Below are positions 1 through 64,000 of a stretch of DNA of 64,000 bases, in pieces. A model generated the notes under the pieces. That model had not been told where the DNA came from. It worked only from the letters and a program-made list of their open reading frames with translations, and ran no database searches. How positions within the stretch are numbered: position 1 is the stretch's first letter; each line of letters begins with the position of its first letter. Source of the stretch: Burkholderiales bacterium (lineage in GTDB: Bacteria > Pseudomonadota > Gammaproteobacteria > Burkholderiales > SG8-41); NCBI GenBank assembly GCA_030683105.1, contig JAUXMZ010000003.1:86703-150702 (forward strand), read 5' to 3'. The position numbers and the translations under genes were made by a program.

Positions 1-69
1 GATCGAGGTCGCGTTGGACCACTGGTAGTTGTCGGGAAAGCTGTCGATCCAGTTGCCGGGGTAGAACAT
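1..69 (-). CDS. 5' end of an unidentified CDS continuing beyond the window edge
   Basis: ATG at 69..67 with GGAG 8 nt upstream on the minus strand; frame open to position 1 (MFYPGNWIDSFPDNYQWSNATSI); family not recognisable from 23 aa. Confidence 0.4.
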   Translation of the reverse strand, partial: MFYPGNWIDSFPDNYQWSNATSI

Positions 70-124
70 GAAGTTTTCTCCGTGATGAACGGTGGGTTGA
101 GATGGGGAGATCGGATGCCGGATG

Positions 125-1084
125 TCAGTTTCCGATCGGCAGATCGATGCCGATGCCCCGCTCGCGGGCGAGCGCAACGAGTGCGGCGCCGACGTAAATG
201 TCCTGCACCGCCATGCCGTGAGATTCGTAGAGCGTGATGTGTTCGTTCGCGGTTCTTCCCGGCACCCGCCCCACAATGATTTCTCCGAGCTCGGGCAGCG
301 TGTTCCAGTCCAGGTGGCCTTTTTCCACCAGCGGCAGCAGGTCTCCGCACTCGTTGCGCGCGGTCCCGCGGGCATCGACGGCCACCGTCGCGCAGCGCCT
401 GACCGCGGCCTCGTCGAGTTCGCGCCGGATGAGCGAATTGGATCCCGCCGCATTGATATGCTGGCCGGGCTCCAGCCATTCGCCCAGCAGCACCGGAGAT
501 GCGGCCTTGGTGATGACGTTGACGATATCGGCGCCGCGCACCGCATCAGCTGCGCTTGCCACGGGCTTTACCGGGATGCCCAGCCGCGTCGACATCGTTT
601 CGCAGAACTTTCGGGCGCGCTCCGCGGTGCGGCTGTAGACCCTGACCTCGCGGATAGCGCGCACCTTGCACACCGCTTCGAGCTGGCCGACGGCCTGCTT
701 GCCGGCGCCGATCATGCCGACCACCGCGGCGTCCTGGCGCGCGAGGTAGCGGGTGGCGACGCCGCTCGCGGCCCCGGTCCGCACCATGCCGAGGCAGCTG
801 CCTTCGATGATGGCTTCGAGCTTGCCGCTGTCGGTGCCGAACAGCTGCACAAAATAGCGCGTGCCCTTGCCGGTGGCGTAGTAGGCCTTGAACCCGATGA
901 GCTTCAATTCAGGTGCTGCGGCCTCCATCATGTGCAGCGTGCCGGCCGGAATGTGGGCGCGCACCCGCGGCACATCGACCGCCAGGCCCAACGCCCGGTC
1001 CTTCAGCGAGCGCTCGACCATCTCCAGCGCGAGCGGCATGGTTAGCAAAGCCTCGACATCGCTCTCCTTGAGGTAGCGGACCAT
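125..1084 (-). CDS. ornithine cyclodeaminase / mu-crystallin family protein
   Basis: 319-aa ORF with Rossmann-type VGMIGAGKQA and overall OCD/mu-crystallin-like sequence; the 307-aa ORF on the opposite strand is a GC shadow. Confidence 0.85.
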   Translation of the reverse strand: MVRYLKESDVEALLTMPLALEMVERSLKDRALGLAVDVPRVRAHIPAGTLHMMEAAAPELKLIGFKAYYATGKGTRYFVQLFGTDSGKLEAIIEGSCLGMVRTGAASGVATRYLARQDAAVVGMIGAGKQAVGQLEAVCKVRAIREVRVYSRTAERARKFCETMSTRLGIPVKPVASAADAVRGADIVNVITKAASPVLLGEWLEPGQHINAAGSNSLIRRELDEAAVRRCATVAVDARGTARNECGDLLPLVEKGHLDWNTLPELGEIIVGRVPGRTANEHITLYESHGMAVQDIYVGAALVALARERGIGIDLPIGN

Positions 1085-1094
1085 GGGCGGCCGA

Positions 1095-2075
1095 TCAGTT
1101 CTGCTTGATCCCGACGTCGCGGATGAGGCGGACTGCCGCCGTCACTTCCGCCTCGATGCTGTCCTTGAACTGCTGCGGCGTATTGCCGACGGCTTCATAA
1201 CCGTCGTTCAGAACGCGTTTGCGTATCGCGGGCAGACTCATGATGTGGGCAATTTTTTCGCCAAGCGTGCTGACCACTGACGGCGGCAGGCCCGCGGGGC
1301 CGAGCAAGCCGAGCCAAGTGTAGACGTCCTCGAAGCCCTTCAGGCCCGCCTCGGCCATCGTCGGTACGTCAGGCAGGGCGGGCGCCCTTGCCGCGCCCGT
1401 GACCGCCAGGCCGCGCAGCTTGCCGGTGCTGACTTGCGGCTGGGAGATGCCGATGTTGTCGAACTTAAAATGGGTTTCACCCGTCACGACCGCGAGCATC
1501 GCGGGGGCGGCGCCCTTGTAGGGCACGTGAACGGTCTTGATTCCTGCACCCGCATTGAGCATCTCGCCCACGATGTGGCTGTAGCCCCCCGTTCCCGAGC
1601 TGGAGTAGTTGAGCTGGCCGGGCCTTGCCTTGGCAAACGCAATGAACTCTTTCAAAGAGCGCACCGGCACCGACGGATGCACGATCAGATATTGCGGAAA
1701 CCTGACGGCGACCGACACCGGAGTGAAATCGGCCACTGGATCGAAAGGTCGCGGGTTCTGCATGACCGGGCTGAATACATGCGCGGTGTTCGACGTGAAC
1801 AACAGGGTGTAGCCATCGGGCGCCGACTGCCGGACAGCCTGGGTGCCGATGGCTCCTGTCGCGCCGGCCCGGTTCTCGACGATTACGGACTTGTCCAGCG
1901 CTGTCCGCAGTTCATGCGCGAGTATGCGCGCATACGTGTCGGTCGAGCCGCCCGCCGGGAACGGCACGATGATCCGCACGACCTGGGTGGGATATCCCTG
2001 CGCCACGCCCAGTCCCGGGGCGGCAATGAGTGCGCAGGCAAGAAACAATCCGGATATGGTTTTCGGGATGCTCAC
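1095..2075 (-). CDS. Bug-family (TctC-like) tripartite tricarboxylate transporter substrate-binding protein
   Basis: RIIVPFPAGGSTD and SSSGTGGYSH motifs typical of Bug/TctC receptors; start moved to GTG 2075 (GAGGAG 6 nt upstream, followed by a signal peptide); stop is 10 nt before the cyclodeaminase-family start. Confidence 0.85.
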   Translation of the reverse strand: MSIPKTISGLFLACALIAAPGLGVAQGYPTQVVRIIVPFPAGGSTDTYARILAHELRTALDKSVIVENRAGATGAIGTQAVRQSAPDGYTLLFTSNTAHVFSPVMQNPRPFDPVADFTPVSVAVRFPQYLIVHPSVPVRSLKEFIAFAKARPGQLNYSSSGTGGYSHIVGEMLNAGAGIKTVHVPYKGAAPAMLAVVTGETHFKFDNIGISQPQVSTGKLRGLAVTGAARAPALPDVPTMAEAGLKGFEDVYTWLGLLGPAGLPPSVVSTLGEKIAHIMSLPAIRKRVLNDGYEAVGNTPQQFKDSIEAEVTAAVRLIRDVGIKQN

Positions 2076-2344
2076 GAATATCTCCTCGTCACGAACAACG
2101 CTGCTGTTATTGGACAAACGGATCAGAACCGGCGCCACACATTCCATGGCGAACGCACCCGCAAATAATACCCGATCAGCGGCGCCACTGTCCCAACGCT
2201 GTCAATGCGAAAAGCGCCGATCAGTGCTTTGGTTTTGACGCAGGTACCATACTATGAACCCTAAAGGGTCAAACTGCGCAGTCCGCTAACAGTTTATGCG
2301 GTTTGCGCGTCTGACCTCATTCGAAGGCGCTATCGCATTAGCGT

Positions 2345-4090
2345 TTATTTGGACGGAATGACAGGGAGCAACACGTGTGATTGCCGGTCAGGCGACATGT
2401 GTAGCGTCACTTTGCCGCCGAAGACGTCGGCCGGCCGGGTGCTGGCGTCGTCGTGCCGAAACGGTCCAACCCCTGTGAATTCAGAGTACATGGCAGCAAG
2501 CCCTGCTGCGGCGCCGCAAGGGTGCATATAGTCCTTCCCCCGAACCGTCAGACCGAGGCGATAGCCGGGGGGCAGCACGATACAGGTCGTCCAGATCTCC
2601 ACATCGAGCTCGTACACTTCGCCCGGAGTCAGAGGCTGTTTTTCATCATGGGCGTGGTATGGCCGGTAAGGAAGCGTCAGTTTCTGATCCAGCTTGCGGT
2701 GCGAGGCGCGCAACCAGCCTTGGGCGATGGGTGTTCTCGGGTCGAGTGCGCCGCGAAACGTCAGCTCCGACATGTTCGGCGAAAACACGCGCACAATAAG
2801 AAAAAGATCGGCATCCGCGGTTTCCGAGGAGACGAAGAGCTTCGCCGCCAGCGGGCCGGTGATTTCGATCTCCTTTTCGAGTGGCGGCGCAAGAAAGGTC
2901 ACACCGTCGCCCAATCCTTCGTAAGTGATGGCGCCTGTGGCAGTGGCGGGTTTGGGGCCGAGGCTTTGATCGCCGGGGTTCAGGTAATACCTGGTCCACT
3001 GGGTGCGCGCGAGCGGCCATTCGCTTTCGTGGCGTTCGACAAACTTTTCTCCGGGATGACGGACCTGCAGCAACACCTTCGGCTGTTTTTTCCAGCCGGT
3101 GTCTTCACTCTTAAGGAAATGGCCGAAAAATTTCTTCTGCAAATTCACGCCGTAGTCGGTGTAAAACTCGGTCCAATGTTCGCGCCCGTGCACTTCGAGC
3201 CACTTCTGTTCAGAGGCCGCCCGCACAAAACCTTCGATGTTTCCCCGCGGGTGTATCCCCTGGCCGCCCCAGTTGGAGGCGGAAAGCAAGGGGACGGTCA
3301 CCTTGGACCAGTCCGGAATCCGGGCCTGCCAGTACTCGTCAAACAGCGGATGCGACAAGATGTCCTTGCCCAGGTCGCAACGGTTGACTTTGATCTCTTC
3401 CTCGGAGAGGGTCTCGGGTCCGGACACCCACTCGCCGTTCACGCGGCTTTTGTAACCCCGTTCTCCATGTCCGTGTTGTTTTGTGGTCGCCCGGTTCGCG
3501 TACCAGTTGGAAATATAGGTGGAATAGATGCCCCCGTGATAGGCAAAATCACGGTAGTAATCGGCCCCACCCTCCCATGCGCATATTGCGGCCAGATGCG
3601 GCGGCTTCAGGCACGCGACATGCCACTGGTTCATCGCGTAGTAGGAGATGCCGTTCAAACCCACTTTGCCGTTGCTCCAGGGTTGCGCGGCAGCCCATTC
3701 GATGCACTGGTACAGGTCCTGGGTCTCGCGGGGAGAGAACGGTTCAAGGTAGCCCGGAGAGCGGCCCGCGCCGCGCGAGTCTATCCGCAGGCAGACATAA
3801 CCATCCGGCACCCACTTTTCCGGATCGACGACTTCCCAGTTCTGGTATTTGTTGGTTGAACCCGCCGCGACTTCCGGAAACCCTTCGATCATGGTTTTCC
3901 ATTGCCCGCCATAGCCATCCTGGAAGGCGAGCCACTTGCCATAAACGCCGTAAGTCATGACCACCGGATATTTGCCTTCCTTCACGGGTCGGAACACATC
4001 GGCTCGCAGAACGACGCCGTCCTCCATGGCAATCGGCGCATCCCAGTCGATCCGCATCCCGTCTTTGATCTCGCTCTTGAACTGGCTCAT
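2345..4090 (-). CDS. CocE/NonD family hydrolase (X-Pro dipeptidyl-peptidase S15-like)
   Basis: 581-aa ORF; N-terminal alpha/beta-hydrolase part (RIDSRGAGRSPG, GISYYAMNQW) and C-terminal jelly-roll-like part typical of CocE/NonD; AAGGA SD before the ATG. Confidence 0.8.
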   Translation of the reverse strand: MSQFKSEIKDGMRIDWDAPIAMEDGVVLRADVFRPVKEGKYPVVMTYGVYGKWLAFQDGYGGQWKTMIEGFPEVAAGSTNKYQNWEVVDPEKWVPDGYVCLRIDSRGAGRSPGYLEPFSPRETQDLYQCIEWAAAQPWSNGKVGLNGISYYAMNQWHVACLKPPHLAAICAWEGGADYYRDFAYHGGIYSTYISNWYANRATTKQHGHGERGYKSRVNGEWVSGPETLSEEEIKVNRCDLGKDILSHPLFDEYWQARIPDWSKVTVPLLSASNWGGQGIHPRGNIEGFVRAASEQKWLEVHGREHWTEFYTDYGVNLQKKFFGHFLKSEDTGWKKQPKVLLQVRHPGEKFVERHESEWPLARTQWTRYYLNPGDQSLGPKPATATGAITYEGLGDGVTFLAPPLEKEIEITGPLAAKLFVSSETADADLFLIVRVFSPNMSELTFRGALDPRTPIAQGWLRASHRKLDQKLTLPYRPYHAHDEKQPLTPGEVYELDVEIWTTCIVLPPGYRLGLTVRGKDYMHPCGAAAGLAAMYSEFTGVGPFRHDDASTRPADVFGGKVTLHMSPDRQSHVLLPVIPSK

Positions 4091-4310
4091 TCGGCATCCT
4101 TGTGTGAAAAAATGACAGGCAACCCCATAATCCGGCGGCTAAGTTTCAGGTAAGGCTAATCGGCCGCGAGAAAAAATCAGATTGGGACGAAACTAAATTA
4201 GTTGGGCAAGGGCAGGCGAGCTGACATCCGGCTTAATTGACCCATAGAGCATCGGAAAAACAATAATAACCGCCACGGGGTATATCATATCCTCGTGGGG
4301 GTGACAGTAA

Positions 4311-4342
4311 AAGCGGTAAGCGGTAAGCGGTAAGCGGTAAGG
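4311..4342. repeat. heptamer tandem array AAGCGGT x4.5
   Basis: aagcggt aagcggt aagcggt aagcggt aagg read directly; lies in the divergent region between the CocE/NonD and RidA-fusion genes. Confidence 0.9.
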
Positions 4343-4600
4343 GGTGGAACTCATGCGCGCCCGGCAGGCCTACCCGTCACGCAGGTGCTAATGAGGTGTA
4401 ACGGGGCTTGCGAAAAAACCAAGTCGGCAAGGTCCGTATAAAATCCTCTGGGACAGTGCGGTAACGACCTGTTTCTCAAGAATGAAACTCGGATTGGAAA
4501 ATTTTTACCGCGTTGCTGAAATCGTGCGTAGAATTTCTTTCTGACGACGCTCTGGACGGACTCCACGATTTGACCGGGGTGCTGCCCGACATCAACCATA

Positions 4601-5941
4601 ATGAAAGTGCGTACCGACATGCCCAAGAAAAAAGCCGTATCGCTCCGGTCCGCAGTGACCCCGCTGCTTCCCGTGACCATACAGCCCGGTGACATCCGTT
4701 ACGCACCGGGGGTACGGGCCGGGCGCTGGGTGTTCGCCACCGGCCACAAGGGCACGGCGGACTTTATCAGCGGCATGGCACCCGACGTGACCAACGAAGC
4801 GGCGCCACGGCACAGCGTACCCAGGTTCAAAAAAGAGGCGCGGCGCATCTTCGCCAATTTCGCCAAAGTGCTGAAGGCCGGCGGCGCCGACCGCAAGCAC
4901 GTCGTACGCGTGGACCAGTACTACACCGGTGGCCATGTCGTCGATGCTTATCATGAAGTGCGGCGTGAGTTTTTCGCCGGCCATATCCCGCCCAGCACGT
5001 CCAACCTGCACCAGCGTTTTTTGCTCACCGGTCAGGATATGGAAGTGCAGTTGATGGCGGTGGTGCCGGGCAAGGGATTTGACGTGGTGCAGCATCGCCC
5101 GGCGAATCTGCCGGTGCACGCCTCCTCAGGCTATAGTCCGGTGCTGACCTGCGGCGACTATGTGTTTGTCGCCGGGCAGACCTCGGAGGCGCTGAAAACC
5201 GAAGAGGGTCCGCTCGACCCGGCGGCACGCATGCCCGCCGGGCATCTGTGGAAAGGCACGCCGATCAAGCTCGAGACCGAATTCGTGATCGAGCGCAAGA
5301 TGAAGCCCGCCCTCGCTACCATCGGCAATACGCTTGCCGATGTAGTGAAGGCGCAGGTCTACCTGCGCGACGTTAACGACATCCCGGCCTTCAACGAGGT
5401 ATGGGCGAAGCACTTCAGGAAAGCGCCGCCCGCGACCACCATCATCACCACCTCGACGCCCGGCTTCATTTGCGAACAAGGCCGCATCGAGATCAATATC
5501 ATCAGCGTGCGCCGCGGTGGACGCACCAAAAAACAGGTCATCGACGCCGGCGTGCCCACGGCATACGATGGCCACGTGCAGGCGATCCGCGCCGGCGACC
5601 TGCTGTTTCTGTCGGGACTGATGGCGGTTGAAGCTGGTGGCGCGCTCGCGCCGCAAACGCGCATCGATCCGCGCCAGCCGCACTTCGGAAGTGCAGCGCA
5701 GTTGCAGATGGAGCACATGCTGGCGCAAGCCGAACGCATCTGTCGCAAGGCCGGGACGACACTTGCCAATGCGGTGCGCGTGCAGCAGTTTCACACTGAT
5801 CTCGCCGATTTCAACGGCGCATATCAGGTGTGGCAACAGCATTTGCCCGGCCAGCACCTGCCGTTTTCGGCGATAGAAGTGCCGGCGCTCGGCGTGCCGG
5901 GCGCCGTGGTGATGCTCGATCTATGGGTGTATGTGCCCTAG
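4601..5941 (+). CDS. RidA/YjgF/L-PSP family protein with three tandem RidA-like domains
   Basis: 446 aa; three internal repeats each with a G..VF..G-type motif (RWVFATGHKG, DYVFVAGQTS, DLLFLSGLMA) and a hydrophobic beta-strand ending (MEVQLMAVVP, IEINIISVRR, VMLDLWVYVP); start could also be ATG 4619. Confidence 0.75.
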   Translation: MKVRTDMPKKKAVSLRSAVTPLLPVTIQPGDIRYAPGVRAGRWVFATGHKGTADFISGMAPDVTNEAAPRHSVPRFKKEARRIFANFAKVLKAGGADRKHVVRVDQYYTGGHVVDAYHEVRREFFAGHIPPSTSNLHQRFLLTGQDMEVQLMAVVPGKGFDVVQHRPANLPVHASSGYSPVLTCGDYVFVAGQTSEALKTEEGPLDPAARMPAGHLWKGTPIKLETEFVIERKMKPALATIGNTLADVVKAQVYLRDVNDIPAFNEVWAKHFRKAPPATTIITTSTPGFICEQGRIEINIISVRRGGRTKKQVIDAGVPTAYDGHVQAIRAGDLLFLSGLMAVEAGGALAPQTRIDPRQPHFGSAAQLQMEHMLAQAERICRKAGTTLANAVRVQQFHTDLADFNGAYQVWQQHLPGQHLPFSAIEVPALGVPGAVVMLDLWVYVP

Positions 5942-6025
5942 CTCCGGGCAGTGCGGGGCGTTGTTCTTGTTTGAATCATGTTGCGCATCATCCGTTGACG
6001 CAACCGTTTTCTAGAAAGGAAGATC

Positions 6026-7024
6026 ATGAACATGACCTTGATGATTTCGCACCAACTGCGCTCTCATTTTCAGATAATGCTGCGCTTCCTCGCAATCGCC
6101 GCGCTCGCCATGCCATCAGCCCAGGCGGCTGATTTCCCGCCGGAGCAGATCCGCATCGTAGTGCCCTATTCGGCAGGCGGCGGCACCGATGTCATTGCGC
6201 GTCTGGTTGCACAACACATGTCCGAAGCGTGGAAGGTCACGATACTGATCGACAACCGCGTTGGCGCCGGCGGTGTGGTCGGTTCGAACTACGTGACCCA
6301 GCAAAAGCCCGATGGCCGCACCTTTCTTGCCGTAGCCAGCGCGTTTGCGGTGCGCGCGGCGATCGACCGCAGCCTGCCGTACGACGCCACCAAGGATTTC
6401 GCAGGCGTCGGACAGATGGCGATTTCGCCGAGTTTCATGGTGGTGTCGCCGTCGCTTGGCTTCAAATCGCTCAAGGACCTTATCGCCTATGCCAAGGCGC
6501 AACCAGCCGGCATTTTCTATACCTCGGCGGGCGTCGGCAGCACCGCTCATTTGCATGCCGCCGCCGTGGCGCATCTGGCAGGGCTCAAGGCCGAACACGT
6601 GCCCAACAAAGGCACGCCGCAGGCGGTAACCGAAGCCATGACCGGGCGCGTGCTTTATGCGTTTGCGCCGGGCCCGAACGCGATTCCGCTCGCCAAGGCG
6701 GGCAAACTGCAGATCCTGGTGACGACTTCGCCCGCCGGCGCGCGCTTTATGCCGGGCGTGCCGAGCATTGCGGAAGCAGGCCTGGCGTACGAGGGTGATG
6801 ACTGGTTCGGCGTGTACGCGCCGCTCGGCACGCCGCTGGCGATCCGCGAGAGGTTTTCGAAAGAAATGGCGCGTGTGCTGGCGCTGCCGGAAGTGCGTGA
6901 GCGCCTGGCGACCCTCGGCGCCGAGCCGGTTTCGAGCACGCCACAGGAATACGAGAAAATGGCGCGCGAGTACATCGCCAAAGCACGCAAGCTGGGCGAC
7001 GAGATCGGCATCAAGGTCGAATAA
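6026..7024 (+). CDS. Bug-family (TctC-like) substrate-binding protein
   Basis: IRIVVPYSAGGGTDV and TSAGVGSTAHL motifs; signal peptide ending AQA; AAGGAAG SD before ATG 6026. Confidence 0.85.
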   Translation: MNMTLMISHQLRSHFQIMLRFLAIAALAMPSAQAADFPPEQIRIVVPYSAGGGTDVIARLVAQHMSEAWKVTILIDNRVGAGGVVGSNYVTQQKPDGRTFLAVASAFAVRAAIDRSLPYDATKDFAGVGQMAISPSFMVVSPSLGFKSLKDLIAYAKAQPAGIFYTSAGVGSTAHLHAAAVAHLAGLKAEHVPNKGTPQAVTEAMTGRVLYAFAPGPNAIPLAKAGKLQILVTTSPAGARFMPGVPSIAEAGLAYEGDDWFGVYAPLGTPLAIRERFSKEMARVLALPEVRERLATLGAEPVSSTPQEYEKMAREYIAKARKLGDEIGIKVE

Positions 7025-7056
7025 TAAATCATTAAATAAAACAAAGGGTTGCAATC

Positions 7057-7530
7057 ATGGGGAAGATCGAGGCCAAGCTCAAGGCATTGGGCTACGAACT
7101 GCCTCCGCCGTTCGTGTTCCCGAAGCAGAACCGCACCGGTTGCACGCAGGCAGGCTCGTTGCTTTTTTTGTCCGGGCACGGACTTGACCTGCCGAAACTG
7201 CCCGGTGTGCGGCAGACCGGCAAGTTCGGCGTCGATATCACCGTGGAGGAGGGCTACGCTACTGCGCGTGCGGTGGCCCTCACCATGATGGCGACGATGA
7301 AGGCGCACTGCGGCGATCTTGACCGCGTGAAGCGCGTGCTGCGCCTGTTCGGCATGTGCAATTGCACGCCGGATTTCGCGCAGCATCCGGCAGTCATCGA
7401 CGGCGCCTCGGATCTGTTCTACGAAGTGTGGGGTCACGAGTTAGGCAGACACGCGCGATCTGCGGTCGGGCATGTCTCGCTGCCTCGAGGTATCGCGGTT
7501 GAAATCAACGGCGAGTTTGAACTGGCTTGA
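7057..7530 (+). CDS. RidA family protein (single domain)
   Basis: 157 aa; SLLFLSGHG motif and C-terminal VEINGEFELA strand typical of the YjgF/RidA fold; 32 nt after the Bug gene. Confidence 0.75.
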   Translation: MGKIEAKLKALGYELPPPFVFPKQNRTGCTQAGSLLFLSGHGLDLPKLPGVRQTGKFGVDITVEEGYATARAVALTMMATMKAHCGDLDRVKRVLRLFGMCNCTPDFAQHPAVIDGASDLFYEVWGHELGRHARSAVGHVSLPRGIAVEINGEFELA

Positions 7531-7555
7531 GGTCGGCGTTGCGACCAAAACACAT

Positions 7556-7583
7556 TTAGTGATTAGTGATTAGTGATTGGTGA
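7556..7583. repeat. heptamer tandem array TTAGTGA x3 + TTGGTGA
   Basis: Direct reading; begins 25 nt after the RidA stop codon. Confidence 0.85.
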
Positions 7584-7645
7584 GCGGATGGTGGAGCAAA
7601 ACGGAAGCCGTGGGCCAGCGGTCTGTCGATAAAGGGAATATCACC

Positions 7646-7879
7646 ATGTATGACGGACCGATCGTCGACAGCCACCATCATTTGTGGGAGTGGCGGAACT
7701 ATCCGTGGCTGGTCGCGCCGATCACACCGAAGATGTACGGCAGCAACTTTCCGCTGGAGAAATTGTGGGCGAGCTACGACGATCTTGTCGCCACCACCAA
7801 GCGCATTCTCGCAGGCCGGCCGCACGCCGAGCAGCGCAAGTATTTCCACGACACGGCGACAGCGTTCTACCGGATCTGA
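7646..7879 (+). pseudogene. amidohydrolase-2 family remnant with in-frame internal deletion
   Basis: 77-aa frame joins a typical amidohydrolase N-terminus (MYDGPIVDSHHHLWEW..YPWL) directly to a typical C-terminus (..RKYFHDTATAFYRI); about 200 aa of the TIM barrel are missing. Confidence 0.6.
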
Positions 7880-7897
7880 CGCGGCCCGAAGTCCGCC

Positions 7898-8677
7898 CTA
7901 GCGCGCGGTCCAGCCGCCGTCGATCGTCAGGCTCGCGCCAGTGATCAGCGCCGCGGCGGGCGAGGCCAGAAACACGATCGCGCCCATGATGTCTTCGATC
8001 TCACCCAGGCGCCCCAGCGGAATGCTGGCCAGCACATCGTCGCGGAACGACTGGTTCTCAAAGAACGGTCTGGTCATGGGGGTGACGATGAACGTCGGCC
8101 CGATCGCGTTGACGCGTATGCGGTGCGGCGCCAGTTCGACCGCCATCGCCTTGGTCAGGCCCTCGGCCGCGTGCTTGGTCATGCAGTAGACGGTGCGGTT
8201 CGCCGCGCCGACATGACCCATTTGCGACGACATCTGGATGATGGCGCCGCCGCGGCCGCCGGCAATCATGCGCCGCGCCGCAGACTGGGCGACGAGGAAT
8301 GACGCCTTGACGTTGAGATCCAGGATGCGGTCGAGCCGTTCCTCCGTCACCTGCACGAAAGGCTCCGGAATATTGTCACCCGCGTTATTGACCAGGATGT
8401 CGATACGCGCCAGCGCCTCGATGCGTTCGGTGATCTGGCGCGCGTCCAGAATGTCGCACACGAGCGGGACCGCTTTGCCGCCGCGCTCCCGGATTTCCGC
8501 TGCCAGCGTCTCGAGATCGGATTGCGTTCTGCTCACCAGCACCACTTCAGCACCGGCGTCGGCCAGCGCCAGCGCGCAGCCGCGACCGAGGCCGCGCCCG
8601 GCGCCGGTGACCACCCCGACCAGTCCGTCGAGCCGCATCGACGGGGTGCGCAGCGCAGCGGTTTGCTTATCGGACAT
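7898..8677 (-). CDS. SDR family oxidoreductase
   Basis: TGAGRGLGRG cofactor motif, NNAG, and catalytic YCMTKHA (YxxxK). Confidence 0.9.
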   Translation of the reverse strand: MSDKQTAALRTPSMRLDGLVGVVTGAGRGLGRGCALALADAGAEVVLVSRTQSDLETLAAEIRERGGKAVPLVCDILDARQITERIEALARIDILVNNAGDNIPEPFVQVTEERLDRILDLNVKASFLVAQSAARRMIAGGRGGAIIQMSSQMGHVGAANRTVYCMTKHAAEGLTKAMAVELAPHRIRVNAIGPTFIVTPMTRPFFENQSFRDDVLASIPLGRLGEIEDIMGAIVFLASPAAALITGASLTIDGGWTAR

Positions 8678-8878
8678 GAGCTTCCTTTTAAAATGACGCC
8701 GCGCCGGCCGGCATTACTGCGGCGCGGTGGATTTTATTATATTATGGACGCACGACATCCGGATGGGAACATCATCCGCGCGATGCCGGCACGTAACACT
8801 CATTCCGCGCCACGTTGCACCGCTGCACCCGCGACGCACCGGCGCATGATCTGCAGGTCTTCGTAAGGAACACCGACT

Positions 8879-9844
8879 ATGGCGCCGTCCAGGAAATATA
8901 CCAAGCAGGATGTACTCGACACGGCCAAGCGCTGTTCGAACTGGGGCCGCTGGGGTCCCGATGACGAACTCGGCGTGCTGAATTTCATTACGCCCGAAGA
9001 TATTGCCAGCGCCGCTAAACTCGTGCGGCGCGGCAAAGTGTTCGCGCTGGGGCTGGCGCTCGATGCCAAAGGGCCGCAGAGCGGGCTGTTCGGCGGGCGC
9101 TGGAACCCGCTGCATCAGATGCTGGCCACCGGCACCGACGCCGTAGCCGGCGTGCAGGACGAGACGGTGGGCCTGCGCTATGCCGATGATGCCATTCATC
9201 TGCCGACGCAATGCGCGACCCAGTGGGACGCACTCGCGCATGTGTTCCTTGGCGACCAGATGTGGAACGGCTACCCGGCCATACTGGTCGATTCGCGCGG
9301 CGCGAAAAAATGCGGTATCGAGAATTTCCGCGACAAGATGGTCGGCCGCGGCGTCCTGCTCGATGTGGCGCGCTACAAGAATGTCAGTTGCCTGGAGGAC
9401 GGTTATCCGGTGACGATAGACGATCTCGAGAAAACCGCGGCCAAACAGAAGGTCGAGATCAGGCGCGGCGATTTCCTGATCATACGCACCGGCCAGATGG
9501 AAAACTGCCTGCAAAAAGGCGAGTGGGGCGGCTACGCGGGCGGTGACGCGCCCGGCCTCGCTTTCGAGACCTGTGACTGGATTTACAAAAAGGAGATTGC
9601 CGCCATCTGCTCCGATACCTGGGGCATCGAAGTGCGGCCGAACGAGTGTGCGCCCGAGGTCAATCAGCCGTTTCACTGGGTCACCATACCCGCGATCGGC
9701 ATCGTGCACGGCGAGATCATGTACCTGAAAGAGCTGGCCGACGACTGCGCGGCTGACGGCAGATATGAGTTTTTCTTCAGCGCGCCGCCGCTCAACATCA
9801 CCCACGGCACGGGCTCGCCGATCAACCCGCAGGCGATCAAGTAA
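8879..9844 (+). CDS. cyclase family protein (kynurenine formamidase-like fold)
   Basis: 321 aa; N-terminal [15 protein letters not shown] motif and overall resemblance to the putative-cyclase family. Confidence 0.7.
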
Positions 9845-9846
9845 TC

Positions 9847-11148
9847 ATGGCCCGCTACCTCAAGCAGGGCATATCCACCGCCGCCGCCGAGGCCGCCGAT
9901 CTCAAGGTGCGGCAAACCGTCGAGGGCATACTCGCCGACATTGCCAAACGCGGTGATGCGGCGGTGCGCGAGCTCTCGCAGCAATACGACAATTGGTCGC
10001 CGCCTGCCTTCCGCCTGAACCCGGAGCAGATCGCGGCAATCGTCGCCCGGGTTCCGCCCGAGACCATTGCGGACATCACGTTTGCGCAGCTGCAGATCCG
10101 CAATTTCGCCCAGGCGCAGCGGGCTGCCTTGCGCGACATCGAAATCGAGACGCTGCCGGGCGTGATCCTCGGTCACAAGAACATACCGGTGAGCAGCGTC
10201 GGCTGCTACGTGCCGGGCGGGCGCTATCCGATGGTCGCATCGGCGCACATGAGCATAGTCACCGCCAAGGTTGCCGGCGTGCCGCGCATCATCGCCTGCA
10301 CTCCGCCCAACGAAGGCGAGCCGCATCCGGCCACCATCGCCGCCATGCATCTCGCCGGCGCTGACGAAATCCACGTGCTGGGCGGGGTGCAGGCCGTCGC
10401 CGCGATGGCGCTCGGCACCGAGTCGATCGCGCCGGTCGACATGCTGGTCGGACCCGGCAACGCGTATGTCGCCGAGGCCAAGCGGCAGCTGTACGGCCGC
10501 GTTGGCATCGATTTGTTCGCCGGCCCGACCGAGATTCTGATCGTGGCCGACGAGACCGCAGACGTGGTGATGGTGGCCGTCGATCTGCTGGGACAGGCCG
10601 AACACGGCCCGACTTCGCCGGCTATCCTGATTACCACATCGAGCCAGCTTGCCGAGCAGCTTCCGGAAGAGATCGAGCGCCAGTTGAAGGTGCTGCCGAC
10701 CGCTGATGTGGCGTCGCAGGCGTGGCGGGATTATGGGCAGATCATACTGGTCGACAGTCTAGATGAGGCCGTTGTCGAAGCCGACCGGTGCGCCGCGGAG
10801 CACGTCGAGATCCTGACCCGCGAGCCGCGCTTTTTTCTGGAACGCATGCGCAATTACGGCGCCATGTTCCTCGGTCCGGAAACCAACGTTGCGTATGGCG
10901 ACAAGGTGATCGGCACCAACCATACGCTGCCGACCCAGGGCGCGGCGCGTTATACGGGCGGCCTGTGGGTCGGCAAGTTCCTCAAGACCGTCACCTACCA
11001 GGAGTGCACACCCGAAGCCAGCGTCATGGTGGGCGACTACTGTTCGCGCCTGTGCGCGATCGAACGGTTCTGGGGGCACAAGGAACAGGCCGATCTGAGG
11101 CTGCGGATGTACGGCGGCCGGAAGGTGGGGTTACATGGGCCGAAGTAA
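9847..11148 (+). CDS. histidinol dehydrogenase family (HisD-like) paralogue
   Basis: 433 aa; HisD-like sequence throughout ([32 protein letters not shown] region); starts 2 nt after the cyclase-family stop, in a non-histidine context. Confidence 0.8.
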
Positions 11149-11151
11149 CTT

Positions 11152-11186
11152 GTTCAAGGTTCCAAGTTCAAGGTTCCAAGTTCAAC
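11152..11186. repeat. heptamer tandem array GTTCAAG/GTTCCAA x5
   Basis: gttcaag gttccaa gttcaag gttccaa gttcaac; begins 3 nt after the HisD-like stop. Confidence 0.9.
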
Positions 11187-11287
11187 GCTAACGAGCCACG
11201 AACCATGCCGCAAAGCAAATACCCGGAGGGTACGACCCACGACCCACTAGCCACGTTTTTTATTCATGAAACTTCTGCGGATCCCCA

Positions 11288-11632
11288 TTGAATACTGAAA
11301 CACCAGAATCCGACCGCAAGGCGCAGATCGATGCGCTGCTTCTCAAACTCCCGGGCGTCAGCGCACGAAAAATAAACAGCCTTGACGCCTACTTCGTCAA
11401 TGACAAGATGTTCGCCTGCATCAGCGGCAGCGGCGTCGGGCTGCGACTGCCCGCCGCCACCGCGACCGATCTGCAGTTCTCGAGGGACAACGTCGTCCCG
11501 TTTCAGCCCGGCGGTATGGCGAGTTCGAGGGAATGGGTACAGATCGACCGCGCCGATGCGACCGAGTACGGGAAGGATCTCGAGTTGTTTCAGGCCTCGC
11601 TCGAGTTCGTGAAAGCCGCACGGAGCCGTTAG
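11288..11632 (+). CDS. small protein, TfoX N-terminal-domain-like (tentative)
   Basis: 114-aa ORF; the central ..YFVNDKMFACISGSGVGLRLP.. pattern resembles TfoX_N/YjbR-like proteins; assigned from memory only. Confidence 0.45.
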   Translation: MNTETPESDRKAQIDALLLKLPGVSARKINSLDAYFVNDKMFACISGSGVGLRLPAATATDLQFSRDNVVPFQPGGMASSREWVQIDRADATEYGKDLELFQASLEFVKAARSR

Positions 11633-11635
11633 GCT

Positions 11636-11783
11636 GGTTGTTCGTGGTTCGTTGCTCGTTGATCGTAGAATCCTAGCCTCTAACCACTTCCGAATCACCA
11701 ATCACTATTCACGAGTCACGAGCAACGAATCACGAATCACGAATCACGAACCACGAACCACGAACCACGATCCACGTTCAACG
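11636..11783. repeat. paired inverted heptamer arrays (GTTCGTG-type, then CACGAAT/CACGAAC-type)
   Basis: 11636-11669 ggttgttcgtggttcgttgctcgttgatcg, then 11693-11783 aatcaccaatcac..cacgaatcacgaatcacgaatcacgaaccacgaaccacgaacc; the two arms are complementary, so a long imperfect hairpin is possible; fills the whole gap between two + strand genes. Confidence 0.85.
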
Positions 11784-11797
11784 ATTTAAAGCCAGGG

Positions 11798-12436
11798 ATG
11801 ACTATGAGTAATCCAAAAAATGAAACCAGTGCGGCGGACCCTCGCCGCTTCAGGCTGATCCCGCTCGATCAGCTCACACCCGAACAACTCACACTGTCCG
11901 ACGCGATAAAATCCGGTCCGCGCGCCAAGCTCAAGAGTTCGGGCGCGTCCAAGCCGGGACCGCTCGGCGGGCCGTTCAACGTCTGGCTGCGCAGTCCGGG
12001 CATCGGCGACCTGGTGCAACGGCTTGGCGAAGAGATCCGTTTCCGCAGTTCGCTGCCGCCCAAACTCAACGAGCTGGCGATCTTGATCACGGCGCGCCAC
12101 TGGACTTCACAATACGAATGGTTCGCCCATCACAAGCTGGCACTGGAGGGCGGGCTGGCCCCGGCGCTTGCGCAGGCGATTGCGCAAGGCCGTTGCCCGG
12201 CACAGATGGGCGATGACGAAGCGATCGTCTACGATTTCTCGTGCGAGCTGCACGAGAATAAAGAAGTCAGCGATGCCACCTATCAGGCCGCGCTGGACCG
12301 CTTCGGCGAGCGCGGCGTAGTCGACCTCATCTCGGTAAACGGCTTTTACTCGCTGGTGTCGATGTGCCTGAACGTCGACCGTACGCCGCTGCCGGAGGGG
12401 GTGACGCCCCCGCTACCGCCGCTCGGTGAGCGGTGA
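11798..12436 (+). CDS. carboxymuconolactone decarboxylase (AhpD-like) family protein
   Basis: 212 aa; ELAILITARHWTSQYEWFAHH pattern typical of CMD-family proteins. Confidence 0.75.
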   Translation: MTMSNPKNETSAADPRRFRLIPLDQLTPEQLTLSDAIKSGPRAKLKSSGASKPGPLGGPFNVWLRSPGIGDLVQRLGEEIRFRSSLPPKLNELAILITARHWTSQYEWFAHHKLALEGGLAPALAQAIAQGRCPAQMGDDEAIVYDFSCELHENKEVSDATYQAALDRFGERGVVDLISVNGFYSLVSMCLNVDRTPLPEGVTPPLPPLGER

Positions 12437-12550
12437 GCGTTCAAGGTTCGTTGTTCGTGATTGGTGATTGGTGATTGGTGATTGGTGATTGGTGATTGGT
12501 GGTTCGTAAACGGTGAGAGGCTAGAGTTCAACGTTCAACGATTAACGAGC
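12437..12550. repeat. heptamer array region, core GTGATTG x6 (12457-12498)
   Basis: Starts directly after the TGA stop at 12434-12436; six perfect GTGATTG units flanked by GTTCGTT/GTTCAAC-type units. Confidence 0.9.
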
Positions 12551-12689
12551 CATTTTTTTCAATAATCGCTCGACGGGTACGATCAACGTTCATGGTCCGT
12601 TTCTGCACGATCACCATCCGAGTAAGTTAAACTGACATCTTGAATACTCGCTTTCCCCGCAGGGTCGGGGGAGGCGATTATTTTAAAGG

Positions 12690-13307
12690 ATGTCCCGCAT
12701 GAGGCTGCTCGGTTTACTCGAATTTGCAATTGTTTTCATTGGCGCGGTCGGCATGGTAGCCGCCAGTGTCTTCTACCTGCCCAATGGAGTTCACCTCGGC
12801 CTCTTCCTCGTCGGCGCCGGCATCGCGCTAGGCGGCCTGGAGTCGATTTTCACGCGCGGGATCAGCTTTCGCGTCTCGACTCTCAGCACCGATCATTACG
12901 CCGGCACGCCCGCGCTCATCTGGGGATCGACGATTTTGCTCGTCGGCGCGACACTCATCGCCTGCGCTTATCTCATGGAACAAGGGTTATGGCGAACGAC
13001 AGTTGTTTACGTGATGCGCCGCCCCGGCGGGCTGCTGTCGCTGCTGGGGTTGATCGTAGCCGGCGCCGGCGCACTTATCGTGTTCATCCCGCGCCCGCAC
13101 GGGTTCGTTTGGACGCTGCTGGTGGGGGTGCCGAAGACCATCGTCGGAATCGCGATCGTTATCGCGGGATTGGCGGCGGTCTGCCTCGGGTTGTGGGAAG
13201 CAATCGATCCGCTGTCGTTCACCCGTGTTATCAAGAGCGCGTTGGCACAGGCCGGCTTGCCGACTTACGAGCACTACTGGCGGCGCATGCTGTCAGCGCT
13301 GCTTTGA
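12690..13307 (+). CDS. hypothetical integral membrane protein
   Basis: 205-aa ORF with about 5-6 hydrophobic helices; no family recognised. Confidence 0.55.
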   Translation: MSRMRLLGLLEFAIVFIGAVGMVAASVFYLPNGVHLGLFLVGAGIALGGLESIFTRGISFRVSTLSTDHYAGTPALIWGSTILLVGATLIACAYLMEQGLWRTTVVYVMRRPGGLLSLLGLIVAGAGALIVFIPRPHGFVWTLLVGVPKTIVGIAIVIAGLAAVCLGLWEAIDPLSFTRVIKSALAQAGLPTYEHYWRRMLSALL

Positions 13308-13425
13308 CGCGGTAGCGGATGATCGGGGGTTCAACGTTCGGGGGCAGTCTTTGATTCGCTGCCAGCCGGAAATTCAGGTTTCATGGCCGGCGTCCAGTGG
13401 GGAACTGGCCAGAGTGGCAACCTGA

Positions 13426-14520
13426 TTATGCCGGTGGTGGCGCGGATACCACCTGGTTGCGGCCCGCGTGTTTGGCGCTGTAGAGCGCCTCGTCGGCCGC
13501 GCGAAACAGTGCGTCTGCGGTACTGCCATGATCTGGATACGCCGCTGCGCCGAACGAAGCCGTAATCTGTCCCAGGTTCTTTTCCTCGTACCACATCGGC
13601 ATTTCATATATCGCGCCCCGGATATCTTCGGCGCGCTGGGCAGCGAACCGCAGCGGCGACTCTGCGAGCAGCAGCAGGAACTCCTCTCCGCCTATGCGCG
13701 ACGCAATATCGCTGCCCCTGACATGCGCCCGCAGGACGGTGCTGACTTTCTTCAAGACTACGTCTCCTGCGCTGTGGCCAAACGTATCGTTGATGCGCTT
13801 GAAGTGATCGATGTCCAGCGCCACCATGGAAATTTGGCGTTTCATGCGCTGGGCGCGCGCCAGTTCCTGAACGAGATATTCATCCACAAACCGCCGGTTG
13901 AACAAACCCGTCAGTGGATCCCGTATGGACTGTTCGCGCAGGGATTCCCGCAACCTCATGTTGGCGAGCGCAAGACACAAGTCTTCCGCCACCGCCATGG
14001 CAAGGGCCAGGCCAGGGTCAGCAGCCACGTTTATCGGAACATTCTTCAGGCGCTGCAGGTGAAGTAAACCGAGCATGCGGCCATGCGCGATGAGCGGCAT
14101 GCATAGCGATGGCAGCGTCCCCGAGTCCTGGGCGATGTGTCCGCACAGCAGCCCGTTACCGGTGTCCCGGATGCAATGCGGCTGCGAGCGACGCAGCGCC
14201 CAGCAATCCTGCCAGGCGAGTGACTGCTTATTGAGTGAAGCGTCACCCCAGCTCGCTACGCGCTCCAGGTAATCTCCGTTAGCGTGCAGGAGATATACGG
14301 CGCCGGTAGCTTCCGGCCATATGTGGGGGCCGAAACACTCGATGGCGGCGTACACTTCGGGCGTCGATAAAGCGGATTTGAGATAGCTGCCCAGGTTGCG
14401 AAGAGTAAGCTGTTCCTGGCGAAATTGCGCCAATTCAAGGTTCTCGTCCAGCAAACCCTGTATTCGCATTTCGCAGCCTTCGTCCCGCGGCTTGGCGGGT
14501 TCGCCACTATCGGTCGACAT
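13426..14520 (-). CDS. GAF domain-containing diguanylate cyclase (GGDEF)
   Basis: C-terminal RDPLTGLFNRR .. DIDHFKRINDTFGH .. RIGGEEF active-site motif; the N-terminal ~170 aa are GAF-like. Confidence 0.85.
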   Translation of the reverse strand: MSTDSGEPAKPRDEGCEMRIQGLLDENLELAQFRQEQLTLRNLGSYLKSALSTPEVYAAIECFGPHIWPEATGAVYLLHANGDYLERVASWGDASLNKQSLAWQDCWALRRSQPHCIRDTGNGLLCGHIAQDSGTLPSLCMPLIAHGRMLGLLHLQRLKNVPINVAADPGLALAMAVAEDLCLALANMRLRESLREQSIRDPLTGLFNRRFVDEYLVQELARAQRMKRQISMVALDIDHFKRINDTFGHSAGDVVLKKVSTVLRAHVRGSDIASRIGGEEFLLLLAESPLRFAAQRAEDIRGAIYEMPMWYEEKNLGQITASFGAAAYPDHGSTADALFRAADEALYSAKHAGRNQVVSAPPPA

Positions 14521-14649
14521 CTCGGGTTCCAGGCATAGTCGTCATTATATGGACATCATAATATTTCAGCCCCCCGTGATGAATCTACGCTGCGAAGGCC
14601 CGCTTCCCCCCGCTGACTGCCGTCCCGCAAAGCGGTCGTTAGTGTCTAT

Positions 14650-14877
14650 TCAAGCACGTTGATGTGCCGCAAATTGCCCGCCCAACAAAAATCCCGCCGA
14701 AGCGGGGCTCCCAACCGTGTTCGGTGCTTTCGAGGGGCGTTCGATGAGGTAGCCTTGGGCATAACTTATTCCAAGTTCGCGCAAAACGAGAAAATCTTCG
14801 ATGTCTTCCACGCCCTCAGCCACCAATTCCGTTTCGCATCTTTGCGCAATTTGCTGCAATGACTTGAGAAACTGCAA
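14650..14877 (-). pseudogene. EAL-domain C-terminal fragment
   Basis: Only the last ~50 aa of an EAL domain are present (..ELVAEGVEDIEDFLVLRELGISYAQGYLIERP); no upstream EAL sequence in any frame. Confidence 0.6.
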
Positions 14878-15023
14878 CTTGTGAGCCTACAAGTAACGGG
14901 ACGAGTGGGTTTTTTCCCAATATTTCAGCACGATGGGACGATACAGGGAATGCAGCGCCGACACAAGACAGGGCCCCGCACGGGTATGGCATCGGCCTTT
15001 ATATCTGGCTTATTCGGGGATGG

Positions 15024-15098
15024 GGTCAAGGTTCAGAGTTCAAGGTTCCGGGTTCAACAACAGGTTCCAGGTTCAAGGTTCAAGGTTCAAAATTCAAA
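15024..15098. repeat. heptamer array GTTCAAG-type (about 10 units, one 5-nt interruption)
   Basis: ggtcaag gttcaga gttcaag gttccgg gttcaac aacag gttccag gttcaag gttcaag gttcaaa attcaaa. Confidence 0.85.
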
Positions 15099-15220
15099 GT
15101 GCAGGTCGGAGTCGGTTCTCCCTGACACAATCGGCTGCGGGCCGGCTGAATCTGTTCATGGTGCCGGTTGCTTGTCGTACAGTCATGGGTAAAATCATGC
15201 TGACTTCAATCTGACCACAC

Positions 15221-15493
15221 ATGAAAACCATCTCTTATGCTTTCTTCGTGACCGAGGCCGAGTATCCCAGCCTGCAAGCCGCCTGCCCCGGTGATTTTCC
15301 GCCATCCTATGCGGAATTTTGCGCCAGCGTGGAGCGGAGCATTCGGGAGATGGCTGACACCGTCGCCCTCGAAAAAGTCTACGTTCGCGTCGATGAATTC
15401 CTCGCATGGTGTGCCGAAGCCAGCCTCAGGCCCAACAACATCAGCCGCACCAGATATGCCATCGTGATCGGCAACCCCTGGGCTGACTCCTAA
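15221..15493 (+). CDS. hypothetical protein (90 aa)
   Basis: ORF with host-like codon bias; no family recognised; its TAA stop overlaps the start of a heptamer array. Confidence 0.45.
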   Translation: MKTISYAFFVTEAEYPSLQAACPGDFPPSYAEFCASVERSIREMADTVALEKVYVRVDEFLAWCAEASLRPNNISRTRYAIVIGNPWADS

Positions 15494-15527
15494 TTGGTGA
15501 TTGGTGATTGGTGATTGGTGATTAATA
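15493..15527. repeat. heptamer array ATTGGTG x4 + ATTAATA
   Basis: Direct reading; overlaps the stop codon of the preceding ORF. Confidence 0.9.
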
Positions 15528-15665
15528 CCCCTCAAACGTACCCATCGCGCTGATTCATTTATTTTGCTGCGCCGCTCACCGATCCGGCGATCCGGGCGTG
15601 ATATAAAGAGCAAGGCCTTATAATCAGGACATTAATTGTCAGATTCTTAACCGCTCGAGGGTGAG

Positions 15666-16637
15666 ATGATACGCACAATCTTGTTCAGCCCCTCCACCGG
15701 ATCGATCAAGACCGGAAGCGACGATCTGCTGGAAGCGTGGCAGCGCGAACCCGATTCGCTGCTGTGGGCCGACTTCGCCGACCACGAACCGCAGTCGGAG
15801 GAGCAGGTCATGGTTTCGGGTTTCGGCCTGCATCCCCTCGCCATCCACGACGCGCAACGGGACCGGCACCCGCCCAAGATCGAGGCGTTTGCCGATAACG
15901 TCTTCATCCTCCTGAAAGGACTGGGCACGGTCTCGGACGAATTCGAGTTCGGCACCATCCAGCTCGCACTGTTCATCGGCCAGCGCTTCCTGGTCACGCG
16001 CCACTCCGTCCATTCCCGCAGCATCGACATGCTGCGTGCGGAAGCCGAGCAAGGCAGGTCGCTGCTTGCCAGCGGACCCGATGCGCTTGCTCTGCGGTTG
16101 TGCCGGATCATGGCTGACCGCTACACGAAAAAACTGCTCGCGCTCGAGCCACGGCTCGACGACATCGAGCGCGAGATTGTCGAGCACCCCGACGATTCCA
16201 TGCTTACCGAGCTGATCGGCTACAAGACCGACCTCAGAAAGTTCCGGCGCGTCCTCGTCTATCATGTCCAGGTGTTTTCGGAGCTTGCGAAGAATCCGCC
16301 GCCGCAGGTGAGGCCAGAGCGCGTGCACGAGATCAGGGACGTCTACGAGCATCAGGAGCGGGCGAGCAGCCTCGCCTCCTTGTACTACGAGGTTTCCTCT
16401 GATCTGATCGAAGGCTATATCTCGGTCGCCTCGCACCGCCTGAACAACATCATCAGGATACTCACCATCATCACCGCCATCTTCGTGCCGCTGACCTTTC
16501 TCGCCGGGATCTACGGCATGAATTTCGAGAATATGCCCGAGTTGAAATCGCAGACGGGATATTTTGTTCTGCTGGGGATCATGGGCGCTATCGCCGCCAT
16601 CCTGGTGTTGTTGTTCCGCCGGAACCGATGGCTGTGA
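15666..16637 (+). CDS. corA: CorA-family divalent metal ion transporter
   Basis: 323 aa; YGMNFENMPE signature (GMN motif) before the last TM helix, two C-terminal TM helices. Confidence 0.85.
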   Translation: MIRTILFSPSTGSIKTGSDDLLEAWQREPDSLLWADFADHEPQSEEQVMVSGFGLHPLAIHDAQRDRHPPKIEAFADNVFILLKGLGTVSDEFEFGTIQLALFIGQRFLVTRHSVHSRSIDMLRAEAEQGRSLLASGPDALALRLCRIMADRYTKKLLALEPRLDDIEREIVEHPDDSMLTELIGYKTDLRKFRRVLVYHVQVFSELAKNPPPQVRPERVHEIRDVYEHQERASSLASLYYEVSSDLIEGYISVASHRLNNIIRILTIITAIFVPLTFLAGIYGMNFENMPELKSQTGYFVLLGIMGAIAAILVLLFRRNRWL

Positions 16638-16833
16638 GAACCCCGACTCGGGGCGGGCCGCGGGGTAGGCTGGCAGCATAGCGCCTGCCGCAGTTCCACG
16701 AGTTTCTTCTTGTTGAGTTTGGCCATGTTGGTAGTGGTGGCCGGTGGTCTCGGCGGTCGGACTATAATTGGCATGCTCAGCCACGGGCAAGATGCAGGAC
16801 CGTCGCGTTTTCAACTCTCATGAGGGAACGCAC

Positions 16834-17412
16834 ATGACTTATCTAATCCTCGGTCTCATTATCTTCATTGGGGCGCATTCGGTCCGCATCTTTGCGGAGG
16901 ACTGGCGCACGCGCGCGATCGCCCGCGTGGGGCCGAATTCCTGGAAGGGTGTTTATTCGCTGGTCTCGATTGCGGGGTTCGTGCTGCTCGTCTGGGGTTA
17001 CGGCCAGGCGCGTCAGGCGGGTGGCGTGCTTTACGATCCGCCCTTGTTCATGCGCCATATCACGATGCTGCTCACGCTGATTTCTTTCGTGCTGATCGCA
17101 GCGGCCAGGGTGCCTGGCAATCACATCAAGGCGGCGGTCGGGCATCCAATGGTCGCGGGCGTGAAGCTGTGGGCGTTTGCGCACCTGCTGTCCAATGGCA
17201 GCATGGCCGACGTGATTCTGTTTGGCGCGTTCCTGGCCTGGGCCGTCGTGGATTTCATCGTCTCGCGCAAGCGTGATCGCGCTGCGGGCGCGCGTTATCC
17301 GGCGGGCGGCGGCGCACGCACTGCGGTAACGGTGGTCGCCGGGGCTGCCGCGTGGGTGGTGTTCGCGTTCTGGGCGCACCGCTGGCTGATTGGGGTGGGG
17401 CCGTTTGGGTAG
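16834..17412 (+). CDS. NnrU family membrane protein
   Basis: Start moved to the internal ATG (MTYLILGLIIFIGAHSVRIF..), a typical NnrU N-terminus; multi-TM. Confidence 0.75.
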   Translation: MTYLILGLIIFIGAHSVRIFAEDWRTRAIARVGPNSWKGVYSLVSIAGFVLLVWGYGQARQAGGVLYDPPLFMRHITMLLTLISFVLIAAARVPGNHIKAAVGHPMVAGVKLWAFAHLLSNGSMADVILFGAFLAWAVVDFIVSRKRDRAAGARYPAGGGARTAVTVVAGAAAWVVFAFWAHRWLIGVGPFG

Positions 17413-17420
17413 CAAGGCGA

Positions 17421-17539
17421 GTTCAAGGTTCAAAGTTCAAGGTTCAAAGTTCAAAGTTCAAAGTTCAAGGTTCAAGGTTCAAGGTTCAAGGTTCAAGGCT
17501 CAAGGCTCAAGGCTTAAGGCTCAAGGCTCAAGGCTCACT
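17421..17539. repeat. heptamer array, 17 units (GTTCAAG/GTTCAAA then GCTCAAG variants)
   Basis: Largest array in the window; begins 8 nt after the NnrU TAG stop; the apparent ORFs with GSKFKVQ repeats are artefacts of this array. Confidence 0.95.
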
Positions 17540-17594
17540 AGGGGAGTGCCTGGTTTAGAATCGGTGAACCGCGGGATAACCAACAAGAGGAGTC

Positions 17595-18011
17595 ATGATG
17601 AAACAAGAATCCATCGCGGGTAGCTGTTTGTGTGGATCGGTCCGTTTTGAAATCAAGCCGCCGTTTTCGCTGTTCAAGTATTGCCATTGCAGCCGCTGCC
17701 AGAAAACAACCGGCACCGGGCATGCGGCGAACATATTTCTGCCGACGGGCCAGTTCGCCTGGCTGTCCGGCGAATCGCTGATCCGCCATTTCGATCTGCC
17801 GGGCGCCAAGCGCTTTGCAGTGAACTTCTGCACGCAGTGCGGCACGCGCGTGCCGCACCAGGTTACGGGAACGGAAAATATGCTGGTGCCGGCGGGCACC
17901 CTCGACGGGGATCCGGAGATGCTCCCGGACGGCAGCATTTTCTGGGCATCCAAAGCGCCGTGGTTCGTCGAAACGCCGGCGATACCGAAATTCGACGAAT
18001 ACGGCAAATAA
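17595..18011 (+). CDS. GFA family protein (CENP-V/glutathione-dependent formaldehyde-activating enzyme fold)
   Basis: GSCLCGSVRF .. CHCSRCQK .. FCTQCG zinc-binding cysteine pattern; AGAGGAG SD. Confidence 0.85.
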   Translation: MMKQESIAGSCLCGSVRFEIKPPFSLFKYCHCSRCQKTTGTGHAANIFLPTGQFAWLSGESLIRHFDLPGAKRFAVNFCTQCGTRVPHQVTGTENMLVPAGTLDGDPEMLPDGSIFWASKAPWFVETPAIPKFDEYGK

Positions 18012-18027
18012 TTTAATTGGAGGCAGG

Positions 18028-18951
18028 ATGAAAGCAGCGTACTTCATGAAAAACGGCGGGCCGGAGGTGATGCAGTATGGCGACGTTAAGGAACCCGTTG
18101 CCGGGCCCGGCCAGGTGCTGATCGATGTTCATGCGGCCAGTGTCAACGGGGCCGACTGGAAGGTGCGTGCCGGGCATTACGCGCCAATCACCGATTTTCC
18201 GTACATACCGGGGCGAGATTTCTCCGGCGTCGTCAGTGCGCTTGGCGCCGGCGTGCCGGAGTTTGCAGTCGGCGATGCGGTGTTCGGGGTCTGCGATGTC
18301 GGGCAGGAAGCGGCGTATGCGGAGAAAGTCGCCATCAAGTCGGCTCTCGTGGCGAGCAAGCCGGACAGCCTGTCGCACGCGGAGTGCGCGGCGCTGGCGC
18401 TGATCGGGATCACCGCATTGTGCTCGGTCGAGGACACGCTGCAACTGAAGTCTGGTGAAACCATACTGATCCAGGGTGGCGCGGGCGGGGTCGCCAGTTT
18501 CGCGATACAGGTCGCCAAGCATATCGGCGCCCGCGTGATCACGACGGCGAGCGCGGCGAATCATGACTACCTGCGCAGTCTCGGCGCCGACCAGATCATC
18601 GACTACAACAAGCAGGACTTCACGAAAGAGGTGTCAGGCTGCGACGCGGTGTTCGATACTGTCGGCGGCGAGGTTGCAAAGCGCGCATTCGGCGTGTTGC
18701 GAGCTGGCGGGCGCGCGGCGTTCATTGCCTCGGGGAACGCCGCGCCGGTCTCGCCGCGCGCTGATGTCGCATCGCTGCGCCCGAAGGTCGGGCGTGACCG
18801 CGCACATCTCGAGCGGATCGTCGCTCTGGTCGCCGGCGGCGCTGTCCGCGTTCCGGATATCACGCTCTATTCGTTATCGGAAGCACGAGCGGCCCACGTG
18901 GTGAGCGAAGGGCGCCACCTGCGCGGAAAACTGGTCTTCAAGGTGCGCTGA
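18028..18951 (+). CDS. NADPH:quinone oxidoreductase-like medium-chain dehydrogenase/reductase
   Basis: 307 aa; GETILIQGGAGGVASFAIQ cofactor motif and MDR/zeta-crystallin-like sequence. Confidence 0.85.
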   Translation: MKAAYFMKNGGPEVMQYGDVKEPVAGPGQVLIDVHAASVNGADWKVRAGHYAPITDFPYIPGRDFSGVVSALGAGVPEFAVGDAVFGVCDVGQEAAYAEKVAIKSALVASKPDSLSHAECAALALIGITALCSVEDTLQLKSGETILIQGGAGGVASFAIQVAKHIGARVITTASAANHDYLRSLGADQIIDYNKQDFTKEVSGCDAVFDTVGGEVAKRAFGVLRAGGRAAFIASGNAAPVSPRADVASLRPKVGRDRAHLERIVALVAGGAVRVPDITLYSLSEARAAHVVSEGRHLRGKLVFKVR

Positions 18952-18972
18952 AATATTGAATGGCGCGCAAGT

Positions 18973-19343
18973 GTGCCAACGGCGGATATGATTCGCATGT
19001 CCCTGACAAAGATCGAGCGCGCGTATCGCAATACCACCTACCTGGTCGATCATCCGGAGGGCACTTTCGGCATACTGCCGGGTGAGCCCTGCCTGCGGCT
19101 CGATGCGCTGCTCGCCGCGCACGGTGTATCCTGCTGGGCGTACGTGACAGCATGGAATCCGCGCTCGGAGCCATGCCGGCTGAACTCAATGCGGCGCGTC
19201 ACGCAGACCTGCTCGCGTGCGTTTCACAATCAGGATATTCGGTGTTGCCGGGACACGGTCAGCCGGACTGCGGCGACTGGGTTGCCGAAGAAAGCCTGTT
19301 GATCCTGGGCATGGCCGAAGCCGCGGCACTTGGCTCGGACTGA
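18973..19343 (+). pseudogene. DUF3293-like gene interrupted by a frameshift
   Basis: Frame 1 gives ..AYRNTTYLV..LDALLAAHGVSCWAYVTAWNPRSE; the family-like continuation (MPAELNAARHADLL..GDWVAEESLLILGM..AAALG) is in the next frame from about 19170; family recalled from memory. Confidence 0.5.
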
Positions 19344-19394
19344 CGGGCAGAAAGGCTGTGGCGATCACATGAACAACATGAGAGGAGCAGGCAC

Positions 19395-20363
19395 ATGCGA
19401 TTCAGTTTGAGAGTGGCGGCGGGTGGCGTGCTGGCGGCGGTGTCGTTGGCTGCAGCAGCGCAGGGTTTTCCGAATAAACCGGTGCGTATCGTGGTGCCGT
19501 TCCCCCCGGGCGGCGGGGTGGACATCATCGCCCGCCTGGTCGGACCCAAGCTTGCCAAGGAATACGGCCAGCAGGTCATCGTCGAGAATCGCGCGGGTGC
19601 TGCGGGCATTATCGGCACCGAGTACGCGGCGCGCGCCGCGCCCGATGGCTACACCTGGGCACTTGCCACGCTGGGCAACCTTGCGGTCAACAAGCATCTG
19701 TATTCGACGATGACGGTGGACCCGTTGCGCGATCTGGCACCGGTGACGCACGTAGTGGATGTGCATTTCGTGATGGTCGCGCATCCGTCGCTGCCGGCTA
19801 AAAGTGTGAAACAGCTGATCGCGCTGGCCAAGGCACGCCCAGGCGAGATCACTTATTCGTCCTCGGGCGCGGGCGGCGCGCCTCATCTGGGCGGAGAACT
19901 GTTCAACCGCCTGGCCGGCGTGAAAATCACGCACGTGCCGTACAAGGGCAGCGGCCCGAGTTTTGCCGATCTGCTGGGCGGCCATGTTTCGCTGACCTAC
20001 GACAGCATGCTGCAGGCGCTGCCCTACATTCGCGGCCGGAAACTAAATGCGCTGGGCGTGCTCGGCGCGAAACGCGCGGCACAACTGCCGGATGTGCCGA
20101 CGATAGCCGAGCAGGGCGTGGCGGGCTATGAATTGACCAATTGGTTCGCGCTGGTCGTGCCGGCGGCAACGCCGAGGGACCTGGTCGCGCGCATCCATGA
20201 CGATTTCACCCGGGCGCTGCAGGACAAGGAGACCCGAGACAAAATTGCGGCCATGGGCGCAGATGTGGTGGCGAACCGGCCGGAGGAGTTCGGCAAGTTC
20301 TGGCGCGCCGAATCGGACAAATGGGCGCGGGTAATCAGGGAAGCGAACATCAAGGCGAATTGA
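19395..20363 (+). CDS. Bug-family (TctC-like) substrate-binding protein
   Basis: VRIVVPFPPGGGVD and SSSGAGGAPHL motifs; signal peptide ending AAAQG; GAGAGGAG SD. Confidence 0.9.
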   Translation: MRFSLRVAAGGVLAAVSLAAAAQGFPNKPVRIVVPFPPGGGVDIIARLVGPKLAKEYGQQVIVENRAGAAGIIGTEYAARAAPDGYTWALATLGNLAVNKHLYSTMTVDPLRDLAPVTHVVDVHFVMVAHPSLPAKSVKQLIALAKARPGEITYSSSGAGGAPHLGGELFNRLAGVKITHVPYKGSGPSFADLLGGHVSLTYDSMLQALPYIRGRKLNALGVLGAKRAAQLPDVPTIAEQGVAGYELTNWFALVVPAATPRDLVARIHDDFTRALQDKETRDKIAAMGADVVANRPEEFGKFWRAESDKWARVIREANIKAN

Positions 20364-20402
20364 CAATAGCGGCCTGTCTGACGGGCCCGGGGAGCTGACA
20401 CT

Positions 20403-21230
20403 ATGAAAGAGCCACGCAAAGAACGACGCCGCCAGGCCGAGAAGGCCTATCTTAAGGAATCGTTTCTGAAGAGCAGCGAAGCCCGGCCGCTGCGCATCCT
20501 GGCCGAGTATCTCGAACCAAAATTACGCTTCGATCATCATCGTATCGACGACACGATCGTGTTCATGGGCTCGGCCCGCGTGCTGTCGCGCGAGCAGGCC
20601 GAGGCCGGGGTCGGCGCCGCCCAGAACGGCGAAGGCGACCTCGAGCACGCGCGCCGGCAACTCGCGATGTCGCGCTACTATGAGGACGCGCGCGAGCTTG
20701 CGCGCCGTTTTACCGAGTGGTCCAAACATCTGGGTGACGATGAGCGTCGCTTCGTCGTGTGCACCGGCGGCGGGCCCGGCATCATGGAGGCGGCAAACCG
20801 CGGCGCCTCGGAGGCCAAGGGCCTGAACATCGGGCTTACCATCTCGATCCCGGTCGAAGAGTTCGACAATCGTTATGTGACGCGCGAGCTGTCGTTCCAC
20901 TTCCACTATTTTTTCATGCGTAAATTCTGGTTTGCCTATCTCGCCAAGGCGCTGTTCGTATTTCCGGGCGGCTTTGGCACGCTCGATGAGTTGTTTGAGA
21001 TCATCACGCTGCGGCAGACGGGCAAGATGACCAAGCCGCTGGTCATCGTGCTGTTCGGCACTGATTACTGGAACGAGGTGATCAATCTGGACGCGCTGGT
21101 CCGCCACGGCACCATCAGCGCCAAGGATCTGGAGCTGTTTCACCGCACCGATTCGGTGGACGAGGCATTCGGGATCGTGACGCGGCATCTCACCGAACAC
21201 GCGCTGGCCGAGCGGGGCGCGTTCCTCTAG
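20403..21230 (+). CDS. LOG family / TIGR00730-type Rossmann-fold nucleotide-binding protein
   Basis: GGGPGIMEAANRGA and PGGFGTLDELFE motifs. Confidence 0.85.
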   Translation: MKEPRKERRRQAEKAYLKESFLKSSEARPLRILAEYLEPKLRFDHHRIDDTIVFMGSARVLSREQAEAGVGAAQNGEGDLEHARRQLAMSRYYEDARELARRFTEWSKHLGDDERRFVVCTGGGPGIMEAANRGASEAKGLNIGLTISIPVEEFDNRYVTRELSFHFHYFFMRKFWFAYLAKALFVFPGGFGTLDELFEIITLRQTGKMTKPLVIVLFGTDYWNEVINLDALVRHGTISAKDLELFHRTDSVDEAFGIVTRHLTEHALAERGAFL

Positions 21231-21320
21231 AGCGGTTACATAATAACTGTGGGACCTTTTGTTGGATTACCCTCCAGTCTATTCATCGCATATCAAGCGT
21301 ATCCGCGCCGCCCTCCTGTA

Positions 21321-21339
21321 TTTCATCGAATTGATGAAA
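21321..21339. promoter_or_regulatory. perfect 19-bp palindrome TTTCATCGAATTGATGAAA (candidate operator)
   Basis: Read directly; located in an AT-rich 260-bp gap, 150 nt upstream of the PcaC-like gene. Confidence 0.35.
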
Positions 21340-21491
21340 ATATTAAGAATATGGCCTCGCTTGTTTTAATTTCGTGAGCGCACAAGGGCGGGGGTAAAAT
21401 TAAAGCAGCCAGGCACGATATATCGCTGTTTTGGCATTGCGCACGGAAAATCGACCTGGTTCCTTTCAATCCTATTTATAAAGGAGGTCCC

Positions 21492-21875
21492 ATGGACCGC
21501 AAGCTGATGGAAGCAGGTCTTGCAGCACGCCGCTCGGTACTCGGAGAAGAGTATGTAGATCGTGCGATGAAAAATGCAGACAATTTCAACAAGCCTTTTC
21601 AGGAGATCGTGAGCGAGTATTGCTGGGGCCTGTGCTGGACCGATGATACGCTCACACGGCGCGAGCGCAGCATACTCAATCTGGGCATGATCGCGGCGCT
21701 GGGCAAAATGCAGGAGTTCGAGCTGCATTTCCGCGGCGCGCTGAAAAACGGGCTCACAGAAGACGAATTGCGCTCGGTGCTGACCCAGATCGCAGTTTAC
21801 TGCGGCATCCCGGTCGGTGTTGACTGTTTTCGCACGGCAAAGCAGGTGCTGGCCGACATGAAAGGCAAGGCCTGA
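21492..21875 (+). CDS. 4-carboxymuconolactone decarboxylase-like (CMD family) protein
   Basis: 127 aa; ..RERSILNLGMIAALG...EL..H...AL.NG.T..EL.EVL.Q..VYCGIP pattern typical of PcaC-type CMD proteins; AAGGAGG SD. Confidence 0.85.
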   Translation: MDRKLMEAGLAARRSVLGEEYVDRAMKNADNFNKPFQEIVSEYCWGLCWTDDTLTRRERSILNLGMIAALGKMQEFELHFRGALKNGLTEDELRSVLTQIAVYCGIPVGVDCFRTAKQVLADMKGKA

Positions 21876-21885
21876 GCGGACGCAG

Positions 21886-22644
21886 TCAGGTGTCGTTATT
21901 CGAGCCCGGCCATCGCGGCGTGTGCCACGGGATCAGCATCGGCACCGCTTTCTGGTAGGCGCGGTAGTCGGCGCCGAACTCGTCGGCGAGGTCGCGTTCT
22001 TCGAGCCGCGCGCCGATCACGATCCACGCGCTCCACAGCACGCCGAACAGCAGGCGATCGAGCGTGATGTCGGGGCATGCCCAGATCAGCACCAGCATCA
22101 GGAAGTAAAGAGGATGGCGCACCCAGCGATATGGGCCGCGTATGGCGAGCGGCAGGGTGCGCGTTTCCTTGCCTGCAAGATGCCTGAGCAGGGCATGCAT
22201 GCCGAGCGCATCGAGGTGTTTGAGGGTGTGCAGGCCCCACAGGAGGCCGATCACGCCGGCAGCGAAAATCCCGCGCAGGATCCAGCGCGCCGGACCCTGC
22301 GCCGAGTAGATGACGATGTCCGAGCGCTGCCAGAACGCGAGGAATACGAACAGCACGATGCCGGATGCGATGGCGTAGATCGCGGGACGGTACGGCTCAG
22401 GCAGCGCGGCGAGCGCTCGCTCGCGGAATGACTTGCGCACCATGCCGCTGTGCTGAGCGAAGAAGGCCAGGCTGAGTACAGTGTCGAGCGTGAGTGCTGC
22501 GCCGGTGGCGAGGCCAAGCGGCACGAGTTCGAACGGCCCGGCGTAAAGGAACACGCCAAACAGCGCGAGCGAGCTCCCGCCCAGCAGCACGGCGCCGGCC
22601 AGCAGCAGATAGGCGGTTATTTTTCCGGAGAATCTCATGCGCAC
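21886..22644 (-). CDS. membrane methyltransferase family protein (ICMT/PEMT-like)
   Basis: Multi-TM protein with GPYRWVRHPLYF motif characteristic of isoprenylcysteine carboxyl / phospholipid methyltransferase families. Confidence 0.7.
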   Translation of the reverse strand: MRMRFSGKITAYLLLAGAVLLGGSSLALFGVFLYAGPFELVPLGLATGAALTLDTVLSLAFFAQHSGMVRKSFRERALAALPEPYRPAIYAIASGIVLFVFLAFWQRSDIVIYSAQGPARWILRGIFAAGVIGLLWGLHTLKHLDALGMHALLRHLAGKETRTLPLAIRGPYRWVRHPLYFLMLVLIWACPDITLDRLLFGVLWSAWIVIGARLEERDLADEFGADYRAYQKAVPMLIPWHTPRWPGSNNDT

Positions 22645-22645
22645 A

Positions 22646-23938
22646 TCAGGGCCTGTCGATCTCGAAATCGATGCGCTCGTATACGGGCAAGCCCTGAAGG
22701 TAGCGGCGCAGGCAGTCCAGCCCCATCTCTACCGCGCCAAGTCGCACCCAATCCCGGCCCCCTACGATGCGGCTGCGGCGTGATGCAGTATCATGCTCGC
22801 TCGCGATCGCAAGGCAGATGGTGCCGCCTATATCAATCCGGTCCGTGCCTTCATCGAGATCGATCAGGACCGCCAGCGCAAGCGTTGCGCCGGTCTGCTG
22901 TCGGGCGGCACGTGCCACGGCTTCGGCGGTTTCGCGCGTGAGTTCACCCGCCCCCGTCCCGTCTGCCGCCACGGCACGGTCGAGTCCGATTACAGCGCAG
23001 GCATCGCTCACATCAGGGATCACGATGCCGCGGCGTATGATTTTACCGGCGCCAGGCAGGTGAGCGAGGCGCGCAGCGATCTGCCCGCTGGTAAAAGTCT
23101 CAACCAGTGACAGTGACGCATGACGGTCGCCCAGCGCGTCGAGGACGACCCGTTCAAGGGTCTGATCGCCTTCGGCAAGGATGAAGTTGCCCAGGCGCCG
23201 TCGTACTTCCTGCTCGACCGGCGCGAGTTTATTTTGTATGTCGTCCATGTCTTTGCCGCGTACCGTGAGCTTGGTTTCGAGTTGCGGGTAATGCGCTCTG
23301 AAACCGAGCTTCACGCTGCCGTCAGGGGCCAGTGCTTCGACGCCCGCAAGCAGGGCATCGGCATGCGATTCGCCTATGCCATAAGAATGGAAGCGCTTGA
23401 GAAAGATCGCCGTCTGCAGGCCGCTTTTAGCGAGGAGCCGGGGGATGAGCTGATCTTCCAGCATGCGACGCAGTTCGCGTGGCACGCCCGGCGTGAAAAA
23501 GAAGCGGGCGCGGCCGATGTTCAGCGCAAATCCGCATGCGGTACCGACCGGGTTGTCGATCACTTCCGCGCCGGCGGGCAGCATGGCCTGCTTGCGGTTG
23601 TTGGGCGGCATCACGCGGCCGCGTTTTGCGAAGTAATCCTCCATTCGTGACAGCCATTCTTCGTTCAGGGCGAGGTCGACGCCGGCGGCGCGGGCTGCAA
23701 TTTCCTGGGACAGGTCATCGACCGTGGGGCCGAGCCCGCCATTGACGATGACTGCATCGGCACGTTCTGCGGCCAGCCTGAACGCGAGCAGCAGGTTCCC
23801 GCGATCATCGCCCACCGTCGTTTCCCATTGGACCGAGAGCCCGAAGTCCTCCAGCTTCTGACTGATGTAGCTGAAGTTGGTATTGACGATCTTGCCTGTG
23901 AGAACTTCGTCGCCGGTGCAAATTACCTCGATGTGCAT
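22646..23938 (-). CDS. cinA: CinA family protein (MoCF-binding domain + PncC-like NMN deamidase domain)
   Basis: N-terminus MHIEVICTGDEVLTGKIVNTN..GGLGPTVDD typical of CinA; 430 aa two-domain length. Confidence 0.85.
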   Translation of the reverse strand: MHIEVICTGDEVLTGKIVNTNFSYISQKLEDFGLSVQWETTVGDDRGNLLLAFRLAAERADAVIVNGGLGPTVDDLSQEIAARAAGVDLALNEEWLSRMEDYFAKRGRVMPPNNRKQAMLPAGAEVIDNPVGTACGFALNIGRARFFFTPGVPRELRRMLEDQLIPRLLAKSGLQTAIFLKRFHSYGIGESHADALLAGVEALAPDGSVKLGFRAHYPQLETKLTVRGKDMDDIQNKLAPVEQEVRRRLGNFILAEGDQTLERVVLDALGDRHASLSLVETFTSGQIAARLAHLPGAGKIIRRGIVIPDVSDACAVIGLDRAVAADGTGAGELTRETAEAVARAARQQTGATLALAVLIDLDEGTDRIDIGGTICLAIASEHDTASRRSRIVGGRDWVRLGAVEMGLDCLRRYLQGLPVYERIDFEIDRP

Positions 23939-24034
23939 GCTGGACCGTCTCCCGTCTGAATTGATCTGTCCACGTGATTGTTCGCAACGGTGCTATTGTC
24001 TCATTATCGCAAGCACTGCGAGGGAGAGAACGGG

Positions 24035-24097
24035 GTTCAAGGTTCAAGGTTCAAAGTTCAAAGTTCAAAGTTCAAAGTTCAAAGTTCAAAGTTCGGG
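24035..24097. repeat. heptamer array GTTCAAG x2, GTTCAAA x6, GTTCGGG
   Basis: Direct reading; upstream flank of the small ORF at 24223. Confidence 0.95.
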
Positions 24098-24222
24098 GAT
24101 GAAGACCCGTTGCGCAGCCAATCCGGCGAAAAAACCAGTAAACTGTTTGTTATATTCCAACGCGAAATGTTGCGGCGGGTCAATTCGGGTTGAAGCGTTA
24201 ATGTCCGGGAGGGCAGGGGAAA

Positions 24223-24459
24223 ATGACGAAGAAACTCTCGCGTCCGATCAAATCTGATCGGGACTATAAAGATGCGTCAGCTGTCACGAATAAAATTCGC
24301 AACCAAACCGAGCGCGAGCCGGCAGCGGAACGCCGTTTGCAAGCGCTGATTGACGCCATGGAGAAATACGATAGCGAGGACGACGAGGGACCGAATGATG
24401 GAGCGGAAGAGGCCTATAATCTGCCTGGTCGCCGCTGGTCAGACAGGGATGAGGGATGA
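24223..24459 (+). CDS. small acidic protein resembling the pre-HTH N-terminal segment of HigA-type antitoxins (tentative)
   Basis: 78-aa ORF with GGAGG SD; RPIKSDRDYKDA..RRLQALIDAMEKYD resembles the PIxTExDYxxAL...L..LIExYE N-terminus of HigA-like regulators, but no HTH domain follows. Confidence 0.4.
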   Translation: MTKKLSRPIKSDRDYKDASAVTNKIRNQTEREPAAERRLQALIDAMEKYDSEDDEGPNDGAEEAYNLPGRRWSDRDEG

Positions 24460-24503
24460 GGGTTCAAAGTTCAAGGTTCAAAGTTCAAGGTTCAAGGTTC
24501 GGG
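24445..24503. repeat. heptamer arrays GGGATGA x2 then GTTCAAA/GTTCAAG x5 + GTTCGGG
   Basis: Direct reading; the stop codon of the small ORF lies in the GGGATGA units; same orientation and same GTTCGGG end unit as the array at 24035. Confidence 0.9.
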
Positions 24504-24578
24504 ACTGAGGGATAGGATGGGGGTTGTCGTCTCTAAGCGATTGAATAATTCCAGTGGGTAACGACAAGTGATACGTAC

Positions 24579-25811
24579 GTGAGCACACCCGCCGGACGCA
24601 TCATCGCCACGGTCTGCATTGCCGAAGTGCTGAGCATGACGGCGTTTGCCTCTTTTGCTGCGCTGCTGCCGTCACTGGCGCCCGAGTTCGGTCTCAACAA
24701 TTCCCAGGCCGGATTGATCAGCGGGACCGTGCTTGGCGGCTACATGGCGGGTGTGCCTTTTCTCGGGTCGCTGACCGACCGGGTCGATGCGCGTCGGGTG
24801 TACGGCGTCGCGGCGATCGTTGCCGCATGCGGTGCGCTGGGCTTTTCTTTTTTCGCGAGCGGTTTCTGGTCGGCTTTGCTGTGCCAGGCGCTGATCGGTG
24901 TCGGACTCGCCGGCACCTACATTCCCGGCATGAAGGCGCTGACCGATCGTATCGAGGGGCCGTGGCAGAGCCGCGGCGCAGCCATTTACGGTGCAATGTT
25001 TGGCGCCGGAACCAGCGGCTCGCTGATTCTGAGCGGTGCGATTGCCGGTGCCTTCGGCTGGCGGACCGCTTTCCTGGCAGCCAGCATAGGGCCGCTGCTG
25101 GCCGGCGCGATCATCGTGCTCGCATTGAAGCGATCGACACCCCAGCCAGCAGCGCCCCGCGCGCTGCTCGACTTCCGGCCCGTGCTGCGCAATGCCGCGG
25201 TGCGCCCCTACCTGTTCGCCTCGGCCGCGCACTCCTGGGAGTTGCACGCGACACGCACGTGGCTGGTGGCTTTTCTCACGTTTGCCGCCGGACTCAGCGG
25301 CGGTGCCGGCAGTGATCCCGGTGCCATTGCGCTGACGGCTGCGATGATTATTCTGCTCGGGCCGATCGCCAGCGTGAGCGGCAACGAGTTTGCGTTGCGC
25401 TTTGGCCGGGCACGCATGATGACCATAGGCGCGACGGTGTCCGCTATTCTGAGTTGCGCCTTCGGCTTTCTCGCTGGATCGCCGTGGATAGCGCTGCTGG
25501 CCTTCGCAGTCGTGCACATGTACTTCGTCGGCGTCGATGCCGGCACCATGACTGCCGGTGTGGTAAACGCGGCCGATCCGGCACATCGCGGGGCCACCAT
25601 GGCGCTTTACTCGCTGCTCGGTTTTGGTACCGGGTTCATCTCGCCCGCGGCATTCGGTGCGGTTTTGGATCTGGCCGGGGGGCGCGGGGAACTCATGGCC
25701 TGGGGACTCGCATTCGTGAGTCTGGGCGTGGTTGCGTTCCTGGGGGTCATTCCGGCGCGCAGGCTGGCGAAGCGCGCAGGGTCGGGGGAAATCTGGCGGG
25801 CAAATGCCTGA
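24579..25811 (+). CDS. MFS transporter
   Basis: 410 aa, about 12 TM; GSLTDRVDARR loop motif between TM2 and TM3; GTG start is tentative. Confidence 0.8.
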   Translation: MSTPAGRIIATVCIAEVLSMTAFASFAALLPSLAPEFGLNNSQAGLISGTVLGGYMAGVPFLGSLTDRVDARRVYGVAAIVAACGALGFSFFASGFWSALLCQALIGVGLAGTYIPGMKALTDRIEGPWQSRGAAIYGAMFGAGTSGSLILSGAIAGAFGWRTAFLAASIGPLLAGAIIVLALKRSTPQPAAPRALLDFRPVLRNAAVRPYLFASAAHSWELHATRTWLVAFLTFAAGLSGGAGSDPGAIALTAAMIILLGPIASVSGNEFALRFGRARMMTIGATVSAILSCAFGFLAGSPWIALLAFAVVHMYFVGVDAGTMTAGVVNAADPAHRGATMALYSLLGFGTGFISPAAFGAVLDLAGGRGELMAWGLAFVSLGVVAFLGVIPARRLAKRAGSGEIWRANA

Positions 25812-25843
25812 GTCTGTTGACCACCCCGTCTGCTTCGCGGCCA

Positions 25844-25865
25844 CCCCTCCTTGTGGAAGGAGGGG
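25844..25865. terminator. bidirectional hairpin CCCCTCCTT-GTGG-AAGGAGGGG
   Basis: Perfect 9-bp GC-rich stem between the convergent MFS and Bug genes. Confidence 0.55.
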
Positions 25866-25885
25866 AGTTATTGGGTGCGCCGGCT

Positions 25886-26878
25886 TTAGTGCAGTTTCAG
25901 TCCCGCGGCTTTTACCAGTTGGCGCCACTTGGCGATTTCGGATTTGATATGCGCGCTGAATTGTTCGGGGCTGCTGCCGACAGGGGTGGAGCCGTCGCCG
26001 CTTAACCGCTGCATGACTTCGGGCGATTTCAGCGCGTCGGCCATCGCGGCGGAGAGTTTCGCGACGATGGGGCGGGGCACTTTGGCTGACGTGATCACGC
26101 CGTACCACTGATCGACTTCGTAGCCGGGGACCCCGGCTTCGGACACTGTCGGCAGGTCGGGCACCGCGGGTGAGCGCTTTCCTGCGGTGATGGCGATTGC
26201 ACGCAGGCGGCCGCTCGTCATGTGGGGACGCACGCCGAACAGCGTGCCAAAACCCACCTGGACGTCACCTGCCAGCATGGCGACGGTCACGCCGGCAGTG
26301 CCTTTATATGGCACGTGGACCATTTTGACGCGCGCCATATGATTGAACATTTCGCCGGCGAAGTGCTGCAATCCCCCGGTGCCCGACGAGCCGAAGTTGA
26401 GCTTGTCAGGATTCGCCTTGGCGTAGGTGACCAGTTCCTTGATCGATTTCACCGGGACTGAAGGGTGGTGATAGACCACGTAGAACAGCGACGTCGCCTG
26501 CGTTATGCCCTGCAGGTCGCGGACGAGGTCGTACGGCAGCTTCGGGTTGGTTGCTGAATTGACGACATTTGACGCCGAAATGAGGCAGATCGTGTAGCCG
26601 TCAGGAATTGCCTGTGCGGTGAGTTCCACGCCGATCGCACCCGCCGCGCCGGTGCGGTTGTCCGCGACGACCTGCTGGCCCCATGCATCCGTGAGTTTCT
26701 GGGCGATGGTGCGCGCGGTAGTGTCAGTGCCGGCGCCTGCAGTGAACGGCACGATGAAGCGGATCGGCTTGTTCGGATAATCTTTCGCGATATTGGCTTG
26801 TGCGGCAAACAGCGGCTGGGCAAAACATGCGCTGGCGAAAAATGCGGTCGCCCACAGGGCTTTATGCGGCTGGAACAT
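25886..26878 (-). CDS. Bug-family (TctC-like) substrate-binding protein
   Basis: IRFIVPFTAGAGTD and GSSGTGGLQHF motifs; signal peptide; AGAGGAGGGAG SD. Confidence 0.9.
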   Translation of the reverse strand: MFQPHKALWATAFFASACFAQPLFAAQANIAKDYPNKPIRFIVPFTAGAGTDTTARTIAQKLTDAWGQQVVADNRTGAAGAIGVELTAQAIPDGYTICLISASNVVNSATNPKLPYDLVRDLQGITQATSLFYVVYHHPSVPVKSIKELVTYAKANPDKLNFGSSGTGGLQHFAGEMFNHMARVKMVHVPYKGTAGVTVAMLAGDVQVGFGTLFGVRPHMTSGRLRAIAITAGKRSPAVPDLPTVSEAGVPGYEVDQWYGVITSAKVPRPIVAKLSAAMADALKSPEVMQRLSGDGSTPVGSSPEQFSAHIKSEIAKWRQLVKAAGLKLH

Positions 26879-26955
26879 GGCAACTCCCTCCTCTTTTATC
26901 CATCATAGCCGCTTGTCATGAGCAGTGATAGCTGCGGCAGCACTGTCCAGGCGGT

Positions 26956-27741
26956 CTACGGCTTGGGTGCCTGGCGCGTCAGTTCGCCGCGCAGTTCGCT
27001 CAGTTTGGCTTTGATCCGTGCGGCGTTGTCGTTGCCGATGCGCATCAGGATCTTCTGGCCCGCCGAGCGCGCTTCCAACGCGGGGTCGGCGAACAGATAA
27101 AAGACTTTGGGGCGCACCAGCCCGGGCGGCGCCCCCAGATCCGGCGTGGCCAGCAGGTGATCGATGACTTCGACCAGACGATCGTTGAAATAGCCTTTCG
27201 GATATCCCAGATCCTGATACGCCTGCTGGAACAATGGGTAGTAGTGGACATAACGCGCCACCAGTTTTTTGGCGTCGATGACTTCGGCCAGCTTTACATA
27301 AAGTGCGTAGCGGGCGGCATTGTCCGGCGCCATGGCCTGGTTATTGTCTTTGCCGCTGACGAGGAATTTTCCGCCGGGCAGCTTCAACGGGATCAGCCTC
27401 AAGGCCAGTTTCTGGCGCGGCAGATTATCGACGGTGACAACGATGCGGCGCACGAAATCCTGCGGCAGCAATAGTTCGATGAGCGATTTATCGGACACCA
27501 ACTCGTCCAGCGCGTTCCTCATTGTGGAGTCGCTCACATCGAGCGCGGGCAGCGGTTGTTCCGGAGTTCGCTGTGCGAGCGGAAAGCGTATTTGCGGTTC
27601 AGCGGGCGCCGGCGGTTGCGCGGCAGCGGGCGGTTGCCGCACCGTTGGCTCCGGCTGCGTCTTCGGCAACGCGTAGTAGATGATCAGGGCGCACAGGCCC
27701 AATCCCACAATGATGATCGACCACCAGATGGCCTTGCTCAC
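26956..27741 (-). CDS. DUF3014-like membrane-anchored protein
   Basis: 261 aa; N-terminal TM, Pro-rich linker, then ..YYPLFQQAYQDLGYPKGYFNDRLVEVIDHLLATP..FADPALEARSAGQK.. as I recall for DUF3014. Confidence 0.6.
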   Translation of the reverse strand: MSKAIWWSIIIVGLGLCALIIYYALPKTQPEPTVRQPPAAAQPPAPAEPQIRFPLAQRTPEQPLPALDVSDSTMRNALDELVSDKSLIELLLPQDFVRRIVVTVDNLPRQKLALRLIPLKLPGGKFLVSGKDNNQAMAPDNAARYALYVKLAEVIDAKKLVARYVHYYPLFQQAYQDLGYPKGYFNDRLVEVIDHLLATPDLGAPPGLVRPKVFYLFADPALEARSAGQKILMRIGNDNAARIKAKLSELRGELTRQAPKP

Positions 27742-27940
27742 AAGAAGGGGCTCCTTCGATCGTTGAAGGTGTAGCGCTCCAGAATAGCACAGTGGGGAAG
27801 GGCGGGGATAAGGGCCCTAAAGGATACGTTACACTTAATGATGGAGGAGGAAGGAGGTGAAATAAAAAGCGGCACATTTCCCCGTGATGTCTTATCATCT
27901 TAACTGGCCGACCCAGGCCGGTACCACTAGGAGAACGACC

Positions 27941-28069
27941 ATGTCCAAAGGCCAGCAACGCAGCAACAAGGAAAAGAAGAAACCCAAAAAACAGAAACAG
28001 CCCGCGGCTGTGGCTGTGACGTTCATCAAAAAGCCCAGGGCAAACGAGCCGATCAAAAACCCATCCTGA
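27941..28069 (+). CDS. small lysine-rich basic protein (42 aa)
   Basis: ATG 27941 with AGGAGA SD 7 nt upstream; MSKGQQRSNKEKKKPKKQKQ..; the upstream part of the 61-aa ORF lacks an SD. Confidence 0.5.
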   Translation: MSKGQQRSNKEKKKPKKQKQPAAVAVTFIKKPRANEPIKNPS

Positions 28070-28090
28070 TATAAACGGGGCCGGCCAGGC

Positions 28091-28113
28091 GCCGACTGCC
28101 CATTCGGCAGCGG
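28091..28113. terminator. GC-rich hairpin between convergent genes
   Basis: gccgactgcc-cattc-ggcagcggc, stem with one bulge, between the small basic protein gene and the RIO-like kinase gene. Confidence 0.35.
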
Positions 28114-28131
28114 CCGCCTGCTGCCTTCGTT

Positions 28132-28983
28132 CTATCGTCCCATGTCCTGTTTGTAACGTTGCCGCGCCGCTTCTTCCTTGAGCGCGGCATCGACTTCCCG
28201 CATGACGCCGGCCACGTCCGCCGGCTTCTCGCTGCGCTTGAAGCGCCCGGTCAGTTCGATCGCCGGGTGTAGCTTGCCACTCTGGTAGAGCGACCAGATC
28301 TCCATGCCGTAGTCGGTGGTCAGCAGTTCGGGCGCATAACGGCCGAAGTAGGCGGCAAGGTTGGCGACATCCCGCTCGAGCATGCTGCAGGCGTGGTTGT
28401 TGCCCGCGGCGTTTACGGCCTGGGGCAGGTCGATGATGACGGGCCCATCGCTGCCGACGAGCACGTTGTATTCGGATAGATCGCCGTGGACGATGCCGGC
28501 GCAGAGCATGAGCACGACCTGAGCGATCAGTGAGCGGTGGTAGTCGCGGGCCTGTTCTGCCGTGAGTTCCAGATCGCTGAGCCTGGGGGCGGCGTCGCCA
28601 TCGTCACCGGTCACCAGTTCCATCAGCAACACGCCCTCGAGGAAGTTATAAGGCCGCGGCACGCGCACGCCGGCGGCGGCGAGCCGGAACAAGGCGTCTA
28701 CCTCGGCGCTTTGCCATGCTTCCTCCTGCGCTTTGCGGCCATAGCGGGTGCCCTTTTCCATGGCGCGGGCGCGGCGGCTGTTCTTGACCTTGCGGCCTTC
28801 GGTGTAATCGGCGCTCTGGCGGAAGCTGCGCTGGTTTGCCTCTTTGTACACCTTCGCGCAGCGGATCTCGTCCCCGCAGCGCACCACGTAGACCATGGCC
28901 TCCTTGCCGCTCGTGAGCTGACGGATGACTGCGTCGACGAGACCATCTTCGACCAGCGGTTCGATTCTCTTGGGGACTTTCAT
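28132..28983 (-). CDS. RIO1-like serine protein kinase (PA4780-type)
   Basis: 283 aa; ..SGKEAMVY..AKVYK.. ATP-site region, IVHGDLSEYNVL catalytic loop, IIDLPQAV metal-binding region. Confidence 0.8.
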   Translation of the reverse strand: MKVPKRIEPLVEDGLVDAVIRQLTSGKEAMVYVVRCGDEIRCAKVYKEANQRSFRQSADYTEGRKVKNSRRARAMEKGTRYGRKAQEEAWQSAEVDALFRLAAAGVRVPRPYNFLEGVLLMELVTGDDGDAAPRLSDLELTAEQARDYHRSLIAQVVLMLCAGIVHGDLSEYNVLVGSDGPVIIDLPQAVNAAGNNHACSMLERDVANLAAYFGRYAPELLTTDYGMEIWSLYQSGKLHPAIELTGRFKRSEKPADVAGVMREVDAALKEEAARQRYKQDMGR

Positions 28984-29024
28984 GGGAGCTTTTGCGGCTT
29001 ATATGGGGGCGCCATGATAGCACC

Positions 29025-29045
29025 CTTGAATCTTGAACCTTGAGC
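29025..29045. repeat. heptamer array CTTGAAT CTTGAAC CTTGAGC (GTTCAAG-type on the minus strand)
   Basis: Begins 6 nt after the stop of the minus-strand amidohydrolase gene, GT strand in the sense orientation. Confidence 0.8.
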
Positions 29046-29051
29046 TCTCGC

Positions 29052-30041
29052 TCAGTCTTCCCCCAGCAGCATGCTCGCGGTCCCGCCACAGATCTGCGCT
29101 TTTTCCGCTGCTGTCAGGCCGGGAGTGGCGTCGAGTGCCGCGATCGGGTCTTCGTAACCCATGTTGAACGGATTGTCGGTGCCGATCACGACATGATCGG
29201 CGCCGGCGATGTTGATCAGATGCCGGGTGGAACGCGGATCGTGCGTGAGCGCATCGAAGTAAAAACGTTTGAACAGATCGTAGGGCGCGCTTTGCGTATC
29301 CACGCTCGCCGCCGGCCTGTTCTTGTGGGCACGGTCGAAGCGGCCGATCTGGTACGGCACGTAACCGCCGCCGTGGGGGATGACGATGCGCAGCGTCTTC
29401 AATTCATCGAGCGCACCGCTCGCCATCAGGTGCGCGGCCATCAGCGTCGAGTCCAGCGGATAGCCTACAGTATTGAACAGCTCGTAGTCGTCCATGCCGC
29501 CTTTGGCGGCGCAGGCATAAGGGTGGGTGAAAATGAAACAGCCGAGCTGCTCTATGGTTTTCAGCACCGGGCGGAAGCGGGGATGCGCAAGCTGCTCGCC
29601 CTCGATCGAGGTGCCCATTTCCACCGCCTTGAATTTATACTCCTTTACCACCCGTTCGAGTTCGGTGATAGCCGCATCGGGATCCTGCATCGGCAGCGTC
29701 GCCATGCCGCGCAGCCGTGCCGGGTATTTCGCCACCATCTGCGCGATGCCGTCGTTGCTGAGGCGCGAGGCCGCAAGCCCCGCTTCAGGGGAAAGCGCGT
29801 AGAAATAAGTCGGCGGCGCTACCGACAGCGCGGATATGTCGATGCTCATGCGATCCATCGCCGCGATCTTGGCGTCGATGTCGTGGAATTCCCGTTCCAT
29901 TTCGGAAAGTTTACCGCGGCGTTCGAAATAGAGTTTGCCGTCGCGCTCGGCGATTTTCATGCCGAAGCGCTGGGGGTCGCGCAGCATTACGGCGATGATG
30001 GTGGGTGGTATGACATGGCTGTGCAGGTCGATGTTGCTCAT
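29052..30041 (-). CDS. amidohydrolase-2 family protein (ACMSD-like decarboxylase/hydrolase)
   Basis: 329 aa; N-terminal IDLHSHVIP metal-binding motif, ..HGGGYVPYQIGR.. and ..GTDNPF.. motifs. Confidence 0.8.
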   Translation of the reverse strand: MSNIDLHSHVIPPTIIAVMLRDPQRFGMKIAERDGKLYFERRGKLSEMEREFHDIDAKIAAMDRMSIDISALSVAPPTYFYALSPEAGLAASRLSNDGIAQMVAKYPARLRGMATLPMQDPDAAITELERVVKEYKFKAVEMGTSIEGEQLAHPRFRPVLKTIEQLGCFIFTHPYACAAKGGMDDYELFNTVGYPLDSTLMAAHLMASGALDELKTLRIVIPHGGGYVPYQIGRFDRAHKNRPAASVDTQSAPYDLFKRFYFDALTHDPRSTRHLINIAGADHVVIGTDNPFNMGYEDPIAALDATPGLTAAEKAQICGGTASMLLGED

Positions 30042-30125
30042 GGTGTGGTCGCGGTTCCGTGTGATTGATAGAGAGTGAAAAAAACAGCCTGAAGCATCGT
30101 GCGCCTGTCGCTGAGCGGAAAGCAG

Positions 30126-30230
30126 AAAGCCGTAAGCCGTAAGCGGAAGTCTCTAAGGTCTTATTCTGCTCACTGCTCACTGCTCACTGCTCACTGCTCA
30201 CTGCTCACTGCTCACTGCTCACTGCTTACC
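30126..30230. repeat. two heptamer arrays: AAGCCGT x3 (30126-30146) and GCTCACT x8 + 1 degenerate (30168-30230)
   Basis: Direct reading; begins 6 nt after the stop of the LigI-like gene (minus strand reads GTGAGCA); lies inside a putative operon. Confidence 0.95.
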
Positions 30231-30236
30231 GTTGCT

Positions 30237-31118
30237 CTATTCGAAGCCGTAGAGTCGCGCGGGATTGGTGACCAGGATTTGTTCGCGTATGGCTGCATCG
30301 GGAACCCACTCGCAGAACAGGTCGAGCAGACCGCCGTCATTGGGCATGGGCCCATCCCACACAGGATGCGGCCAGTTGCTGCCCCACACCAGGCGGTCGG
30401 GACGAGCGGCAACCAGTGCTTCGACCAGCGGTTTAATGTCAGTGAAGTGCGGCGGCCCTGAATCGGACAGGCGGTACCAGCTCGAAATCTTGACCCAGCA
30501 ATCGTTGCGCTGCCGGATGATTCTGAGCAGCGCCTGGAAGCCGGGTGCGTTCACACTGTCGCCGCCGCGCACGCGCCCGAGGTGGTCGAACACGAGTGGC
30601 GTCGGGCAATCGAGAAGCTTTTGTTCCAGCGGCACCAGTTCGGCACACTTGTCGACGTGCAACTGCACATGCCAGCCATAGGGTTTGATTTTGGCGGCAA
30701 TGGCGTCGATCAACTCGGTGCCGCCGTAGCCTTTGACCATGGTGGAGAGCCGCACGCCGCGAATGCCGCCTTTGTGCAGGCGTTCGATTTCCCGGGCCGA
30801 GACGTCGGGTGCAACGCCTGCGACGCCGCGTGCGCGCTTCTGCCCAAGTTCGGCGATGACATCAAGCGACACCGAATTGTCGAAGCCGTAGACGCTGGCG
30901 TTGACCTGGACCGTGCGCGCTATCCCCAGCACCTCGCACATCGCCAGGTAATCGGACAGCGTGGCAAGCGGCGGCGTGTAGCTGCGTGCCGCGACCAGCG
31001 GATAGCGGGACTGGTCCTCAAAAACGTGACAATGGCAGTCGACCACGCCCGCCGGCATCGCGTGTTTGGGCCTGCGCGGCTGCGGGTCGGGCCCCTGGCA
31101 TATTGGTGGTTGAGTCAT
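30237..31118 (-). CDS. amidohydrolase family protein, 2-pyrone-4,6-dicarboxylate lactonase (LigI)-like
   Basis: 293 aa; VVDCHCHVFEDQSRYPL N-terminal motif and TIM-barrel amidohydrolase pattern; start uncertain (ATG 31118 has no SD; ATG 31058 is the alternative). Confidence 0.7.
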   Translation of the reverse strand: MTQPPICQGPDPQPRRPKHAMPAGVVDCHCHVFEDQSRYPLVAARSYTPPLATLSDYLAMCEVLGIARTVQVNASVYGFDNSVSLDVIAELGQKRARGVAGVAPDVSAREIERLHKGGIRGVRLSTMVKGYGGTELIDAIAAKIKPYGWHVQLHVDKCAELVPLEQKLLDCPTPLVFDHLGRVRGGDSVNAPGFQALLRIIRQRNDCWVKISSWYRLSDSGPPHFTDIKPLVEALVAARPDRLVWGSNWPHPVWDGPMPNDGGLLDLFCEWVPDAAIREQILVTNPARLYGFE

Positions 31119-31160
31119 GGTGAGTGAAGGGTGAAGGGTGAAGGGTGAAGAGTGAAGGTT
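31119..31160. repeat. heptamer array GGTGAGT GAAGGGT x3 GAAGAGT GAAGGTT
   Basis: Direct reading; abuts the annotated start codon of the LigI-like gene. Confidence 0.9.
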
Positions 31161-31207
31161 GCCGATGGTTTTCGCTTTACTCCTAACTCTTCACGCCTCA
31201 CCTTGTT

Positions 31208-31996
31208 TTAGTCGCGGTAGGAAGGATCGGCGCGATCGAGCTTTCTTAACAGCGCCGGCCATTCGAGCAAACCGAAGCGGCGCCGCGTGCCGGGCAGCAT
31301 CAGGTGATTGGTATATTGCACCACTTCGTTTGGCGGCAGCTGCAGTTCGGTATTGCACGACAGCGCCATCACCTGCAGCTGACAGGCGCGTTCCAGGCGG
31401 TACATGTTGTTGAAGCACTCGGGTATGCTCGCGCCCACCGTGAGCAGCCCGTGGTTGCGCAGCACCATGGCTTCGCGGTTGCCCAGGTTGCGTACCAGGC
31501 GCTCGCGTTCGTCCAGGCGCAGGGCAACGCCTTCGTAATCGTGATAAGCGATGTCAGTGAAGCGCATCGAGGACTGGGCGATCGGCATGATTCCGCATTT
31601 CATGGCGGACACCGCCATGCCGGCCAGCGTGTGGGTATGGATGATGCAATCCACGTCATGGCGCGCGGCATGCACCGCGCTGTGAATCACGTAGCCGGCC
31701 TGGTTGATGCCGTAAGCGGTGGCGTTGAACAGCACGTTGCCGTCGATGTCGACCCGGATCATGCTCGAGGCGGTCATTTCCTCGTAGAGCATGCCGTAGG
31801 GATTGATCAGGAATTCATTGGCGGTGCCTGGCACGCGTGCCGAGATGTGATTGGCGACCATTTCGACCATGCCGAACTCATGCATTAGCCTGTAGCATGC
31901 GGCAAGATCGACCCGTACCTCCCACTCCTCCTTGCTGACCTGATCGCGAACCGGCTTGTTTATTTTAATCTCTGGCGCGTTCATGGTTTTCCTCAC
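31208..31996 (-). CDS. class II aldolase/adducin family protein
   Basis: 262 aa; ..NHISARVPG.. and HSAVHAARHDVDCIIHTHT metal-binding histidine pattern. Confidence 0.85.
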   Translation of the reverse strand: MRKTMNAPEIKINKPVRDQVSKEEWEVRVDLAACYRLMHEFGMVEMVANHISARVPGTANEFLINPYGMLYEEMTASSMIRVDIDGNVLFNATAYGINQAGYVIHSAVHAARHDVDCIIHTHTLAGMAVSAMKCGIMPIAQSSMRFTDIAYHDYEGVALRLDERERLVRNLGNREAMVLRNHGLLTVGASIPECFNNMYRLERACQLQVMALSCNTELQLPPNEVVQYTNHLMLPGTRRRFGLLEWPALLRKLDRADPSYRD

Positions 31997-32009
31997 CTGC
32001 TAGGGACTC

Positions 32010-33128
32010 TTACTCAAATGTGACGTTCGGCGCCGGGCGCGATCTTTCAAGCGCATAGCGCACGAGCGCGGCGAAGCGGTAGATCGCATGCACGAACTTG
32101 CCATAGGGCAGGGTCAGGAACAGCGCCAGCACGATGCCCAGGTGTATGGCGAGCAGCATGCCCATCGCGGCCGTGTCGCGCAGGAACAACAGCGCGAGGC
32201 CGGTGAGGCTGGTCAAAAACAGCAGCACGAGGAACCCGACATCCATGCCTAATTGTTTCGGTTCGGCGGTTTCGGGATCGCTGCGGCTTTTGATCCACAG
32301 TAGTCCCGCCGGTCCGATCAGCAGCCCGATGCCGCCGACGGTGCCGAACACCACCGGCAGGCTCGTAAACGCATAGGGCGCGGGCCAGCCGAACACATAA
32401 TGGTAGATCGTTCCGGTCGCGGTGGCGGCGAAGCACAGCATGAAACCGTAAAAGGTGAAATGATGGAACCAGCGCCGCGCATTAGAGGGATATTCACTCG
32501 GGTAGGTGCAGCCTTCGCCGCCGCCGTCCAGATACTTCAGGCGCAGCACATCCCAGGTCGCCTGCCCGAGTGCTACCGGACGCGCAAAATCCGCCAGGCT
32601 CTCGCCCATGTCCCGCCAGAAACGGACGAACCCGACAATGAACGCCACCAGCACGTACAGCGCGACGGCGCCAAAGGTCAGCACCATCACGTTGTGGGGG
32701 ATGATCTTGTAGAACGAGCCTTCGCCGGTGTGGGCGGAAAACAGGATTGCGGGATCCTGGAAATAGAAGGTCAGCAGCATGAACAGCGCAAAACTGACCG
32801 CGGTGATCAGGGACACCGCCAGCCCGTTGCGCGAGAAGAGATCGCCGAGGAAACCCGGCCACGCATAATTGCGGTAAGTTTCGCCGCGCAATTCGGCCAG
32901 GTGCCGCGGCAGGTTCACGTTGAATTCGTGCGGCGGCGCGTACTGGCAGGCGTAGAAACACGAACCGCAGTTGTGGCAGAGGTTGGCCAGGTAATGCAGG
33001 TCCGGTTCGGAAAAAGTGAGCCGCTGCTCCATCGCGGGAAACACGGCGCAATAACTCTCGCAGTAGCGGCAGGCGTTGCACACCTGCATGTTGAACTCGA
33101 CCTGCTTGATCAGATCACTGGCGGACAT
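32010..33128 (-). CDS. tcuB: tricarballylate utilization 4Fe-4S membrane protein TcuB-like
   Basis: Start moved to ATG 33128 (MSASDLIKQVEFNMQVCNACRYCESYC..CHNCGSCFYAC two Fe-S cysteine clusters), followed by about 6 TM helices; overlaps the tcuA stop by 14 nt. Confidence 0.8.
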   Translation of the reverse strand: MSASDLIKQVEFNMQVCNACRYCESYCAVFPAMEQRLTFSEPDLHYLANLCHNCGSCFYACQYAPPHEFNVNLPRHLAELRGETYRNYAWPGFLGDLFSRNGLAVSLITAVSFALFMLLTFYFQDPAILFSAHTGEGSFYKIIPHNVMVLTFGAVALYVLVAFIVGFVRFWRDMGESLADFARPVALGQATWDVLRLKYLDGGGEGCTYPSEYPSNARRWFHHFTFYGFMLCFAATATGTIYHYVFGWPAPYAFTSLPVVFGTVGGIGLLIGPAGLLWIKSRSDPETAEPKQLGMDVGFLVLLFLTSLTGLALLFLRDTAAMGMLLAIHLGIVLALFLTLPYGKFVHAIYRFAALVRYALERSRPAPNVTFE

Positions 33129-34512
33129 GGCGCGCTGCCTCCTTGCCTGCCGCGCGCCCGAATGCCGCGCCGATGGCCATGCCGATGCCGCCGAGATAGC
33201 CCTTGCCGAGAATGTTGCCGGCCATGATTTCACCGGCTGCAAAAATGTTGGTGGAAGGTTTGTCGTCCTGCATGATCATCCTTGCGTGTTGGTCGACCAC
33301 GACGCCGAGGTAAGTGAAGGTGATGCCGGGCCGTAGCGGATAGCCGAAAAACGGCGGGGTATCGATGGTGCGCGCCCAGTGGGTCTTGGGCGGGGTGACG
33401 CCGTCGGTTGCGCAGTCATCGAGCACGGCGTGATTGAATGTGCCGGGCCGCACCGCGGCGTTGTAGCGGTCGACCGTTTGCTGGACCGTGGCCGGATCGA
33501 GCTTGAACGCCGCGGCAAGTTCCTTGATCGAATTGGCCCGGACCGGGGGAAACACCGGGGGCATGAATTTGCCCACGGCCTTCGAGTCGATGATTGAATA
33601 AGCGATCTGGTCGTCCTGCAGGGCCACCAGCCGGCCCCAGATGGCATAGCGCTTGGGCCAGAAATCCTCGCCCTCGTCGTAAAACCGCTCGCCATGGGTG
33701 TTGACGACGATGCCCAGCGAGACGGCATCCACGCGGGTGATGATGCCGCCGTCGAACTTGGGCGAGCGCGCGTCGATCGCCACGCAATGGCCCTGGGTCG
33801 GATCGCCGATGGCCTTGGCGCCGCTGTCGAGCAGCGCGCGCAGGATCACGCCTTTGTTGTACGGGGTGCCGCGCACGATGAAGTTGTCCGCCGGCGGGCC
33901 CCAGGCTTCTCTGAGCCAGGCCAGGTTGGATTGAAAACCGCCCGACGCGGCCACCATCGTTCTGGCGCGGACCTGGTGTGTTGCGCCGGCATACTTGAAC
34001 ACCGCCGAACGGAATTCCCCGTCCTGTATATCAAGTTCACATACTTCGGCGTCATACAGGATCTTGATGCCGAGCCGCTCGGCGGAGTGATAGAAAGCAT
34101 TCAGCAGCGCCTTGCCCCCGCCGAGGAAGAACGAATTGGTGCGCGACAGGTGCAGCGTGCCGCCCAGCGACGGCTGGAAGCGCACGCCGTGCTCGATCAG
34201 CCAGGGCAGGCAGGCCACCGATTCGCGGATGGTCTGTCGTGCCAGTGCTTCGTTGGTCTGGCCGCCGGTGACTTTGAGCACGTCCTGCCAGTACTCCTCT
34301 TCGGGATAGGCTTCAGTCAGCATGTGTATGGGCGCATCATGCATACAGCGCAGATTGCGCGTATGACGGCTGTTGCCGCCGCGAAACGCCTTGGGCGCGG
34401 ACTCCAGTATCAGCACTGAAGCGCCGGCTTCCCTGGCGGTGAGGGCGGCGCACAGCGCGGCATTGCCGCCGCCTATGACCAGCACATCGTAGGTTTGTAT
34501 GAGATCTATCAT
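33115..34512 (-). CDS. tcuA: FAD-dependent tricarballylate dehydrogenase TcuA-like flavoprotein
   Basis: 465 aa; YDVLVIGGGNAALCAAL FAD motif, RGGNSRHTRN motif, fumarate-reductase/succinate-dehydrogenase flavoprotein-like. Confidence 0.85.
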   Translation of the reverse strand: MIDLIQTYDVLVIGGGNAALCAALTAREAGASVLILESAPKAFRGGNSRHTRNLRCMHDAPIHMLTEAYPEEEYWQDVLKVTGGQTNEALARQTIRESVACLPWLIEHGVRFQPSLGGTLHLSRTNSFFLGGGKALLNAFYHSAERLGIKILYDAEVCELDIQDGEFRSAVFKYAGATHQVRARTMVAASGGFQSNLAWLREAWGPPADNFIVRGTPYNKGVILRALLDSGAKAIGDPTQGHCVAIDARSPKFDGGIITRVDAVSLGIVVNTHGERFYDEGEDFWPKRYAIWGRLVALQDDQIAYSIIDSKAVGKFMPPVFPPVRANSIKELAAAFKLDPATVQQTVDRYNAAVRPGTFNHAVLDDCATDGVTPPKTHWARTIDTPPFFGYPLRPGITFTYLGVVVDQHARMIMQDDKPSTNIFAAGEIMAGNILGKGYLGGIGMAIGAAFGRAAGKEAARHVRQ

Positions 34513-34537
34513 GGCCGGTATACGAAGTTAATCAGGT

Positions 34538-35350
34538 TTAAGCAGGTTTTGCGGGGGCTGAAACGATAGTGTAGTTTACCGCGCGACCGATACCGCGCCG
34601 GAAACCTTCCAGGCGCAGCACTTGTCCGGGAGCGACATTCGCAAGGCTGACCTCGGGGCCGAAGTCACGGATCATCTGCACGTGCTGTTCCGGAAAACGA
34701 TAGGGATCGACTTCAATCAGCACGTTTTCGAACCAGGTCTCGCGCGCGAGTTCCCCCAGCGCGGCGGGGTTCTTTGCCGCCAGCATGTCGATTTCCGATT
34801 GTTCCACGGTCACATGGTCGATGCCCTGGCGGGCGACATCTGCGACCACGGCGCCCAGTTCGGCTATGCTCATCGGTTGCGCCGGGTTCTTGCGCCCGAA
34901 TTCGTACATGACACGCAGGCCTGCGCGCTGCAGGTGGTCGATCCAGTGCCGGCGCTCGTCATCGGAGAGCGAGATGTAGTTTTCGGAAAGTTCCAGCGCC
35001 GGCACCGCCAGCCGTTTCAGGTGGGCGATCATGCCGTCGACCTCGTTGCGCTGCCAGGCATATTCGAACAGGATGCCGCCGGCAAACGGCATGACGCCGG
35101 CGTCAAGATACAGTCGCGTGGTGCGCGCCACCGTTGCCGCGGGAATAAGCAGTGCGTTCATGGCGTAAATTTTCGCGTAATCGATGTAACCGGCTGCGAC
35201 CTCGAGCAGGTCGCTGATGCCGCGCTCGCCTCCGGTCCAGCCGGATTCATCCGGGCCGAAGTCGATCATGGAGGTAATGCCGCGGCGCCGCGGCTTGGCG
35301 CCGCGCGGCGGAAGTTCAAATGCTGGACCGGGAGATTTTTGCGGACCCAT
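34538..35350 (-). CDS. phosphosulfolactate synthase (ComA) family protein
   Basis: 270 aa; KPRRRGITSMIDFG start of the ComA-type TIM barrel and overall family-like pattern (from memory). Confidence 0.6.
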   Translation of the reverse strand: MGPQKSPGPAFELPPRGAKPRRRGITSMIDFGPDESGWTGGERGISDLLEVAAGYIDYAKIYAMNALLIPAATVARTTRLYLDAGVMPFAGGILFEYAWQRNEVDGMIAHLKRLAVPALELSENYISLSDDERRHWIDHLQRAGLRVMYEFGRKNPAQPMSIAELGAVVADVARQGIDHVTVEQSEIDMLAAKNPAALGELARETWFENVLIEVDPYRFPEQHVQMIRDFGPEVSLANVAPGQVLRLEGFRRGIGRAVNYTIVSAPAKPA

Positions 35351-35520
35351 ACCTTAACTGTTCGTGTGCCGGGCAGCAAACCGACAACGGGTCGCCGCAG
35401 ATGCAATTAAATCGCGATTGGAAGATCTGTGACGCGGGCCGGGCGCTGAGCGGACGCGCCAAACCGCATTAATTATAAGCGAGCAGGGCCTGCCGCGCAG
35501 ACTAAAGTCCATATCATGAA

Positions 35521-35979
35521 TCAATGCAATGTCTTGGCGTCAGACCGCGGGCCGGTCTCGGTGCGGGCGGGCGTGGCGGACGGGCATGGCGAGGCGTGAT
35601 GCGCGACCATGCGCCAGCCGCGCTCGGTGCGCAGGTAGATATTGGTCGCAACCATGGGATTGCGGGGACGCGCCTCGCCTGAGACGGTGATTTGTTCATA
35701 AACGCTATGCACCGACAGCATCATGCCGTTCAGGAATTGCTGCTCGCGCAGATGAAAGCTCAGGGTTTGGCCGCCGGCGAAAATTTCCCGCCATGACTCG
35801 CGTATCTGCTCAACACCGCTGATGCGTGCGCCGTGCGGGTGGATGCAGAAAATTTCGTCGTCGTCGGCCCATACCGCCATCATCCCGTCCAGATCGGACT
35901 TGGTAAACGCCTCATAAAACGCCGTTTCGGCATCCTGCGGGGTGGGGAAAAGCGCTTTTTTCAATTGGAGCGTCTCCAT
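35521..35979 (-). CDS. NTF2-like (SnoaL/DUF4440-type) protein
   Basis: Start moved to ATG 35979; AFYEAF..DLDGMMAVWADDDEIFCIHPHG..G...I..SW pattern; 20 nt after the waaF stop. Confidence 0.7.
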   Translation of the reverse strand: METLQLKKALFPTPQDAETAFYEAFTKSDLDGMMAVWADDDEIFCIHPHGARISGVEQIRESWREIFAGGQTLSFHLREQQFLNGMMLSVHSVYEQITVSGEARPRNPMVATNIYLRTERGWRMVAHHASPCPSATPARTETGPRSDAKTLH

Positions 35980-35998
35980 GGGTCCGCAATACACTGCA

Positions 35999-37015
35999 TC
36001 ATGGGCGCATTTTATCAAAATCGACGGCTGCGAAAACCCGGTCCGGCACAAGTTGCATCATGCAATTGAAATGCCCGAGCGGGCATACGCGCTTGAAGCA
36101 CGGGCTGCATGGCAGATCGAGCTTGAGTATCGTGGCCGAGGCCGATAACGGGGGGGTAAATCCCGGGCTGCTCGAACCATACAGCGCGATAAGTGGCTTG
36201 CCCAGGGCCGCGGCGACGTGCATCAGCCCGGAATCGTTGCTGACGGCGAGTTGCGCCGAGGCCAGCAGATCGATCGCCTCATCGAGCGTGGTGTTGCCGC
36301 ACAGGTTGGCGCATGATCCGTTGCTCAGCGCGGCGATGTCAGCGCCGAGCGCGGCGTCCTTGGCGGAACCGATGAGCCATACTTCGCAGCCGCGGGATCG
36401 CAGACGTTGCGCAAGTTCGGCGAAATACTGCGCCGGCCAGCGTTTGGCCGGCCCGTATTCGGCACCGGGGCAAAGTGCGACAACGGGCTGCCGCGGTTCG
36501 AGTGCAAACTTGCGCAGAACGGCAAGCCGCTTGGTTTCAGCGACTTCCAGATGTGCGGCGGGCAGGGGGCGCATGAGCGGCTCGCCGGCCGCGCCCGCAA
36601 GCGCGGCGAAGCGCTCCACCATCAGCGGCAGTGCCTGCTTGTCCAGGCGGCGCGCGTCGTTCAGCAATCCCCAGCGCAGTTCACCGAGATAGCCAGTGCG
36701 CAGCGGTATTCCGGCAAAAAAAGGCACCAGTGCCGATTTGAAGGAATTGGGAAGCACGATGGCCTGGTCATAGCGTTCTTCCGCAAGCGTCAATCCCAGC
36801 CGGCGGCGCTCGCCCAGCCGCAGCTCGCCGTGGCCATAGGGGTTGGCAATGGCGCGCCTGACTTCGGGCATGCGCGCGAGCAGTGGCAGCGTCCACCCCG
36901 GGGCCAGCACGTCGAGCGCGAGTTGCGGATGTTTCTGGTGCAACAGCGCGAACAGAGGTTGCGCCAGCACGGTGTCGCCGACCCACGACGGGCCTACGAC
37001 AAGCACTTTTGTCAT
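35999..37015 (-). CDS. waaF: ADP-heptose:LPS heptosyltransferase II
   Basis: 338 aa; VLVVGPSWVGDTVLAQPLF N-terminus, GT9 family pattern, SNDSGLMHVAAALG motif. Confidence 0.9.
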   Translation of the reverse strand: MTKVLVVGPSWVGDTVLAQPLFALLHQKHPQLALDVLAPGWTLPLLARMPEVRRAIANPYGHGELRLGERRRLGLTLAEERYDQAIVLPNSFKSALVPFFAGIPLRTGYLGELRWGLLNDARRLDKQALPLMVERFAALAGAAGEPLMRPLPAAHLEVAETKRLAVLRKFALEPRQPVVALCPGAEYGPAKRWPAQYFAELAQRLRSRGCEVWLIGSAKDAALGADIAALSNGSCANLCGNTTLDEAIDLLASAQLAVSNDSGLMHVAAALGKPLIALYGSSSPGFTPPLSASATILKLDLPCSPCFKRVCPLGHFNCMMQLVPDRVFAAVDFDKMRP

Positions 37016-37040
37016 ACGGTTGATGCCCCGCCCGTCGATA

Positions 37041-37131
37041 GTGAGTTTTGAATGTTGAATTTTGAGTTGTGAGTTAAGAGCTGTTTTTCAGCCCAATTAA
37101 CTCAACACTAAGCACTCAAAACTCAACATTC
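37041..37131. repeat. inverted pair of heptamer arrays forming a long hairpin
   Basis: Left arm gtgagttttgaatgttgaattttgagttgtgagttaagag and right arm aattaactcaacactaagcactcaaaactcaacattc are largely complementary (outer 18 nt with 1 mismatch); between the zf gene and waaF. Confidence 0.85.
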
Positions 37132-37140
37132 GGCGCGCGG

Positions 37141-37347
37141 CTAATGTCCGTGCGCCGCCGCGCCGCCCTTTAGCGTATAGCGCGTGCCGCAATAGGGGCA
37201 CAGCGCTTCGCCGCTGTTCTCGATCGGCAGAAATACCCGCGGGTGAGCGTTCCACAGCGCCGTCGCCGGTGTCGGGCAGTGCAGTGGGAGATCAGCTGCT
37301 GTTACTTCTATATGCCGTTGTTTATTATCAATTTTTTGTGTTTGCAT
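37141..37347 (-). CDS. zinc-finger (zf-CHCC type) small protein
   Basis: 68 aa; DLPLHCP...WNAHPRVFL...CPYCGTRY pattern; start overlaps the ilvE 3' end by 20 nt. Confidence 0.8.
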   Translation of the reverse strand: MQTQKIDNKQRHIEVTAADLPLHCPTPATALWNAHPRVFLPIENSGEALCPYCGTRYTLKGGAAAHGH

Positions 37348-38278
37348 GGTGGTCCTTATTTACCGGCGTCAGCCATTCGCCGTAGCGATCCGACTTGCCG
37401 GTAACGCAGTCAAAAAACGTTTTCTGCAGCTTCCCGGTAATCGGGCCGCGGCGGCCGTCGCCGATGGCACGGTTGTCGAGTTCGCGGATCGGCGTCACCT
37501 CGGCTGCAGTTCCGGTGAAAAAGGCCTCGTCCGCCACATAGACCTCGTCGCGCGTGATGCGCTTGGCGACGACCGGTATGCCCATATCCTGGGCGATCCT
37601 GATCACCGCATCGCGCGTGATGCCCTCCAGCGCCGAAGTCAGTTCCGGTTCGTAGAGCGTGCCGTTCCTGACGATGAAAATATTCTCGCCCGAACCTTCC
37701 GCGACAAAGCCGTCGACATCGAGCAGCAGCGCCTCGTCATAACCATCCTGCGCCACTTCCTGGTGAGCGAGGATGGAATTCATGTAAGTGCCGACCGATT
37801 TCGCGCGACACATCGTGACATTGACGTGATGACGCACGAAGGAGGAGGTCTTGACTCTGATGCCGCGCTCGAGCGCTTCGGGTCCCAGATACGCGCCCCA
37901 AGGCCAGGCTGCGATCGCGACATGCACCGATACGTTTTTAGCGGAAATGCCCATGGCTTCCGAGCCGTAGAATGCGATCGGGCGCAGATAACATGACTCG
38001 AGCTCGTTGACGCGCACGACTTCTTTCTGTGCATCGATCAGGGTGGCCTTGTCATATGGCAGTTTCATGCCGTTGATGTGAGCGGAGCGGAACAGGCGGT
38101 CGGTATGTTCACGCAGCCGGAAAATCGCGGCGCCATTTGGGGTTTTATAAGCGCGCACGCCCTCGAACACGCCCATGCCGTAGTGCAGGGTGTGGGTCAG
38201 GACGTGGGTGGTGGCGTTGCGCCAAGGCACGAGCTTGCCGTCATACCAGATCTGCCCGTCGCGATCAGCCATAGACAT
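37328..38278 (-). CDS. ilvE: branched-chain amino acid aminotransferase
   Basis: 316 aa; IWYDGKLVPW..LHYGMGVFEGVRAY class IV aminotransferase signature. Confidence 0.92.
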   Translation of the reverse strand: MSMADRDGQIWYDGKLVPWRNATTHVLTHTLHYGMGVFEGVRAYKTPNGAAIFRLREHTDRLFRSAHINGMKLPYDKATLIDAQKEVVRVNELESCYLRPIAFYGSEAMGISAKNVSVHVAIAAWPWGAYLGPEALERGIRVKTSSFVRHHVNVTMCRAKSVGTYMNSILAHQEVAQDGYDEALLLDVDGFVAEGSGENIFIVRNGTLYEPELTSALEGITRDAVIRIAQDMGIPVVAKRITRDEVYVADEAFFTGTAAEVTPIRELDNRAIGDGRRGPITGKLQKTFFDCVTGKSDRYGEWLTPVNKDHHANTKN

Positions 38279-38521
38279 TATGTGTACTCTCCATCGAGCA
38301 AAACCCGCATTCTAGCGTATTTGGCGCGCCGGGCAGAAACCGACGGTTGGCCTGGGGCCCGTGCAGGGCTGCAGACTCAGGCGCCGGCCGGTTTGCTGCG
38401 GGATGACAATTCCGGGCGCGTGCTGTGGCAATGTCCACGGGCACTCTGTAGAATCAAAACCGTTGCTTGAATCGTCAGCCGGAAATCCAAACAATCATGT
38501 TTCAGCATCCAGGGAGGGCCG

Positions 38522-39847
38522 ATGTCCGTTGAACAGCGCTCATGGCTCAAGCGCCTGCGCGAACGCATCATCTCGGAAGACGACAGCGAGCACGAAAGGC
38601 TCAAAAAAACACTGGCGATCTTTGCATGTGGCCTGATGGCTTGTGGCTCGATGCTGTGGCTTGCCATCTATCAGGCCATGGGCATGAAGTTTTCCGCCAC
38701 GGTGCCGTTGACGTACGTTACCGTGTCCGCCGTGTCATTCGGGATCTACGTCTGGAATCGCGATTTTGCGGCCTTCCGGACGGTGCAGGCGAGCCTGTTC
38801 CTGTTCGTGCCTTTCATGATGCAATGGAGCATCGGCAGCTACGTCAGTTCCTCCGGCGTGATGCTGTGGGCGCTGCTGGCGCCGGTCGGCATCATGATTT
38901 TTCAGGGGGCGCGCAATTCCCTGCCATGGTTTTTTGCCTACCTGGTGATGACCGCGGTGTCCGGGGTGTTCGATTTTTACCTGGGCACGGGCACCCAGTC
39001 GGGGGTGACGATGCAGAGCATCGCGGTGTTTTTCACGCTCAACTTCGTCGCGATATCGGTGATCGTCTTCCTGCTGATCAGCTACTTCGTGGGGCAGCGC
39101 GACATACTGGAGACGGCACTCGCCAAACAGAACAGTCTGCTGCATTGGGAACAGGAAAGATCGGAGCGCTTGCTGCTCAACATTCTGCCGGGGCCGATCG
39201 CGGAGCGGCTCAAGGACAAACAGACGATTATCGCCGACGGTTTCGCCGACGTGACGGTGATGTTCGCCGACATTGTCGACTTTACCCACTTGTCCGGGAA
39301 GATGTCCCCCAGATTCCTGGTCGCGATGCTGAACCAGCTATTTTCGCATTTTGATGAGCTGGCGGAGAAATACAGCGTTGAGAAAATCAAGACCATCGGC
39401 GACGCCTACATGGTGGCGGCTGGCCTCGACTCCCATTACCGTGCCGTCAAAAAGGACGAGCCGGAACTCGATTACAGCGACTCGGTGGTCAGCATGGCGA
39501 TCGAAATGCGCGACTATGTGGCAGGGCTGACCAGCGAGAGGGTGCAGGGTCTGCAAATCCACGTCGGCATCAGCTCGGGACCGGTGGTGGCGGGCGTGAT
39601 CGGCACCAAGAAATTCATCTATGATTTATGGGGCGACACGGTGAACCTTGCCAGCCGCGTGACCGACGTGGCCGGTCCTGGCGTCATCCTGGTCGACGTC
39701 GCGACCCACATGCGGCTGCGCAACCTTTACGATTTCGAAGGCCCGTTGACCTATAATTTGAAGGGCAAAGGGGATGTCAAGGCGTATGTCGTCCTGCAGC
39801 GCAAAACAGGGTTGCCGCCGGCCATGCCGGTGCACGTCATCGCCTAG
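38522..39847 (+). CDS. membrane-anchored class III adenylate/guanylate cyclase
   Basis: N-terminal ~190 aa with about 6 TM helices; catalytic domain VTVMFADIVDFT..KTIGDAYMVAAGL..WGDTVNLASR. Confidence 0.85.
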   Translation: MSVEQRSWLKRLRERIISEDDSEHERLKKTLAIFACGLMACGSMLWLAIYQAMGMKFSATVPLTYVTVSAVSFGIYVWNRDFAAFRTVQASLFLFVPFMMQWSIGSYVSSSGVMLWALLAPVGIMIFQGARNSLPWFFAYLVMTAVSGVFDFYLGTGTQSGVTMQSIAVFFTLNFVAISVIVFLLISYFVGQRDILETALAKQNSLLHWEQERSERLLLNILPGPIAERLKDKQTIIADGFADVTVMFADIVDFTHLSGKMSPRFLVAMLNQLFSHFDELAEKYSVEKIKTIGDAYMVAAGLDSHYRAVKKDEPELDYSDSVVSMAIEMRDYVAGLTSERVQGLQIHVGISSGPVVAGVIGTKKFIYDLWGDTVNLASRVTDVAGPGVILVDVATHMRLRNLYDFEGPLTYNLKGKGDVKAYVVLQRKTGLPPAMPVHVIA

Positions 39848-39944
39848 CAGCCTGTCGGACTTGGCTCCCGTTCACCGGAACGGGTGGTGTTAACGAATCG
39901 CCGTTAATCGACGCTTCGGTGACAGGCTGCTTAAGCAAGAGGCT
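39845..39944. repeat. roughly 100-nt structured repeat element, copy 1 (second copy at 63868)
   Basis: About 90 percent identical to 63868-63965; terminal inverted repeat AGCAGCCTGTC/GACAGGCTGCT plus internal hairpins; its first three bases are the TAG stop of the cyclase gene. Confidence 0.85.
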
Positions 39945-40029
39945 TCGCGTTTCGAAATGCTGCACTGGCCGGAACCAACGCCACTTGCATGGCATTTTTT
40001 TCACCTCGTTCTTAAGTTTCTATATTTTA

Positions 40030-40061
40030 GGAGTTTGTCGGGGCTCAGCCCGACAAACTCC
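40030..40061. terminator. 13-bp perfect hairpin GGAGTTTGTCGGG-GCTCAG-CCCGACAAACTCC
   Basis: Between the convergent cyclase and glnE genes; overlaps the last codons of glnE; T-run upstream on the + strand side. Confidence 0.6.
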
Positions 40062-42795
40062 TGCCGCGGCCGGCTTGCGGCGATGCCGCGCGGGTTCCTG
40101 CAAAAATCTCGTCCCATAATTCCAGCACCGCCTGTGCCTCATCGCGAACCGATTCCGGCGGCACCCGGGCATAGGTTTCCCCCTGCAGCCGCAGACCGTG
40201 CTGCAACTGGCGGAACCGCCGGTAGGCGGCGTGCACCGCCAGCGCGCTGGTCTCCGCGATCAGGCCCAGACTCGCCGCGAGTTTGAGCAACGCCAGGTTG
40301 CCGATATTGCCGGTGAGCCCGGCGTGCGCGTGCGAATAGCCCAGCACCAGATATTGCACGAGAAATTCGACATCGACGATGCCACCGCGGTCGTGCTTGA
40401 TGTCGAACAGGGGGGTGGGGTTGGGATGCGCATCGAGCATTTTCTGGCGCATGGCGACGATTTCGCCGCGCAGCTCGGGCAGATCGCGCACGTGGCTCAG
40501 GATCGCTATGCGCAGCGCTTCGAATTTGCGGCCGATTTCCTTGTCTCCCGCGGCAAAGCGGGCGCGGGTGAGCGCCTGATGTTCCCATACCCAGGCGTGC
40601 CGGGTCTGATAATCGCTGAAGCTATCGAGCGGGCTGACCAGCAGGCCGCTCACGCCATCCGGACGCAGCCTGAGATCGGTTTCATACAATATGCCGCCGG
40701 CGGTGGTGGTGGTGAGCCAGTTGTTGATGCGCTGCGCCAGCCGCGAGTAAATTTCCGCTGCTTCGGGGGCGTCGTCCTCGTACAGAAAAACGATATCGAG
40801 ATCGGAGGCGTAGCCCAGTTCCTTGCCGCCCAGTTTGCCGTAGCTGATGATGGCAAAAACCGGCTCATCACGATGGCGTTGTGGCAGTTTGGACCAGGCG
40901 AGGCGCAGCACCACCGCCAGGATCAGGCACGCCAGGTCTGACAGATGGTCGCTCAGGGTTTCCAGCGGCAGCGTGCCGGCCAGATCCTGGGCTACCAGGC
41001 GCATGGTTTGCGCGTGCTTGAAATGGCGCAGAACGTCCATCTGCTTTTCGGTGTCGTCTGCGGCGTCAATGAGCTGTATGTGCAGCAGGCGGGAGAGTTC
41101 GGGCCAGTCGGGCGCCGCATACAGTGAGCGGGTGTCGAGCAGTTCGTCGAGCAGGATCGGGTGCTGGGTCAGGTATTGAGCGACCCACGGACTCGCGCTC
41201 ATCATGTCCGAGAGGCGCGACAGCGCCTGTGGATACTCTTCGAGCATCGCGAGGTAGGATTCGCGGCGGCTTACCGCTTCGAACAACTGCAGTATGCGTT
41301 CCAGTGTAGCGTCGGGACTGGCGTGCTGCGCGGCGGTCTCGACGGAGAGCGGCACCAGGCGGTCAAGACGCGACTGGCTGGCAGCCGGCATCTGGCGGTA
41401 GCGGCTGCTCGCGCGCATGGCCTGCAGCCGCCGCTGCAGGTCACCGGCGCGCTTGTAGCCCAGCGTGGTCAGCTGCGCCATGGCGCCATCGGCATTGGCC
41501 TCGTCAGCGCTGTCCAGCCACAACCCGGCAAGCGCGTGCTGCTCATTAGGCGTGGCGGCAAAAATCTGATTGAAGTGGCGGGTGACGTGCTCGCGGTGCC
41601 GGTTGAGCGCAGCCAGCATCGCGGCATAGTCATTGAACCCCATGCTGTGCGCGACCAGTGCGCGGTCGGCGTCCCCGGCCGGCAGCATCTGGGTTTGCCT
41701 GTCGTCAAGATACTGCAGCCGGTGCTCGAGGTTGCGCAGGAACAGATAGGCTTCGCCCAGTTCGGCCACCGCGGGACCGGGGAGCAGATTGCGTTCCGCC
41801 AGCAGCGGCAGCACGGTGAGCGTCGGCTGCTGGCGTAAAGCCGGATCACGGCCGCCGCGGATCAGCTGGAACACCTGAATGATAAATTCTACTTCGCGGA
41901 TGCCGCCCGGCCCGAGCTTGATGTCGTCGAGCATGTCGCGCCGCTCGACCTCGCGCCGGATCTGCCCGTGCAGGTTGCGCAGCGAGGCGAATGCACTGTA
42001 GTCGAGGTGGCGGCGGTAGATGAAAGGACGGGCCTGTTCCAGCAGTTCGGCGCCGCGATCGCCGGTCACCGGCCGGCCTTTGATCCAGGCATAGCGCTCC
42101 CATTCCCGGCCCTGGGTGATGAAATAGTTCTCGAGCATGTCAAAACTGGCCACCAGCGGGCCGCTGTCGCCGTATGGCCGCAGCCGCATGTCGACGCGGA
42201 ATACATAACCATCGGCGGTGATTTCGTTTAACGCCGCGATCAGGCGTCGCGCCAGACGCACGAAGTATTCGTGGTTGCTCAGCGGCCGCTTGCCGTCGGT
42301 TTCGCCTTCTTCCGGATAGGCAAAAATAAGATCGATGTCGGACGACACGTTGAGCTCGCGGCCGCCGAGCTTGCCCATGCCGATCACATGCAACTGCTGG
42401 ACGGCCCCGCTTGCGGCGCCGATCGGCCGGCCATGGGGTTCTGAATGCCAGCGGCTCAGATGCGCCAGCGCGGAGCAGAGGGTGATTTCAGCCAGGGCTG
42501 TCGCAGTGGCGATGACTTCGGCAAGGTCGGCAAGCCCGCCGATGTCGCGCGCGATCAGCCGCAGCATCACGCGCTTGCGCAGCATGCGCAGCGTGCGCTG
42601 CAGCGCGGCTTCGTCGGCGGCCGGATGCGCGGCAAGGAATGATTCCATTTCCCCGGCCGAGTAGGGTCGCCCGCAGCCGCTGTCCGCCGCCAGTTGCGGT
42701 TCGGCATCGAGCAGCATGCAGACATAACGGCTGTAGTGGCGCGCAGCCGTCAGCGCCGGGTAGGCGCCGCTGTCGTGCGCGTTGTTCAGTTCCAT
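40045..42795 (-). CDS. glnE: bifunctional glutamine synthetase adenylyltransferase/adenylyl-removing enzyme
   Basis: 916 aa with two nucleotidyltransferase motifs (GKLGGRELNVSSDIDLIF and GKLGGKELGYASDLDIVF). Confidence 0.95.
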   Translation of the reverse strand: MELNNAHDSGAYPALTAARHYSRYVCMLLDAEPQLAADSGCGRPYSAGEMESFLAAHPAADEAALQRTLRMLRKRVMLRLIARDIGGLADLAEVIATATALAEITLCSALAHLSRWHSEPHGRPIGAASGAVQQLHVIGMGKLGGRELNVSSDIDLIFAYPEEGETDGKRPLSNHEYFVRLARRLIAALNEITADGYVFRVDMRLRPYGDSGPLVASFDMLENYFITQGREWERYAWIKGRPVTGDRGAELLEQARPFIYRRHLDYSAFASLRNLHGQIRREVERRDMLDDIKLGPGGIREVEFIIQVFQLIRGGRDPALRQQPTLTVLPLLAERNLLPGPAVAELGEAYLFLRNLEHRLQYLDDRQTQMLPAGDADRALVAHSMGFNDYAAMLAALNRHREHVTRHFNQIFAATPNEQHALAGLWLDSADEANADGAMAQLTTLGYKRAGDLQRRLQAMRASSRYRQMPAASQSRLDRLVPLSVETAAQHASPDATLERILQLFEAVSRRESYLAMLEEYPQALSRLSDMMSASPWVAQYLTQHPILLDELLDTRSLYAAPDWPELSRLLHIQLIDAADDTEKQMDVLRHFKHAQTMRLVAQDLAGTLPLETLSDHLSDLACLILAVVLRLAWSKLPQRHRDEPVFAIISYGKLGGKELGYASDLDIVFLYEDDAPEAAEIYSRLAQRINNWLTTTTAGGILYETDLRLRPDGVSGLLVSPLDSFSDYQTRHAWVWEHQALTRARFAAGDKEIGRKFEALRIAILSHVRDLPELRGEIVAMRQKMLDAHPNPTPLFDIKHDRGGIVDVEFLVQYLVLGYSHAHAGLTGNIGNLALLKLAASLGLIAETSALAVHAAYRRFRQLQHGLRLQGETYARVPPESVRDEAQAVLELWDEIFAGTRAASPQAGRGRSLSG

Positions 42796-42821
42796 AAGGT
42801 AATCGGGGTAAAATAGCTAAA

Positions 42822-45800
42822 TTGTTGTTTGACTATCGCATTTTTTCATTCTTCAGGCAAAACGTGCCGATTTCCGTACGACTTAAATGGCTGCACATCA
42901 GTTCGCTTTGGGTATACCGCATACTGACTTGGGCAGTCCTGGCTGTGGGTTTTGCGTGTGCCGCGATCGTGCTGAGTCTGCGTTACTGGGTGCTGCCCAA
43001 TATCGAACAGTATCGCGGCGATATTGCCCAGGCGGTCAGCCATACGGTTCATCAGCGCGTCACCATCGGCAAAATCTCCGCCAACTGGGACGGCATGCGG
43101 CCCGAACTGGTGTTGGAAAATGTCATCCTTTTTGATGCCGCGAACCAGCCTGCGCTGGAGTTGCCGCGTGTCGACAATACGCTGTCGTGGTTGTCGCTGC
43201 TGACGCTTGAGCTGAGGTTTTATTCTCTCGAGTTTCACCGGCCGGTGCTGAACGTAAAACGCGATGCCCGGGGCACGATCTGGGTCGCCGGGATAGCGTT
43301 GACGCAGCGCCCGGAAGAGGGCGACGGTGTCGCGGACTGGCTGTTGCGCCAGCGCGAGATCGTGGTGCGCGATGCCGAGATTTCATGGCTGGACGAAATG
43401 CGAGGCGCGCCGCAACTTGACCTGAAACATGTCGGTCTACGGGTCGAGAACAGAGGCGACCGGCACCGCTTCGGCCTGCGCGCGGTGCCACCGCCGCATC
43501 TTGCCAGTCCGCTGGACCTGCGTGGCGATCTGCGCGGCGACAGCGTCAAGATATTGTCCGAGTGGAATGGCAACATGTTCGTGCAGCTCGATTATGCCGA
43601 CATTGCGGCATGGCGCACCTGGGTGCCATATCCGATAGAATTTCCGCAGGGCGCGGGCGCGCTGCGTCTGTGGCTGGATTTCAGCCAGAATCAGCTGCAG
43701 AACATCGTCGCCGACGTGCGGCTTGCCGATGTCAGAACGCGGCTGGCGAAGGATCTGCCGGAACTTGAACTGATCGCGCTGTCGGGCCGTGTGGCATGGA
43801 AATCAGCGGCGCCGGGCTTTGAGTTTTCGAGTTCCAAGCTCTCGCTCAAGGCCAAGGGCGGGCTCTCCATGCAGTCCCTGGATTTCTTGTTGCGTATCAC
43901 CGGGGGCGACGGTTCCAAGCCGGAGCGCGGCGAGTTGAAGGCCAATGCACTTGATTTCGAGCCCTTGGTGGCGCTGGCCGACCGTCTGCCGTTTGAGGTG
44001 GGGTTGCGCCAGCAGTTGGTGGCGCTGGCGCCCAGGGGCAGTCTCTATGATGTTGATGTGCGCTGGACCGGCGAATGGCGCGAGCCCAGCCAGTACAGCG
44101 TGCGCGGGCGTTTCCAGGATCTGGCATTGAAATCCTATCGCAAGATTCCAGGCTTTTCCGGCATCAGCGGCAATATCGACGGTAATGAAAAAGCCGGGGC
44201 GCTGCATCTTAATACGGGCGCCGCGAGACTGGACATGCCGCTGGTGTTTCGCGAGCCGCTGCAGTTCGAAGCGTTCACCGCGCAACTGGGATGGCTGCGT
44301 GGCAGTGCCGGCGCCGAACTCAGAATGAATAGCATTTCATTTTCTAATCAACATCTTGCAGGAACGCTGTTCGGCAGCTACCGGATGCCGGCCGCTGGCG
44401 GGAGTGTGATAGACCTGACAGGGAACCTGACGCGTGCCGATGCGCGCTACGGCAGTCTTTATGTTCCGCTGGTGGTAGGCAAATCGGCGCGCGACTGGCT
44501 CGACCTGGCATTTATTGACGGGCAGTCCAACGATGTAGCGCTGCGGCTCAAGGGCAATCTCGCCGATTTTCCTTTTGCCGACGGCAAGACCGGCATATTC
44601 CAGGTGGTCGCGAAAGTCACCGGCGCCGTGATCAATTACGGCGCGAAATGGCCCAGGATAGAAAACGTCGCCGGCGAACTCAACTTTCGTGGCAAACGCA
44701 TGGACGTGTTTGCCCGCCAGGGCTCGATACTGGGCGCGAAGCTGGGCAAGGTTCACGCCGAGATCCCCGATCTGATCAGTAACGAGAATGTCCTGCGCGT
44801 AACCGGCGAGGCAGAGGGGCCGACCGGCGAGTTCCTGGCCTTCATCGAAAAAAGTCCGGTCAACGACATGGTCGACCGTTTTACCGAAGGCATGCGCGCC
44901 CAGGGCAACGGCAAGCTCACGCTCAAACTCGAGATTCCCCTGCACGCACTCGACAAGACCAAGGTTACCGGCGGCTACCAGTTGATCAACAATGTGATCA
45001 GCGGCGGCGACGATCTGCCGCCGCTTGAGCAGGCCAATGGCCGTCTCGATTTCAGCGAGTCTTCGGTGCGGGTGCAAAACGCCACCGGCACCTTTATGGG
45101 CGGGCCGGTGTCGATGTCCGCGGTCACCCAGCGCGATGCGACGGTGCGCGGGACGCTGCAGGGCCAGGCCAATTTCGACAGCCTGCGGCGGGCCGGCGGC
45201 GCCCCGGCCTGGATGCTCAGCCTGCGGGGTTCTGCACCATGGCGTGGCAGCTTCGTGCTGCGCAATAAACTCGCTGATCTGGTGCTGGAGTCGAACTTGC
45301 AGGGTGTGGCCTCGGATCTTCCTGCGCCACTGGTCAAGAGCGCTGCCGAAGCGGTGGCCCTGCGCATAGAGCGCAGGTATTTGGGCAAACAGCAGGACCA
45401 GATCATCGTGTCCTATGGCGACATCGTGAGCGCGAACCTGCAGCGGCGCACCGAGGCCGGTGCCAGCGTGATCCGCCGCGGCAACATCCGCCTGGGCAGT
45501 ATCGCGCCGGAGCCCCAGCGCGACGGGGTGTCGATAGCCGGTTCGCTCAAGAGCCTGAATGTAGACCGCTGGCTTGCTTTGGCCGGGGGCGGCAGCGACG
45601 GCATGAAAATCGATTTTTCCACCATTGATCTCAAGATCGGCGAAATCGAGGCGCTCGCCAGACGGTTTAACGACGTCGCGCTCGTCGGCACAATGCAGGG
45701 CGGCGCCTGGCGTGCGACGGTGAGCGGCCGCGAACTCGAAGGCACTGCGACGTGGCAGCCCCAGGGCCGCGGCAAGCTCACGGCACGCCTGAAAAAGCTG

Positions 45801-46697
45801 AGCATTCCGCCCGCGATTGAAGTACCGGCGAGTCCGGTGCAGCCGGCTGCGGAGCGCGTGCGGGAACTGCCGGCTCTTGACATCGTCGCCGACCAGTTCC
45901 AGATCAAGGGCAAGCAACTCGGAAAACTGGAGTTGACCGCGGTTTCGGAAGCGCGCGACTGGCGCATCGAGAGGTTGCGACTCACCAATCCGGATGGCGC
46001 GCTTGCGGCTGACGGTGTGTGGCAGAACTGGCATACGCAGCCGCGCACCCAGATCAATCTGCAGTTGGAGACCGGCGACATCGGCAAGCTGCTGACCCGC
46101 CTTGGCTACCCGGAGGGCGTGCGCCGCGGTACCGCCAAGGTGCACGGCACACTGGCCTGGCCGGGAAGCCCGCAGGATTTCGATTACCCGCAGCTGTCCG
46201 GCAACATCGTGCTGGAAGCGGCAAAAGGGCAGTTCGTCAAACTTGAGCCGGGCATAGGCAAACTGCTCGGCATACTGAGCCTGCAGGCGCTGCCGCGCCG
46301 CATTTCGCTGGATTTTCGCGATATTTTCAGCGAAGGGTTCGCCTTCGATGAAATTCTCGGGGGGGTCAATATCAGCCGCGGCGTGGCCACCGCCAATAAT
46401 TTCCGCCTCCGTGGCCCGTCGGCGAACGTGGTGATGGCAGGAGATGTCGACCTTGCGAAAGAAACGCAGAAACTGCGCGTAAAAATTACGCCCAGCATCA
46501 GCGATGCGGCATCGATTGCGGGTGCGCTGATAGGCGGGCCGATAGCGGGTGTTGCCGCGTTTCTCGCCCAGAAACTGCTTAAAGACCCGCTGGATCAGAT
46601 GGCTTCATACGAATACGACGTGACTGGAACCTGGGCCGATCCCCAGGTGCAGAAAGTGGATAATCAAAGCGACCAGCAGCAAGGCAAGGTGCAATGA
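42822..46697 (+). CDS. yhdP: YhdP family (AsmA-like, TIGR02099-type) large envelope protein
   Basis: 1291 aa; N-terminal TM anchor, long beta-rich body, conserved C-terminal ..GDVDLAKETQKLRVKITP.. region; start uncertain (TTG 42822 or GTG 42864). Confidence 0.85.
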   Translation: MLFDYRIFSFFRQNVPISVRLKWLHISSLWVYRILTWAVLAVGFACAAIVLSLRYWVLPNIEQYRGDIAQAVSHTVHQRVTIGKISANWDGMRPELVLENVILFDAANQPALELPRVDNTLSWLSLLTLELRFYSLEFHRPVLNVKRDARGTIWVAGIALTQRPEEGDGVADWLLRQREIVVRDAEISWLDEMRGAPQLDLKHVGLRVENRGDRHRFGLRAVPPPHLASPLDLRGDLRGDSVKILSEWNGNMFVQLDYADIAAWRTWVPYPIEFPQGAGALRLWLDFSQNQLQNIVADVRLADVRTRLAKDLPELELIALSGRVAWKSAAPGFEFSSSKLSLKAKGGLSMQSLDFLLRITGGDGSKPERGELKANALDFEPLVALADRLPFEVGLRQQLVALAPRGSLYDVDVRWTGEWREPSQYSVRGRFQDLALKSYRKIPGFSGISGNIDGNEKAGALHLNTGAARLDMPLVFREPLQFEAFTAQLGWLRGSAGAELRMNSISFSNQHLAGTLFGSYRMPAAGGSVIDLTGNLTRADARYGSLYVPLVVGKSARDWLDLAFIDGQSNDVALRLKGNLADFPFADGKTGIFQVVAKVTGAVINYGAKWPRIENVAGELNFRGKRMDVFARQGSILGAKLGKVHAEIPDLISNENVLRVTGEAEGPTGEFLAFIEKSPVNDMVDRFTEGMRAQGNGKLTLKLEIPLHALDKTKVTGGYQLINNVISGGDDLPPLEQANGRLDFSESSVRVQNATGTFMGGPVSMSAVTQRDATVRGTLQGQANFDSLRRAGGAPAWMLSLRGSAPWRGSFVLRNKLADLVLESNLQGVASDLPAPLVKSAAEAVALRIERRYLGKQQDQIIVSYGDIVSANLQRRTEAGASVIRRGNIRLGSIAPEPQRDGVSIAGSLKSLNVDRWLALAGGGSDGMKIDFSTIDLKIGEIEALARRFNDVALVGTMQGGAWRATVSGRELEGTATWQPQGRGKLTARLKKLSIPPAIEVPASPVQPAAERVRELPALDIVADQFQIKGKQLGKLELTAVSEARDWRIERLRLTNPDGALAADGVWQNWHTQPRTQINLQLETGDIGKLLTRLGYPEGVRRGTAKVHGTLAWPGSPQDFDYPQLSGNIVLEAAKGQFVKLEPGIGKLLGILSLQALPRRISLDFRDIFSEGFAFDEILGGVNISRGVATANNFRLRGPSANVVMAGDVDLAKETQKLRVKITPSISDAASIAGALIGGPIAGVAAFLAQKLLKDPLDQMASYEYDVTGTWADPQVQKVDNQSDQQQGKVQ

Positions 46698-46857
46698 CCG
46701 GCGGCGCACGCCTGTCCCTCTCAAGTTACGCATTTCAATATGGTACGCTTGCGACCTGCTCCTCCCTGACGCAGGACACTTTGCCGGCAGACTGGGTTAT
46801 ATTCGCGGTATGACCTGCGCCGGCCTCCGCCTCACTGCCATTTTTTGCACGCCCCGC

Positions 46858-47205
46858 ATGCGTGCCGCGTTAGCGGCGCTTAGATTCGCGCTGGCGGCGG
46901 GTATGGCGGGCGCGGCGTTGCCGGCCTGGGCCAACGACACCTACACGATAGGGATCGAGTTGTGGGACCGGCCGCGCAGTGGCAGTGTCGTCATTGAGCA
47001 TCCGGCGGTAAAGCGGGCCGTCGACGCTTATCTGGCCCGATCCGGCGCAACTCTCGTCATACACCACGCCGTGGGACAGGAGCCGTTGTTGCAGGCTGAA
47101 GAACTGCGTGCATGGCTGATCGCGCTCGCCGTCGAAACCGGGCGCGTCAGCCTTAGAAGCGGGCTGAAACCCGGCGAACCATTGAAAATAGAAGTGATGC
47201 GATGA
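46858..47205 (+). CDS. small secreted protein of unknown function
   Basis: Start set at ATG 46858 (signal peptide MRAALAALRFALAAGMAGAALPAWA/ND); the TGA stop overlaps the ATG of the next gene (ATGA), suggesting coupling. Confidence 0.5.
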   Translation: MRAALAALRFALAAGMAGAALPAWANDTYTIGIELWDRPRSGSVVIEHPAVKRAVDAYLARSGATLVIHHAVGQEPLLQAEELRAWLIALAVETGRVSLRSGLKPGEPLKIEVMR

Positions 47206-48056
47206 GCATTGAAACCAAGACAAACAAAAACGCCGGAGCTGCGCCTGCGATGTCGCGCATCGCCGCGGTGCAGATGGCTTCGGGCCCCAACATCGAGGCC
47301 AATCTCAACGAGGCGCGGCGCCTGATCGAGATCGCGGTGGAACGCGGTGCGCAACTCGTTGCGCTGCCCGAGTATTTCGGCATCATGGGCATGCGCGATG
47401 GCGACAAGGTTGCTGCGCGCGAAGAGCATGGCAAAGGCCCGATACAGGAGTTTTTGTCGAACACGGCAAAAAAACATTCGATCTGGCTGGTCGGAGGATC
47501 CGTGCCGCTGGTGTCCTCGGTAGCAACCAAGGTTCGCAACAGCTGTCTGGTGTTCGACGACAAGGGCGGACTTGCGGCGCGCTACGACAAGATTCATCTG
47601 TTCGGCTTCAAGATGGGGGAGGAGCGTTACAGTGAAGAACTCACCATCGAGCCGGGCAGCGATGTCGTTACCGTGGATACGCCCGTGGGCCGGCTTGGGT
47701 TGTCGATCTGCTATGACCTGCGTTTCCCTGAACTGTACCGCGCGATGAAGGAAGTCGACATCATCCTCGTGCCATCGGCCTTTACCGAGACCACCGGCAA
47801 GGCGCATTGGGAGACCCTGATCCGGGCGCGTGCCATCGAAAACCTGGCCTATGTGCTGGCGCCGGCGCAGGGTGGCTATCATGTGAACGGCCGCGAGACG
47901 CATGGGGACTCGATGATCGTCGATCCCTGGGGGGTGGTGATAGACCGCCTGACGCGCGGCTCCGGCGTGGTGACGGGCGGCATCAATCTCGATCATCTGC
48001 GGCGGCTGCGCCAGAGCCTGCCGGCGCTGCAGCACCGGATCCTGCATCAATGTTAA
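47202..48056 (+). CDS. carbon-nitrogen hydrolase family protein (Nit/omega-amidase-like)
   Basis: 284 aa; ALPEYF (Glu), KIHLF (Lys), LSICYDLRFPE (Cys) catalytic-triad contexts. Confidence 0.88.
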   Translation: MSIETKTNKNAGAAPAMSRIAAVQMASGPNIEANLNEARRLIEIAVERGAQLVALPEYFGIMGMRDGDKVAAREEHGKGPIQEFLSNTAKKHSIWLVGGSVPLVSSVATKVRNSCLVFDDKGGLAARYDKIHLFGFKMGEERYSEELTIEPGSDVVTVDTPVGRLGLSICYDLRFPELYRAMKEVDIILVPSAFTETTGKAHWETLIRARAIENLAYVLAPAQGGYHVNGRETHGDSMIVDPWGVVIDRLTRGSGVVTGGINLDHLRRLRQSLPALQHRILHQC

Positions 48057-48105
48057 GTTCCGGGTTCAAAGTTCCAGGTTCAAAGTTCCGCGTTCCGGGT
48101 TGAAA
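48057..48105. repeat. heptamer array GTTCCGG GTTCAAA GTTCCAG GTTCAAA GTTCCGC GTTCCGG GTTGAAA
   Basis: Begins at the base after the TAA stop of the Nit-family gene. Confidence 0.9.
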
Positions 48106-48176
48106 ACCTGCGGGCGCGCCACGATCTTTAATACTTTAACGAGCCACCAGCGCTGTCAGCCGGTGCTGGAACAATA

Positions 48177-49700
48177 ATGAAACCACAGAATAAAACCGCA
48201 ACACGAACCATTCTTCACAATACCCGCTTGACGGGTACGAATCACGAATCACGAATCACGACACACGACACATCGTTCGCGACCGCGAACGACATCCTGT
48301 TGGCGCCATACGCGCTCGACGGCAGCCGGCTGCAGTCGATATTCGGCCAGATCATGACGCACAGCGTCGATTATGCCGATCTCTATTTTCAGTACAACCG
48401 CAGCGAGTCATGGAGTCTGGAAGAAGGCATCGTCAAGTCCGGCAGCTTCAGCATCGACCAGGGCGTGGGCGTGCGGGCGATCAGCGGCGAGAAGACTGCG
48501 TTCGCCTATTCCGATGACATCAGTTTTGATGCGCTCAATACCGCGGCGCATGCCACCCGCGCCATCGCCCGCCAGGGACGCGGCGGATCGGCGCAGGTGG
48601 AGAAGCGCAACACCGGGCACAATCTGTATCTGCCGCAGGATCCACTGGCAAGCCTTGATGACCAGGACAAGGTGTCGCTGCTGGAACGGTTGGAACGCCA
48701 CGCCCGCGCACTCGACCCGCGCGTAACCCAGGTGATGGCCTTTCTGGCCGGGGAATACGAGGTGGTGCTGGTGGCGCGCAGCGATGGCGTGCTGGCGGCC
48801 GACGTGCGGCCCCTGGTGCGGCTTTCCGTTCAGGTCATCGTCGAGCACGAAGACCGGCGCGAGCAGGGCAGTGCCGGCGGCGGCGGGCGCTTCGATTACG
48901 CTTATTTCACCGATGCCATGCTGCAGGACTACGCCAGGAAAGCAGTGGACCAGGCGCTGATCAATCTCGACGCGCGGCCCGCGCCTGCGGGAACCATGAC
49001 GGTGGTGCTGGGGTCGGGCTGGCCGGGCGTGCTGCTGCATGAGGCGATAGGCCATGGCCTCGAAGGCGATTTCAACCGCAAGGGCACCTCGGCATTCAGC
49101 GGCCGCATCGGCGAGCGCGTCGCCGCACCCGGGGTCACGGTGGTTGACGACGGCACCATGGCACAGCGGCGCGGCTCGCTCAACATCGACGACGAAGGCA
49201 ACCCGACGCAGTGCAATGTGCTGATCGAAAACGGCGTGCTCAGGAGTTACCTGCAGGACAGCCTCAATGCGCGCCTGATGAAAGTGGCGCCCACCGGCAA
49301 CGGACGGCGCGAGTCGTACGCGCATATCCCCATGCCGCGCATGACCAACACCTATATGCTCAACGGCGGCAGCGATCCGCAGGAGATCATCGCCTCGGTC
49401 AAAAACGGCCTGTATGCGGTGAACTTCGGCGGCGGCCAGGTCGATATCACCAGCGGCAAGTTCGTGTTTTCGGCCTCCGAAGCCTACATGATCGAAAACG
49501 GCAAGGTGACCTATCCGGTGAAAGGCGCGACGCTGATCGGCAACGGCCCGGATGCGCTGACCCGGGTGGCGATGATAGGCAACGACATGGCGCTCGATTC
49601 CGGTGTCGGCACGTGCGGCAAGGAAGGCCAGAGCGTGCCGGTGGGCGTCGGGCAACCGACCCTGAGAATCGACGGGTTGACTGTTGGCGGCACTGTCTAG
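48177..49700 (+). CDS. tldD: metalloprotease TldD
   Basis: DYADLYFQ.., [26 protein letters not shown] motifs; the N-terminal ~30 codons are repeat-derived, so the true start is uncertain. Confidence 0.9.
48218..48273. repeat. hairpin motif CAATACCCGCTTGACGGGTAC followed by heptamers GAATCAC x3, GACACAC, GACACAT
   Basis: Motif recurs at 52604-52624 and, degenerate, at 12560-12580; lies inside the 5' end of the tldD ORF. Confidence 0.85.
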
Positions 49701-49750
49701 AAGTGCGGTGAATGGTGAAGTGCGGTAATTGGTGAATGGTGAATGGTAAA
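49701..49750. repeat. heptamer array GTGAATG/GTGAAGT/GGTAATT-type (about 7 units)
   Basis: Starts at the base after the tldD TAG stop. Confidence 0.8.
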
Positions 49751-49777
49751 AGCGGCGCTACGCTCGCCGCTTATTTA
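49750..49777 (+). terminator. hairpin AAGCGGCG-CTACGCT-CGCCGCTT followed by ATTT
   Basis: 8-bp GC-rich stem directly after the heptamer array downstream of tldD. Confidence 0.5.
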
Positions 49778-49875
49778 CTGTCTCTATTTTCAAGCCCCCG
49801 GCATCTGCCAATCTTCATCCTTTATCCTTATGGCATCCTGCTATAATGCGTTGATTTCTCAAGCTTTGGATCGAC

Positions 49876-50946
49876 ATGCACCATAAAACCGACGATATAC
49901 GCATCACCGAGATCAAGGAACTCGTACCGCCGTCGCACGTGCTCCGGGAATTTGGTTTGTCCGAAACCGCGGCGCAGACCACATTCGATACCCGGCAGGC
50001 GATACATCGCATCCTGCACGGCGCCGATGACCGGATACTGGTCATCATGGGCCCATGCTCCATCCACGACGTCAAAGCGGCCAAAGACTACGCGGCCAAA
50101 CTGAAGGAGACGAAAGACCGCCTCGCCGCCGATCTGCTGGTGGTGATGCGGGTCTATTTCGAGAAGCCGCGCACGACGGTGGGATGGAAAGGCCTCATCA
50201 ACGACCCTTTTCTCGACGGCAGTTTTCGCATCAACGAGGGCCTGCGCATCGGCCGCCAGTTGTTGCTCGAACTGAACGAATCCGGCATGCCGGTCGGCTG
50301 CGAGTTCCTCGATATGATCACGCCGCAATATCTCGCCGACCTGGTGTCATGGGGGGCGATCGGTGCGCGTACCACGGAGAGCCAGATTCATCGCGAACTC
50401 GCCTCCGGCCTGTCGTGCCCGGTCGGTTTCAAAAACGGCACCGACGGCAATATCAAGATCGCGGTGGATGCCATCCGCGCGGCTCAGGCGCCGCACCATT
50501 TCCTGTCGGTGACCAAGGCCGGGCATTCGGCCATAGTCTCGACCAGCGGCAACGAAGATTGCCACGTCATTTTACGCGGCGGCAAGAACACGAATTTTGA
50601 TGCGGCCAGCGTTGATGCCGCGGCCAGGGAGTTGGCGACAGCCGGCGTGCCGGCGCGGCTCATGATCGATTTCAGCCACGCCAACAGCAGCAAAAATCCG
50701 CAGAAACAGATCGATGTCGGCCACGACGTCGGGCGCCAGGTCGGGGGCGGTGAAGACCGCATATTTGGTGTCATGGTGGAAAGCCACCTCAAGCCGGGCC
50801 GCCAGGATCTGGTGCCCGGCAAAGAACTGGTGTACGGTCAGAGTATCACCGATGGGTGCATCGGTTGGGAGGACAGCCGTGCCCTGCTCGACAATCTGGC
50901 TGATGCCGTGCGCAAGCGCCGGCTCAAGGCAGGGGCCGGGCAGTAA
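49876..50946 (+). CDS. aroG: class I 3-deoxy-7-phosphoheptulonate (DAHP) synthase
   Basis: 356 aa; ILVIMGPCSIHD, KPRTTVGWKGLINDP motifs; isoenzyme specificity not determinable. Confidence 0.9.
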   Translation: MHHKTDDIRITEIKELVPPSHVLREFGLSETAAQTTFDTRQAIHRILHGADDRILVIMGPCSIHDVKAAKDYAAKLKETKDRLAADLLVVMRVYFEKPRTTVGWKGLINDPFLDGSFRINEGLRIGRQLLLELNESGMPVGCEFLDMITPQYLADLVSWGAIGARTTESQIHRELASGLSCPVGFKNGTDGNIKIAVDAIRAAQAPHHFLSVTKAGHSAIVSTSGNEDCHVILRGGKNTNFDAASVDAAARELATAGVPARLMIDFSHANSSKNPQKQIDVGHDVGRQVGGGEDRIFGVMVESHLKPGRQDLVPGKELVYGQSITDGCIGWEDSRALLDNLADAVRKRRLKAGAGQ

Positions 50947-51025
50947 GCGTCTAAACGGCGCTGCTTTAAACCGTTTCAGAGCCGGTGCTTTTGCCGAGGA
51001 TCATCGTCATTGATGGGCGAATAAT

Positions 51026-51562
51026 ATGGCGCAAGACGAAAATGGAGCGGAAACCAACCAGGACACCCTGCTTAATCTTGAGCGGGTAGGCAAGGGCACG
51101 GCGCTCGCCGATGAAATTTACGGCCTGGTTGGCAGATCGCAGTTTTTCGCCGAGTTCAGCCGCGAGGACATCATGCTGCTCTCCGGTTATATGGAAGCGT
51201 TCCGCGCCCAGCCCGGAGAAACCATCATTCGCGAACACGATGAAGGTGATTTCATGCTGCTGATCATCGAGGGCGAAATCGACATATTCAAAAAAGGCCT
51301 GCGCCAGGAGCAGCAGCACATGACCAGTGTCGGACCGGGCATGACGCTGGGCGAGATGTCGATGATAGACGGCGAGCCGAGATTCGCCACCTGCGTTGCA
51401 ACCCAGTCCACCCTGTTCGCCGTGCTCACACGCGACAACATGGCAAGAATCATTCTTGACCACCCGAGTCTGGGTTCCAAGATACTGGTCAAGCTGGTCA
51501 GCATGCTGTCGCTGCGGCTGCGCCAGACCAGTGCCAGGCTGCTCAAGTACATGGAGCGTTAG
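51026..51562 (+). CDS. stand-alone cyclic nucleotide-binding domain protein
   Basis: 178 aa; ..GETIIREHDEGDFMLLIIEGEIDIF...GMTLGEMSMIDGEPRFATCVA.. cNMP-binding beta-roll pattern. Confidence 0.8.
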   Translation: MAQDENGAETNQDTLLNLERVGKGTALADEIYGLVGRSQFFAEFSREDIMLLSGYMEAFRAQPGETIIREHDEGDFMLLIIEGEIDIFKKGLRQEQQHMTSVGPGMTLGEMSMIDGEPRFATCVATQSTLFAVLTRDNMARIILDHPSLGSKILVKLVSMLSLRLRQTSARLLKYMER

Positions 51563-51595
51563 GAATTTGCCGGACTTGTGTGCGACAAATTCCTA
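51560..51595. terminator. 10-bp stem TAGGAATTTG ... CAAATTCCTA with 16-nt loop
   Basis: Includes the TAG stop of the cNMP-binding gene and is followed by AAAATG; the loop is large, so function is uncertain. Confidence 0.3.
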
Positions 51596-51635
51596 AAATG
51601 AAAGCACTGAAATTATCGGGAATGGAATAAGCCGC

Positions 51636-52550
51636 TTGCGCTGTGCAGCGTTGGCCGTGGGGGCGTTGCTGCTGATGCAGAATGTGACCGCGGCGGCGGC
51701 GGTGTCGCTCACCGATGATCGCGGCCGGACACTGGTGCTTGCCGCGCCGGCGCAGCGCGTCGTCACGCTCGCACCCCATCTCGCCGAGATCGTATTTGCC
51801 GCCGGCGCCGGCGGGCGGCTGGCCGGGGTTGCGCGCTTCAGTGATTTTCCTGAAGCCGTCATGCACTTGCCGCAGGTGGGCGACGGTGCGCGCGTCGATC
51901 TGGAGCGCATCATTGCGCTTAAGCCCGATCTCATCCTGGCGTGGCAAAGCGGCAATCAGGCGGCGGATATTGAGCGCCTCGAGAAACTCGGTTTTCCCGT
52001 GTTCGTCACCGAACCCGCGCGCCTGATGGACATTCCGCGCCTGCTGCGGGCAGTCGGTGTGTTGGCCGGCACGCTGCCAGCCGCAGAACAGGTCATTGAT
52101 AAATATATAAATAATATTAAAGAGTTACGAAATTCGTATGGTGGGCACCCAGCGTTGCGCGTGTTCTACGAGATCTGGCACCGTCCGCTGCTGACCGTGA
52201 ACGGCAGTCACATCATCAGCGACGTGCTGGCGTTGTGCGGCGGACGCAACGTGTTCGCCGCCGCACCGGTGCAGACGCCGACGGTGTCCATCGAAGCGGT
52301 GCTGGCGGCACAGCCCGATGTCATAGTCGGTGGCGGCTCTGCGGTCGCGGCAGACGAATTCGCCGCGCAGTGGCGCGCATCCCCGATTCCGGCGTTGCGC
52401 GAACTGCCGGTGTTTTATGTCGATCCCGATACCATCCAGCGGCAGACGCCGCGGATTGTGGAGGGGGCGAGAACGATCTGCGAGGCGCTGGAAAAAGTCA
52501 GGGTTAGCCGCCAAGGCCGCCAAGAAAAAACTGATCGAAACCGCAGATAA
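51636..52550 (+). CDS. cobalamin-binding periplasmic protein (BtuF-like)
   Basis: 304 aa; ..RVVTLAPHLAEIVFAAG....LKPDLILAW.. class III SBP pattern; TTG start is tentative; the last ~15 codons (VSRQGRQEKTDRNRR) are encoded by a repeat element. Confidence 0.7.
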   Translation: MRCAALAVGALLLMQNVTAAAAVSLTDDRGRTLVLAAPAQRVVTLAPHLAEIVFAAGAGGRLAGVARFSDFPEAVMHLPQVGDGARVDLERIIALKPDLILAWQSGNQAADIERLEKLGFPVFVTEPARLMDIPRLLRAVGVLAGTLPAAEQVIDKYINNIKELRNSYGGHPALRVFYEIWHRPLLTVNGSHIISDVLALCGGRNVFAAAPVQTPTVSIEAVLAAQPDVIVGGGSAVAADEFAAQWRASPIPALRELPVFYVDPDTIQRQTPRIVEGARTICEALEKVRVSRQGRQEKTDRNRR

Positions 52551-52762
52551 ACGCGGATACACACAGATAAAGTCAAAAACAATCAGCCACAGAGGATTCA
52601 CTTCAATACCCGCTTGACGGGTACACAGAGGGAATATAAAAAAGTCGAATCACGACTCGCGATTCACGGCATTTCGGAACCGCCAAGGCGCCAAGTCGCC
52701 AAGAAAAACTGATTGAAACCGCAGATGAGCGCCGATGAACGCGGATAGGCATGCAGGGTGTG
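52507..52762. repeat. composite repeat: two direct copies of a CCGCCAAGG..AAACCGCAGAT..CGCGGATA element flanking the TACCCG hairpin motif
   Basis: Copy A 52507-52560, copy B 52679-52762; the CCGCCAAGGCGCCAAG core recurs inverted at 54158-54174, and the GGATAGGC..ATGCAGGGTGTG tail recurs at 54883-54908. Confidence 0.8.
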
Positions 52763-52824
52763 CTTGCTGAACCGGTCACCAGTCACGAATCCCCAATTAT
52801 TGAAAACCAATCCACGCGTCACTT

Positions 52825-53793
52825 TCAGTAAAGTTCGGCAAGCAATTGCTCCAGGGCTGCCCGGCGCTCCGGTGGCGTTGGGGCAAGCAGGCCTTGCTGT
52901 TGCAGTATCGCCAGCAGCTTGCGCGGGGCGATTTCCTTGTTGCCGACGATCTCGACGTGTCCGGCCTCGACTTCGATGTTGACCAGTTGCGGATAGTTGT
53001 CGACGACCGGATGGTATTGCTCGGCGAGGCTGAAGATGTAATCGCTCTCGAGACAGGTTCCGTTCGCGCTTTTGCGGCGACAGGTATCGCGCTCATCCGT
53101 GACGACCTTGAGGTATCGCCGCACCGAGGAAAGCAACGGTCCCGGGTGCCGGATGAAATTCGACGTCGAGGTGATCTCATGCCAGTTGTCGCCGGTCACG
53201 ATCCAGCATATTCCGGGGACCGCACCCAGGCTCAGCCAGTTCAGCAGGCTGGAGCCACAAGGATTGGCGGCCTGGATGCCGGCCAATGGCGCTGAAATGG
53301 TAGCGAGTTTTATGCTTGCCTCATTCCGTAGCCACTCACCGCGGCGGTCGCGCTCCATCGCCTTGCGCGCCACCAGGCCACCCATGCTGTGCCCGATGAC
53401 GGTGAGGTCGTGGTCACGTATGTTGCTGGCCAGTTCATCGAGCGCCGAGATCAGCTGGCCCGAGCTGAGAACCAGGCTTTCACGATCGTCGTAGCTGAAG
53501 CAGACGGCCTGCTGTCCATGGAATGCATACAACTGCGCCAGCGAACGAAACCGGCCGGCCGAGCCATTGCAGCCATGCACCAGGACGGTCACCGGGTAGT
53601 TCGTGTTCAGATGCAGCGTGCGATCCGGAGAGTCGGTGCATGGCCTCAGATGCGGCACATTCAGGGCCGCATTCGGAGGCGGCAGGCGACCGGGCTCCAG
53701 GGGTTGCGGCTCCGGCACATACTGGGGTGAAATCACGCATCCGGCCAATGTAACCAGGATGGAAATGATGAACAAGGCTGAAGAAGGGCTCAT
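52825..53793 (-). CDS. lipoprotein, alpha/beta-hydrolase (lipase/esterase, PGAP1-like)
   Basis: Lipobox LAGC at residues 16-19; nucleophile elbow GHSMGG; 322 aa. Confidence 0.75.
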   Translation of the reverse strand: MSPSSALFIISILVTLAGCVISPQYVPEPQPLEPGRLPPPNAALNVPHLRPCTDSPDRTLHLNTNYPVTVLVHGCNGSAGRFRSLAQLYAFHGQQAVCFSYDDRESLVLSSGQLISALDELASNIRDHDLTVIGHSMGGLVARKAMERDRRGEWLRNEASIKLATISAPLAGIQAANPCGSSLLNWLSLGAVPGICWIVTGDNWHEITSTSNFIRHPGPLLSSVRRYLKVVTDERDTCRRKSANGTCLESDYIFSLAEQYHPVVDNYPQLVNIEVEAGHVEIVGNKEIAPRKLLAILQQQGLLAPTPPERRAALEQLLAELY

Positions 53794-54157
53794 GGTCGTG
53801 ATCCTCGCTGGGTTTCCGGGATGGGCGCTACACCCTCAGAGCCCAACACCATCCGGGTGATTCTATATTCAATGGTGGATAAAATCAGTTGAACTGAACC
53901 GCTGGATTTAAAGCGCGGTGCTCTGGAGATTGTAACGATGCGTTCGTGCCGCAGAGCGCGGTTTGGTCCTGTGGTCGCCGGATAGGGGCAGCGGGTGGAC
54001 ATCGTCACGGGGGCGCGAAGCCTCGTCAGGGGACGAAATCACTATGACAGATGCGCATTCGAGGGTCAACGGCGATGAAACCTCGGGGTCAGACGACCAA
54101 GACAGCTGCTTCGCTACGGCTCGGGGCAAGCATCACAGTTATAAATTCTTTGTCTTT

Positions 54158-54282
54158 CTTGGCGCCTTGGCGGTCTATCAAAGCAGTAATTGGTAATTGG
54201 TAAATAGTCATAACCTTCGCAGGACGCTTTGCGCTTTTACCATTCACTATTCACTATTCACTATTCACGAATCACGAATCAC
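54158..54282. repeat. repeat cluster: inverted CCGCCAAGGCGCCAAG core, GTAATTG x2-3, then TATTCAC x3 / GAATCAC x2
   Basis: Direct reading; the last units overlap the stop codon and final codons of the minus-strand adenosyltransferase gene. Confidence 0.85.
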
Positions 54283-54830
54283 CGATTCTTCCCTTGCTGC
54301 CAAAGCACATCACAGCCGCCGGCATGACGATTCAAAACCCGCGCCAGCACGAACAGCAGATCGGACAGCCGGTTCAGGTAGTGCAGCGCGGGCGCGGCGA
54401 CCGCTTCCTGCTGCGAAAGTGTTACCGCCCTGCGTTCGGCGCGGCGGCACACGGTGCGCGCGACATGGGCGAGCGCGGCGGCGCGCGAACCGCCGGGCAG
54501 GATGAAGTCCTTGAGTGCCGGCAGGTTGCCGTTGAAATCATCGAGCGCGGTCTCGAGCCGCGTGACATGCGCGTCGGCGATCACGGCATGGCCGGGCAGG
54601 CTTAACTCGCCGCCGAGATCGAACAGATCGTGTTGCACGTCGATAAGACATGTCCGAACGGGGTCTGGCAGGTCCTCGGCCAGCAACACGCCGATGCTGC
54701 TGTTCAATTCGTCCACTGCGCCCATCGCTTCGACGCGCAGCGCGTCCTTCGCCACCCGTGAACCATCGGAGAGACCGGTGGTGCCGTCGTCACCAGTGCG
54801 CGTGTATATTCGGGTCAGCCGGTTTGCCAT
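54279..54830 (-). CDS. ATP:cob(I)alamin adenosyltransferase, PduO-type
   Basis: Start moved to ATG 54830: MANRLTRIYTRTGDDGTTGL.. canonical PduO/MMAB N-terminus, 183 aa; the remaining upstream part of the 442-aa ORF is not coding. Confidence 0.88.
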   Translation of the reverse strand: MANRLTRIYTRTGDDGTTGLSDGSRVAKDALRVEAMGAVDELNSSIGVLLAEDLPDPVRTCLIDVQHDLFDLGGELSLPGHAVIADAHVTRLETALDDFNGNLPALKDFILPGGSRAAALAHVARTVCRRAERRAVTLSQQEAVAAPALHYLNRLSDLLFVLARVLNRHAGGCDVLWQQGKNR

Positions 54831-54998
54831 ATGCGTGAATTGTTCCAGACGCAACGTTCCAATTATAGAGTGAGTGGCTGTGGCCGGATAGGCGGGTGTA
54901 TGCAGGGTGTGTCGTGATATGCTGTTTTCATGAGCAGACCGGCAGCAGCCGGTTGTCCCGGAAACATACAGTGACCTACCCATGATCAGGAGAAGAGC

Positions 54999-55442
54999 AT
55001 GTTCAAGCACATTCTGGTTCCGACTGACGGTTCGAGGCTGTCGCACAAGGCGATGAGCGCTGCGATGAAGCTGGCGAAGCTGGCCGACTCCCGCCTCACC
55101 GTGCTGCATGTCGTGGCCCGTATCAATCCGCTGCTGTTCACAGATGGTTACGTGATCGAGCCGGAGCTGCTCAAGGATTACGAAGCAGCGGAGCACGAAA
55201 AAGGCGAGAAATACCTCAAGAAAGCGGCCGCCGCCGCTGTGAGGATGGGCGTGCGCTGCACAACCCGGCTGGTCACCTCCGATACGCCGCACAAGGTGAT
55301 CATTTCCACCGCCCGCAGCCGCGATTGCGACGTCATCGTGATGGCTTCCCACGGACGCGGCAACCTGTCGGCCTTGCTGATGGGCAGCGAAACGACTCAG
55401 GTCCTTGCCCACTGCAAACGGCCGGTGCTGGTTGTGCGCTGA
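54999..55442 (+). CDS. universal stress protein (UspA family)
   Basis: 147 aa; MFKHILVPTDGS.. and ..VMASHGRG....LMGSET..V pattern; AGGAGAAG SD. Confidence 0.88.
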   Translation: MFKHILVPTDGSRLSHKAMSAAMKLAKLADSRLTVLHVVARINPLLFTDGYVIEPELLKDYEAAEHEKGEKYLKKAAAAAVRMGVRCTTRLVTSDTPHKVIISTARSRDCDVIVMASHGRGNLSALLMGSETTQVLAHCKRPVLVVR

Positions 55443-55561
55443 CGGGGTGGAGTAAAATACATTAATAATCAAATTGTTGCACTTATTCCCCTTAGTGTGA
55501 CTTCGGCGCCGAACAGGCACTGCACCGCAGGCTGGCCCGGGCCCGTGCGTCATCCCGGCCG

Positions 55562-56659
55562 ATGATCTCCCGCATACGGCCGTTGGTGCTCGGCGAGCGG
55601 TATTCACGGCTCAAGCAGGCGCGCGCCGCGCGCCATGCCCGCATCCTGTACACCCGCAGCGAGGCCACCCCCGAGAAGACCATCGCCGTGCGCTTCGCGG
55701 CCATACTCGCGGCATTTTTGCTGGTGGTCGCCGTCTTCTGGTTCGACCGCGACGGTTTGAAGGACGCACTCGATGGCGTGGTCTCGTTCACCGACGTGCT
55801 GTATTTCACGATGGTTACCGTCACCACCGTTGGGTACGGCGATATTGTTCCGGTGTCGGACCGCGCGCGGCTGCTCGACGCATTTCTGGTCACGCCGGTG
55901 CGCATTTTCGTGTGGTTCGTGTTTCTGGGCACCGCTTACGAACTGGTGATACAGAAGGTGCTGGAGGATTTCAAAATGTCAAAACTGCATCAACAACTGA
56001 CCGGTCACATCGTGGTCTGCGGATATGGCGTGACGGGGCAGATCGCGGCAAGGGAGATGGTCGCGAAAGGCAATGCGCCGAACAAAATCGTAGTCATCGA
56101 CATGGCCGAACAGCGTTTGCAACTGGCGGCAGCATTGGGTTATGTCGGCCTGCGCGGTGATGCGGCGAGCGAAGACATAATGCGGCTGGCCAACGTGGGA
56201 AAGGCGAAAGTGGTGATGGTCAGCCCGGGGCGCGACGATACCAGCGCATTGATCGTGCTGACAGCGCGCAACATCAACCCGAAGATCAAGATCGTGGCCA
56301 GCGTCAACGAGGAGGAAAACTTCAAGCTGATCCGCCAGGCTGGCGCCAACGTCATCGTCGCGCCTTCGCGTGTCGGCGGCTTCCTGCTGGCCGACGCGGT
56401 GGAGAACTGGCATGTCGCCGAGTATGTGCTGGACCTGCTGACCGCGGACGGCAGGGTGAGCCTGGTGGAGCGTCTCGCCAGGGCTGAGGAAATCGGGAAC
56501 AATGCCCTCGAGGTCACCGACGGTTTGCTGGTCCGCATTTTCCGCAGTGGCGAAAAAATCGGTTTCTGGGAAAAGGACAAGCTCACGATCAAGGCCGGCG
56601 ATATCCTGCTGGTCATCGTGCACAACGACACCGGGGCGGAGGCCAGCCAGCAGGCCTGA
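55562..56659 (+). CDS. two-TM potassium channel with cytoplasmic RCK (TrkA-N) domain
   Basis: Selectivity filter TVTTVGYGD; Rossmann-like HIVVCGYGVTGQ after the pore domain. Confidence 0.85.
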   Translation: MISRIRPLVLGERYSRLKQARAARHARILYTRSEATPEKTIAVRFAAILAAFLLVVAVFWFDRDGLKDALDGVVSFTDVLYFTMVTVTTVGYGDIVPVSDRARLLDAFLVTPVRIFVWFVFLGTAYELVIQKVLEDFKMSKLHQQLTGHIVVCGYGVTGQIAAREMVAKGNAPNKIVVIDMAEQRLQLAAALGYVGLRGDAASEDIMRLANVGKAKVVMVSPGRDDTSALIVLTARNINPKIKIVASVNEEENFKLIRQAGANVIVAPSRVGGFLLADAVENWHVAEYVLDLLTADGRVSLVERLARAEEIGNNALEVTDGLLVRIFRSGEKIGFWEKDKLTIKAGDILLVIVHNDTGAEASQQA

Positions 56660-56683
56660 TTTGTTTGATTTGGTAACGGGCTC

Positions 56684-57010
56684 TTAGGGTAAATTCCCGC
56701 CGCGCGATTCGAGTTCCCGGATGCGGCTCTCCTTCGCGGTCACGAGTTGTTCGAGTTCAGCCACCCGTTTTTCCAGGCCACCGCTCAGGCGTTCCTGTTG
56801 CGACAGCTTCCAGCTTTTACGCATCGCGGCCGAGGTGGACAGCAGCGCGCTGAGGATGGCGCCTGCCACGAAGGTCAGGCCCAGGAGCAGCGCCAGCGAA
56901 CTTTCGAAGCGCCAGACGACGAATACCACCATTACCGTCGTGGCGTTCTGCAATGCGAAAACGATGGCGAGAATGACGATCGCCAGGGAAAAAATCAAGC
57001 GTGGGTTCAT
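56684..57010 (-). CDS. LapA family (DUF1049) inner-membrane protein
   Basis: Start moved to ATG 57010; 108 aa, two TM helices (..FALQNATTVMVVFVVWRFESSLALLL..), C-terminal coiled region; the long upstream ORF extension is discarded. Confidence 0.7.
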   Translation of the reverse strand: MNPRLIFSLAIVILAIVFALQNATTVMVVFVVWRFESSLALLLGLTFVAGAILSALLSTSAAMRKSWKLSQQERLSGGLEKRVAELEQLVTAKESRIRELESRGGNLP

Positions 57011-57169
57011 GGCTGCGTCCTTTCGTGGCCGGCACGTAATGGCCGGCAGATTGCCAGTGATGCCTGTGGACTCTATTATAGAGTAGTCTTCAATCGTGAA
57101 TCGCCGCGCGGATGAACGCGGCCGGCGTCCGAACCACGGGCGATTTTCTGCAACACCAGGAGATGGAAC

Positions 57170-59002
57170 ATGCTCCCCTCCCTGCCTGACGCCCATGCCA
57201 TTGCCGTACTGCTGCTGATCGTGGCCGCGCTGTATTTGTTTACCCGCGAGCACATCCCGCTGGAGACGTCCTCCCTGATCATCCTGGTCACCCTGGTGGT
57301 CGGCTTCGAGGTGTTCCCCTATGTGAGCAAAGATGTATTGCTGCGGTCGAGCGAATTTTTTACAGGATTCGGCAATGAGGCGCTGGTCGCCATCTGCGCC
57401 TTGATGATCGTCGGGCACGGCCTGGAAACGACCGGCGCGTTGCGGCCGCTCGCCTCACTGCTGTCGCGGATGTGGAAAATCGGCCCTCTGCTGTCTTTGC
57501 TCACGACCCTGGTGTCCGCCGCCGTGTTGAGCGCTTTTCTCAACAACACGCCCATCGTGGTCATGCTGCTGCCGATCCTGATCGGCGTGTCCCTGCGCAG
57601 CAAGCAGTCGGCCTCGGGCATCCTGATGCCCATGGGACTGGCGACGCTGGTGGGCGGCATGGCGACCACCATCGGCACCTCCACCAACCTGCTGGTGGTG
57701 GCCATCGCCTCCGACCTCGGGCTGCGCCAATTCGGGATGTTCGACTTCGCGCTGCCGGTAGTCGTGGCCGGCAGCTTCGGCATCCTCTATCTGTGGCTGA
57801 TCGCGCCGCGCCTGTTGCCGGCGCGCCAGCCGCTGCTGTCCGATACTTCGCCGCGTGTTTTCGACGCCTTGCTGCATATCAACGAGGACAGTTTCGCGAA
57901 CGGCAAACCCCTGTCAGAAGTTCTGGAAAAAACCGAGCGCAAGATGAAGGTGGAAAGCATCAGGCGCGGGGAAGGACTGACCGTCGCCAGGCTGCCCACG
58001 ACGGAATTACGCGAAGGCGACCGCCTGCTGGTGCGGGACACGCCTGAAAACCTCAAGGAGTACGAGCAGGCGCTCGGCGCGACGCTGTACAACGTCACCG
58101 ATATCGAACATCCGATCGACGAGGAACATCCGCTGTCGGCGGAAGGCCAGCAACTGGCGGAAGTGGTGGTGACCCAAGGCTCGCTGCTGCACCGGCACAC
58201 CCTCAAGCAGTTACGCTTCGCGGAGCGCTATAACCTGGTGATTCTGGCCATCCACCGTGCCCAGGGCGGGCAGGCGCTGACGGGCGACCTGAGTGACGTG
58301 CGTCTCGAAAGCGGCGACGTGCTGCTGCTGCAGGGATCGGATGAACGCATCGCCGAGTTGCGCAATAGCGGGAATCTGCTGGTGCTGGATGCGACGGTCT
58401 ATCTGCCGGAGACGCGCCGCGCCCGGCTCGCGCTCGGCATCATGTTCGGCGTGGTGGTCCTGGCTGCAACGGGCATCATGCCGATCTCGATCAGCGCGCT
58501 GTGTGGCGTCGCGCTGATGCTGCTGACGCGCTGCATGGATTGGGAGGATGCGGCCTCCGCCCTGAGCACCAGCGTGATCCTGATCGTGGTGGTCAGCCTG
58601 GCATTGGGCACCGCCCTGATGCGCACCGGAGGCGCGGAATACCTGGCCAGCCTGTACGTCGCCGTGTCATCCGGCATGCCGACCGTCGTGGTGTTGGGCG
58701 GTCTGATGCTGGTCATGGCGGTGCTGACCAATGTGGTGTCCAACAACGCGGCGGCGGTGATTGGCACGCCAGTCGCGGTCAGTATCGCGACCCAGCTCGG
58801 GGTTCCCGCCGAACCGTTCGTGCTGGCGGTGCTGTTCGGCGCCAACATGAGCTATGCGACCCCCATGGGCTACCAGACCAATCTGCTGGTTTTCAGCGCC
58901 GGCGGCTACAAGTTCTCGGATTTCCTGCGTGTGGGCATCCCGCTGACGCTGATCATGTGGGCGGGCCTGCTGTCCATGCTGATGTTCACATACAAACTAT
59001 AA
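57170..59002 (+). CDS. SLC13/DASS family permease with two central TrkA-C (RCK_C) domains
   Basis: 610 aa; TM blocks at both ends, central soluble ~200 aa with two repeats (..GKPLSEV..VESIRRGE.. and ..LKQLRFAERYNLVILAIHR..). Confidence 0.8.
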   Translation: MLPSLPDAHAIAVLLLIVAALYLFTREHIPLETSSLIILVTLVVGFEVFPYVSKDVLLRSSEFFTGFGNEALVAICALMIVGHGLETTGALRPLASLLSRMWKIGPLLSLLTTLVSAAVLSAFLNNTPIVVMLLPILIGVSLRSKQSASGILMPMGLATLVGGMATTIGTSTNLLVVAIASDLGLRQFGMFDFALPVVVAGSFGILYLWLIAPRLLPARQPLLSDTSPRVFDALLHINEDSFANGKPLSEVLEKTERKMKVESIRRGEGLTVARLPTTELREGDRLLVRDTPENLKEYEQALGATLYNVTDIEHPIDEEHPLSAEGQQLAEVVVTQGSLLHRHTLKQLRFAERYNLVILAIHRAQGGQALTGDLSDVRLESGDVLLLQGSDERIAELRNSGNLLVLDATVYLPETRRARLALGIMFGVVVLAATGIMPISISALCGVALMLLTRCMDWEDAASALSTSVILIVVVSLALGTALMRTGGAEYLASLYVAVSSGMPTVVVLGGLMLVMAVLTNVVSNNAAAVIGTPVAVSIATQLGVPAEPFVLAVLFGANMSYATPMGYQTNLLVFSAGGYKFSDFLRVGIPLTLIMWAGLLSMLMFTYKL

Positions 59003-59017
59003 GGGCCGTACGCGGCA

Positions 59018-61144
59018 TCATGTTGGCGGCGGGGCGGGCTGGAGCGGGCAAAACTTGGCATCAAAAGCCGGATCGTTGATCCACTGGTAAATCGCATCCA
59101 GCGCCTCATCCTCGGTGCGGAAGAAATGCTGGGCGCCGATTTCCGCGTACAGTCCGGTGCTTTCCATCACCTGCAGCACCTGCATTTTCAGTCCGCAGAA
59201 CACCATGGTAATCCCGTTTTCATGCAGCCGCCGCGTCAGGTGGCGCACGACCTCGTCGCCCGAACCGTCGATTTCGTTGATGGCATCGCCCACCACCAGA
59301 ATGAATTTCGCCGCCGGGCTGCGCGCGGATTCTTCCAGTATCGCGTCCTCAAAATAAGGCACGTTCGCGAAGTAGAGCGAGCCGTCAAAGCGGATGACGA
59401 TGATGTGCTCGCTGGTTTTCAGATTGTGCAATCTGGCGTCGCGCAACGTGCCGTCGGGATGGCGGCCGAGTACAGCCACCCGCGGCCGCATGGTGCGGTA
59501 CAGGTAGAGCACGATCGCGAGTCCCGCGCCCACCAGGATGCCGGTATCGAGATGCGGCGCGAACCCCAGTGTGGCAAAGAAAGTGATCGCCGCGGCAACC
59601 CCGTCGTGCCGGTGTGCTTTCCAGGCGTGTTTGATGGCCTCGAAATTGACCAGGTTGATCACCGCCATCATGATCACCGCTGCCAGCACCGCCTGGGGCA
59701 GGTGGTACAGCAGCGGCGTGAAAAACAGCAGCGTCACCAGCACGATGACTCCGGCGAAGACCGACGACAGGCCGGTGACGGCGCCGGCGCTCAGATTCAC
59801 CGCGGAGCGTGAAAATGATCCGCTGACCGGGAATGACTGGGCCAGGCTGCCGACGATATTGGCCAGTCCCTGTCCGATCAGTTCCTGGTTGGGGTCGATG
59901 CGCTGCCGGGTCTTGGTGGCCATGGCCTTGGCGATCGATACCGCCTCCATGAAGCCGACCAGCGTGATGACCAGCGCCGTCGACAACAGGGTGCCGAGCA
60001 TGTCCACGCTGAACCTGGGCCAGGAGACGGCAGGAACACCGGAGGGAACCCGCCCGACGACTTCGCCGCCGCCGCTCAGCAGGATCCTGTCTTGGGTGAT
60101 GCTGGCTACGCGCCAGTGGTGGCCGTCGGTTTTGACATCTTCCGGGACGAGTCTGTCGAGATAAATCCGCGGTGCCGTGCCATCGGCGCCGGGCGCGCGC
60201 ACGAATACAAAGCGACGCAGCTCGCGCATGCGCAGTCGATGTTCGCGCTCTATCGTTTTTATTTCGGTTTTCAGAATTTCGATGTCATAGCCGACTGCCA
60301 GTGCCCGGGGATGAGTCTGGCCGACTTGTTTTTCCAGTTTCTGCAGATCGGTCGCTTTGGCTGCGATCTCAATCTGCAGCTCCCGCGTCCGGTTGGCGGT
60401 GGCCACGGCATATTCGATCGAATTCCTTGCGGTGTCGTTCTGGAACTGCGAGAGGTCGGCGCTGCTGTTCTGCTCGAAAACGATGGCCCAACTGACCACG
60501 GTGGAAAGGCCGACTACGATCAGCACGCCGGGCCACTTCGGCCGGTACTTTCTGAGCAGCAACATCAGGGCAAGCGCCGCCAGACCCATTAACAGGGTCG
60601 GGATATGGGTATCCCTGACCTGCTGCAGCACGCCCAGGATGTCCATCAGGAAATGGTCGGTGCGCGCGACGGGCACACCCAGGATCTTGTTGAGCTGCGA
60701 CAGCGCGATGATGATCGCCGCCGCATTGGTGAAACCGACGATCACCGGATGCGACAGAAAATTGATGATGGCGCCCAGGCGGAACACGCCGATCGCGATT
60801 TCCATCAACCCGACCATCAGCGCGAGGACGATCGCCAGCGCGATGAACTGTTCGGTGCCGGGTGCGGCGAACTGCGCGAGCGCCGAACCGGTGAGCAGCG
60901 ATACCATGGCCACCGGCCCGGTCGACAGCTGGTGGGACGAGCCCCACATCGCGCCGATGAGCACCGGCAGAAAGGATGCGTACAGCCCGTAGTAGGCGGG
61001 AAGCCCGGCAAGTTGCGCATATGCCATCGACTGCGGCACCAGCACCATGGCCACAGTAATCCCGGCGAGCAGGTCTGCGCGCAGGCTGAGCCTGTTAAGC
61101 GGGAACCAGTTCAGGAACGGGAATAAGCGCTTCACCGAATTCAT
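59018..61144 (-). CDS. SulP family anion transporter with STAS domain and a ~135-aa coiled-coil-like insertion
   Basis: 708 aa; SulP N-terminal motif ..LLAGITVAMVLVPQSMAYAQLAGLP.., C-terminal STAS; extra segment (residues ~224-360) absent from the neighbouring paralogue. Confidence 0.85.
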   Translation of the reverse strand: MNSVKRLFPFLNWFPLNRLSLRADLLAGITVAMVLVPQSMAYAQLAGLPAYYGLYASFLPVLIGAMWGSSHQLSTGPVAMVSLLTGSALAQFAAPGTEQFIALAIVLALMVGLMEIAIGVFRLGAIINFLSHPVIVGFTNAAAIIIALSQLNKILGVPVARTDHFLMDILGVLQQVRDTHIPTLLMGLAALALMLLLRKYRPKWPGVLIVVGLSTVVSWAIVFEQNSSADLSQFQNDTARNSIEYAVATANRTRELQIEIAAKATDLQKLEKQVGQTHPRALAVGYDIEILKTEIKTIEREHRLRMRELRRFVFVRAPGADGTAPRIYLDRLVPEDVKTDGHHWRVASITQDRILLSGGGEVVGRVPSGVPAVSWPRFSVDMLGTLLSTALVITLVGFMEAVSIAKAMATKTRQRIDPNQELIGQGLANIVGSLAQSFPVSGSFSRSAVNLSAGAVTGLSSVFAGVIVLVTLLFFTPLLYHLPQAVLAAVIMMAVINLVNFEAIKHAWKAHRHDGVAAAITFFATLGFAPHLDTGILVGAGLAIVLYLYRTMRPRVAVLGRHPDGTLRDARLHNLKTSEHIIVIRFDGSLYFANVPYFEDAILEESARSPAAKFILVVGDAINEIDGSGDEVVRHLTRRLHENGITMVFCGLKMQVLQVMESTGLYAEIGAQHFFRTEDEALDAIYQWINDPAFDAKFCPLQPAPPPT

Positions 61145-61180
61145 GTCAGGGACGGTCCGGCGGCATTAACCGCAGCGAGC

Positions 61181-63025
61181 TTAATTCTTGACGTCATGTT
61201 CTGTGCCGCGTGTATCAGCAGGCGCAGCAGGCGCCTGCCGCGGTTCGCCGTTGGGCAGGCGCTCGTGGCAATCCCGGAAGATCTTCACCTTGCAGTGGCG
61301 GCAAATCTCGGAGTCGAGTTTAGGATAAATGTAGGAAACGGGCCTGGCTTTGACCGGGAAAAAATTCTCCTTACCCAGGCTGGCCATATATCCGCCCTGA
61401 TCCAGCAGCTTTTGCACTTCATTTTTCACGCGGTAGAAGTAGAGTCCCCCGCCAAGCATGCGTCGCCGCCGCGATTCCTGCACCAGCATCTCCGCACCAG
61501 GCATGTCGATGAAATTGATGCCGCTGGCGACGATGAGCAGGTGCTTCTGGCGGTGATTGACCTCGTCGACCTCCTCGAGATTGCGGTGGACATGGTCAAC
61601 CGCCCCGAAGAAAATCGAGCCGTTGATACGCAGCATCTTGAGCTGCGGGCAATCAGGCAGCCCGGTGTCCACCGAATAATGATAGCTGCCTTCGGTCGGG
61701 TCGGGCTTGACGTCGAGGATCAGCGGCCGGGAGGTGCGTGTCAGGTACAACATCAGCGACAGCAGCACTCCGGCGTAGATGGCAAATTCCAGGTCGGCGA
61801 ACAGCGCCGAGAAGAAAGTGACCAGCATGACCACGATTTCCTGGCGGCTGGTTTTGAAAACCGACCTGATGTATTCAAGGTCTATCAGCCCGTAGGCGAC
61901 CATGAACAGAATCGCGCCCATCACGGCGAGCGGCAGATATTGCGCCAGCGGTGCGACCAGCAGCAGGATGGCGATCAGCGTCAGCGCCGAAAAGATCGCC
62001 GCCAGAGGTGTTTTCGCGCCGGACTCGTAGTTGAGGCCACTGCGGTTGAAGGAGCCGCTCGCGGCATAGGCGGAGAAGAAGCTGCCGAAAACGTTCGACA
62101 GGCCCTGGCCGATAAATTCCTGGTTGCCGTCGATGCGCTGCCCTGACTTGACGCCGATCGCGCGCGCGATCGACACCGCCTCCGTGAGCGCGAGGATGGT
62201 GACCGCCAGCGCCACCGGCAGCGTTTTCTTGATGGAATCGGCGGACAAGTCGGGCCGCGAAAGTTCGGGCAGGCTCCCGGGCAGCGCGCCGACCGTGGCG
62301 ATATGGGTGACGTCATGGCCGAAAAATGCGTTCAAGGCGACTGCAACCAAGCTGCCAACCAGCATCGCGGCGATCATGTAGGGAAACTTCGGAAAGTACT
62401 TGCGGCACAGCACGCCGGCGAGCAGCGTAACCGCGCCGACAGCGGTGACGTAGGGATTAATGTGCGTGATGTGGGCGAGGAAGAATGCCCAGGTGTCGGA
62501 GAATGACGAGCCGCGCGGGACATCCATGCCGAAGAAGTTGTTGACCTGTGCGGCGAGAATCAGGCAGGCCGCGCCGGTCGTGAAACTGACGATCACGGTG
62601 TGGGAGATGAAATTGACCAGCGCGCCCATGCGCGCCAGGCCCATCGCGAGTTGCATGACGCCGGCAAGAAAGGTCAGCGTCAGCACCAGCCGGATATATT
62701 CCGCGCTGCCGGGTTCGGCCAGCGGGCTCAAGCTGGCGAACACGAAGATCGAGATGACGTTGGTGGGTCCGGATACGAGATGCCATGATGATCCGAACAG
62801 CGCGGCTATCACGGCGGGGATCATCGCTGCATACAGGCCGTACTGGGGAGGCAGTCCGGCAAGCGTCGCAAACGCCACGCCCTGCGGCAACACCACGATC
62901 GCGCCGATCAACCCGGCGATCGCGTCGGTACGCAGACTGCTGCGATTGACGCGTGGCCACCAGCGCAGGAATGGAAACAGCCTGGGCAGCCATTGTGCAG
63001 AAGGCAATAAGTGTGTGAGTTTCAA
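61181..63025 (-). CDS. SulP family anion transporter with STAS domain
   Basis: ..AIAGLIGAIVVLPQGVAFATLAGLP.. motif and STAS domain; no in-frame ATG near the conserved N-terminus, so TTG 63025 is proposed; the ORF-track ATG at 63181 would overlap the divergent cytochrome gene. Confidence 0.8.
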   Translation of the reverse strand: MKLTHLLPSAQWLPRLFPFLRWWPRVNRSSLRTDAIAGLIGAIVVLPQGVAFATLAGLPPQYGLYAAMIPAVIAALFGSSWHLVSGPTNVISIFVFASLSPLAEPGSAEYIRLVLTLTFLAGVMQLAMGLARMGALVNFISHTVIVSFTTGAACLILAAQVNNFFGMDVPRGSSFSDTWAFFLAHITHINPYVTAVGAVTLLAGVLCRKYFPKFPYMIAAMLVGSLVAVALNAFFGHDVTHIATVGALPGSLPELSRPDLSADSIKKTLPVALAVTILALTEAVSIARAIGVKSGQRIDGNQEFIGQGLSNVFGSFFSAYAASGSFNRSGLNYESGAKTPLAAIFSALTLIAILLLVAPLAQYLPLAVMGAILFMVAYGLIDLEYIRSVFKTSRQEIVVMLVTFFSALFADLEFAIYAGVLLSLMLYLTRTSRPLILDVKPDPTEGSYHYSVDTGLPDCPQLKMLRINGSIFFGAVDHVHRNLEEVDEVNHRQKHLLIVASGINFIDMPGAEMLVQESRRRRMLGGGLYFYRVKNEVQKLLDQGGYMASLGKENFFPVKARPVSYIYPKLDSEICRHCKVKIFRDCHERLPNGEPRQAPAAPADTRGTEHDVKN

Positions 63026-63160
63026 GTTATGAGTGATTGAGGACGGCTTGCAGCAGCTATTATCGTCTATCGCTCGGCAAGTGAGCAATGCCGGGGCAAC
63101 CCGCCGGGGTTTTTCGGGTATAATCGCGCCCGAAGAAATATCCCCGCAATCACACAGAAG

Positions 63161-63517
63161 ATGATCGATATGAAACTTCAAAAATATTTCGCAATGGCGG
63201 CTGCGCTGTTGTTATTTGCAGCGGCAGGCGGACTCCACGCCGCATCCGGCGACCCGGTTGCCGGCAAGAAGAAAACCACGATGTGCATCGGTTGTCACGG
63301 CATCGGCGGTTACAAGACCGCGTTTCCCGAGGTGTACAGCGTGCCCAAGATAGGCGGCCAGCACGCAGCCTATATCGTCAAGGCGCTGCAGGAATACAAA
63401 TCCGGCGCGCGCAGTCATCCGTCGATGAAAGCCATTGCGGCCGGTCTGTCCGATCAGGATATGGCGGATCTCGCGGCGTATTATGCAACCGACTCGGTGA
63501 AGTCGGCAGGCAAGTGA
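63161..63517 (+). CDS. monohaem c-type cytochrome (cytochrome c4 half-like)
   Basis: Signal peptide, CIGCH haem-binding site, ..GGQHAAYIVKALQEYKSGAR.. pattern; start may be ATG 63170. Confidence 0.85.
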   Translation: MIDMKLQKYFAMAAALLLFAAAGGLHAASGDPVAGKKKTTMCIGCHGIGGYKTAFPEVYSVPKIGGQHAAYIVKALQEYKSGARSHPSMKAIAAGLSDQDMADLAAYYATDSVKSAGK

Positions 63518-63546
63518 CAGCGGACAAATCAGTGAGGAATCTATCG

Positions 63547-63870
63547 ATGGATAAAAAGATTTTATTGGCTGCCTGCTGTGCAGCATTCTTCGCCAGCGCG
63601 TCGGCCATGGCAGCGGATCCTGCCGCGGGCAAGGAAAAATCGAAAACCTGCGCCGCATGCCACGGTTCCGACGGCAACAGTCAGTCAGCAGAATTCCCGC
63701 GGCTTGCGGGACAGCATTATGATTACCTGGTGAAGGTGCTCGGCGACTATAAATCGGGCGCGCGCAAAAATGCCGTCATGGCGCCGATGGTGGCGAATCT
63801 GTCCAAGCGTGACATCGCCGATCTCGCTGCGTATTACTCGAGTCAGCAGGGGCTGGCCATCAAGCGCTAG
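63547..63870 (+). CDS. monohaem c-type cytochrome (cytochrome c4 half-like)
   Basis: Start set at ATG 63547 (MDKKILLAACC.. signal peptide), CAACH site, ..AGQHYDYLVKVLGDYKSGAR..; paralogue of the preceding gene. Confidence 0.85.
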   Translation: MDKKILLAACCAAFFASASAMAADPAAGKEKSKTCAACHGSDGNSQSAEFPRLAGQHYDYLVKVLGDYKSGARKNAVMAPMVANLSKRDIADLAAYYSSQQGLAIKR

Positions 63871-63965
63871 CAGCCTGTCGGACTTGGCTCCATTCACCGG
63901 AACGCGTAGCGTTAACGAATCGCTGTTGATCGACGCTTCGGCGCCAGGCTGCTTAAGAAGAGGCT
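63868..63965. repeat. roughly 100-nt structured repeat element, copy 2
   Basis: Aligns with 39845-39944 (about 10 differences including 2 single-base indels); again its first three bases are the TAG stop of the upstream gene. Confidence 0.85.
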
Positions 63966-64000
63966 GTAGGTCGGCAATGCCCCCACGACACGTTAGCGGA

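Follow-up and report, generated by a model that had tools for sequence, protein, structure and literature searches.

Tandem arrays of heptamers, restricted to non-coding DNA beside the ends of open reading frames, populate the 64,000-nt stretch analysed here (the window) of the genome of a Sulfuricaulis-like bacterium assigned to Burkholderiales, and they share a common orientation rule: the G/T-rich, C-poor strand points 5' to 3' away from the neighbouring ORF. Whole units are gained and lost, as slippage or unequal exchange predicts, and the arrays differ in length and presence among related genomes. We give roughly even odds (about 0.5) to their being slippage-driven repeats of untranslated regions whose orientation is filtered by selection, that is, products of mutation that mostly perpetuate themselves and whose generic effect, if any, is weak. 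Any function they may have is unproven.

Census and location of the arrays

An initial annotation had listed at least 22 arrays of period 7. Tandem Repeats Finder and our own period scan recovered all of them, with starts exact or a few bases off, and added three (11232-11255, 12526-12548 and 24445-24462). The array first placed at 30126 occupies 30114-30148 and the one placed at 31119 begins at 31124; the largest is 17421-17537 (16.7 units) and the one at 37095 is weak. At a single score threshold, period 7 yielded 20 arrays in the window and its harmonic 14 yielded 16, against 0 or 1 at each remaining period within 3-15 and a mean of 0.04 arrays in the block-shuffled window. The intergenic placement already reported proved to be nearly complete, 1112 of 1148 array bases (97%) falling within intergenic sequence, which amounts to 12.4% of the window. 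In turn, 14% of this sequence consists of arrays, which occur in 17 of the 37 spacers of at least 40 nt (~46%). As had been stated, the arrays are not CRISPR arrays. The arrays at 7556, 11152 and 48055 are also present in a second assembly, the Logan contigs of SRR13727541, which match the window at 100% over 6,914 and 9,554 nt, the reads being possibly those behind the window and hence possibly not independent. Of note, these contigs terminate inside or beside arrays (window positions 4312, 11225 and 48238): contig L161 begins within the array 4311-4345 and contig L162 ends at 48238, at the array 48237-48272.

The arrays and the associated terminator-like hairpins are as follows, G-arm and C-arm denoting G/T-rich and C/A-rich arrays.

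4311-4345, plus: (GGTAAGC)x5, between divergent genes, ~220 and ~255 nt from their starts
7556-7590, plus: GTGATTA x3, GTGATTG, GTGAGCG, 25 nt 3' of the stop of the plus-strand gene 7057-7530
11152-11185, plus: G-arm (GTTCAAG GTTCCAA)x2.4, 3 nt past the hisD-like stop at 11148
11232-11255, minus: C-arm ACGACCC x3.4 (plus-strand letters), directly upstream of the plus-strand gene starting at ~11288; ACGAGCC ACGAACC at 11196-11209 (plus-strand letters) belongs to the same entry
11633-11666, plus: G-arm of GTTCGTG type x4.9, beginning immediately past the stop at 11632
11691-11783, minus: C-arm of ~13 units GAATCAC/GAACCAC (plus-strand letters), ending 14 nt before the ATG at 11798
12424-12516, plus: composite G-arm GTGAGCG x2, GTTCAAG, GTTCGTT, GTTCGTG, GTGATTG x7, including the stop codon 12434-12436
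12526-12548, plus: short array GTTCAAC x2-3, of ambiguous orientation because the unit is nearly palindromic
12648-12677, plus: intrinsic-terminator-like hairpin (12 pairs, 8 GC, then TTATTTT), 3' of the array 12424-12516 and just ahead of the gene at 12690
15026-15098, plus: degenerate GGTTCAA-type array x9.6, 68% matches, one indel
15493-15523, plus: (GTGATTG)x4.4, overlapping the TAA stop of the plus-strand gene 15221-15493
17421-17537, plus: 16.7 units GTTCAAG/GTTCAAA/GCTCAAG, 8 nt past the stop of an NnrU-family gene
24034-24094, plus: (GTTCAAG/A)x8.6, 95 nt upstream of the start of a minus-strand cinA-like gene, the GT strand thus being its non-coding strand
24445-24500, plus: AGGGATG x2.6 within the 3' end of the small ORF 24223-24459, whose end at 24459 was confirmed, then (GTTCAAA/G)x5.7, 2 nt past the stop
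29024-29043, minus: GTTCAAG type x2.9, 8 nt past the stop of the minus-strand gene 29052-30041
30114-30148, plus: AGCCGAA/AGCCGTA x5 (GTAAGCC on the plus strand), upstream of the start of the minus-strand gene 29052-30041
30166-30226, minus: (GTGAGCA)x8.7, 100% matches, 10 nt past the stop of the minus-strand gene 30237-31118
31124-31158, plus: (GTGAAGG)x5, 5 nt upstream of the start of the minus-strand gene 30237-31118, whose mRNA consequently carries the complement CCTTCAC
37042-37075, plus: G/T-rich arm TGAGTTT/TGAATGT x4.9, 27-32 nt upstream of the start of the minus-strand gene 35999-37015
37095-37129, minus: weak C/A-rich partner arm nnnnACT x5, complementary to 37042-37075
48055-48095, plus: GTTCCGG/GTTCAAA, 14-nt super-period x2.9, overlapping the TAA stop of a CN-hydrolase gene at 48056
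48237-48272, minus: ACGAATC x3.6 and CACGACA x2.3 (plus-strand letters) at the tldD 5' end and probably within the part coding for the N terminus
49700-49747, plus: GTGAATG type x5.4, beginning at the tldD stop
49750-49772, plus: terminator-like hairpin (8 pairs, 6 GC) directly 3' of the preceding array, which it places between the tldD stop codon and the terminator
54186-54203, plus: (GTAATTG)x2.6, left (G) arm, separated by 38 nt from the array that follows
54242-54282, minus: GTGATTC/GTGAATA units, including the stop codon of the minus-strand gene 54279-55607

Orientation relative to genes

Twelve stop-adjacent arrays had been described with the GT strand as the sense strand, and this holds in 12 of 12, at 0-25 nt from the stop codon. 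G exceeds C on the coding strand in 23 of 25 stop-adjacent arrays (p=2e-5). The bias towards gene 3' ends is thus real but only half of the rule: the ten arrays left unexplained obey its mirror image, lying near gene starts and having the C/A-rich complement as their coding strand. C exceeds G there in 13 of 17 start-adjacent arrays, the four exceptions being artefacts of ORF-start calling. When a spacer holds both arms, the order is G-arm then C-arm in 14 of 14 cases and never the reverse (p=1e-4), with the G-arm adjoining the stop codon and the C-arm finishing 2-25 nt ahead of the start. Orientation tracks genes and not replication, since the G-rich strand of arrays past minus-strand genes is the minus strand, though the cumulative GC skew of the window rises throughout.

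Placement in untranslated regions is inferred solely from pattern-matched terminators; the suggested 3' UTR location fits the strong terminator-like hairpins 3' of arrays at 12648-12677 and 49750-49772. The arrays would be transcribed, the G/U-rich arm lying within the 3' UTR, from stop codon to intrinsic terminator, and the C/A-rich arm within the 5' leader. Their fixed orientation may mainly be what selection tolerates: from established knowledge, a C-rich, unstructured and untranslated tract directly past a stop would load Rho and cause polarity, and a G/T-rich tract with GTG, TTG or ATG and SD-like purines directly ahead of a start would cause spurious initiation.

The initial annotation also raised the option of all-frame stop-codon fences, which would catch read-through or frameshifted ribosomes. 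Its arithmetic of coprime periods is right and in three cases the gene's own stop codon comes from the array, but stops occur in all three sense frames in only six of the twelve stop-adjacent arrays; the other six have stops in 0-1 sense frames, and five of those fence the antisense strand only. As stop triplets are, moreover, routine in C-poor sequence and absent from the GGCGGAT units of the relative L001 and from several other relatives' units, we judge this purpose very unlikely.

Paired arms and predicted hairpins

G-arm/C-arm pairs are predicted to form hairpins, and they often bracket an intrinsic-terminator-like hairpin, such hairpins being found 3' of the G-arm or between the arms. 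With a T run, they lie within the loop in the relatives L087, L109 and L082, and one also stands 3' of the window's tldD. In read-through RNA, a paired array would close a long stem over the terminator. Such a stem might itself be the selected element, serving in read-through or polycistronic RNA for RNase III processing or, as in REP/BIME elements, for stabilisation of the upstream message; neighbouring transcription units would then be insulated, or downstream translation coupled to termination at the upstream stop codon. Experimental precedent exists in Haemophilus influenzae, where the (ATCTTTC)n repeat in the hmw 5' UTR forms a long hairpin cleaved by RNase III (PMC12721329). Besides the positions of the arms at stop and start, this proposal draws on folding far beyond that of shuffles in 12 of the 16 paired spacers folded (z -3.6 to -12.4). 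Within the window, 11633-11666 pairs with 11725-11783 (MFE -46.2, z -3.6) and the hairpin of 37042-37075 with 37095-37129 reaches z -4.2 on the plus strand and -6.4 on the minus strand. Arms also match locus by locus, with 5.5/7 complementary positions within pairs vs 3.8/7 between pairs (p=5e-5), and L109 carries three different matched arm pairs on a single contig. This locus-specific complementarity could reflect selection for the stem and counts against the arrays being mere slippage products.

However, within the window, shuffles fold as well as the pairs at 11149, 30042 and 54180 and only marginally worse than the pair at 48057 (four of the six pairs), and most window arrays are single arms lacking a partner (7556, 12424, 15493, 17421, 24034, 24462, 29024 and 31124). 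Among the folded spacers, G-U pairing favours neither strand consistently relative to the direction of transcription. Together with the turnover of arrays among close relatives described below, these observations leave a selected stem possible but doubtful.

Variation among related genomes

That the arrays might be slippage-prone, one of the options initially offered, is seen directly in two metagenome contigs, L166 and L167, which show 0 substitutions over 1,437 aligned nt and three gaps totalling 29 nt, each of whole repeat units (two of GGTGACT, one of GGATTCG and one of GTGATTAA). Differing solely by whole units, they identify the arrays as hypermutable simple sequence repeats. L082 and L083 are 99.6% identical, and ~6 of their ~20 differences (counted by eye) fall within 200 nt around an array pair.

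Comparison with relatives, proposed earlier as a check, showed that both length and presence vary (L163-L167). In L163, a syntenic relative with 80-91% nucleotide identity to the window, the hisD 3' site holds three GTTCCAA units vs five in the window, the site upstream of cinA 2.4 vs 8.6 units, and the counterpart of 15026-15098 is a single-unit remnant. Downstream of the 77-aa ORF (24223-24459), L163 keeps AGGGATG and lacks the GTTCAAA array, of 5.7 units in the window. The 3' site of NnrU has no array in L163, L164 and L165 vs 16.7 units in the window, and a different composite array in L166 and L167. L001, which like L163 shares ~91% nucleotide identity over the hisD block, carries GGCGGAT-type units at six arrays, including one directly past hisD (GATGGCG/GAAGGCG). 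Such appearance and loss at orthologous sites speaks against a selected stem. Conversely, tldD is flanked by arrays in ~10 related metagenome lineages (the stop site in L086 having GTGAATC/GTGATTC units), on several contigs of which other spacers have none, and this persistence looks more like selective maintenance than neutral turnover.

That a few units are shared by many loci and another unit dominates in a congener suggests copying between loci, which may proceed by ectopic conversion or template switching. The same dispersal of one unit could suggest that the arrays derive from a small mobile element, as its remnants or arms, or were made by a templated-repeat-adding enzyme, with insertion targeting ORF ends; the inverted arms resemble the terminal inverted repeats of MITEs or REPINs, and at seven of the eight junctions where synteny of the window with L163 breaks, one or other genome has an array. 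Yet with ~46% of spacers holding arrays, chance coincidence with breakpoints is expected fairly often, array borders have neither conserved flanks nor target duplications, arm units are locus-specific even within the single contig L109, and family searches with 19 of the window's ORFs identified ordinary metabolic genes. Such an origin therefore seems quite improbable.

Unit sequences

Slippage-driven repeats would account for the internal structure of several arrays: unit variants are clustered in blocks within 17421-17537 and the arrays at 11152, 24462 and 48055 show 14-nt super-periods, both slippage signatures. The description of the units as GT plus five variable nucleotides holds in this genome because all units are connected by 1-2 substitutions, families switching inside single arrays (e.g., 11691-11783 and 12424-12516), but fails in relatives, whose units include GGCGGAT, GCTAGGG, GCGAGGA and GGGAATG. 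Relatives also show periods 8 and 9 on a GTGA(A/T)T core, which counts against the slippage reading.

The strict period, this core recurring at periods 7, 8 and 9, and the fact that every window unit can be written as GTNNNN(G/A/C) would suit a loading platform for a protein, such as one with a cold-shock domain, binding single-stranded nucleic acid with a footprint of ~7 nt, a string of monomers near a terminator or start modulating termination or translation. Cold-shock domains make contact with ~6-7 nt and are capable of antitermination. Proteins of the cold-shock, S1 and CsrA types have been proposed as partners of the Beggiatoaceae TAACTGA repeats (PMC4679880), and a binding partner has been proposed for the repeats in Nostoc. 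Nevertheless, units vary widely among loci and close relatives (from GTTCAAG and GTGATTG to GGCGGAT, GCTAGGG and GCGAGGA), which is hard to fit to one sequence-specific binder and makes a platform unlikely.

Comparison with known heptameric repeats

The initial annotation knew of no described equivalent in GC-rich proteobacteria, which is incorrect: Rehm et al. (2015) described 186 heptamer arrays in one Xanthomonas genome and 183 in another (PMC4692102). Regulatory repeats forming G-quadruplexes, as proposed for the Xanthomonas and Nostoc heptamers, are extremely unlikely here despite the common rules of position and strand, as no window array has four G3 runs and most have none. The Xanthomonas GGGAATC heptamers follow matching positional, strand and convergent-pair rules, and related units occur in Nostoc (PMC4692102). 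The window differs from both in having several related units, none able to form a G-quadruplex. Its arrays belong to the unexplained class of heptameric simple sequence repeats previously described in Xanthomonas and in cyanobacteria (Nostoc).

Genomic setting and inventory of the arrays

The window is chromosomal DNA of about 61% G+C with ordinary housekeeping genes; it holds no tRNA or tmRNA gene, and Rfam covariance models at gathering thresholds gave 0 matches across its whole length. The closest locus in a species-representative genome belongs to a MAG labelled Sulfuricaulis sp. (HisD 95% identical in amino acids, DNA 91% identical over 3.2 kb), and a second relative, L163 (GCA_942492335.1), is widely syntenic at 80-91% nucleotide identity. 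Judged by sequence, the source lineage is probably Sulfuricaulis-like, and it is treated here as belonging to the Acidiferrobacterales, a gammaproteobacterial order. Its genes include the following.

9847-11148, hisD-like gene
40045-42795, minus strand, glnE
42822-46697, yhdP
47202-48056, CN-hydrolase gene
about 48228-49700, tldD

The three-gene block at 7898-11148 (short-chain dehydrogenase, cyclase and HisD-like dehydrogenase) is 91% identical to positions 3668-6925 of the related locus L001, with different neighbours on both sides, and the MAGs carrying the nearest HisD relatives bear very mixed labels (alphaproteobacteria, Burkholderiales, even 'Streptomycetaceae'). Instead of a biosynthetic hisD, this block may represent a catabolic cassette acquired by transfer.

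All 22 tandem heptamer arrays listed in the initial annotation were recovered, both by Tandem Repeats Finder and by an independent period scan, together with three others (11232-11255, 12526-12548 and 24445-24462). At one score threshold, period 7 gave 20 arrays and its harmonic 14 gave 16, the other periods from 3 to 15 giving 0 or 1 each; composition-preserving shuffles yielded 0.04 arrays at period 7, as against the 20 of the window. When genes were curated by hand, the intergenic DNA, 12.4% of the window, contained 97% of array bases, and arrays make up 14% of this intergenic DNA. Among the spacers (intergenic gaps between genes) of at least 40 nt, 17/37 carry an array, namely 15/28 co-directional, 2/5 divergent and 0/4 convergent ones. 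Most arrays lie 3' of genes, and their neighbours have housekeeping or metabolic functions (hisD-like, tldD, CN-hydrolase, NnrU, amidohydrolase, RidA-like, cinA).

Stretches of 6.9 kb and 9.6 kb, three arrays included, recur at 100% identity in a Logan assembly (run SRR13727541), which argues against a single-assembler artefact, the underlying reads being possibly the same as those of the window. The two Logan contigs (L161 and L162) break off within or adjoining arrays (window 4312, 11225 and 48238), and metagenome assemblies of this group are probably broken up by the heptamer repeats. In practice, the points where short-read contigs end and where synteny breaks coincide with arrays, which matters for assembling and comparing such genomes. 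Contigs with close NnrU homologues are mostly just 0.6-5 kb long.

The 510-nt divergent spacer at 4091-4600 has no called gene, and its GGTAAGC array lies more than 200 nt from both start codons, outside the rule of ORF adjacency. A minus-strand ORF (4351-4695) ends 5 nt from this array, and an unannotated small gene or RNA may be present there.

A single orientation rule at both gene ends

It had been noted that 12 arrays lie 0-25 nt from a stop codon or contain it, and that their GT strand is the coding strand. This is the case in 12/12 and, with 22/22 arrays recovered, the feature is genuine, very conspicuous and was correctly described. The orientation bias as first stated is true after stop codons; the ten arrays then left aside obey the mirror rule before starts, since they are located just 5' of start codons and the coding strand has the complementary C/A-rich unit. 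ACGAAYC is found on the coding strand ahead of two genes (11288 and 11798) as well as at the tldD 5' end, and the minus-strand gene 30237-31118 has CCTTCAC in its mRNA at the start-proximal position. The stop-side and start-side patterns can hence be stated as a single rule, by which the strand rich in G/T and poor in C points 5'->3' away from the neighbouring ORF.

When the window, L001 and 80 tldD-centred metagenome loci were pooled, G exceeded C on the coding strand in 23/25 stop-adjacent arrays (p=2e-5) and C exceeded G in 13/17 start-adjacent ones, the 4 exceptions being ORF-calling artefacts in which the longest-ORF start ran into the array. Where one spacer holds two arrays of opposite skew, that with the G/T-rich unit (G-arm) precedes that with the complementary C/A-rich unit (C-arm) in 14/14 cases (p=1e-4), two of these pairs coming from near-identical contigs.

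Cumulative GC skew climbs across the entire window, and arrays behind minus-strand genes (29024, 30166 and 54242) are nonetheless G-rich on the minus strand, so that orientation follows genes and not replication. A Chi-like, replication-oriented reading was rejected on this ground. Transcription-linked deamination bias, also considered, fits the C-poor coding strands at 3' ends but fails for the C-rich ones at 5' ends. Finally, the arrays had been proposed to act as stop fences closing all frames: only 6/12 stop-adjacent arrays present sense stops in all frames, and the proposal fails on the sequence.

Unit turnover and polymorphism

The JGI contigs L166 and L167, which come from different samples, show 0 substitutions over 1,437 aligned nt, and their three indels consist of whole units (GGTGACT twice, GGATTCG once and GTGATTAA once), which is direct evidence of unit-number polymorphism. 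Likewise, the related loci L082 and L083 are 99.6% identical and their array pair holds a disproportionate share of the differences. At a larger distance, arrays shrink or vanish between the window and L163, and L163 has large arrays at sites that are empty in the window, e.g., behind an ADH gene.

Units per array in the window and in L163
After hisD: window 5, L163 3
Upstream of cinA: window 8.6, L163 2.4
After NnrU: window 16.7, L163 none
After the 77-78-aa ORF: window 5.7, L163 none

Within arrays, variants are arranged in blocks and 14-nt super-periods, the usual signature of slippage. The flanks of tldD bear arrays in about ten related lineages with drifting units, both upstream (CCCTAGC, CTCTAGC, CCCTCGT, AACTCTC, ACGAATC) and downstream (GTGAATG, GTGAATC, GTGAGTC, GAGGTGC, GCTAGGG), some of these arrays having a period of 8 or 9. 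The period is strictly 7 in the window, and the core recurring in the period-8 and period-9 arrays of relatives is GTGA(A/T)T. Arrays of period 8 (GTGATTNN) and 9 (GTGAATGTC) occur in relatives at similar sites and sometimes extend a period-7 array; they are located as follows.

L093, about 7190-7290
L100, about 11410-11560
L163, 9876-9920
L166, 9280-9320

The units of the window lie 1-2 substitutions apart (GGTTCAA, GGTTCGT = GTGGTTC, GTGATTC, GTGATTG, GTGAATG, GTGAAGG; GTGAGCG, GTAAGCG), and unit families switch inside single arrays. This proximity explains why the rule of 'GT plus five' variable nucleotides, formulated from the window, holds there; it fails in relatives. Indeed, L001, as close as L163 at the hisD block, has GGCGGAT-type units at six arrays, among them that immediately following hisD. 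Turnover of the dominant unit is therefore genome-wide, for which some copying between loci would be required. A mobile or templated origin of the arrays is very improbable, given that they have no conserved borders; neither conserved flanks nor target-site duplications were found at array borders, and a classical mobile element has thus been set aside.

At 7/8 junctions of gene order between the window and L163, an array is present in one or the other genome, a coincidence that, with arrays in about 46% of spacers, does not reach significance.

Window side, synteny junctions: 15019/17577, 17419, 24461/24562, 29025
L163 side, synteny junctions: 7070-7257, 8641-8687, 9829-9876, 12175-12199, 15253-15269, 20330-20351

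The segment 15020-17576 is bounded by two GTTCAAG arrays of the same orientation and the joined site in L163 has a single-unit remnant, which suggests recombination between arrays.

Paired arms and terminator-like hairpins

The two arms of a pair match each other at their best rotation over a mean of 5.5/7 positions, compared with 3.8/7 between arms of different pairs (permutation p=5e-5). In the related locus L109, three pairs are built on three different units, each matching its own partner arm. Of 16 spacers that were folded, 12 were far more stable than shuffled sequences (z -3.6 to -12.4); in the window a clear excess over chance is seen for only 2/6 pairs, and the majority of arrays have no partner arm. 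No consistent bias of G-U wobble in favour of the transcribed strand was seen in the paired hairpins.

In the loop between the arms, or just past a lone G-arm, there is often a short hairpin, rich in G+C and with a T run behind it, as in L087, L109 and L082. Two terminator-like hairpins are located in the window.

49750-49772, terminator-like hairpin directly after the tldD 3' array
12648-12677, terminator-like hairpin of 12 pairs, downstream of the 12424-12516 array

From this placement, the arrays are predicted to be transcribed as 3' UTR between stop codon and terminator, and not to be located past the transcript end. As the main rival to the reading preferred below, paired arms could be viewed as RNA stems selected around terminators, in the manner of RNase III substrates or REP elements. 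The locus-specific complementarity and the persistence of arrays at the tldD flanks speak for such stems, while the abundance of unpaired arms and the speed at which arrays come and go speak against them, and we consider this explanation rather unlikely.

Telomere-like healing of double-strand breaks was rejected as the source of handedness, unique sequence being located between the arms and not outside them. In L163 (2700-2800), a long inverted repeat, GGTAAGGGTCAGACTC ... GAGTCTGACCCCTTAC, with a tandem-duplicated right arm, lies between the post-hisD arms; the window lacks this palindrome, which is an element distinct from the arrays. Ahead of the gene that follows tldD, a conserved CTATAATGC(N)TTGATTT motif is present (window 49838-49862) and recurs at the matching site downstream of tldD in L081, L085-L090, L094 and L099; it looks like a conserved -10 region or a leader element of the downstream gene.

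Arrays touching coding sequence

The ACGAATC/CACGACA array at the tldD 5' end (region 48177-48290) is apparently part of the coding sequence. Between this array and the conserved 'FAT' motif (48277-48285), no ATG, GTG or TTG stands in frame, so the tldD start must be TTG 48228 or ATG 48177, and the array translated. At this position tldD homologues encode ...N(S)HELL... (AAT AGC CAC GAA), from which the array may have been seeded. Three heptamers amount to 21 nt, i.e., 7 codons, and keep the frame. A second case is AGGGATG x2.6 (24445-24462), in the 3' end of the small ORF 24223-24459 (77-78 aa, no Pfam match); the repeat is conserved in L163 (15253-15269), a heptamer repeat being thus retained within coding sequence.

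Origin of the arrays and of their handedness

The arrays are hypermutable heptamer simple sequence repeats (SSRs) in ORF-adjacent non-coding DNA, with fixed handedness and complementary arms. We put at roughly one in two the probability that slippage and copying between arrays perpetuate them, their orientation being set by selection on the mRNA. Such selection could act at both gene ends. After a stop codon, a C-rich, G-poor untranslated tract would be well suited to the loading of Rho, with polarity as the consequence in strings of co-directional genes, while just before a start, a G/T-rich tract (GTG/TTG/ATG, purine runs) would compete with true initiation. Together, the Rho filter and the initiation filter would leave the handedness observed on both gene sides. 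Array-bearing spacers are co-directional in 15/17 cases.

Alternatively, handedness and the genome-wide replacement of units from one congener to another could point to a dedicated process which installs and homogenises arrays, oriented as arms on either side of terminators; a single-strand binding protein in heptamer register or a templated repeat-copying activity would be candidates. The handedness is the same in Xanthomonas, Nostoc and this lineage despite unrelated units. We regard this process as improbable, and likewise the arrays serving as a protein platform in heptamer register. If a dedicated process were at work, the arrays would be a general bacterial device for controlling untranslated regions and terminators rather than mutational debris. 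Self-perpetuating repeats sorted by mRNA selection remain our preferred reading.

Comparison with known repeat systems

Reports of heptamers next to gene ends date back to 1990 for cyanobacteria, and were followed by a 2007 survey covering many bacteria and by the 2015 work on Xanthomonas; to our knowledge, they have no accepted function or origin. Other repeat classes share part of their features. REP/BIME and REPIN elements of enterobacteria and pseudomonads are abundant extragenic repeats of species-specific sequence, located at gene 3' ends and between co-directional genes and often forming inverted, hairpin-forming pairs. The window arrays resemble them in extragenic location, in 3'-end and co-directional placement and in inverted pairs. 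However, a REP unit is an imperfect palindrome of 20-40 nt, spreads through RAYT transposases and is not hypervariable in unit number, whereas window units are non-palindromic tandem heptamers. CRISPR arrays, with repeats of 23-50 nt separated by unique sequences of similar length, were ruled out, as the 7-nt units are arranged head-to-tail with nothing between them. The STRR of heterocystous cyanobacteria are tandem heptanucleotides as well, with several unit types per genome and mostly non-coding, as in the window, but they belong to a different phylum. No tandem dimers of the STRR1-3 units (CCCCAGT, TTGGTCA, CAACAGT) occur in the window, and the publications consulted mention no rule of stop-codon adjacency or strand for STRR. 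A report on Calothrix STRR is cited in PMC4692102.

In marine Beggiatoaceae (sulfur-oxidising gammaproteobacterium), TAACTGA arrays occupy about 170 intergenic sites (MacGregor 2015, PMC4679880). They have one fixed unit in 2-6 copies, lie directly 5' of start codons, overlapping the ribosome-binding site, and have been proposed to be a post-transcriptional protein-binding site (PMC4679880). Both systems are intergenic heptamers of fixed orientation to the neighbouring ORF, but the most conspicuous window arrays come after stop codons, not before starts, and the window contains no TAACTGA tandem dimer. In Haemophilus influenzae, the phase-variable (ATCTTTC)n of hmw1A/hmw2A forms an arm of a long 5' UTR hairpin which is cleaved by RNase III (2025 study, PMC12721329). 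A heptamer SSR, a complementary arm and a varying unit number are shared with the window arrays; transcription within a UTR is a fact for hmw and a prediction here. Moreover, hmw is a single contingency locus controlling an adhesin while the neighbours here are housekeeping genes, its C/U-rich arm precedes the complementary one, opposite to the arm order in the window, and RNase III dependence is experimental there. More generally, the unit-number changes of contingency-locus SSRs are found here (L166/L167), but not the location in promoters, 5' UTRs or ORFs of surface, restriction-modification or virulence genes, where the number of units switches expression.

The closest system is that of Xanthomonas and Nostoc, and the initial statement that GC-rich proteobacteria have no equivalent was wrong: Rehm et al. 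(2015, PLoS One, PMC4692102) described GGGAATC-type arrays, 186 and 183 in two Xanthomonas genomes, along with the GGGGA(C/T)T heptamers of Nostoc/Anabaena. These arrays comprise 2-26 units and are 89-93% intergenic; their G-rich strand is the coding strand 3' of genes, 0-50 bp from the stop or overlapping it, and the non-coding strand on the 5' side, within 0-50 bp of the ORF (PMC4692102). They form 70-75 pairs, 'always' convergent, are depleted between divergent genes, and occupy common sites in related species with differing length and sequence; they are transcribed, with no function identified and no link to surface or virulence genes (PMC4692102). According to Mrazek 2007, as cited in PMC4692102, heptamers are over-represented in many bacteria, and the idea has been advanced that slippage by 7 nt is favoured at the active site of the polymerase. 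A Nostoc preprint reports that heptamers close to starts have regulatory effects.

The window arrays show the same over-representation of period 7 in tandem head-to-tail units, a similar intergenic share (97% of array bases, for about 90% of arrays there), the same strand rule at both gene ends and frequent convergent pairs (14/14 G-arm first and complementary). Sites are conserved with varying length and sequence (hisD, cinA and both tldD flanks in L163, L001 and L086), arrays are likewise rare between divergent genes, and surface or virulence genes are equally unlinked. The differences include the lineage, here presumably Sulfuricaulis-like Acidiferrobacterales, the coexistence of several related unit families instead of one consensus, and the absence from window units of the G3-4 tract. 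No window array contains four G3 runs, GGGAATC and GGGGATT units are absent, as are all other known units sought in the window (STRR1-3, TAACTGA, ATCTTTC), and G-quadruplex arrays are ruled out since none can form a G3 quadruplex. We therefore treat the G-tract as a property of those particular units and not of the repeat class, and the window arrays as lying outside the 'G4 repeat' subfamily.

The arrays thus pass every positional test of the Xanthomonas/Nostoc class and fail only the G-tract: they extend a published but unexplained repeat class to a new lineage, as a variant of non-G4 type. As non-G4 arrays obey the same positional and strand rules, these shared rules cannot depend on G-quadruplexes, which argues against the sole structural hypothesis put forward for the Xanthomonas/Nostoc repeats. 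To this class the present lineage adds the predicted position of arrays between stop codon and terminator, Rehm et al. 2015 (PMC4692102) making no mention of terminators between or after arms, the locus-wise complementarity of arms, and unit numbers varying in otherwise identical environmental sequences. The value of the comparison lies in these constraints, the terminator link and the unit-number polymorphism opening the way to concrete experiments.

Follow-up and report, generated by a model that had tools for sequence, protein, structure and literature searches.

The 212-aa gene at positions 11798-12436 (plus strand) of the 64,000-nucleotide stretch analysed here (the window) is enclosed by two spacers that form a long, imperfect inverted repeat made of heptamers, and these flanks are probably diverged, oppositely oriented paralogous copies of a single intergenic heptamer lattice. 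The arms, 11645-11758 and 12439-12552, are complementary at 88 of 114 positions in an ungapped alignment (77%) and are separated by 680 nt; in a gapped alignment the similarity extends to about 11765. No other intergenic pair in the window scores above its 103, although two GTTCAAG arrays in direct orientation are essentially level with it at 102. An earlier note on this DNA described the geometry as a 13-nt core plus an array, inverted around one gene; the orientation was right, but at about 114 nt the repeat is far longer than that. The note's C-strand heptamers upstream (AATCACC, with CACGAAT and CACGAAC three times each) and its GTGATTG array downstream (6.4 copies) are present as claimed, and TRF reports period-7 runs at 11691-11770 (11.4 copies) and 12457-12501 (6.4 copies). 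The core itself, CTAGCCTCTAACC, is found at 11673-11685 on the plus strand and its reverse complement with one mismatch, GGTGAGAGGCTAG, at 12512-12524, both where the note had placed them. But is this core a separate element? It turns out to be two degenerate heptamer units (CTAGCCT CTAACCA) in phase with the arrays on both sides, and in both flanks a single 7-nt phase is kept without interruption from the arm over the core to the array. The flanks share nine consecutive distinct units in identical order, which indicates that they are paralogous inverted copies; in their less strictly repetitive, non-expanded part they are identical in register at 49 of 62 positions.

The upstream copy starts directly at the stop codon of the preceding gene, a 114-aa ORF (11288-11632, plus strand) recognised by its GC3 profile, with weak TfoX_N/YjbR-like Pfam matches below threshold and an ortholog of 89% aa identity in the syntenic relative. 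A G-type left arm, delimited by its 7-nt phasing and inverted repeats, occupies 11633-11672 on the plus strand (TTGTTCG, TGGTTCG, TTGCTCG, TTGATCG, TAGAATC) and is followed by the core (located by match search and phasing; its units here read CTAGCCT and CTAACC-A), which sits at the turn of the lattice. From there a C-type array of about 15 units, defined by TRF and phasing, runs over 11686-11790 of the same strand (CTTCCGA, ATCACCA, ATCACTA, TTCACGA ... ATCACGA x3, ACCACGA x3, TCAACGA) and stops 7 nt short of the start codon. The left arm pairs with 11708-11738 in a local hairpin; the complementary arm that the earlier note saw within this spacer does exist (about 11637-11669) and makes a 33-bp hairpin with the C-type array. 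On the other side of the gene the G-type array (12424-12511 by TRF and phasing, plus strand; read on the minus strand, the C-type arm of the inverted copy) begins within the ORF and provides its TGA stop, through GGTGAGC GGTGAGC at 12424-12439, and continues with GTTCAAG, GTTCGTT, GTTCGTG, ATTGGTG six times and GTTCGTA. Alignment and phasing then place on the minus strand the second core, CTAGCCTCTCACC (12512-12524), identical to the upstream core at 12 of 13 positions, and the distal arm of the inverted copy (12525-12552; TGGCTCG, TTAATCG, TTGAACG, TTGAACT), which is homologous unit for unit to 11645-11672 (21 of 28). Local folding gives a terminator-like hairpin at 12498-12559 (plus strand), with its stem at 12498-12507/12545-12554 and a T7 run at 12553-12559. 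The 3' part of the downstream spacer, 12618-12689 (plus strand), is the leader of the next gene and lies outside the repeat element; it is conserved, the blastn alignment with the relative's L008 resuming at 12618, and contains a conserved hairpin (12648-12677). Two independent Logan contigs (L005 and L086, from SRR13727541) match base for base, covering the upstream spacer with its core on one side and the downstream core with the T-run on the other; the C-type array is identical in L005 and the outer parts of the G-type array in both. As both contigs break inside the GTGATTG array, their confirmation covers everything but its copy number (6), and the inverted flanks are not an assembly artefact.

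What is the gene that the flanks enclose? Its ORF occupies the same position in the syntenic relative (L003/L008), and in the sources the identical protein, like some of its close homologues, carries the name of the carboxymuconolactone decarboxylase (CMD) family. The assignment, which is also the earlier note's label, is weak: Pfam CMD (PF02627) matches residues 68-126 with 15.6 bits (E=0.016), below the gathering cut-off of 23. A phmmer search of the PDB with the protein gave no match, and a profile search gave faint ones (E about 0.15) to 2pfx, an uncharacterized peroxidase-related protein, and 3c1l, a putative antioxidant defense protein. Membership of the CMD family is plausible but sub-threshold.

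Heptamers are not confined to this locus. Period-7 arrays occur in about 15 of the 35 window spacers of at least 60 nt, and among the periods tested (3-12) only 7 is enriched. All but one of the 15 arrays in the 64 kb lie outside called ORFs (14 of 15), and the exception sits in what is probably an over-extended 5' end. When the window and its relatives are taken together, arrays up to 40 nt after a stop codon have more G than C on the sense strand in a ratio of 23:4 (p=3e-4), and those up to 40 nt before a start codon have more C than G in 11:2 (p=0.02). The arrays of minus-strand genes are mostly flipped, so this polarity follows transcription and not replication. C-type upstream and G-type downstream is thus a rule for the arrays of these genomes rather than a mark of this gene. 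Among 80 related loci the occurrence of arrays is patchy, which indicates fast gain and loss. The succession of G-arm, loop and C-arm is also seen at 30042-30236 of the window, at 4747/4799 of L068 and at 8551/8770 of L070, and L068 has at 3707-4735 a second gene bracketed by complementary arrays. General bracketing of genes by strongly complementary arrays is nevertheless unsupported, with no strong inverted pair across a gene in the window other than the focal one; around the upstream tfoX-like gene, bracketing complementarity amounts to a 16-nt match. A Shine-Dalgarno connection was considered and dropped: G-type units resemble pieces of AAGGAGGTGATC (GGTGAT, AAGGAGG, GAAGGA), but when the resemblance was scored against all permutations of each unit there was no excess over composition (Fisher p=0.72).

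How would two such spacers come to face each other across a gene? The lattice may be regarded as a continuous 7-nt-periodic array of G/T-rich units, a degenerate turn (the core) and complementary C/A-rich units, and because the second set of units complements the first it would fold back on itself. Such a quasi-palindrome would present G-type and then C-type units along the transcript in either orientation; as both orientations obey the array polarity, two neighbouring spacers of the same family would put C-type units before the gene and G-type units after it. The bracket would then be a by-product of spacer architecture, with nothing particular to the gene. The arrays likely arise and turn over by replication slippage, and the second copy may have been made by template switching or gene conversion between complementary arrays flanking the gene, although no intermediate was seen; afterwards the copies would have expanded different units, ATCACGA/ACCACGA in the upstream one and ATCACCA in the downstream one. 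Function, if there is any, would be local and at the level of RNA: the upstream copy would act within the operon as a stem-loop that directly follows a stop codon, and the downstream copy, a stem-loop followed by U7, a putative terminator of the cyclase-hisD-tfoX-like-CMD transcription unit.

The thermodynamic optimum speaks against this last, local part of the explanation, being a long-range duplex of the flanks and not two local hairpins. In the minimum-free-energy fold of 11625-12565 (-441.7 kcal/mol; z -14 against 20 shuffles) the flanks are paired end to end; their co-fold has -146 kcal/mol, compared with -73 for the two local folds, and in a reversed-sequence control the gain is only -29. 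In silico the flanks, if carried by one transcript, strongly prefer to pair with each other, so that what the earlier note proposed about a long transcript is thermodynamically sound at the level of computed folds and co-folds. The upstream local hairpin reaches -46 to -48 kcal/mol (z -2.9), and the downstream local fold is no better than its shuffles (z -0.95). The downstream hairpin, a 10-bp outer stem with inner pairs and then T7, folds with -17.1 kcal/mol and was not called by the consensus terminator scan, whose criteria specify a loop of 3-8 nt. A scan of 11100-12800 for sigma-70-like promoters found none, which is weak negative evidence but fits co-transcription. Rfam gave no family at E<=1 in the region save one irrelevant weak match, and no match reaching the gathering score in the whole window.

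Could the flanks then be a functional long-range RNA stem? An imperfect duplex of about 115 bp in a read-through transcript would close the CMD cistron into a loop, leading to RNase III processing or to a stabilised or silenced mRNA. The fold energies agree with this, as does the placement of the predicted duplex, which lies mostly outside the ORF, overlaps its last few codons and leaves about 11766-11797, just upstream of the start codon, unpaired; there is also no promoter-like site between the upstream genes and CMD. However, as transcription proceeds the upstream local hairpin would form before the duplex, and the two partners are separated by 680 nt of translated RNA. Strong bracketing complementarity is not general either, with one gene-spanning pair in the window, and the stem is not conserved: the sole syntenic relative has neither flank, so that no covariation can be demonstrated for it. 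A functional long-range stem is on balance an unlikely account of the flanks. Decidedly more doubtful is the wider proposal that the lattices are functional RNA punctuation and not slippage debris, with duplex-bounded cistron loops being cut by RNase III or gating translation. Were this true, the arrays, with C-type units before starts and complementary G-type units after stops, would constitute a cistron-by-cistron layer of post-transcriptional control that evolves quickly by unit expansion, with no clearer example than the CMD gene.

The comparison with the syntenic relative (L003/L008) bears on the history of the gene. Gene order and orientation are the same there, the neighbours share 84-98% aa identity, and neither array nor core is found at this gene; at 85-91% DNA identity, the alignment between the window and the relative breaks exactly at the array-bearing segments. 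The earlier note had suggested checking synteny for presence, absence or inversion of the gene, and the relative keeps the gene in the same orientation without the arrays. Since the gene occupies the same site in the same orientation without repeats, the repeats came to the gene and not the gene with the repeats, and on this sequence comparison the 212-aa gene has long been resident at its site and is neither a mobile nor an invertible cassette. In other parts of the neighbourhood, the places where synteny of the window with L008 breaks adjoin arrays. A gene at 16768-17412 that is transposed between the two was inspected, and no clear array-bounded cassette was seen. Further copies of the core were also looked for. 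With up to two mismatches it matches only its two known sites in the 64 kb (at least two matches also arise in 5 of 100 shuffles), and in 1.26 Mb from relatives it is not above chance. The 20-mer TWGAAYYCTAGCCTCTMACC has 0 matches in GTDB representative genomes, a collection without this MAG, and 4 in JGI metagenomes, all at unrelated loci; a dispersed family with further members elsewhere in the genome is conceivable. The notion of a recurring core that pairs around single genes thus finds no instance beyond these two sites in the window, the relatives or the GTDB representatives.

These results weigh on the remaining readings. Inverted flanks could serve as a DNA recombination substrate, inverting or rearranging the CMD segment as an on/off switch; the inverted-repeat geometry (114 nt at 77%, 680 nt apart) and the breakpoints near arrays would suit such a role. 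But no exact inverted match exceeds 13 nt, well short of the roughly 25 nt that RecA needs as a minimum for efficient recombination, and inversion driven by RecA is improbable here. In addition, none of the six neighbouring genes that were scanned encodes a recombinase, the MAG, the two Logan contigs and the syntenic relative all show one orientation only, and the flipped unit would be a whole gene and not a promoter, and would end up antisense to its own operon. Inversion or excision promoted by the flanks, as entertained in the earlier note, is for these reasons highly improbable. The same holds, with even greater force, for a mobile cassette in which the gene and its inverted flanks form a composite or MITE-bounded unit moved by a repeat-recognising enzyme. 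A single gene bracketed by inverted repeats invites this reading, as do close CMD homologues in different contexts (L001/L002 and L004), but those homologues have no arrays at the gene, the syntenic relative has the gene at the same site without repeats, and further copies of core or lattice were found neither elsewhere in the window, nor above chance in the 1.26 Mb of relatives, nor in the GTDB representatives. At the outer ends no direct repeat is visible that would mark a target-site duplication, and none of the six neighbours scanned is a transposase. The idea of a repeat-mobilised gene, also put forward in the note, is largely refuted and keeps only a slight probability; arrays missing from the relative and a core found nowhere else in the window, above chance in the relatives or in the GTDB representatives are what the note itself had named as refuting evidence, and with an exact match of 13 nt in addition, neither cassette nor inversion is supported. 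Finally, chance likeness of two low-complexity arrays or misassembly at repeats, which the abundance of arrays of related units, the direct GTTCAAG pair scoring almost as high, the two core matches in 5% of shuffles and our own estimate that, over all spacer pairs, one-mismatch matches of 13 nt are not uncommon might suggest, is refuted and has next to no probability, given nine different units that follow one another alike and in register on both sides, 49/62 identity in the non-expanded part and independent Logan contigs that are exact on both sides.

Paralogous copies of one lattice, the reading that we favour, place the locus as a new member in a known class, the intergenic heptameric repeats. 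Rehm et al. (2015) described such repeats in Xanthomonas (GGGAATC) and Nostoc (GGGGAYT), with the G-rich strand coding downstream of ORFs and non-coding upstream, and counted 70-75 convergent inverted pairs per Xanthomonas genome (PMC4692102); as cited there, Mrazek et al. (2007) found heptanucleotide long SSRs over-represented in bacteria. The arrays studied here agree with these in their period of exactly 7, their almost exclusively intergenic position near the stop codon of the upstream ORF at many loci, their strand polarity, their frequent convergent inverted pairs with stem-loop potential, and the strong differences in length and sequence between close relatives. They differ in comprising many unit families (GTGATTG, GTTCGTG, GTTCAAG, TGAGCAG, AAGCGGT and others) with no single consensus, in belonging to an uncultured Burkholderiales MAG, in joining G-type and C-type arms into one in-phase lattice, and in having the whole lattice twice, inverted, around one gene. 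G tracts in the focal units GTGATTG, GTTCGTG and GGTGAGC do not exceed GG, in contrast to the tracts of three or more in the G4 subclass of Rehm et al., so that G-quadruplexes are not expected. Some arrays in relatives contain GGG (GGGTGAT, GAGGGAT).

Other repeat systems offer partial parallels. The cyanobacterial STRR, cited in PMC4692102, are short tandemly repeated repetitive heptamers of Calothrix and Anabaena, and the intergenic TAACTGA repeats of Beggiatoaceae lie just upstream of start codons, with one indirect (inverted) set reported (MacGregor 2015, PMC4679880). Both resemble the arrays of the window in being intergenic tandem heptamers at many loci per genome, with a patchy phylogeny and a position near translation signals. 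Each, however, uses one or a few fixed heptamers, whereas the units here are diverse and stand after stops and before starts with opposite strand composition. The REP/BIME/REPIN elements of enterobacteria and pseudomonads have a fixed sequence of about 35 nt, exist in hundreds of copies and are mobilised by RAYT; REP/BIME stem-loops are transcribed and can protect upstream mRNA or aid termination. With these the lattice shares an imperfect, hairpin-forming palindrome in spacers within or after operons, in either orientation, but its sequence is built of tandem heptamers and, in the window and the relatives searched, is private to two adjacent spacers. The flanking stems of 16S and 23S rRNA, processed by RNase III, and the 5'-3' fold-back of hok mRNA are conserved and experimentally shown. 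There too complementary sequences flank a functional unit and could pair over hundreds of nucleotides; the stem described here is only predicted, and absent from the sole syntenic relative.

For annotation, the locus is a warning: in such genomes, a gene set between inverted repeats is not to be taken as mobile on that account. It also provides a concrete case in which a predicted RNA duplex of about 115 bp between two arrays could enclose a cistron. The flanks are a clear record of array evolution in one uncultured Burkholderiales lineage, since the paralogous copies align unit for unit and each has expansions of its own. The coding-strand polarity rule is here replicated independently with many unrelated unit sequences, which argues that the motif counts for less than strand composition or position.

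The carboxymuconolactone decarboxylase (CMD) gene at 11798-12436 stands between two spacers that carry period-7 arrays, and several features attributed to them in an earlier note were recovered. The 13-nt core CTAGCCTCTAACC lies at 11673-11685 and its reverse complement, with one mismatch, at 12512-12524. The named heptamers are present in both flanks (TRF period 7), with 11.4 copies at 11691-11770 upstream and a perfect GTGATTG x6.4 at 12457-12501 downstream. The upstream spacer also has its own complementary arm, which on folding pairs with the C-type array (C-rich on the sense strand) in a 33-bp hairpin (-47.8 kcal/mol, z -2.9). The 64 kb hold no third core match with up to two mismatches, and at least two matches arise in 5 of 100 shuffles. 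The inverted geometry stood, but its extent had been described too narrowly as core plus array: ungapped arms at 11645-11758 and 12439-12552 are complementary at 88 of 114 positions, and the similarity reaches about 11765 in gapped alignment. The longest exact inverted match is 13 nt, and within the 62 nt surrounding the core, where repetition is less strict, 49 positions match between flanks. When the 35 intergenic spacers are compared pairwise in both orientations, these two score highest (103), practically level with a direct pair of GTTCAAG arrays (102). Two independent Logan contigs (run SRR13727541) match the flanks base for base, one spanning the upstream spacer, core and CMD gene, the other the downstream core, T-run and next gene. 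As both stop inside the GTGATTG array, the expected behaviour of a k-mer assembler in a tandem array, their support covers everything except that array's copy number. The CMD assignment itself is plausible but sub-threshold: the Pfam match reaches 15.6 bits against a cut-off of 23, the identical protein and some close homologues are named CMD family by their sources, and a profile search faintly matches PDB chains 2pfx, a peroxidase-related protein, and 3c1l, a putative antioxidant defense protein.

What is the core? Set out seven bases at a time, both spacers prove to be single unbroken 7-nt lattices. Upstream, on the plus strand, it reads TTGTTCG TGGTTCG TTGCTCG TTGATCG TAGAATC CTAGCCT CTAACCA CTTCCGA, continuing ATCACCA ATCACTA TTCACGA GTCACGA GCAACGA ATCACGA x3 ACCACGA x3 TCCACGT TCAACGA. 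Downstream, on the minus strand, it reads TGGCTCG TTAATCG TTGAACG TTGAACT CTAGCCT CTCACCG TTTACGA ACCACCA, continuing ATCACCA x5 ATCACGA ACAACGA ACCTTGA ACGCTCA CCGCTCA. The core is a pair of degenerate units marking the switch from G/T-rich units to their C/A-rich complements. In both flanks, nine different units follow one another in the same order, so the two lattices are of common descent, and expansion after the duplication hit different units in each copy. A 20-mer containing the core matches four unrelated metagenome contigs, in two of them (L088, L089) inside other degenerate heptamer arrays, which would fit a core made of ordinary array material. Both occurrences (L088 242-261, L089 1436-1455) lie in degenerate C-type arrays of CCCTNAN-type units, in L089 opposite a GGGATTA-type array. 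The downstream lattice enters the ORF, where two GGTGAGC units (12424-12439) encode the TGA stop and the last residues (…LGER). Locus L001 has GGTGACC GGTGAGC at the equivalent position; arrays often start within the last codons of the upstream ORF (distance <=0 for many in the polarity test below), and the family alignment varies at the C-terminus of the CMD-like protein. A 61-aa minus-strand ORF with an HQSPITN repeat (12346-12531) is a by-product of the translated array, not a gene.

Did the arrays come with the gene? The sole syntenic relative, contig CALOEN010000062.1 (L003/L008), has the order cyclase, hisD-like, 114-aa gene, CMD, 202-aa membrane protein, GGDEF, EAL in the same orientation, with proteins 84-98% identical to those of the window. 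At the DNA level the genes align at 85-91%; the alignment is lost over the array-bearing segments (11633-11793 and 12429-12618) and returns in the conserved leader that precedes the following gene. The core is absent from both of its equivalent spacers, which keep only relic heptamers, for instance GTTCGTA AATCGTA immediately past the upstream stop codon. The CMD gene is thus ancestral here, and it is the lattices that were built or replaced around it. A resident gene is flanked by two hairpin-capable heptamer lattices, paralogous and inverted, and array turnover is rapid. Further along, collinearity breaks at 15019-18947 (L008 8497-12155), where gene 16768-17412 has a transposed ortholog. Several of the block ends adjoin heptamer arrays (window 17420-17543; L008 11398-11490 and 10178-10305), and orthologous genes have arrays of different unit families, or none.

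Period 7 alone is enriched in the window (periods 3-12 tested), with arrays in about 15 of the 35 spacers and essentially none in ORFs. The longest-ORF call at 48177-49700 contains an ACGAATC/CACGACA array (48237-48272); translation probably begins beyond the array, which would then be one more C-type array ahead of a start codon. The window's sequence matches a contig from the MAG of an uncultured Burkholderiales bacterium. Of 80 loci surrounding CMD homologues in other MAGs, most have no arrays; L068 and L073 hold them densely, and they also occur in L006, L008, L023, L024, L026, L042, L070 and L084 (the last an Acidobacteria MAG), a patchy distribution. Another repeat family occurs at window 52507-52746, L008 9275-9453 and L003 8450-8477. 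The window has two direct copies of about 70 nt, with 8-9-mer runs of GCCGCCAAG, then AAAAACTGAT(C/T)GAAACCGCAGAT and 10-mer CGCAGATAAA runs; in the syntenic relative the GCCGCCAAG runs form a 45-nt inverted pair.

Array polarity follows a rule that holds for the window and its relatives alike. Among arrays no more than 40 nt past a stop codon, G exceeds C on the sense strand in 23 against 4 (p=3e-4); among those no more than 40 nt ahead of a start codon, C exceeds G in 11 against 2 (p=0.02). The unit sequences involved are many and unrelated. Arrays adjoining minus-strand genes are mostly flipped, so the rule follows transcription. Before start codons, 12 of the 13 arrays have C-type units free of start or stop trinucleotides; stop codons occur in 16 of the 27 after-stop arrays, and the 7-nt period puts a unit's stop codon in all three frames within three units. 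The polarity may simply reflect selection on translation signals, a reading inseparable from an effect of base composition. The layout of stop codon, G-type arm, loop and C-type arm recurs in L068, L070 and window spacer 30042-30236, where on the minus (sense) strand the stop is followed by GTGAGCA x9, a 20-nt loop, CCGCTTA CGGCTTA CGGCTTT CTGCTTT CCGCTCA and, about 27 nt further, a T7 run; the architecture is that of the focal spacers and the units are unrelated. A lattice, being a quasi-palindrome, obeys the rule whichever way it faces, and two adjacent spacers of one family inevitably flank the intervening gene with complementary arrays. Gene 3707-4735 of L068 is a second example; one of its bracketing arrays is an AAGGAGG run directly after a stop codon. 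In a divergent spacer of that locus, AAGGCGA-type units form an inverted pair that matches perfectly over 32 nt (these L068 features fall at 3544-3685 and 4747-4829). The tfoX-like gene upstream of CMD has a weak bracket (16 nt at 94%).

How could two lattices arise around one gene? Slippage would enlarge the arrays, and template switching or conversion between complementary arrays flanking the gene probably produced the second copy. The upstream copy would be at most an intra-operon stem-loop directly after a stop codon, and the downstream copy a terminator-like hairpin, pairing 12498-12507 with 12545-12554 before T7 at 12553-12559 (-17.1 kcal/mol). A consensus terminator scan, whose criteria need a 3-8 nt loop, made no call at this site. 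A separate G+C-rich hairpin at 12648-12677, TCGCTTTCCCCGCAGGGTCGGGGGAGGCGA then TTATTTT, precedes the start codon of the 202/205-aa membrane protein gene by 12 nt and may be a leader or attenuator-like element; a similar sequence is apparently present in L003 at about 4855-4885.

The main alternative is that the flanks were selected to form a long-range RNA stem around the gene. The pairing suggested earlier was borne out in silico: in the minimum free energy fold of 11625-12565 (-441.7 kcal/mol; shuffle mean -348) the flanks are paired from end to end, and co-folding them gives -146 kcal/mol versus -73 for the summed local folds, with a gain of just -29 in a reversed-sequence control. The predicted duplex is mostly outside the ORF, leaving the region just before the start codon unpaired and overlapping the last few codons, and a scan found no sigma-70-like promoter between CMD and the upstream genes, which makes a common transcript plausible. 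However, the stem is missing from the sole syntenic relative, the upstream local hairpin would form earlier during transcription, and no comparably strong bracket surrounds any other gene in the window, so a selected function seems unlikely. Inversion or excision by recombination, also proposed in the earlier note, is very unlikely, and so is a gene cassette mobilised by the repeats. The relative has the gene at the same site without them, and the core is unmatched above chance in 1.26 Mb of relatives and, as a 20-mer, absent from GTDB representative genomes, the outcomes that the earlier note had named as refuting its proposals. The longest exact match of 13 nt is far below what RecA requires, CMD orientation is identical in every assembly seen, and neither a recombinase nor a transposase is among the six neighbouring genes scanned.

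The paralogous lattices belong to an already known class, the intergenic heptameric SSRs (Xanthomonas, Nostoc, cyanobacterial STRRs), whose tested defining features they share. Rehm et al. 2015 (PMC4692102), who studied GGGAATC repeats in Xanthomonas and GGGGAYT repeats in Nostoc, reported the same strand preference, a spacing of about 28 nt to the ORF upstream and wide variation among closely related species; for Xanthomonas they gave 70-75 convergent inverted pairs in each genome. They found no function for the repeats. Unlike the subclass studied there, the two lattices lack the G-quadruplex feature; they also differ in the features tested from MITEs or composite transposons, invertible switches and REP/REPIN elements. 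The locus illustrates array evolution cleanly, and it offers a testable candidate for an RNA stem that encloses a cistron.

Follow-up and report, generated by a model that had tools for sequence, protein, structure and literature searches.

The analyzed stretch of DNA (the window) comprises 64,000 nucleotides from a Burkholderiales bacterium (GCA_030683105.1 JAUXMZ010000003.1:86703-150702). It contains a minus-strand gene cluster with the following features:

35472..35513, minus strand: conserved promoter-like element preceding the ComA-like gene (six related spacers aligned)
34538..35350, minus strand: ComA-like gene, divergent PF02679 TIM-barrel enzyme, 270 aa (PF02679, 162.5 bits)
33115..34512, minus strand: tcuA, FAD-dependent flavoprotein of the tricarballylate dehydrogenase type, 465 aa (NF006130, TIGR02485)
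32010..33128, minus strand: tcuB, 4Fe-4S membrane partner of TcuA, 372 aa (TIGR02484)
31208..31996, minus strand: class II aldolase/adducin-fold gene of the PRK07044 subfamily (PF00596, PRK07044)
30237..31118, minus strand: LigI-like lactonase-type amidohydrolase, accessory operon member (Amidohydro_2, PDB LigI)
30114..30242, no strand: synteny breakpoint with two heptanucleotide tandem arrays (collinearity, Tandem Repeats Finder)
29052..30041, minus strand: ACMSD-like amidohydrolase (Amidohydro_2), outside the conserved cluster (173 bits to human ACMSD)

The initial annotation had described six co-directional genes with short gaps or overlaps. All six open reading frames were recovered with their direction and coordinates, but the gaps from the ComA-like to the ACMSD-like gene (25, -14, 25, 89, and 195 nt by ORF coordinates) include a 195-nt spacer before the sixth gene. 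The 14-nt overlap of tcuA and tcuB proved exact on direct reading of the sequence, with the tcuB ATG at 33128 behind an AAGGAGG Shine-Dalgarno sequence and the tcuA TGA at 33117-33115. All six family assignments held in profile and PDB matching. As had been noted, neither tcuC nor tcuR adjoins the cluster, which is flanked in the window by SnoaL/waaF/ilvE upstream and by RIO1/DUF3014/TctC downstream of the ACMSD-like (Amh2) gene; both genes are absent from the related loci as well.

TcuA scored 723 bits against NF006130 (cut-off 369) and 650 bits against TIGR02485 (cut-off 372.55). TcuB scored 442 bits against TIGR02484 (cut-off 246.6) and 521.6 bits against NF011607, just under the cut-off of 524. 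The aldolase-fold gene, which likely starts at the ATG at 31984 (258 aa), matched PF00596 with 175 bits and PRK07044, "aldolase II superfamily protein," with 349 bits (cut-off 207). Equivalog-type models for FucA, AraD, MtnB, OtnC, and PhtC all remained far under their cut-offs, and the best PDB match, 3OCR, is a structure without an assigned function. The family call for this gene stands, but the aldol cleavage initially assigned to it is just one of several chemistries of the fold. The lactonase matched Amidohydro_2 with 171 bits and LigI in the PDB with 177 bits, indicative of homology only. Its sole NCBIfam match was the 4-sulfomuconolactone hydrolase model NF042924, at 208 bits (cut-off 500), and the locus contains no LigJ, LigK, LigU, or ring-cleavage genes. 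The low equivalog score and the lack of pathway partners in the locus speak against assigning this protein as either the LigI 2-pyrone-4,6-dicarboxylate hydrolase or 4-sulfomuconolactone hydrolase.

The ComA-like call withstood the Pfam profile search (PF02679, 162.5 bits, cut-off 25.2, profile positions 2-240 of 243) but not the ComA equivalog model TIGR03849 (112.4 bits, cut-off 280). The protein matched PDB 1QWG with E=1e-18, and its significant fold matches were exclusively ComA structures, with a weak predicted model (mean pLDDT 60.5). We aligned it with reference ComAs that are characterized or supported by context (M. jannaschii, Xanthobacter XcbB, Brevibacillus YitD-type, Nocardioides, and Mycolicibacterium). 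It retains D40, K43, E79, E103, E133, K137, E168, E205, and R240. Across 67 ComA-like sequences, R170 is replaced by Ser or Cys, G107 by Asn, Q212 by His, and GWGT45-48 by YAMN. Arg170 is invariant in the reference ComAs, and its loss from a protein that keeps the presumed catalytic core would be consistent with a substrate lacking the phosphate of PEP. The subfamily is discrete, comprising only a handful of 50%-identity clusters at an identity of at least 38%. No ComB/ComC/ComDE or XcbC-E genes were found in the window or in the examined neighborhoods of 80 related loci, and no coenzyme M or sulfolactate partner genes accompany the ComA-like gene. For contrast, ComA and ComB are adjacent in Brevibacillus (YitD-type), and XcbB lies beside an argininosuccinate-lyase-like gene in Xanthobacter.

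Neighborhood comparison covered 28 species-level relatives, all uncultured Burkholderiales with waaF-ComA synteny, within the wider set of 80 related loci. The order waaF, SnoaL-like gene, ComA-like gene, TcuA-family flavoprotein gene, class II aldolase-fold gene is kept in these relatives. A TcuA-family gene directly follows the ComA-like gene in 27 of the 28 species, with gaps of mostly 26-76 nt, and the aldolase-fold gene is present in 26 of them at 81-92% identity. The lactonase, initially taken as a regular cluster member, keeps its family assignment and its place in a five-gene set in the window, but with an occurrence in 4/28 species it is accessory. All five genes are under purifying selection (dN/dS = 0.06-0.2). 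The six genes do not form one co-conserved cluster as had been suggested, given that the ACMSD-like gene occurs in 0/28 species. The true unit is an operon of three to five genes, vertically inherited in an uncultured Burkholderiales lineage, with waaF/SnoaL on one side and, in the ancestral arrangement, a YheT-like hydrolase and phosphoglucomutase on the other. Three enzymes make up the core: a divergent member of the ComA family, an FAD dehydrogenase of the TcuA family, and a class II aldolase-fold enzyme of the adducin type; the LigI-like lactonase is optional. One locus (L100) retains TcuAB, the aldolase-fold gene, and the lactonase without the ComA-like gene, and another (L001) retains ComA-FAD500 (see below) without the aldolase-fold gene, so parts of the operon can function separately. 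In L005/L009 the aldolase is a pseudogene. No description of a module of ComA-like, TcuA, and aldolase-fold genes was found in the literature searched.

The ACMSD-like gene is a foreign neighbor of this operon, set there by rearrangement or an assembly join. Synteny with every relative stops at window position 30242 (collinearity ends at 30242 and 30238 with L006 and L008, respectively), coinciding with the 195-nt spacer and its arrays of AGCCGAA (x5) and CTGCTCA (x8.7, perfect). The gene is missing from all 80 related loci and, after the lactonase, from the same-species contig L098. Its native context in relatives is CSD-Amh2-RIO1 and Amh2-FKBP-DUF3014-TctC, and RIO1, DUF3014, and TctC, its companions there, are also its downstream neighbors in the window. 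Because the gene belongs to this Amh2-RIO1-DUF3014-TctC block, the decarboxylation step earlier attributed to it is without basis. Uptake through a nearby Bug receptor is not supported either, as the receptor at 25886-26878 lies in the same foreign block.

The flavoprotein slot of the operon is occupied in two ways. In 25 of the 28 relatives it holds a 500-amino acid TcuA paralog (FAD500) without TcuB, which shares 32% identity with the TcuA of the window and scores 582 bits against NF006130, above the cut-off, and 248 bits against TIGR02485, under the cut-off. In the window and its nearest relatives the same slot holds a canonical TcuA-TcuB pair (2 of the 28 species; further loci of this type are L098, L099, and L100). 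The two flavoproteins were never seen together in one locus among the 28 species and these three loci. In a phylogenetic tree, TcuAB-type loci form one subclade among FAD500-type outgroups, and the DNA of L007 matches the window on either side of 32000-34578, not inside. In the small subclade of the window, the TcuA paralog without an adjacent tcuB was replaced in place by canonical TcuA/TcuB. The lactonase is present in all six TcuAB-type loci, and the ComA-like gene (dN/dS = 0.08) is still under strong purifying selection following the swap. By analogy to Salmonella TcuAB, electrons from the pair would enter the quinone pool of the membrane. The closest TcuAB proteins outside the locus (76% and 72% identity) are encoded in a PrpF-TctC-TcuA-TcuB arrangement resembling a tricarboxylate locus.

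We infer a promoter role for the element at 35472..35513, which precedes the ComA-like gene. Its CTTATAAT block, in which TATAAT spans 35477-35472, and its ATGGACTTTAGTCTGCGC block are the sole invariant blocks across six aligned spacers from TcuAB-type and FAD500-type loci alike. A consensus scan identified no -35/-10 pair, and there was no match to an Rfam family.

The ComA-like/TcuA-like pairing is ancient. It recurs in Paracoccus versutus (with a 4-nt overlap), Hyphomicrobium, and three alphaproteobacterial MAGs, and in Mongoliimonas the two genes are separated by about 6 kb. The counterpart of the operon in P. versutus is EQ718_RS17805-17780. In seven species, a type I sulfatase gene encoding a CVPTR motif lies directly upstream of the ComA-like gene (gap 0-27 nt), its stop overlapping or abutting the ComA-like start in several of them; a further species has the order ComA-TctC-sulfatase. 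Genes for an SsuA/NrtA-family ABC transporter follow ComA-TcuA-like in Paracoccus, Hyphomicrobium, and the MAG loci L071 and L074. In Mongoliimonas such genes accompany the TcuA-like gene, likewise some 6 kb away from ComA, and a PF03601 (putative sulfate-exporter-family) gene is located two genes upstream of the ComA-like gene. ComA-like genes also lie beside PrpD and PrpF (Bradyrhizobium, Hyphomicrobium, and Paracoccus) or beside a set of CaiB-type CoA-transferase, acyl-CoA dehydrogenase, and MaoC, which we take to resemble itaconate clusters. TctC tricarboxylate receptors are frequent neighbors. The aldolase-fold gene likewise occurs independently 3' of tcuA-tcuB in Usitatibacter and Variovorax (53-56% identity), in Variovorax together with tcuAB, a D-2-hydroxyacid dehydrogenase, and PrpD.

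We tentatively propose, as one candidate that falls short of being probable, that the operon oxidizes and then desulfonates a sulfo-substituted succinate-type acid. An anionic acid of this type bearing a sulfo group would be taken up; candidate substrates are sulfosuccinate, the succinate isostere 3-sulfopropanoate, and the tricarballylate isostere 2-(sulfomethyl)succinate. The flavoprotein would desaturate a -CH2-CH- unit, as TcuA does on tricarballylate. The ComA-like enzyme would run its Mg-enolate chemistry in the lyase direction, or add water at the sulfo-bearing carbon, and free sulfite; these two steps could occur in either order. The aldolase-fold enzyme would then decarboxylate the keto or hydroxy acid so formed or cleave it at a C-C bond, and the lactonase, where present, would open a lactone form. 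In the part of a published discussion that concerns 3-sulfopropanoate, a thesis is cited for a proposed route from 3-sulfopropanoate via sulfoacrylate to sulfolactate, and bacterial degradation of the compound is there described as otherwise unreported.

The suggestion of a sulfonated acid, already made in the initial annotation, gains circumstantial support from the type I sulfatases, SsuA-family ABC transporters, and putative sulfate-exporter-family gene beside ComA-like genes elsewhere. A further link to sulfur is that all characterized PF02679 enzymes known to us add sulfite to PEP. Against the suggestion, the Burkholderiales loci themselves lack genes for sulfite export, for a sulfite dehydrogenase, and for sulfonate transport, and the operon itself encodes neither a regulator nor a transporter. 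Moreover, neither the binding proteins of the NitT/TauT family nor the enzymes of the sulfatase family are confined to sulfur compounds. The ComA-like contexts without a sulfur gene, which resemble itaconate, methylcitrate, or tricarboxylate catabolism, also speak against it, as do the missing genes in L100 and L001 and the agreement of TcuA and TcuB with tricarballylate equivalog models. It is conceivable, if rather unlikely, that the operon instead degrades a sulfur-free substituted di- or tricarboxylate (a relative of tricarballylate, itaconate, methylsuccinate, or aconitate) or its lactone. The flavoprotein would then make a double bond, the ComA-like enzyme would serve as hydratase or lyase, by Mg-enolate chemistry, for a 2-substituted acrylate (the carbon analog of PEP), and the aldolase-fold enzyme would decarboxylate or cleave the product. 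Tricarballylate is, to our knowledge, the only known TcuA substrate, and the PrpD/PrpF, CoA-transferase/acyl-CoA dehydrogenase/MaoC, and TctC neighbors of ComA-like genes point in the same direction, together with the Variovorax gene set, the loss of the arginine invariant in true ComAs, and the lactonase, whose closest match is LigI, an enzyme acting on a tricarboxylate lactone. Set against this are the sulfatase genes immediately upstream of, and in several species overlapping or abutting, ComA-like genes, and the SsuA-family transporter and PF03601 exporter of other contexts; in addition, we know of no PF02679 enzyme with a sulfur-free substrate.

TcuA/TcuB could be an ordinary tricarballylate dehydrogenase derived from a tricarballylate locus, with the ComA-like, aldolase-fold, and lactonase genes as unrelated neighbors in a variable region downstream of waaF. 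The scores above equivalog cut-offs (for TcuB by TIGR02484), the PrpF-TctC-TcuA-TcuB context of the nearest outside homologs, and the variable content 3' of the ComA-like gene, with the lactonase present or absent, the L005/L009 pseudogene, and no ComA-like gene in L100, would all fit. We nevertheless regard this as improbable, because TcuAB sits exactly in the slot that 25 other species use for another TcuA-family gene, the two never adjoining, with 25-nt gaps on both sides and neither tcuC nor tcuR, because two unrelated lineages also have tcuAB followed by the aldolase-fold gene, and because all five genes are under purifying selection. The earlier idea that TcuAB was recruited outside the known tricarballylate route is supported insofar as the pair is embedded in a different conserved pathway, where it takes the slot of another TcuA-family dehydrogenase between ComA-like and aldolase-fold genes. 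It appears highly improbable that the cluster serves to make sulfolactate, coenzyme M, or another sulfonate, with the ComA-like protein as a true phosphosulfolactate synthase. PF02679 membership, Lys137, the conserved acidic residues, and an N-terminal PxRxxKPRxxGxT motif are common to this protein and true ComAs; yet its TIGR03849 score is 112 against 280 bits, it shares no more than about 27-33% identity with Xanthobacter XcbB and M. jannaschii ComA, Arg170, Gly107, and Gln212 are substituted, 0/80 loci have ComB, ComC, ComDE, or XcbC-E nearby although a true YitD-type ComA adjoins ComB, and its neighbors are catabolic and transport genes.

Among known systems, SuyAB frees sulfite from 3-sulfolactate, the reaction that a phosphate-free reverse ComA would carry out, and serves here as a working analogy only; there is no homology to SuyAB. 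The same holds for 4-sulfomuconolactone hydrolase, the single NCBIfam match of a lactonase that, at 208 versus 500 bits, is equally LigI-like. Alphaproteobacterial ComA-like genes share CaiB-type CoA-transferase, acyl-CoA dehydrogenase, MaoC hydratase, PrpD, and PrpF neighbors with itaconate and methylcitrate sets (Ict/Ich/Ccl; PrpD/PrpF), but none of these genes is in the operon of the window, and no citramalyl-CoA lyase was seen. With ComA of Methanocaldococcus jannaschii, XcbB of Xanthobacter autotrophicus Py2, and YitD of Bacillus, the ComA-like protein has in common the PF02679 TIM-barrel, the retained residues given above, GG74-75, S105, N227, E237, and the N-terminal motif, and these shared residues would indicate the same enolate-type addition/elimination chemistry. 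It differs from them in R170, G107, Q212, and GWGT45-48, carries insertions, and remains under the equivalog cut-off; its genes never adjoin ComB/ComC/Xcb genes and instead pair with those for TcuA-like flavoproteins, for sulfatases, and for transporters of the TctC or SsuA type. ComA and XcbB add sulfite to PEP. Similarly to Salmonella enterica tcuRABC, tcuA and tcuB of the window are adjacent and overlapping, with TcuA, and TcuB by TIGR02484, above equivalog cut-offs, and the pair presumably catalyzes FAD-dependent desaturation of a -CH2-CH(COO-)- unit, with TcuB re-oxidizing the flavin. A classical tcuRABC tricarballylate locus is ruled out, since the TcuC transporter and TcuR regulator are lacking and the pair is embedded in another conserved operon, in the slot of a TcuA paralog in 25/28 species and flanked by ComA-like and aldolase-fold genes that the tricarballylate route does not need.

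Here we observed that the six minus-strand ORFs predicted between 29052 and 35350 are present at those positions and run in the same direction, and profile searches upheld every family name proposed in the initial annotation. The genes are listed from first to sixth.

34538-35350, minus strand: ComA-like protein; PF02679, 162.5 bits
33115-34512, minus strand: TcuA; NF006130, 723 bits (cut-off 369), and TIGR02485, 650 bits (cut-off 372.55)
32010-33128, minus strand: TcuB; TIGR02484, 442 bits (cut-off 246.6)
31208-31996, minus strand: class II aldolase/adducin protein (aldolase-fold); PF00596, 175 bits, and PRK07044, 349 bits (cut-off 207)
30237-31118, minus strand: lactonase-type amidohydrolase; Amidohydro_2
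29052-30041, minus strand: ACMSD-like amidohydrolase (Amh2); Amidohydro_2

The nearest solved structures of the two amidohydrolases are LigI for the lactonase-type protein (177 bits) and human ACMSD for the ACMSD-like protein (173 bits). The tcuA and tcuB genes overlap by exactly 14 nt, as had been noted, AAGGAGG lies ahead of the tcuB ATG, and the aldolase-fold gene probably begins with the ATG at 31984. The description of all genes as separated by short gaps holds for the first four intervals (25, -14, 25 and 89 nt in ORF coordinates), but the sixth gene follows only after 195 nt, a spacer filled with heptanucleotide tandem arrays. The cluster is flanked upstream by ilvE, waaF and a SnoaL-like gene, and downstream by genes for a PA4780-type RIO1 kinase, DUF3014 and a TctC receptor.

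The ComA-like protein, a TcuA-family dehydrogenase and the aldolase-fold enzyme are encoded by a conserved operon. We collected 80 loci with a ComA-like protein from species-representative genomes and mapped all window proteins onto them; synteny counts rest on the 28 loci of one Burkholderiales lineage that have at least 4.5 kb of downstream sequence. A TcuA-family gene directly follows the ComA-like gene in 27 of these 28 loci, mostly after 26 to 76 nt, and corresponds to FAD500, a 500-aa FAD_binding_2 paralogue, in 25 and to TcuAB in 2. The aldolase-fold gene is present in 26/28 loci and the lactonase in 4/28. The ACMSD-like gene occurs in none of the 28, so the proposal that all six genes form one conserved unit had to be abandoned.

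In this Burkholderiales lineage, represented by MAGs only, the gene order is ilvE, zf-CHCC, waaF, SnoaL, ComA-like, FAD500, aldolase-fold, (lactonase), YheT-like hydrolase and phosphoglucomutase (PGM). [quoted passage not shown] The genes for the YheT-like hydrolase and PGM were also rejected and are read as housekeeping flanks. In 13 relatives (L013-L015, L017, L019 and others), a gene for a small MamF_MmsF-family membrane protein (~114-134 aa) lies on the opposite strand between the aldolase-fold and YheT-like hydrolase genes. In the related loci L005 (11469-11722) and L009, two fragments (57 and 23 residues) that separate FAD500 from the lactonase are all that is left of the aldolase-fold gene, an apparent pseudogene. 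L100, from a related population, carries waaF, SnoaL, TcuA, TcuB, aldolase-fold and lactonase genes at 7130-12049 without a ComA-like gene, and L001, a locus from the same metagenome, carries ComA-FAD500 without an aldolase-fold gene.

The ACMSD-like gene is a foreign neighbor of the five-gene operon. Collinearity with the related loci L006 and L008 ends at window positions 30242 and 30238, just beyond the lactonase stop codon. Contig L098, which is of the window's own species (protein identity 96-99%), continues here into the YheT-like hydrolase and PGM genes, both absent from the whole 64-kb window. Close homologs of the ACMSD-like protein (95% and 87% identity) reside in the neighborhoods CSD-Amh2-RIO1...DUF3014 and Amh2-FKBP-DUF3014-TctC, the latter on another contig of the MAG that contains L008. 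Based on the end of synteny and this native context, the window therefore joins two blocks at the heptamer-repeat spacer. Synteny with all relatives ends at this junction (30114-30242), which reflects either a rearrangement specific to the strain or a join made in assembling the MAG contig. The nearby Bug receptor (25886-26878), which had been put forward as a candidate for uptake, is part of the foreign block.

Tandem arrays of 7-nt units occupy many spacers of the window (at 4311, 11691, 12457, 15026, 15493, 17421, 24035, 24461, 29024, 30114, 30166, 31124, 48237 and 54242). The unit sequences differ and include GTTCAAG x16.7, CGAATCA x11 and CTGCTCA x8.7 (perfect), among others. The arrays look like a genome-wide feature of this organism.

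FAD500 is a paralogue of TcuA: its NF006130 score (582 bits) exceeds the cut-off, but its TIGR02485 score (248 bits) falls short. It shares 32% identity with the TcuA of the window and has no TcuB beside it. The DNA of L007, a locus with a ComA-like gene 92% identical to that of the window, aligns at 34578-36997 (ComA-like gene) and 31201-31992 (aldolase-fold gene) with no match to 32000-34578, so that the exchange coincides precisely with the flavoprotein slot. A neighbor-joining tree built on IlvE+WaaF+ComA+aldolase places the window, L006 and L008, all with TcuAB, in one subclade with the FAD500-bearing L007; the remaining 26 taxa all carry FAD500. Three further TcuAB-type loci come from metagenomic contigs (L098, L099, a relative of L006, and L100). 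FAD500 and TcuAB occur together in none of the loci compared, and the lactonase is present in 6/6 TcuAB-type loci. The nearest TcuAB proteins elsewhere (76% and 72% identity) are encoded in PrpF-TctC-TcuA-TcuB loci, a plausible donor type.

All five genes show dN/dS values of 0.06-0.2 between TcuAB-type genomes. The ComA-like gene has a value of 0.08, both there and in comparison with the FAD500-type L007, and is therefore not a decaying remnant. Mapping onto flavocytochrome c3 places T-F-T and Tyr in both TcuA and FAD500 at the positions that we take to be His504/His505 and Arg545 of fumarate reductases, in an alignment that is weak around Arg402.

The ComA-like protein is 100% identical to a protein from a MAG labeled Burkholderiales bacterium. 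Its assignment in HMM searches stands at the level of PF02679, but not at that of the ComA equivalog model (112 bits versus a cut-off of 280). ComA structures were the sole significant fold matches of an AlphaFold model that is itself poor (mean pLDDT 60.5, from a shallow alignment of low diversity). Identity to M. jannaschii ComA and Xanthobacter XcbB is only about 27-33%. A search of 1.84 billion cluster representatives recovered 496 clusters in the whole family, of which only a handful are at least 38% identical to the ComA-like protein before identity drops to about 31-35%. In an alignment of 67 ComA-like sequences and five ComAs that are true or supported by context, D40, K43, GG74-75, E79, E103, S105, E133, K137, E168, E205, N227, E237 and R240 are common to both groups, as is an N-terminal PxRxxKPRxxGxT motif. 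By contrast, R170, which is invariant in true ComAs, is replaced by Ser or Cys in the ComA-like proteins, G107 by Asn, Q212 by His and GWGT45-48 by YAMN, and the ComA-like proteins contain three insertions. These comparisons suggest the same enolate-type chemistry acting on what would be a different substrate. Phosphosulfolactate synthase is probably a misnomer for this subfamily, as is tricarballylate dehydrogenase for FAD500. Public gene calls start the ComA-like protein at Met28 (243 aa; window 35270-35350, L098/L099 7244-7975); true ComAs share the conserved residues 14-32 (PxRxxKPRxxGxTxxxDxG), which makes the 270-aa ORF preferable.

The operon includes no regulator gene. Upstream of the ComA-like gene, at window 35472-35513 in the SnoaL/ComA spacer, six genomes share an invariant CTTATAAT preceded by a near-palindromic conserved block, GGACTTTAGTC, and both are kept in TcuAB-type and FAD500-type genomes alike. 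These blocks suggest that transcription starts before the ComA-like gene, and the element may be a putative promoter with an operator. A consensus scan found no full sigma-70 promoter, and all terminator-like matches among the five genes lie within coding sequence; co-transcription is therefore argued from spacing and conservation only. An Rfam scan of 28000-36200 identified no riboswitch or RNA element, apart from a spurious MIR529 match on a heptamer array.

Related genes occur in several other contexts. On Paracoccus versutus pTAV3, a ComA-like and a TcuA-like gene overlap by 4 nt and are followed by an NrtA/SsuA-family ABC transporter, with TctCBA, three PrpD genes and PrpF around the locus. 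The order ComA, TcuA-like, SsuA-like recurs in Hyphomicrobium and the MAG loci L071 and L074, with PrpD and/or PrpF ahead; Bradyrhizobium plasmids carry TctC ... PrpD-PrpF-ComA-like. In Mongoliimonas, a PF03601 exporter-family gene, PrpD, ComA-like and TrmB follow in order, with the TcuA-like gene and the genes of an ABC transporter some 6 kb from the ComA-like gene. In seven betaproteobacterial species (L053, L077-L080, L082, L083), a type I sulfatase with the formylglycine motif CVPTR, cytoplasmic and without an obvious signal peptide, is encoded directly ahead of the ComA-like gene, with a gap of 0-27 nt. Its stop overlaps or abuts the ComA-like start in several of these species, and a divergent TctC gene lies upstream. 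Of the two ComA-like paralogues in the MAG CA_2019_TPBF_129, one is syntenic (L047) and the other stands in the order ComA-TctC-sulfatase (L049). Genes for a CaiB-type CoA-transferase, an acyl-CoA dehydrogenase and a MaoC hydratase adjoin the ComA-like gene in eight alphaproteobacterial loci, and some others there include a PcaD-like lactonase, a 2OG oxygenase and an LLM oxidoreductase. In SAR11, a study described a TTT transporter paralogue flanked by two genes of the ComA-like subfamily. Aldolase-fold homologs 53-60% identical to that of the window follow tcuA-tcuB in Usitatibacter (then TctC and an Ldh_2 dehydrogenase) and in Variovorax sp. RA8 (then a D-2-hydroxyacid dehydrogenase and PrpD); they accompany TctC and a 2-hydroxyacid dehydrogenase in Comamonas and an amidohydrolase in Paraburkholderia.

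TcuA desaturates tricarballylate, and its flavin is re-oxidized via the membrane by TcuB; ComA attaches sulfite to C3 of PEP by way of a Mg-stabilized enolate; and the class II aldolase fold also includes decarboxylases (OtnC, PhtC) and a dehydratase (MtnB). The dehydrogenase step of the operon is filled by FAD500 or by TcuAB, and we infer that the substrate is a succinate-type acid. Based on the sulfatase, SsuA-type and exporter contexts, a sulfo substituent is the best single guess, which we hold tentatively. 3-Sulfopropanoate, or a sulfosuccinate-type analog, would then be oxidized to an enoate by TcuAB or FAD500. The ComA-like enzyme would split the C-S bond, from sulfolactate after hydration or by addition of water at the sulfo-bearing carbon, and the aldolase-fold enzyme would decarboxylate or cleave the product. 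A route from 3-sulfopropanoate via sulfoacrylate to sulfolactate was proposed from physiology in a thesis, as relayed by a citing paper, the only one found to discuss this compound, which states that there is otherwise no report of bacterial 3-sulfopropanoate degradation. The sulfo scheme has to contend with the lack of sulfite-handling genes in the Burkholderiales loci, with ComA-like contexts several of which resemble sulfur-free itaconate or tricarboxylate catabolism, and with parts that are able to stand alone (L100, L001). A sulfur-free substituted di- or tricarboxylate is a serious if somewhat unlikely alternative substrate.

To our knowledge, tricarballylate is the sole substrate established for TcuA-family enzymes. 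That the operon simply serves tricarballylate use, beside unrelated neighbors, is improbable. All PF02679 enzymes known to us build sulfonates, in the synthesis of coenzyme M and sulfolactate. Unlike true ComAs, which have such partner genes nearby, no ComA-like gene has ComB, ComC, ComDE or XcbC-E near it, and a biosynthetic phosphosulfolactate synthase is very improbable. Returning to the sulfo scheme, its full form, in which the divergent ComA branch acts as a reverse, sulfite-releasing lyase or hydratase-desulfonase and together with a TcuA-type flavoprotein constitutes an unrecognized aerobic desulfonation pathway for succinate-like sulfonates (e.g. 3-sulfopropanoate via sulfoacrylate), is speculative and, taken as a whole, unlikely.

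If true, this pathway would occur widely, in Burkholderiales of fresh water and soil, Paracoccus, Hyphomicrobium, Bradyrhizobium and marine alphaproteobacteria, with an interchangeable flavoprotein step served by a TcuA paralogue without adjacent tcuB or by membrane-coupled TcuAB. Organosulfonates make up a large pool in both freshwater and marine environments, and a ComA-like enzyme acting as a desulfonating lyase would be of high interest. Dozens of uncultured Proteobacteria, and several cultured ones, share the conserved ComA-like/TcuA-like pair, which points to an as yet unassigned pathway for anionic organic acids, possibly organosulfonates. Cultured carriers of related genes include Paracoccus versutus, Variovorax sp. 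RA8 and peanut-nodule Bradyrhizobium strains. The in-place exchange of FAD500 for TcuAB provides a clean natural experiment on how one dehydrogenation step can be coupled to different electron acceptors.

In conclusion, our analysis corrects the automatic annotation of the ComA-like subfamily and of the 500-aa TcuA paralogue. Literature searches found no publication tying PF02679 to TcuA-family genes or covering the ComA-like subfamily, and searches for tricarballylate dehydrogenase, alone or with class II aldolase, found no description of the module. Compared with the literature found, the enzyme families are all known, and what is new is the way they are combined, together with the conserved pairing and the swap of one paralogue for another in place.
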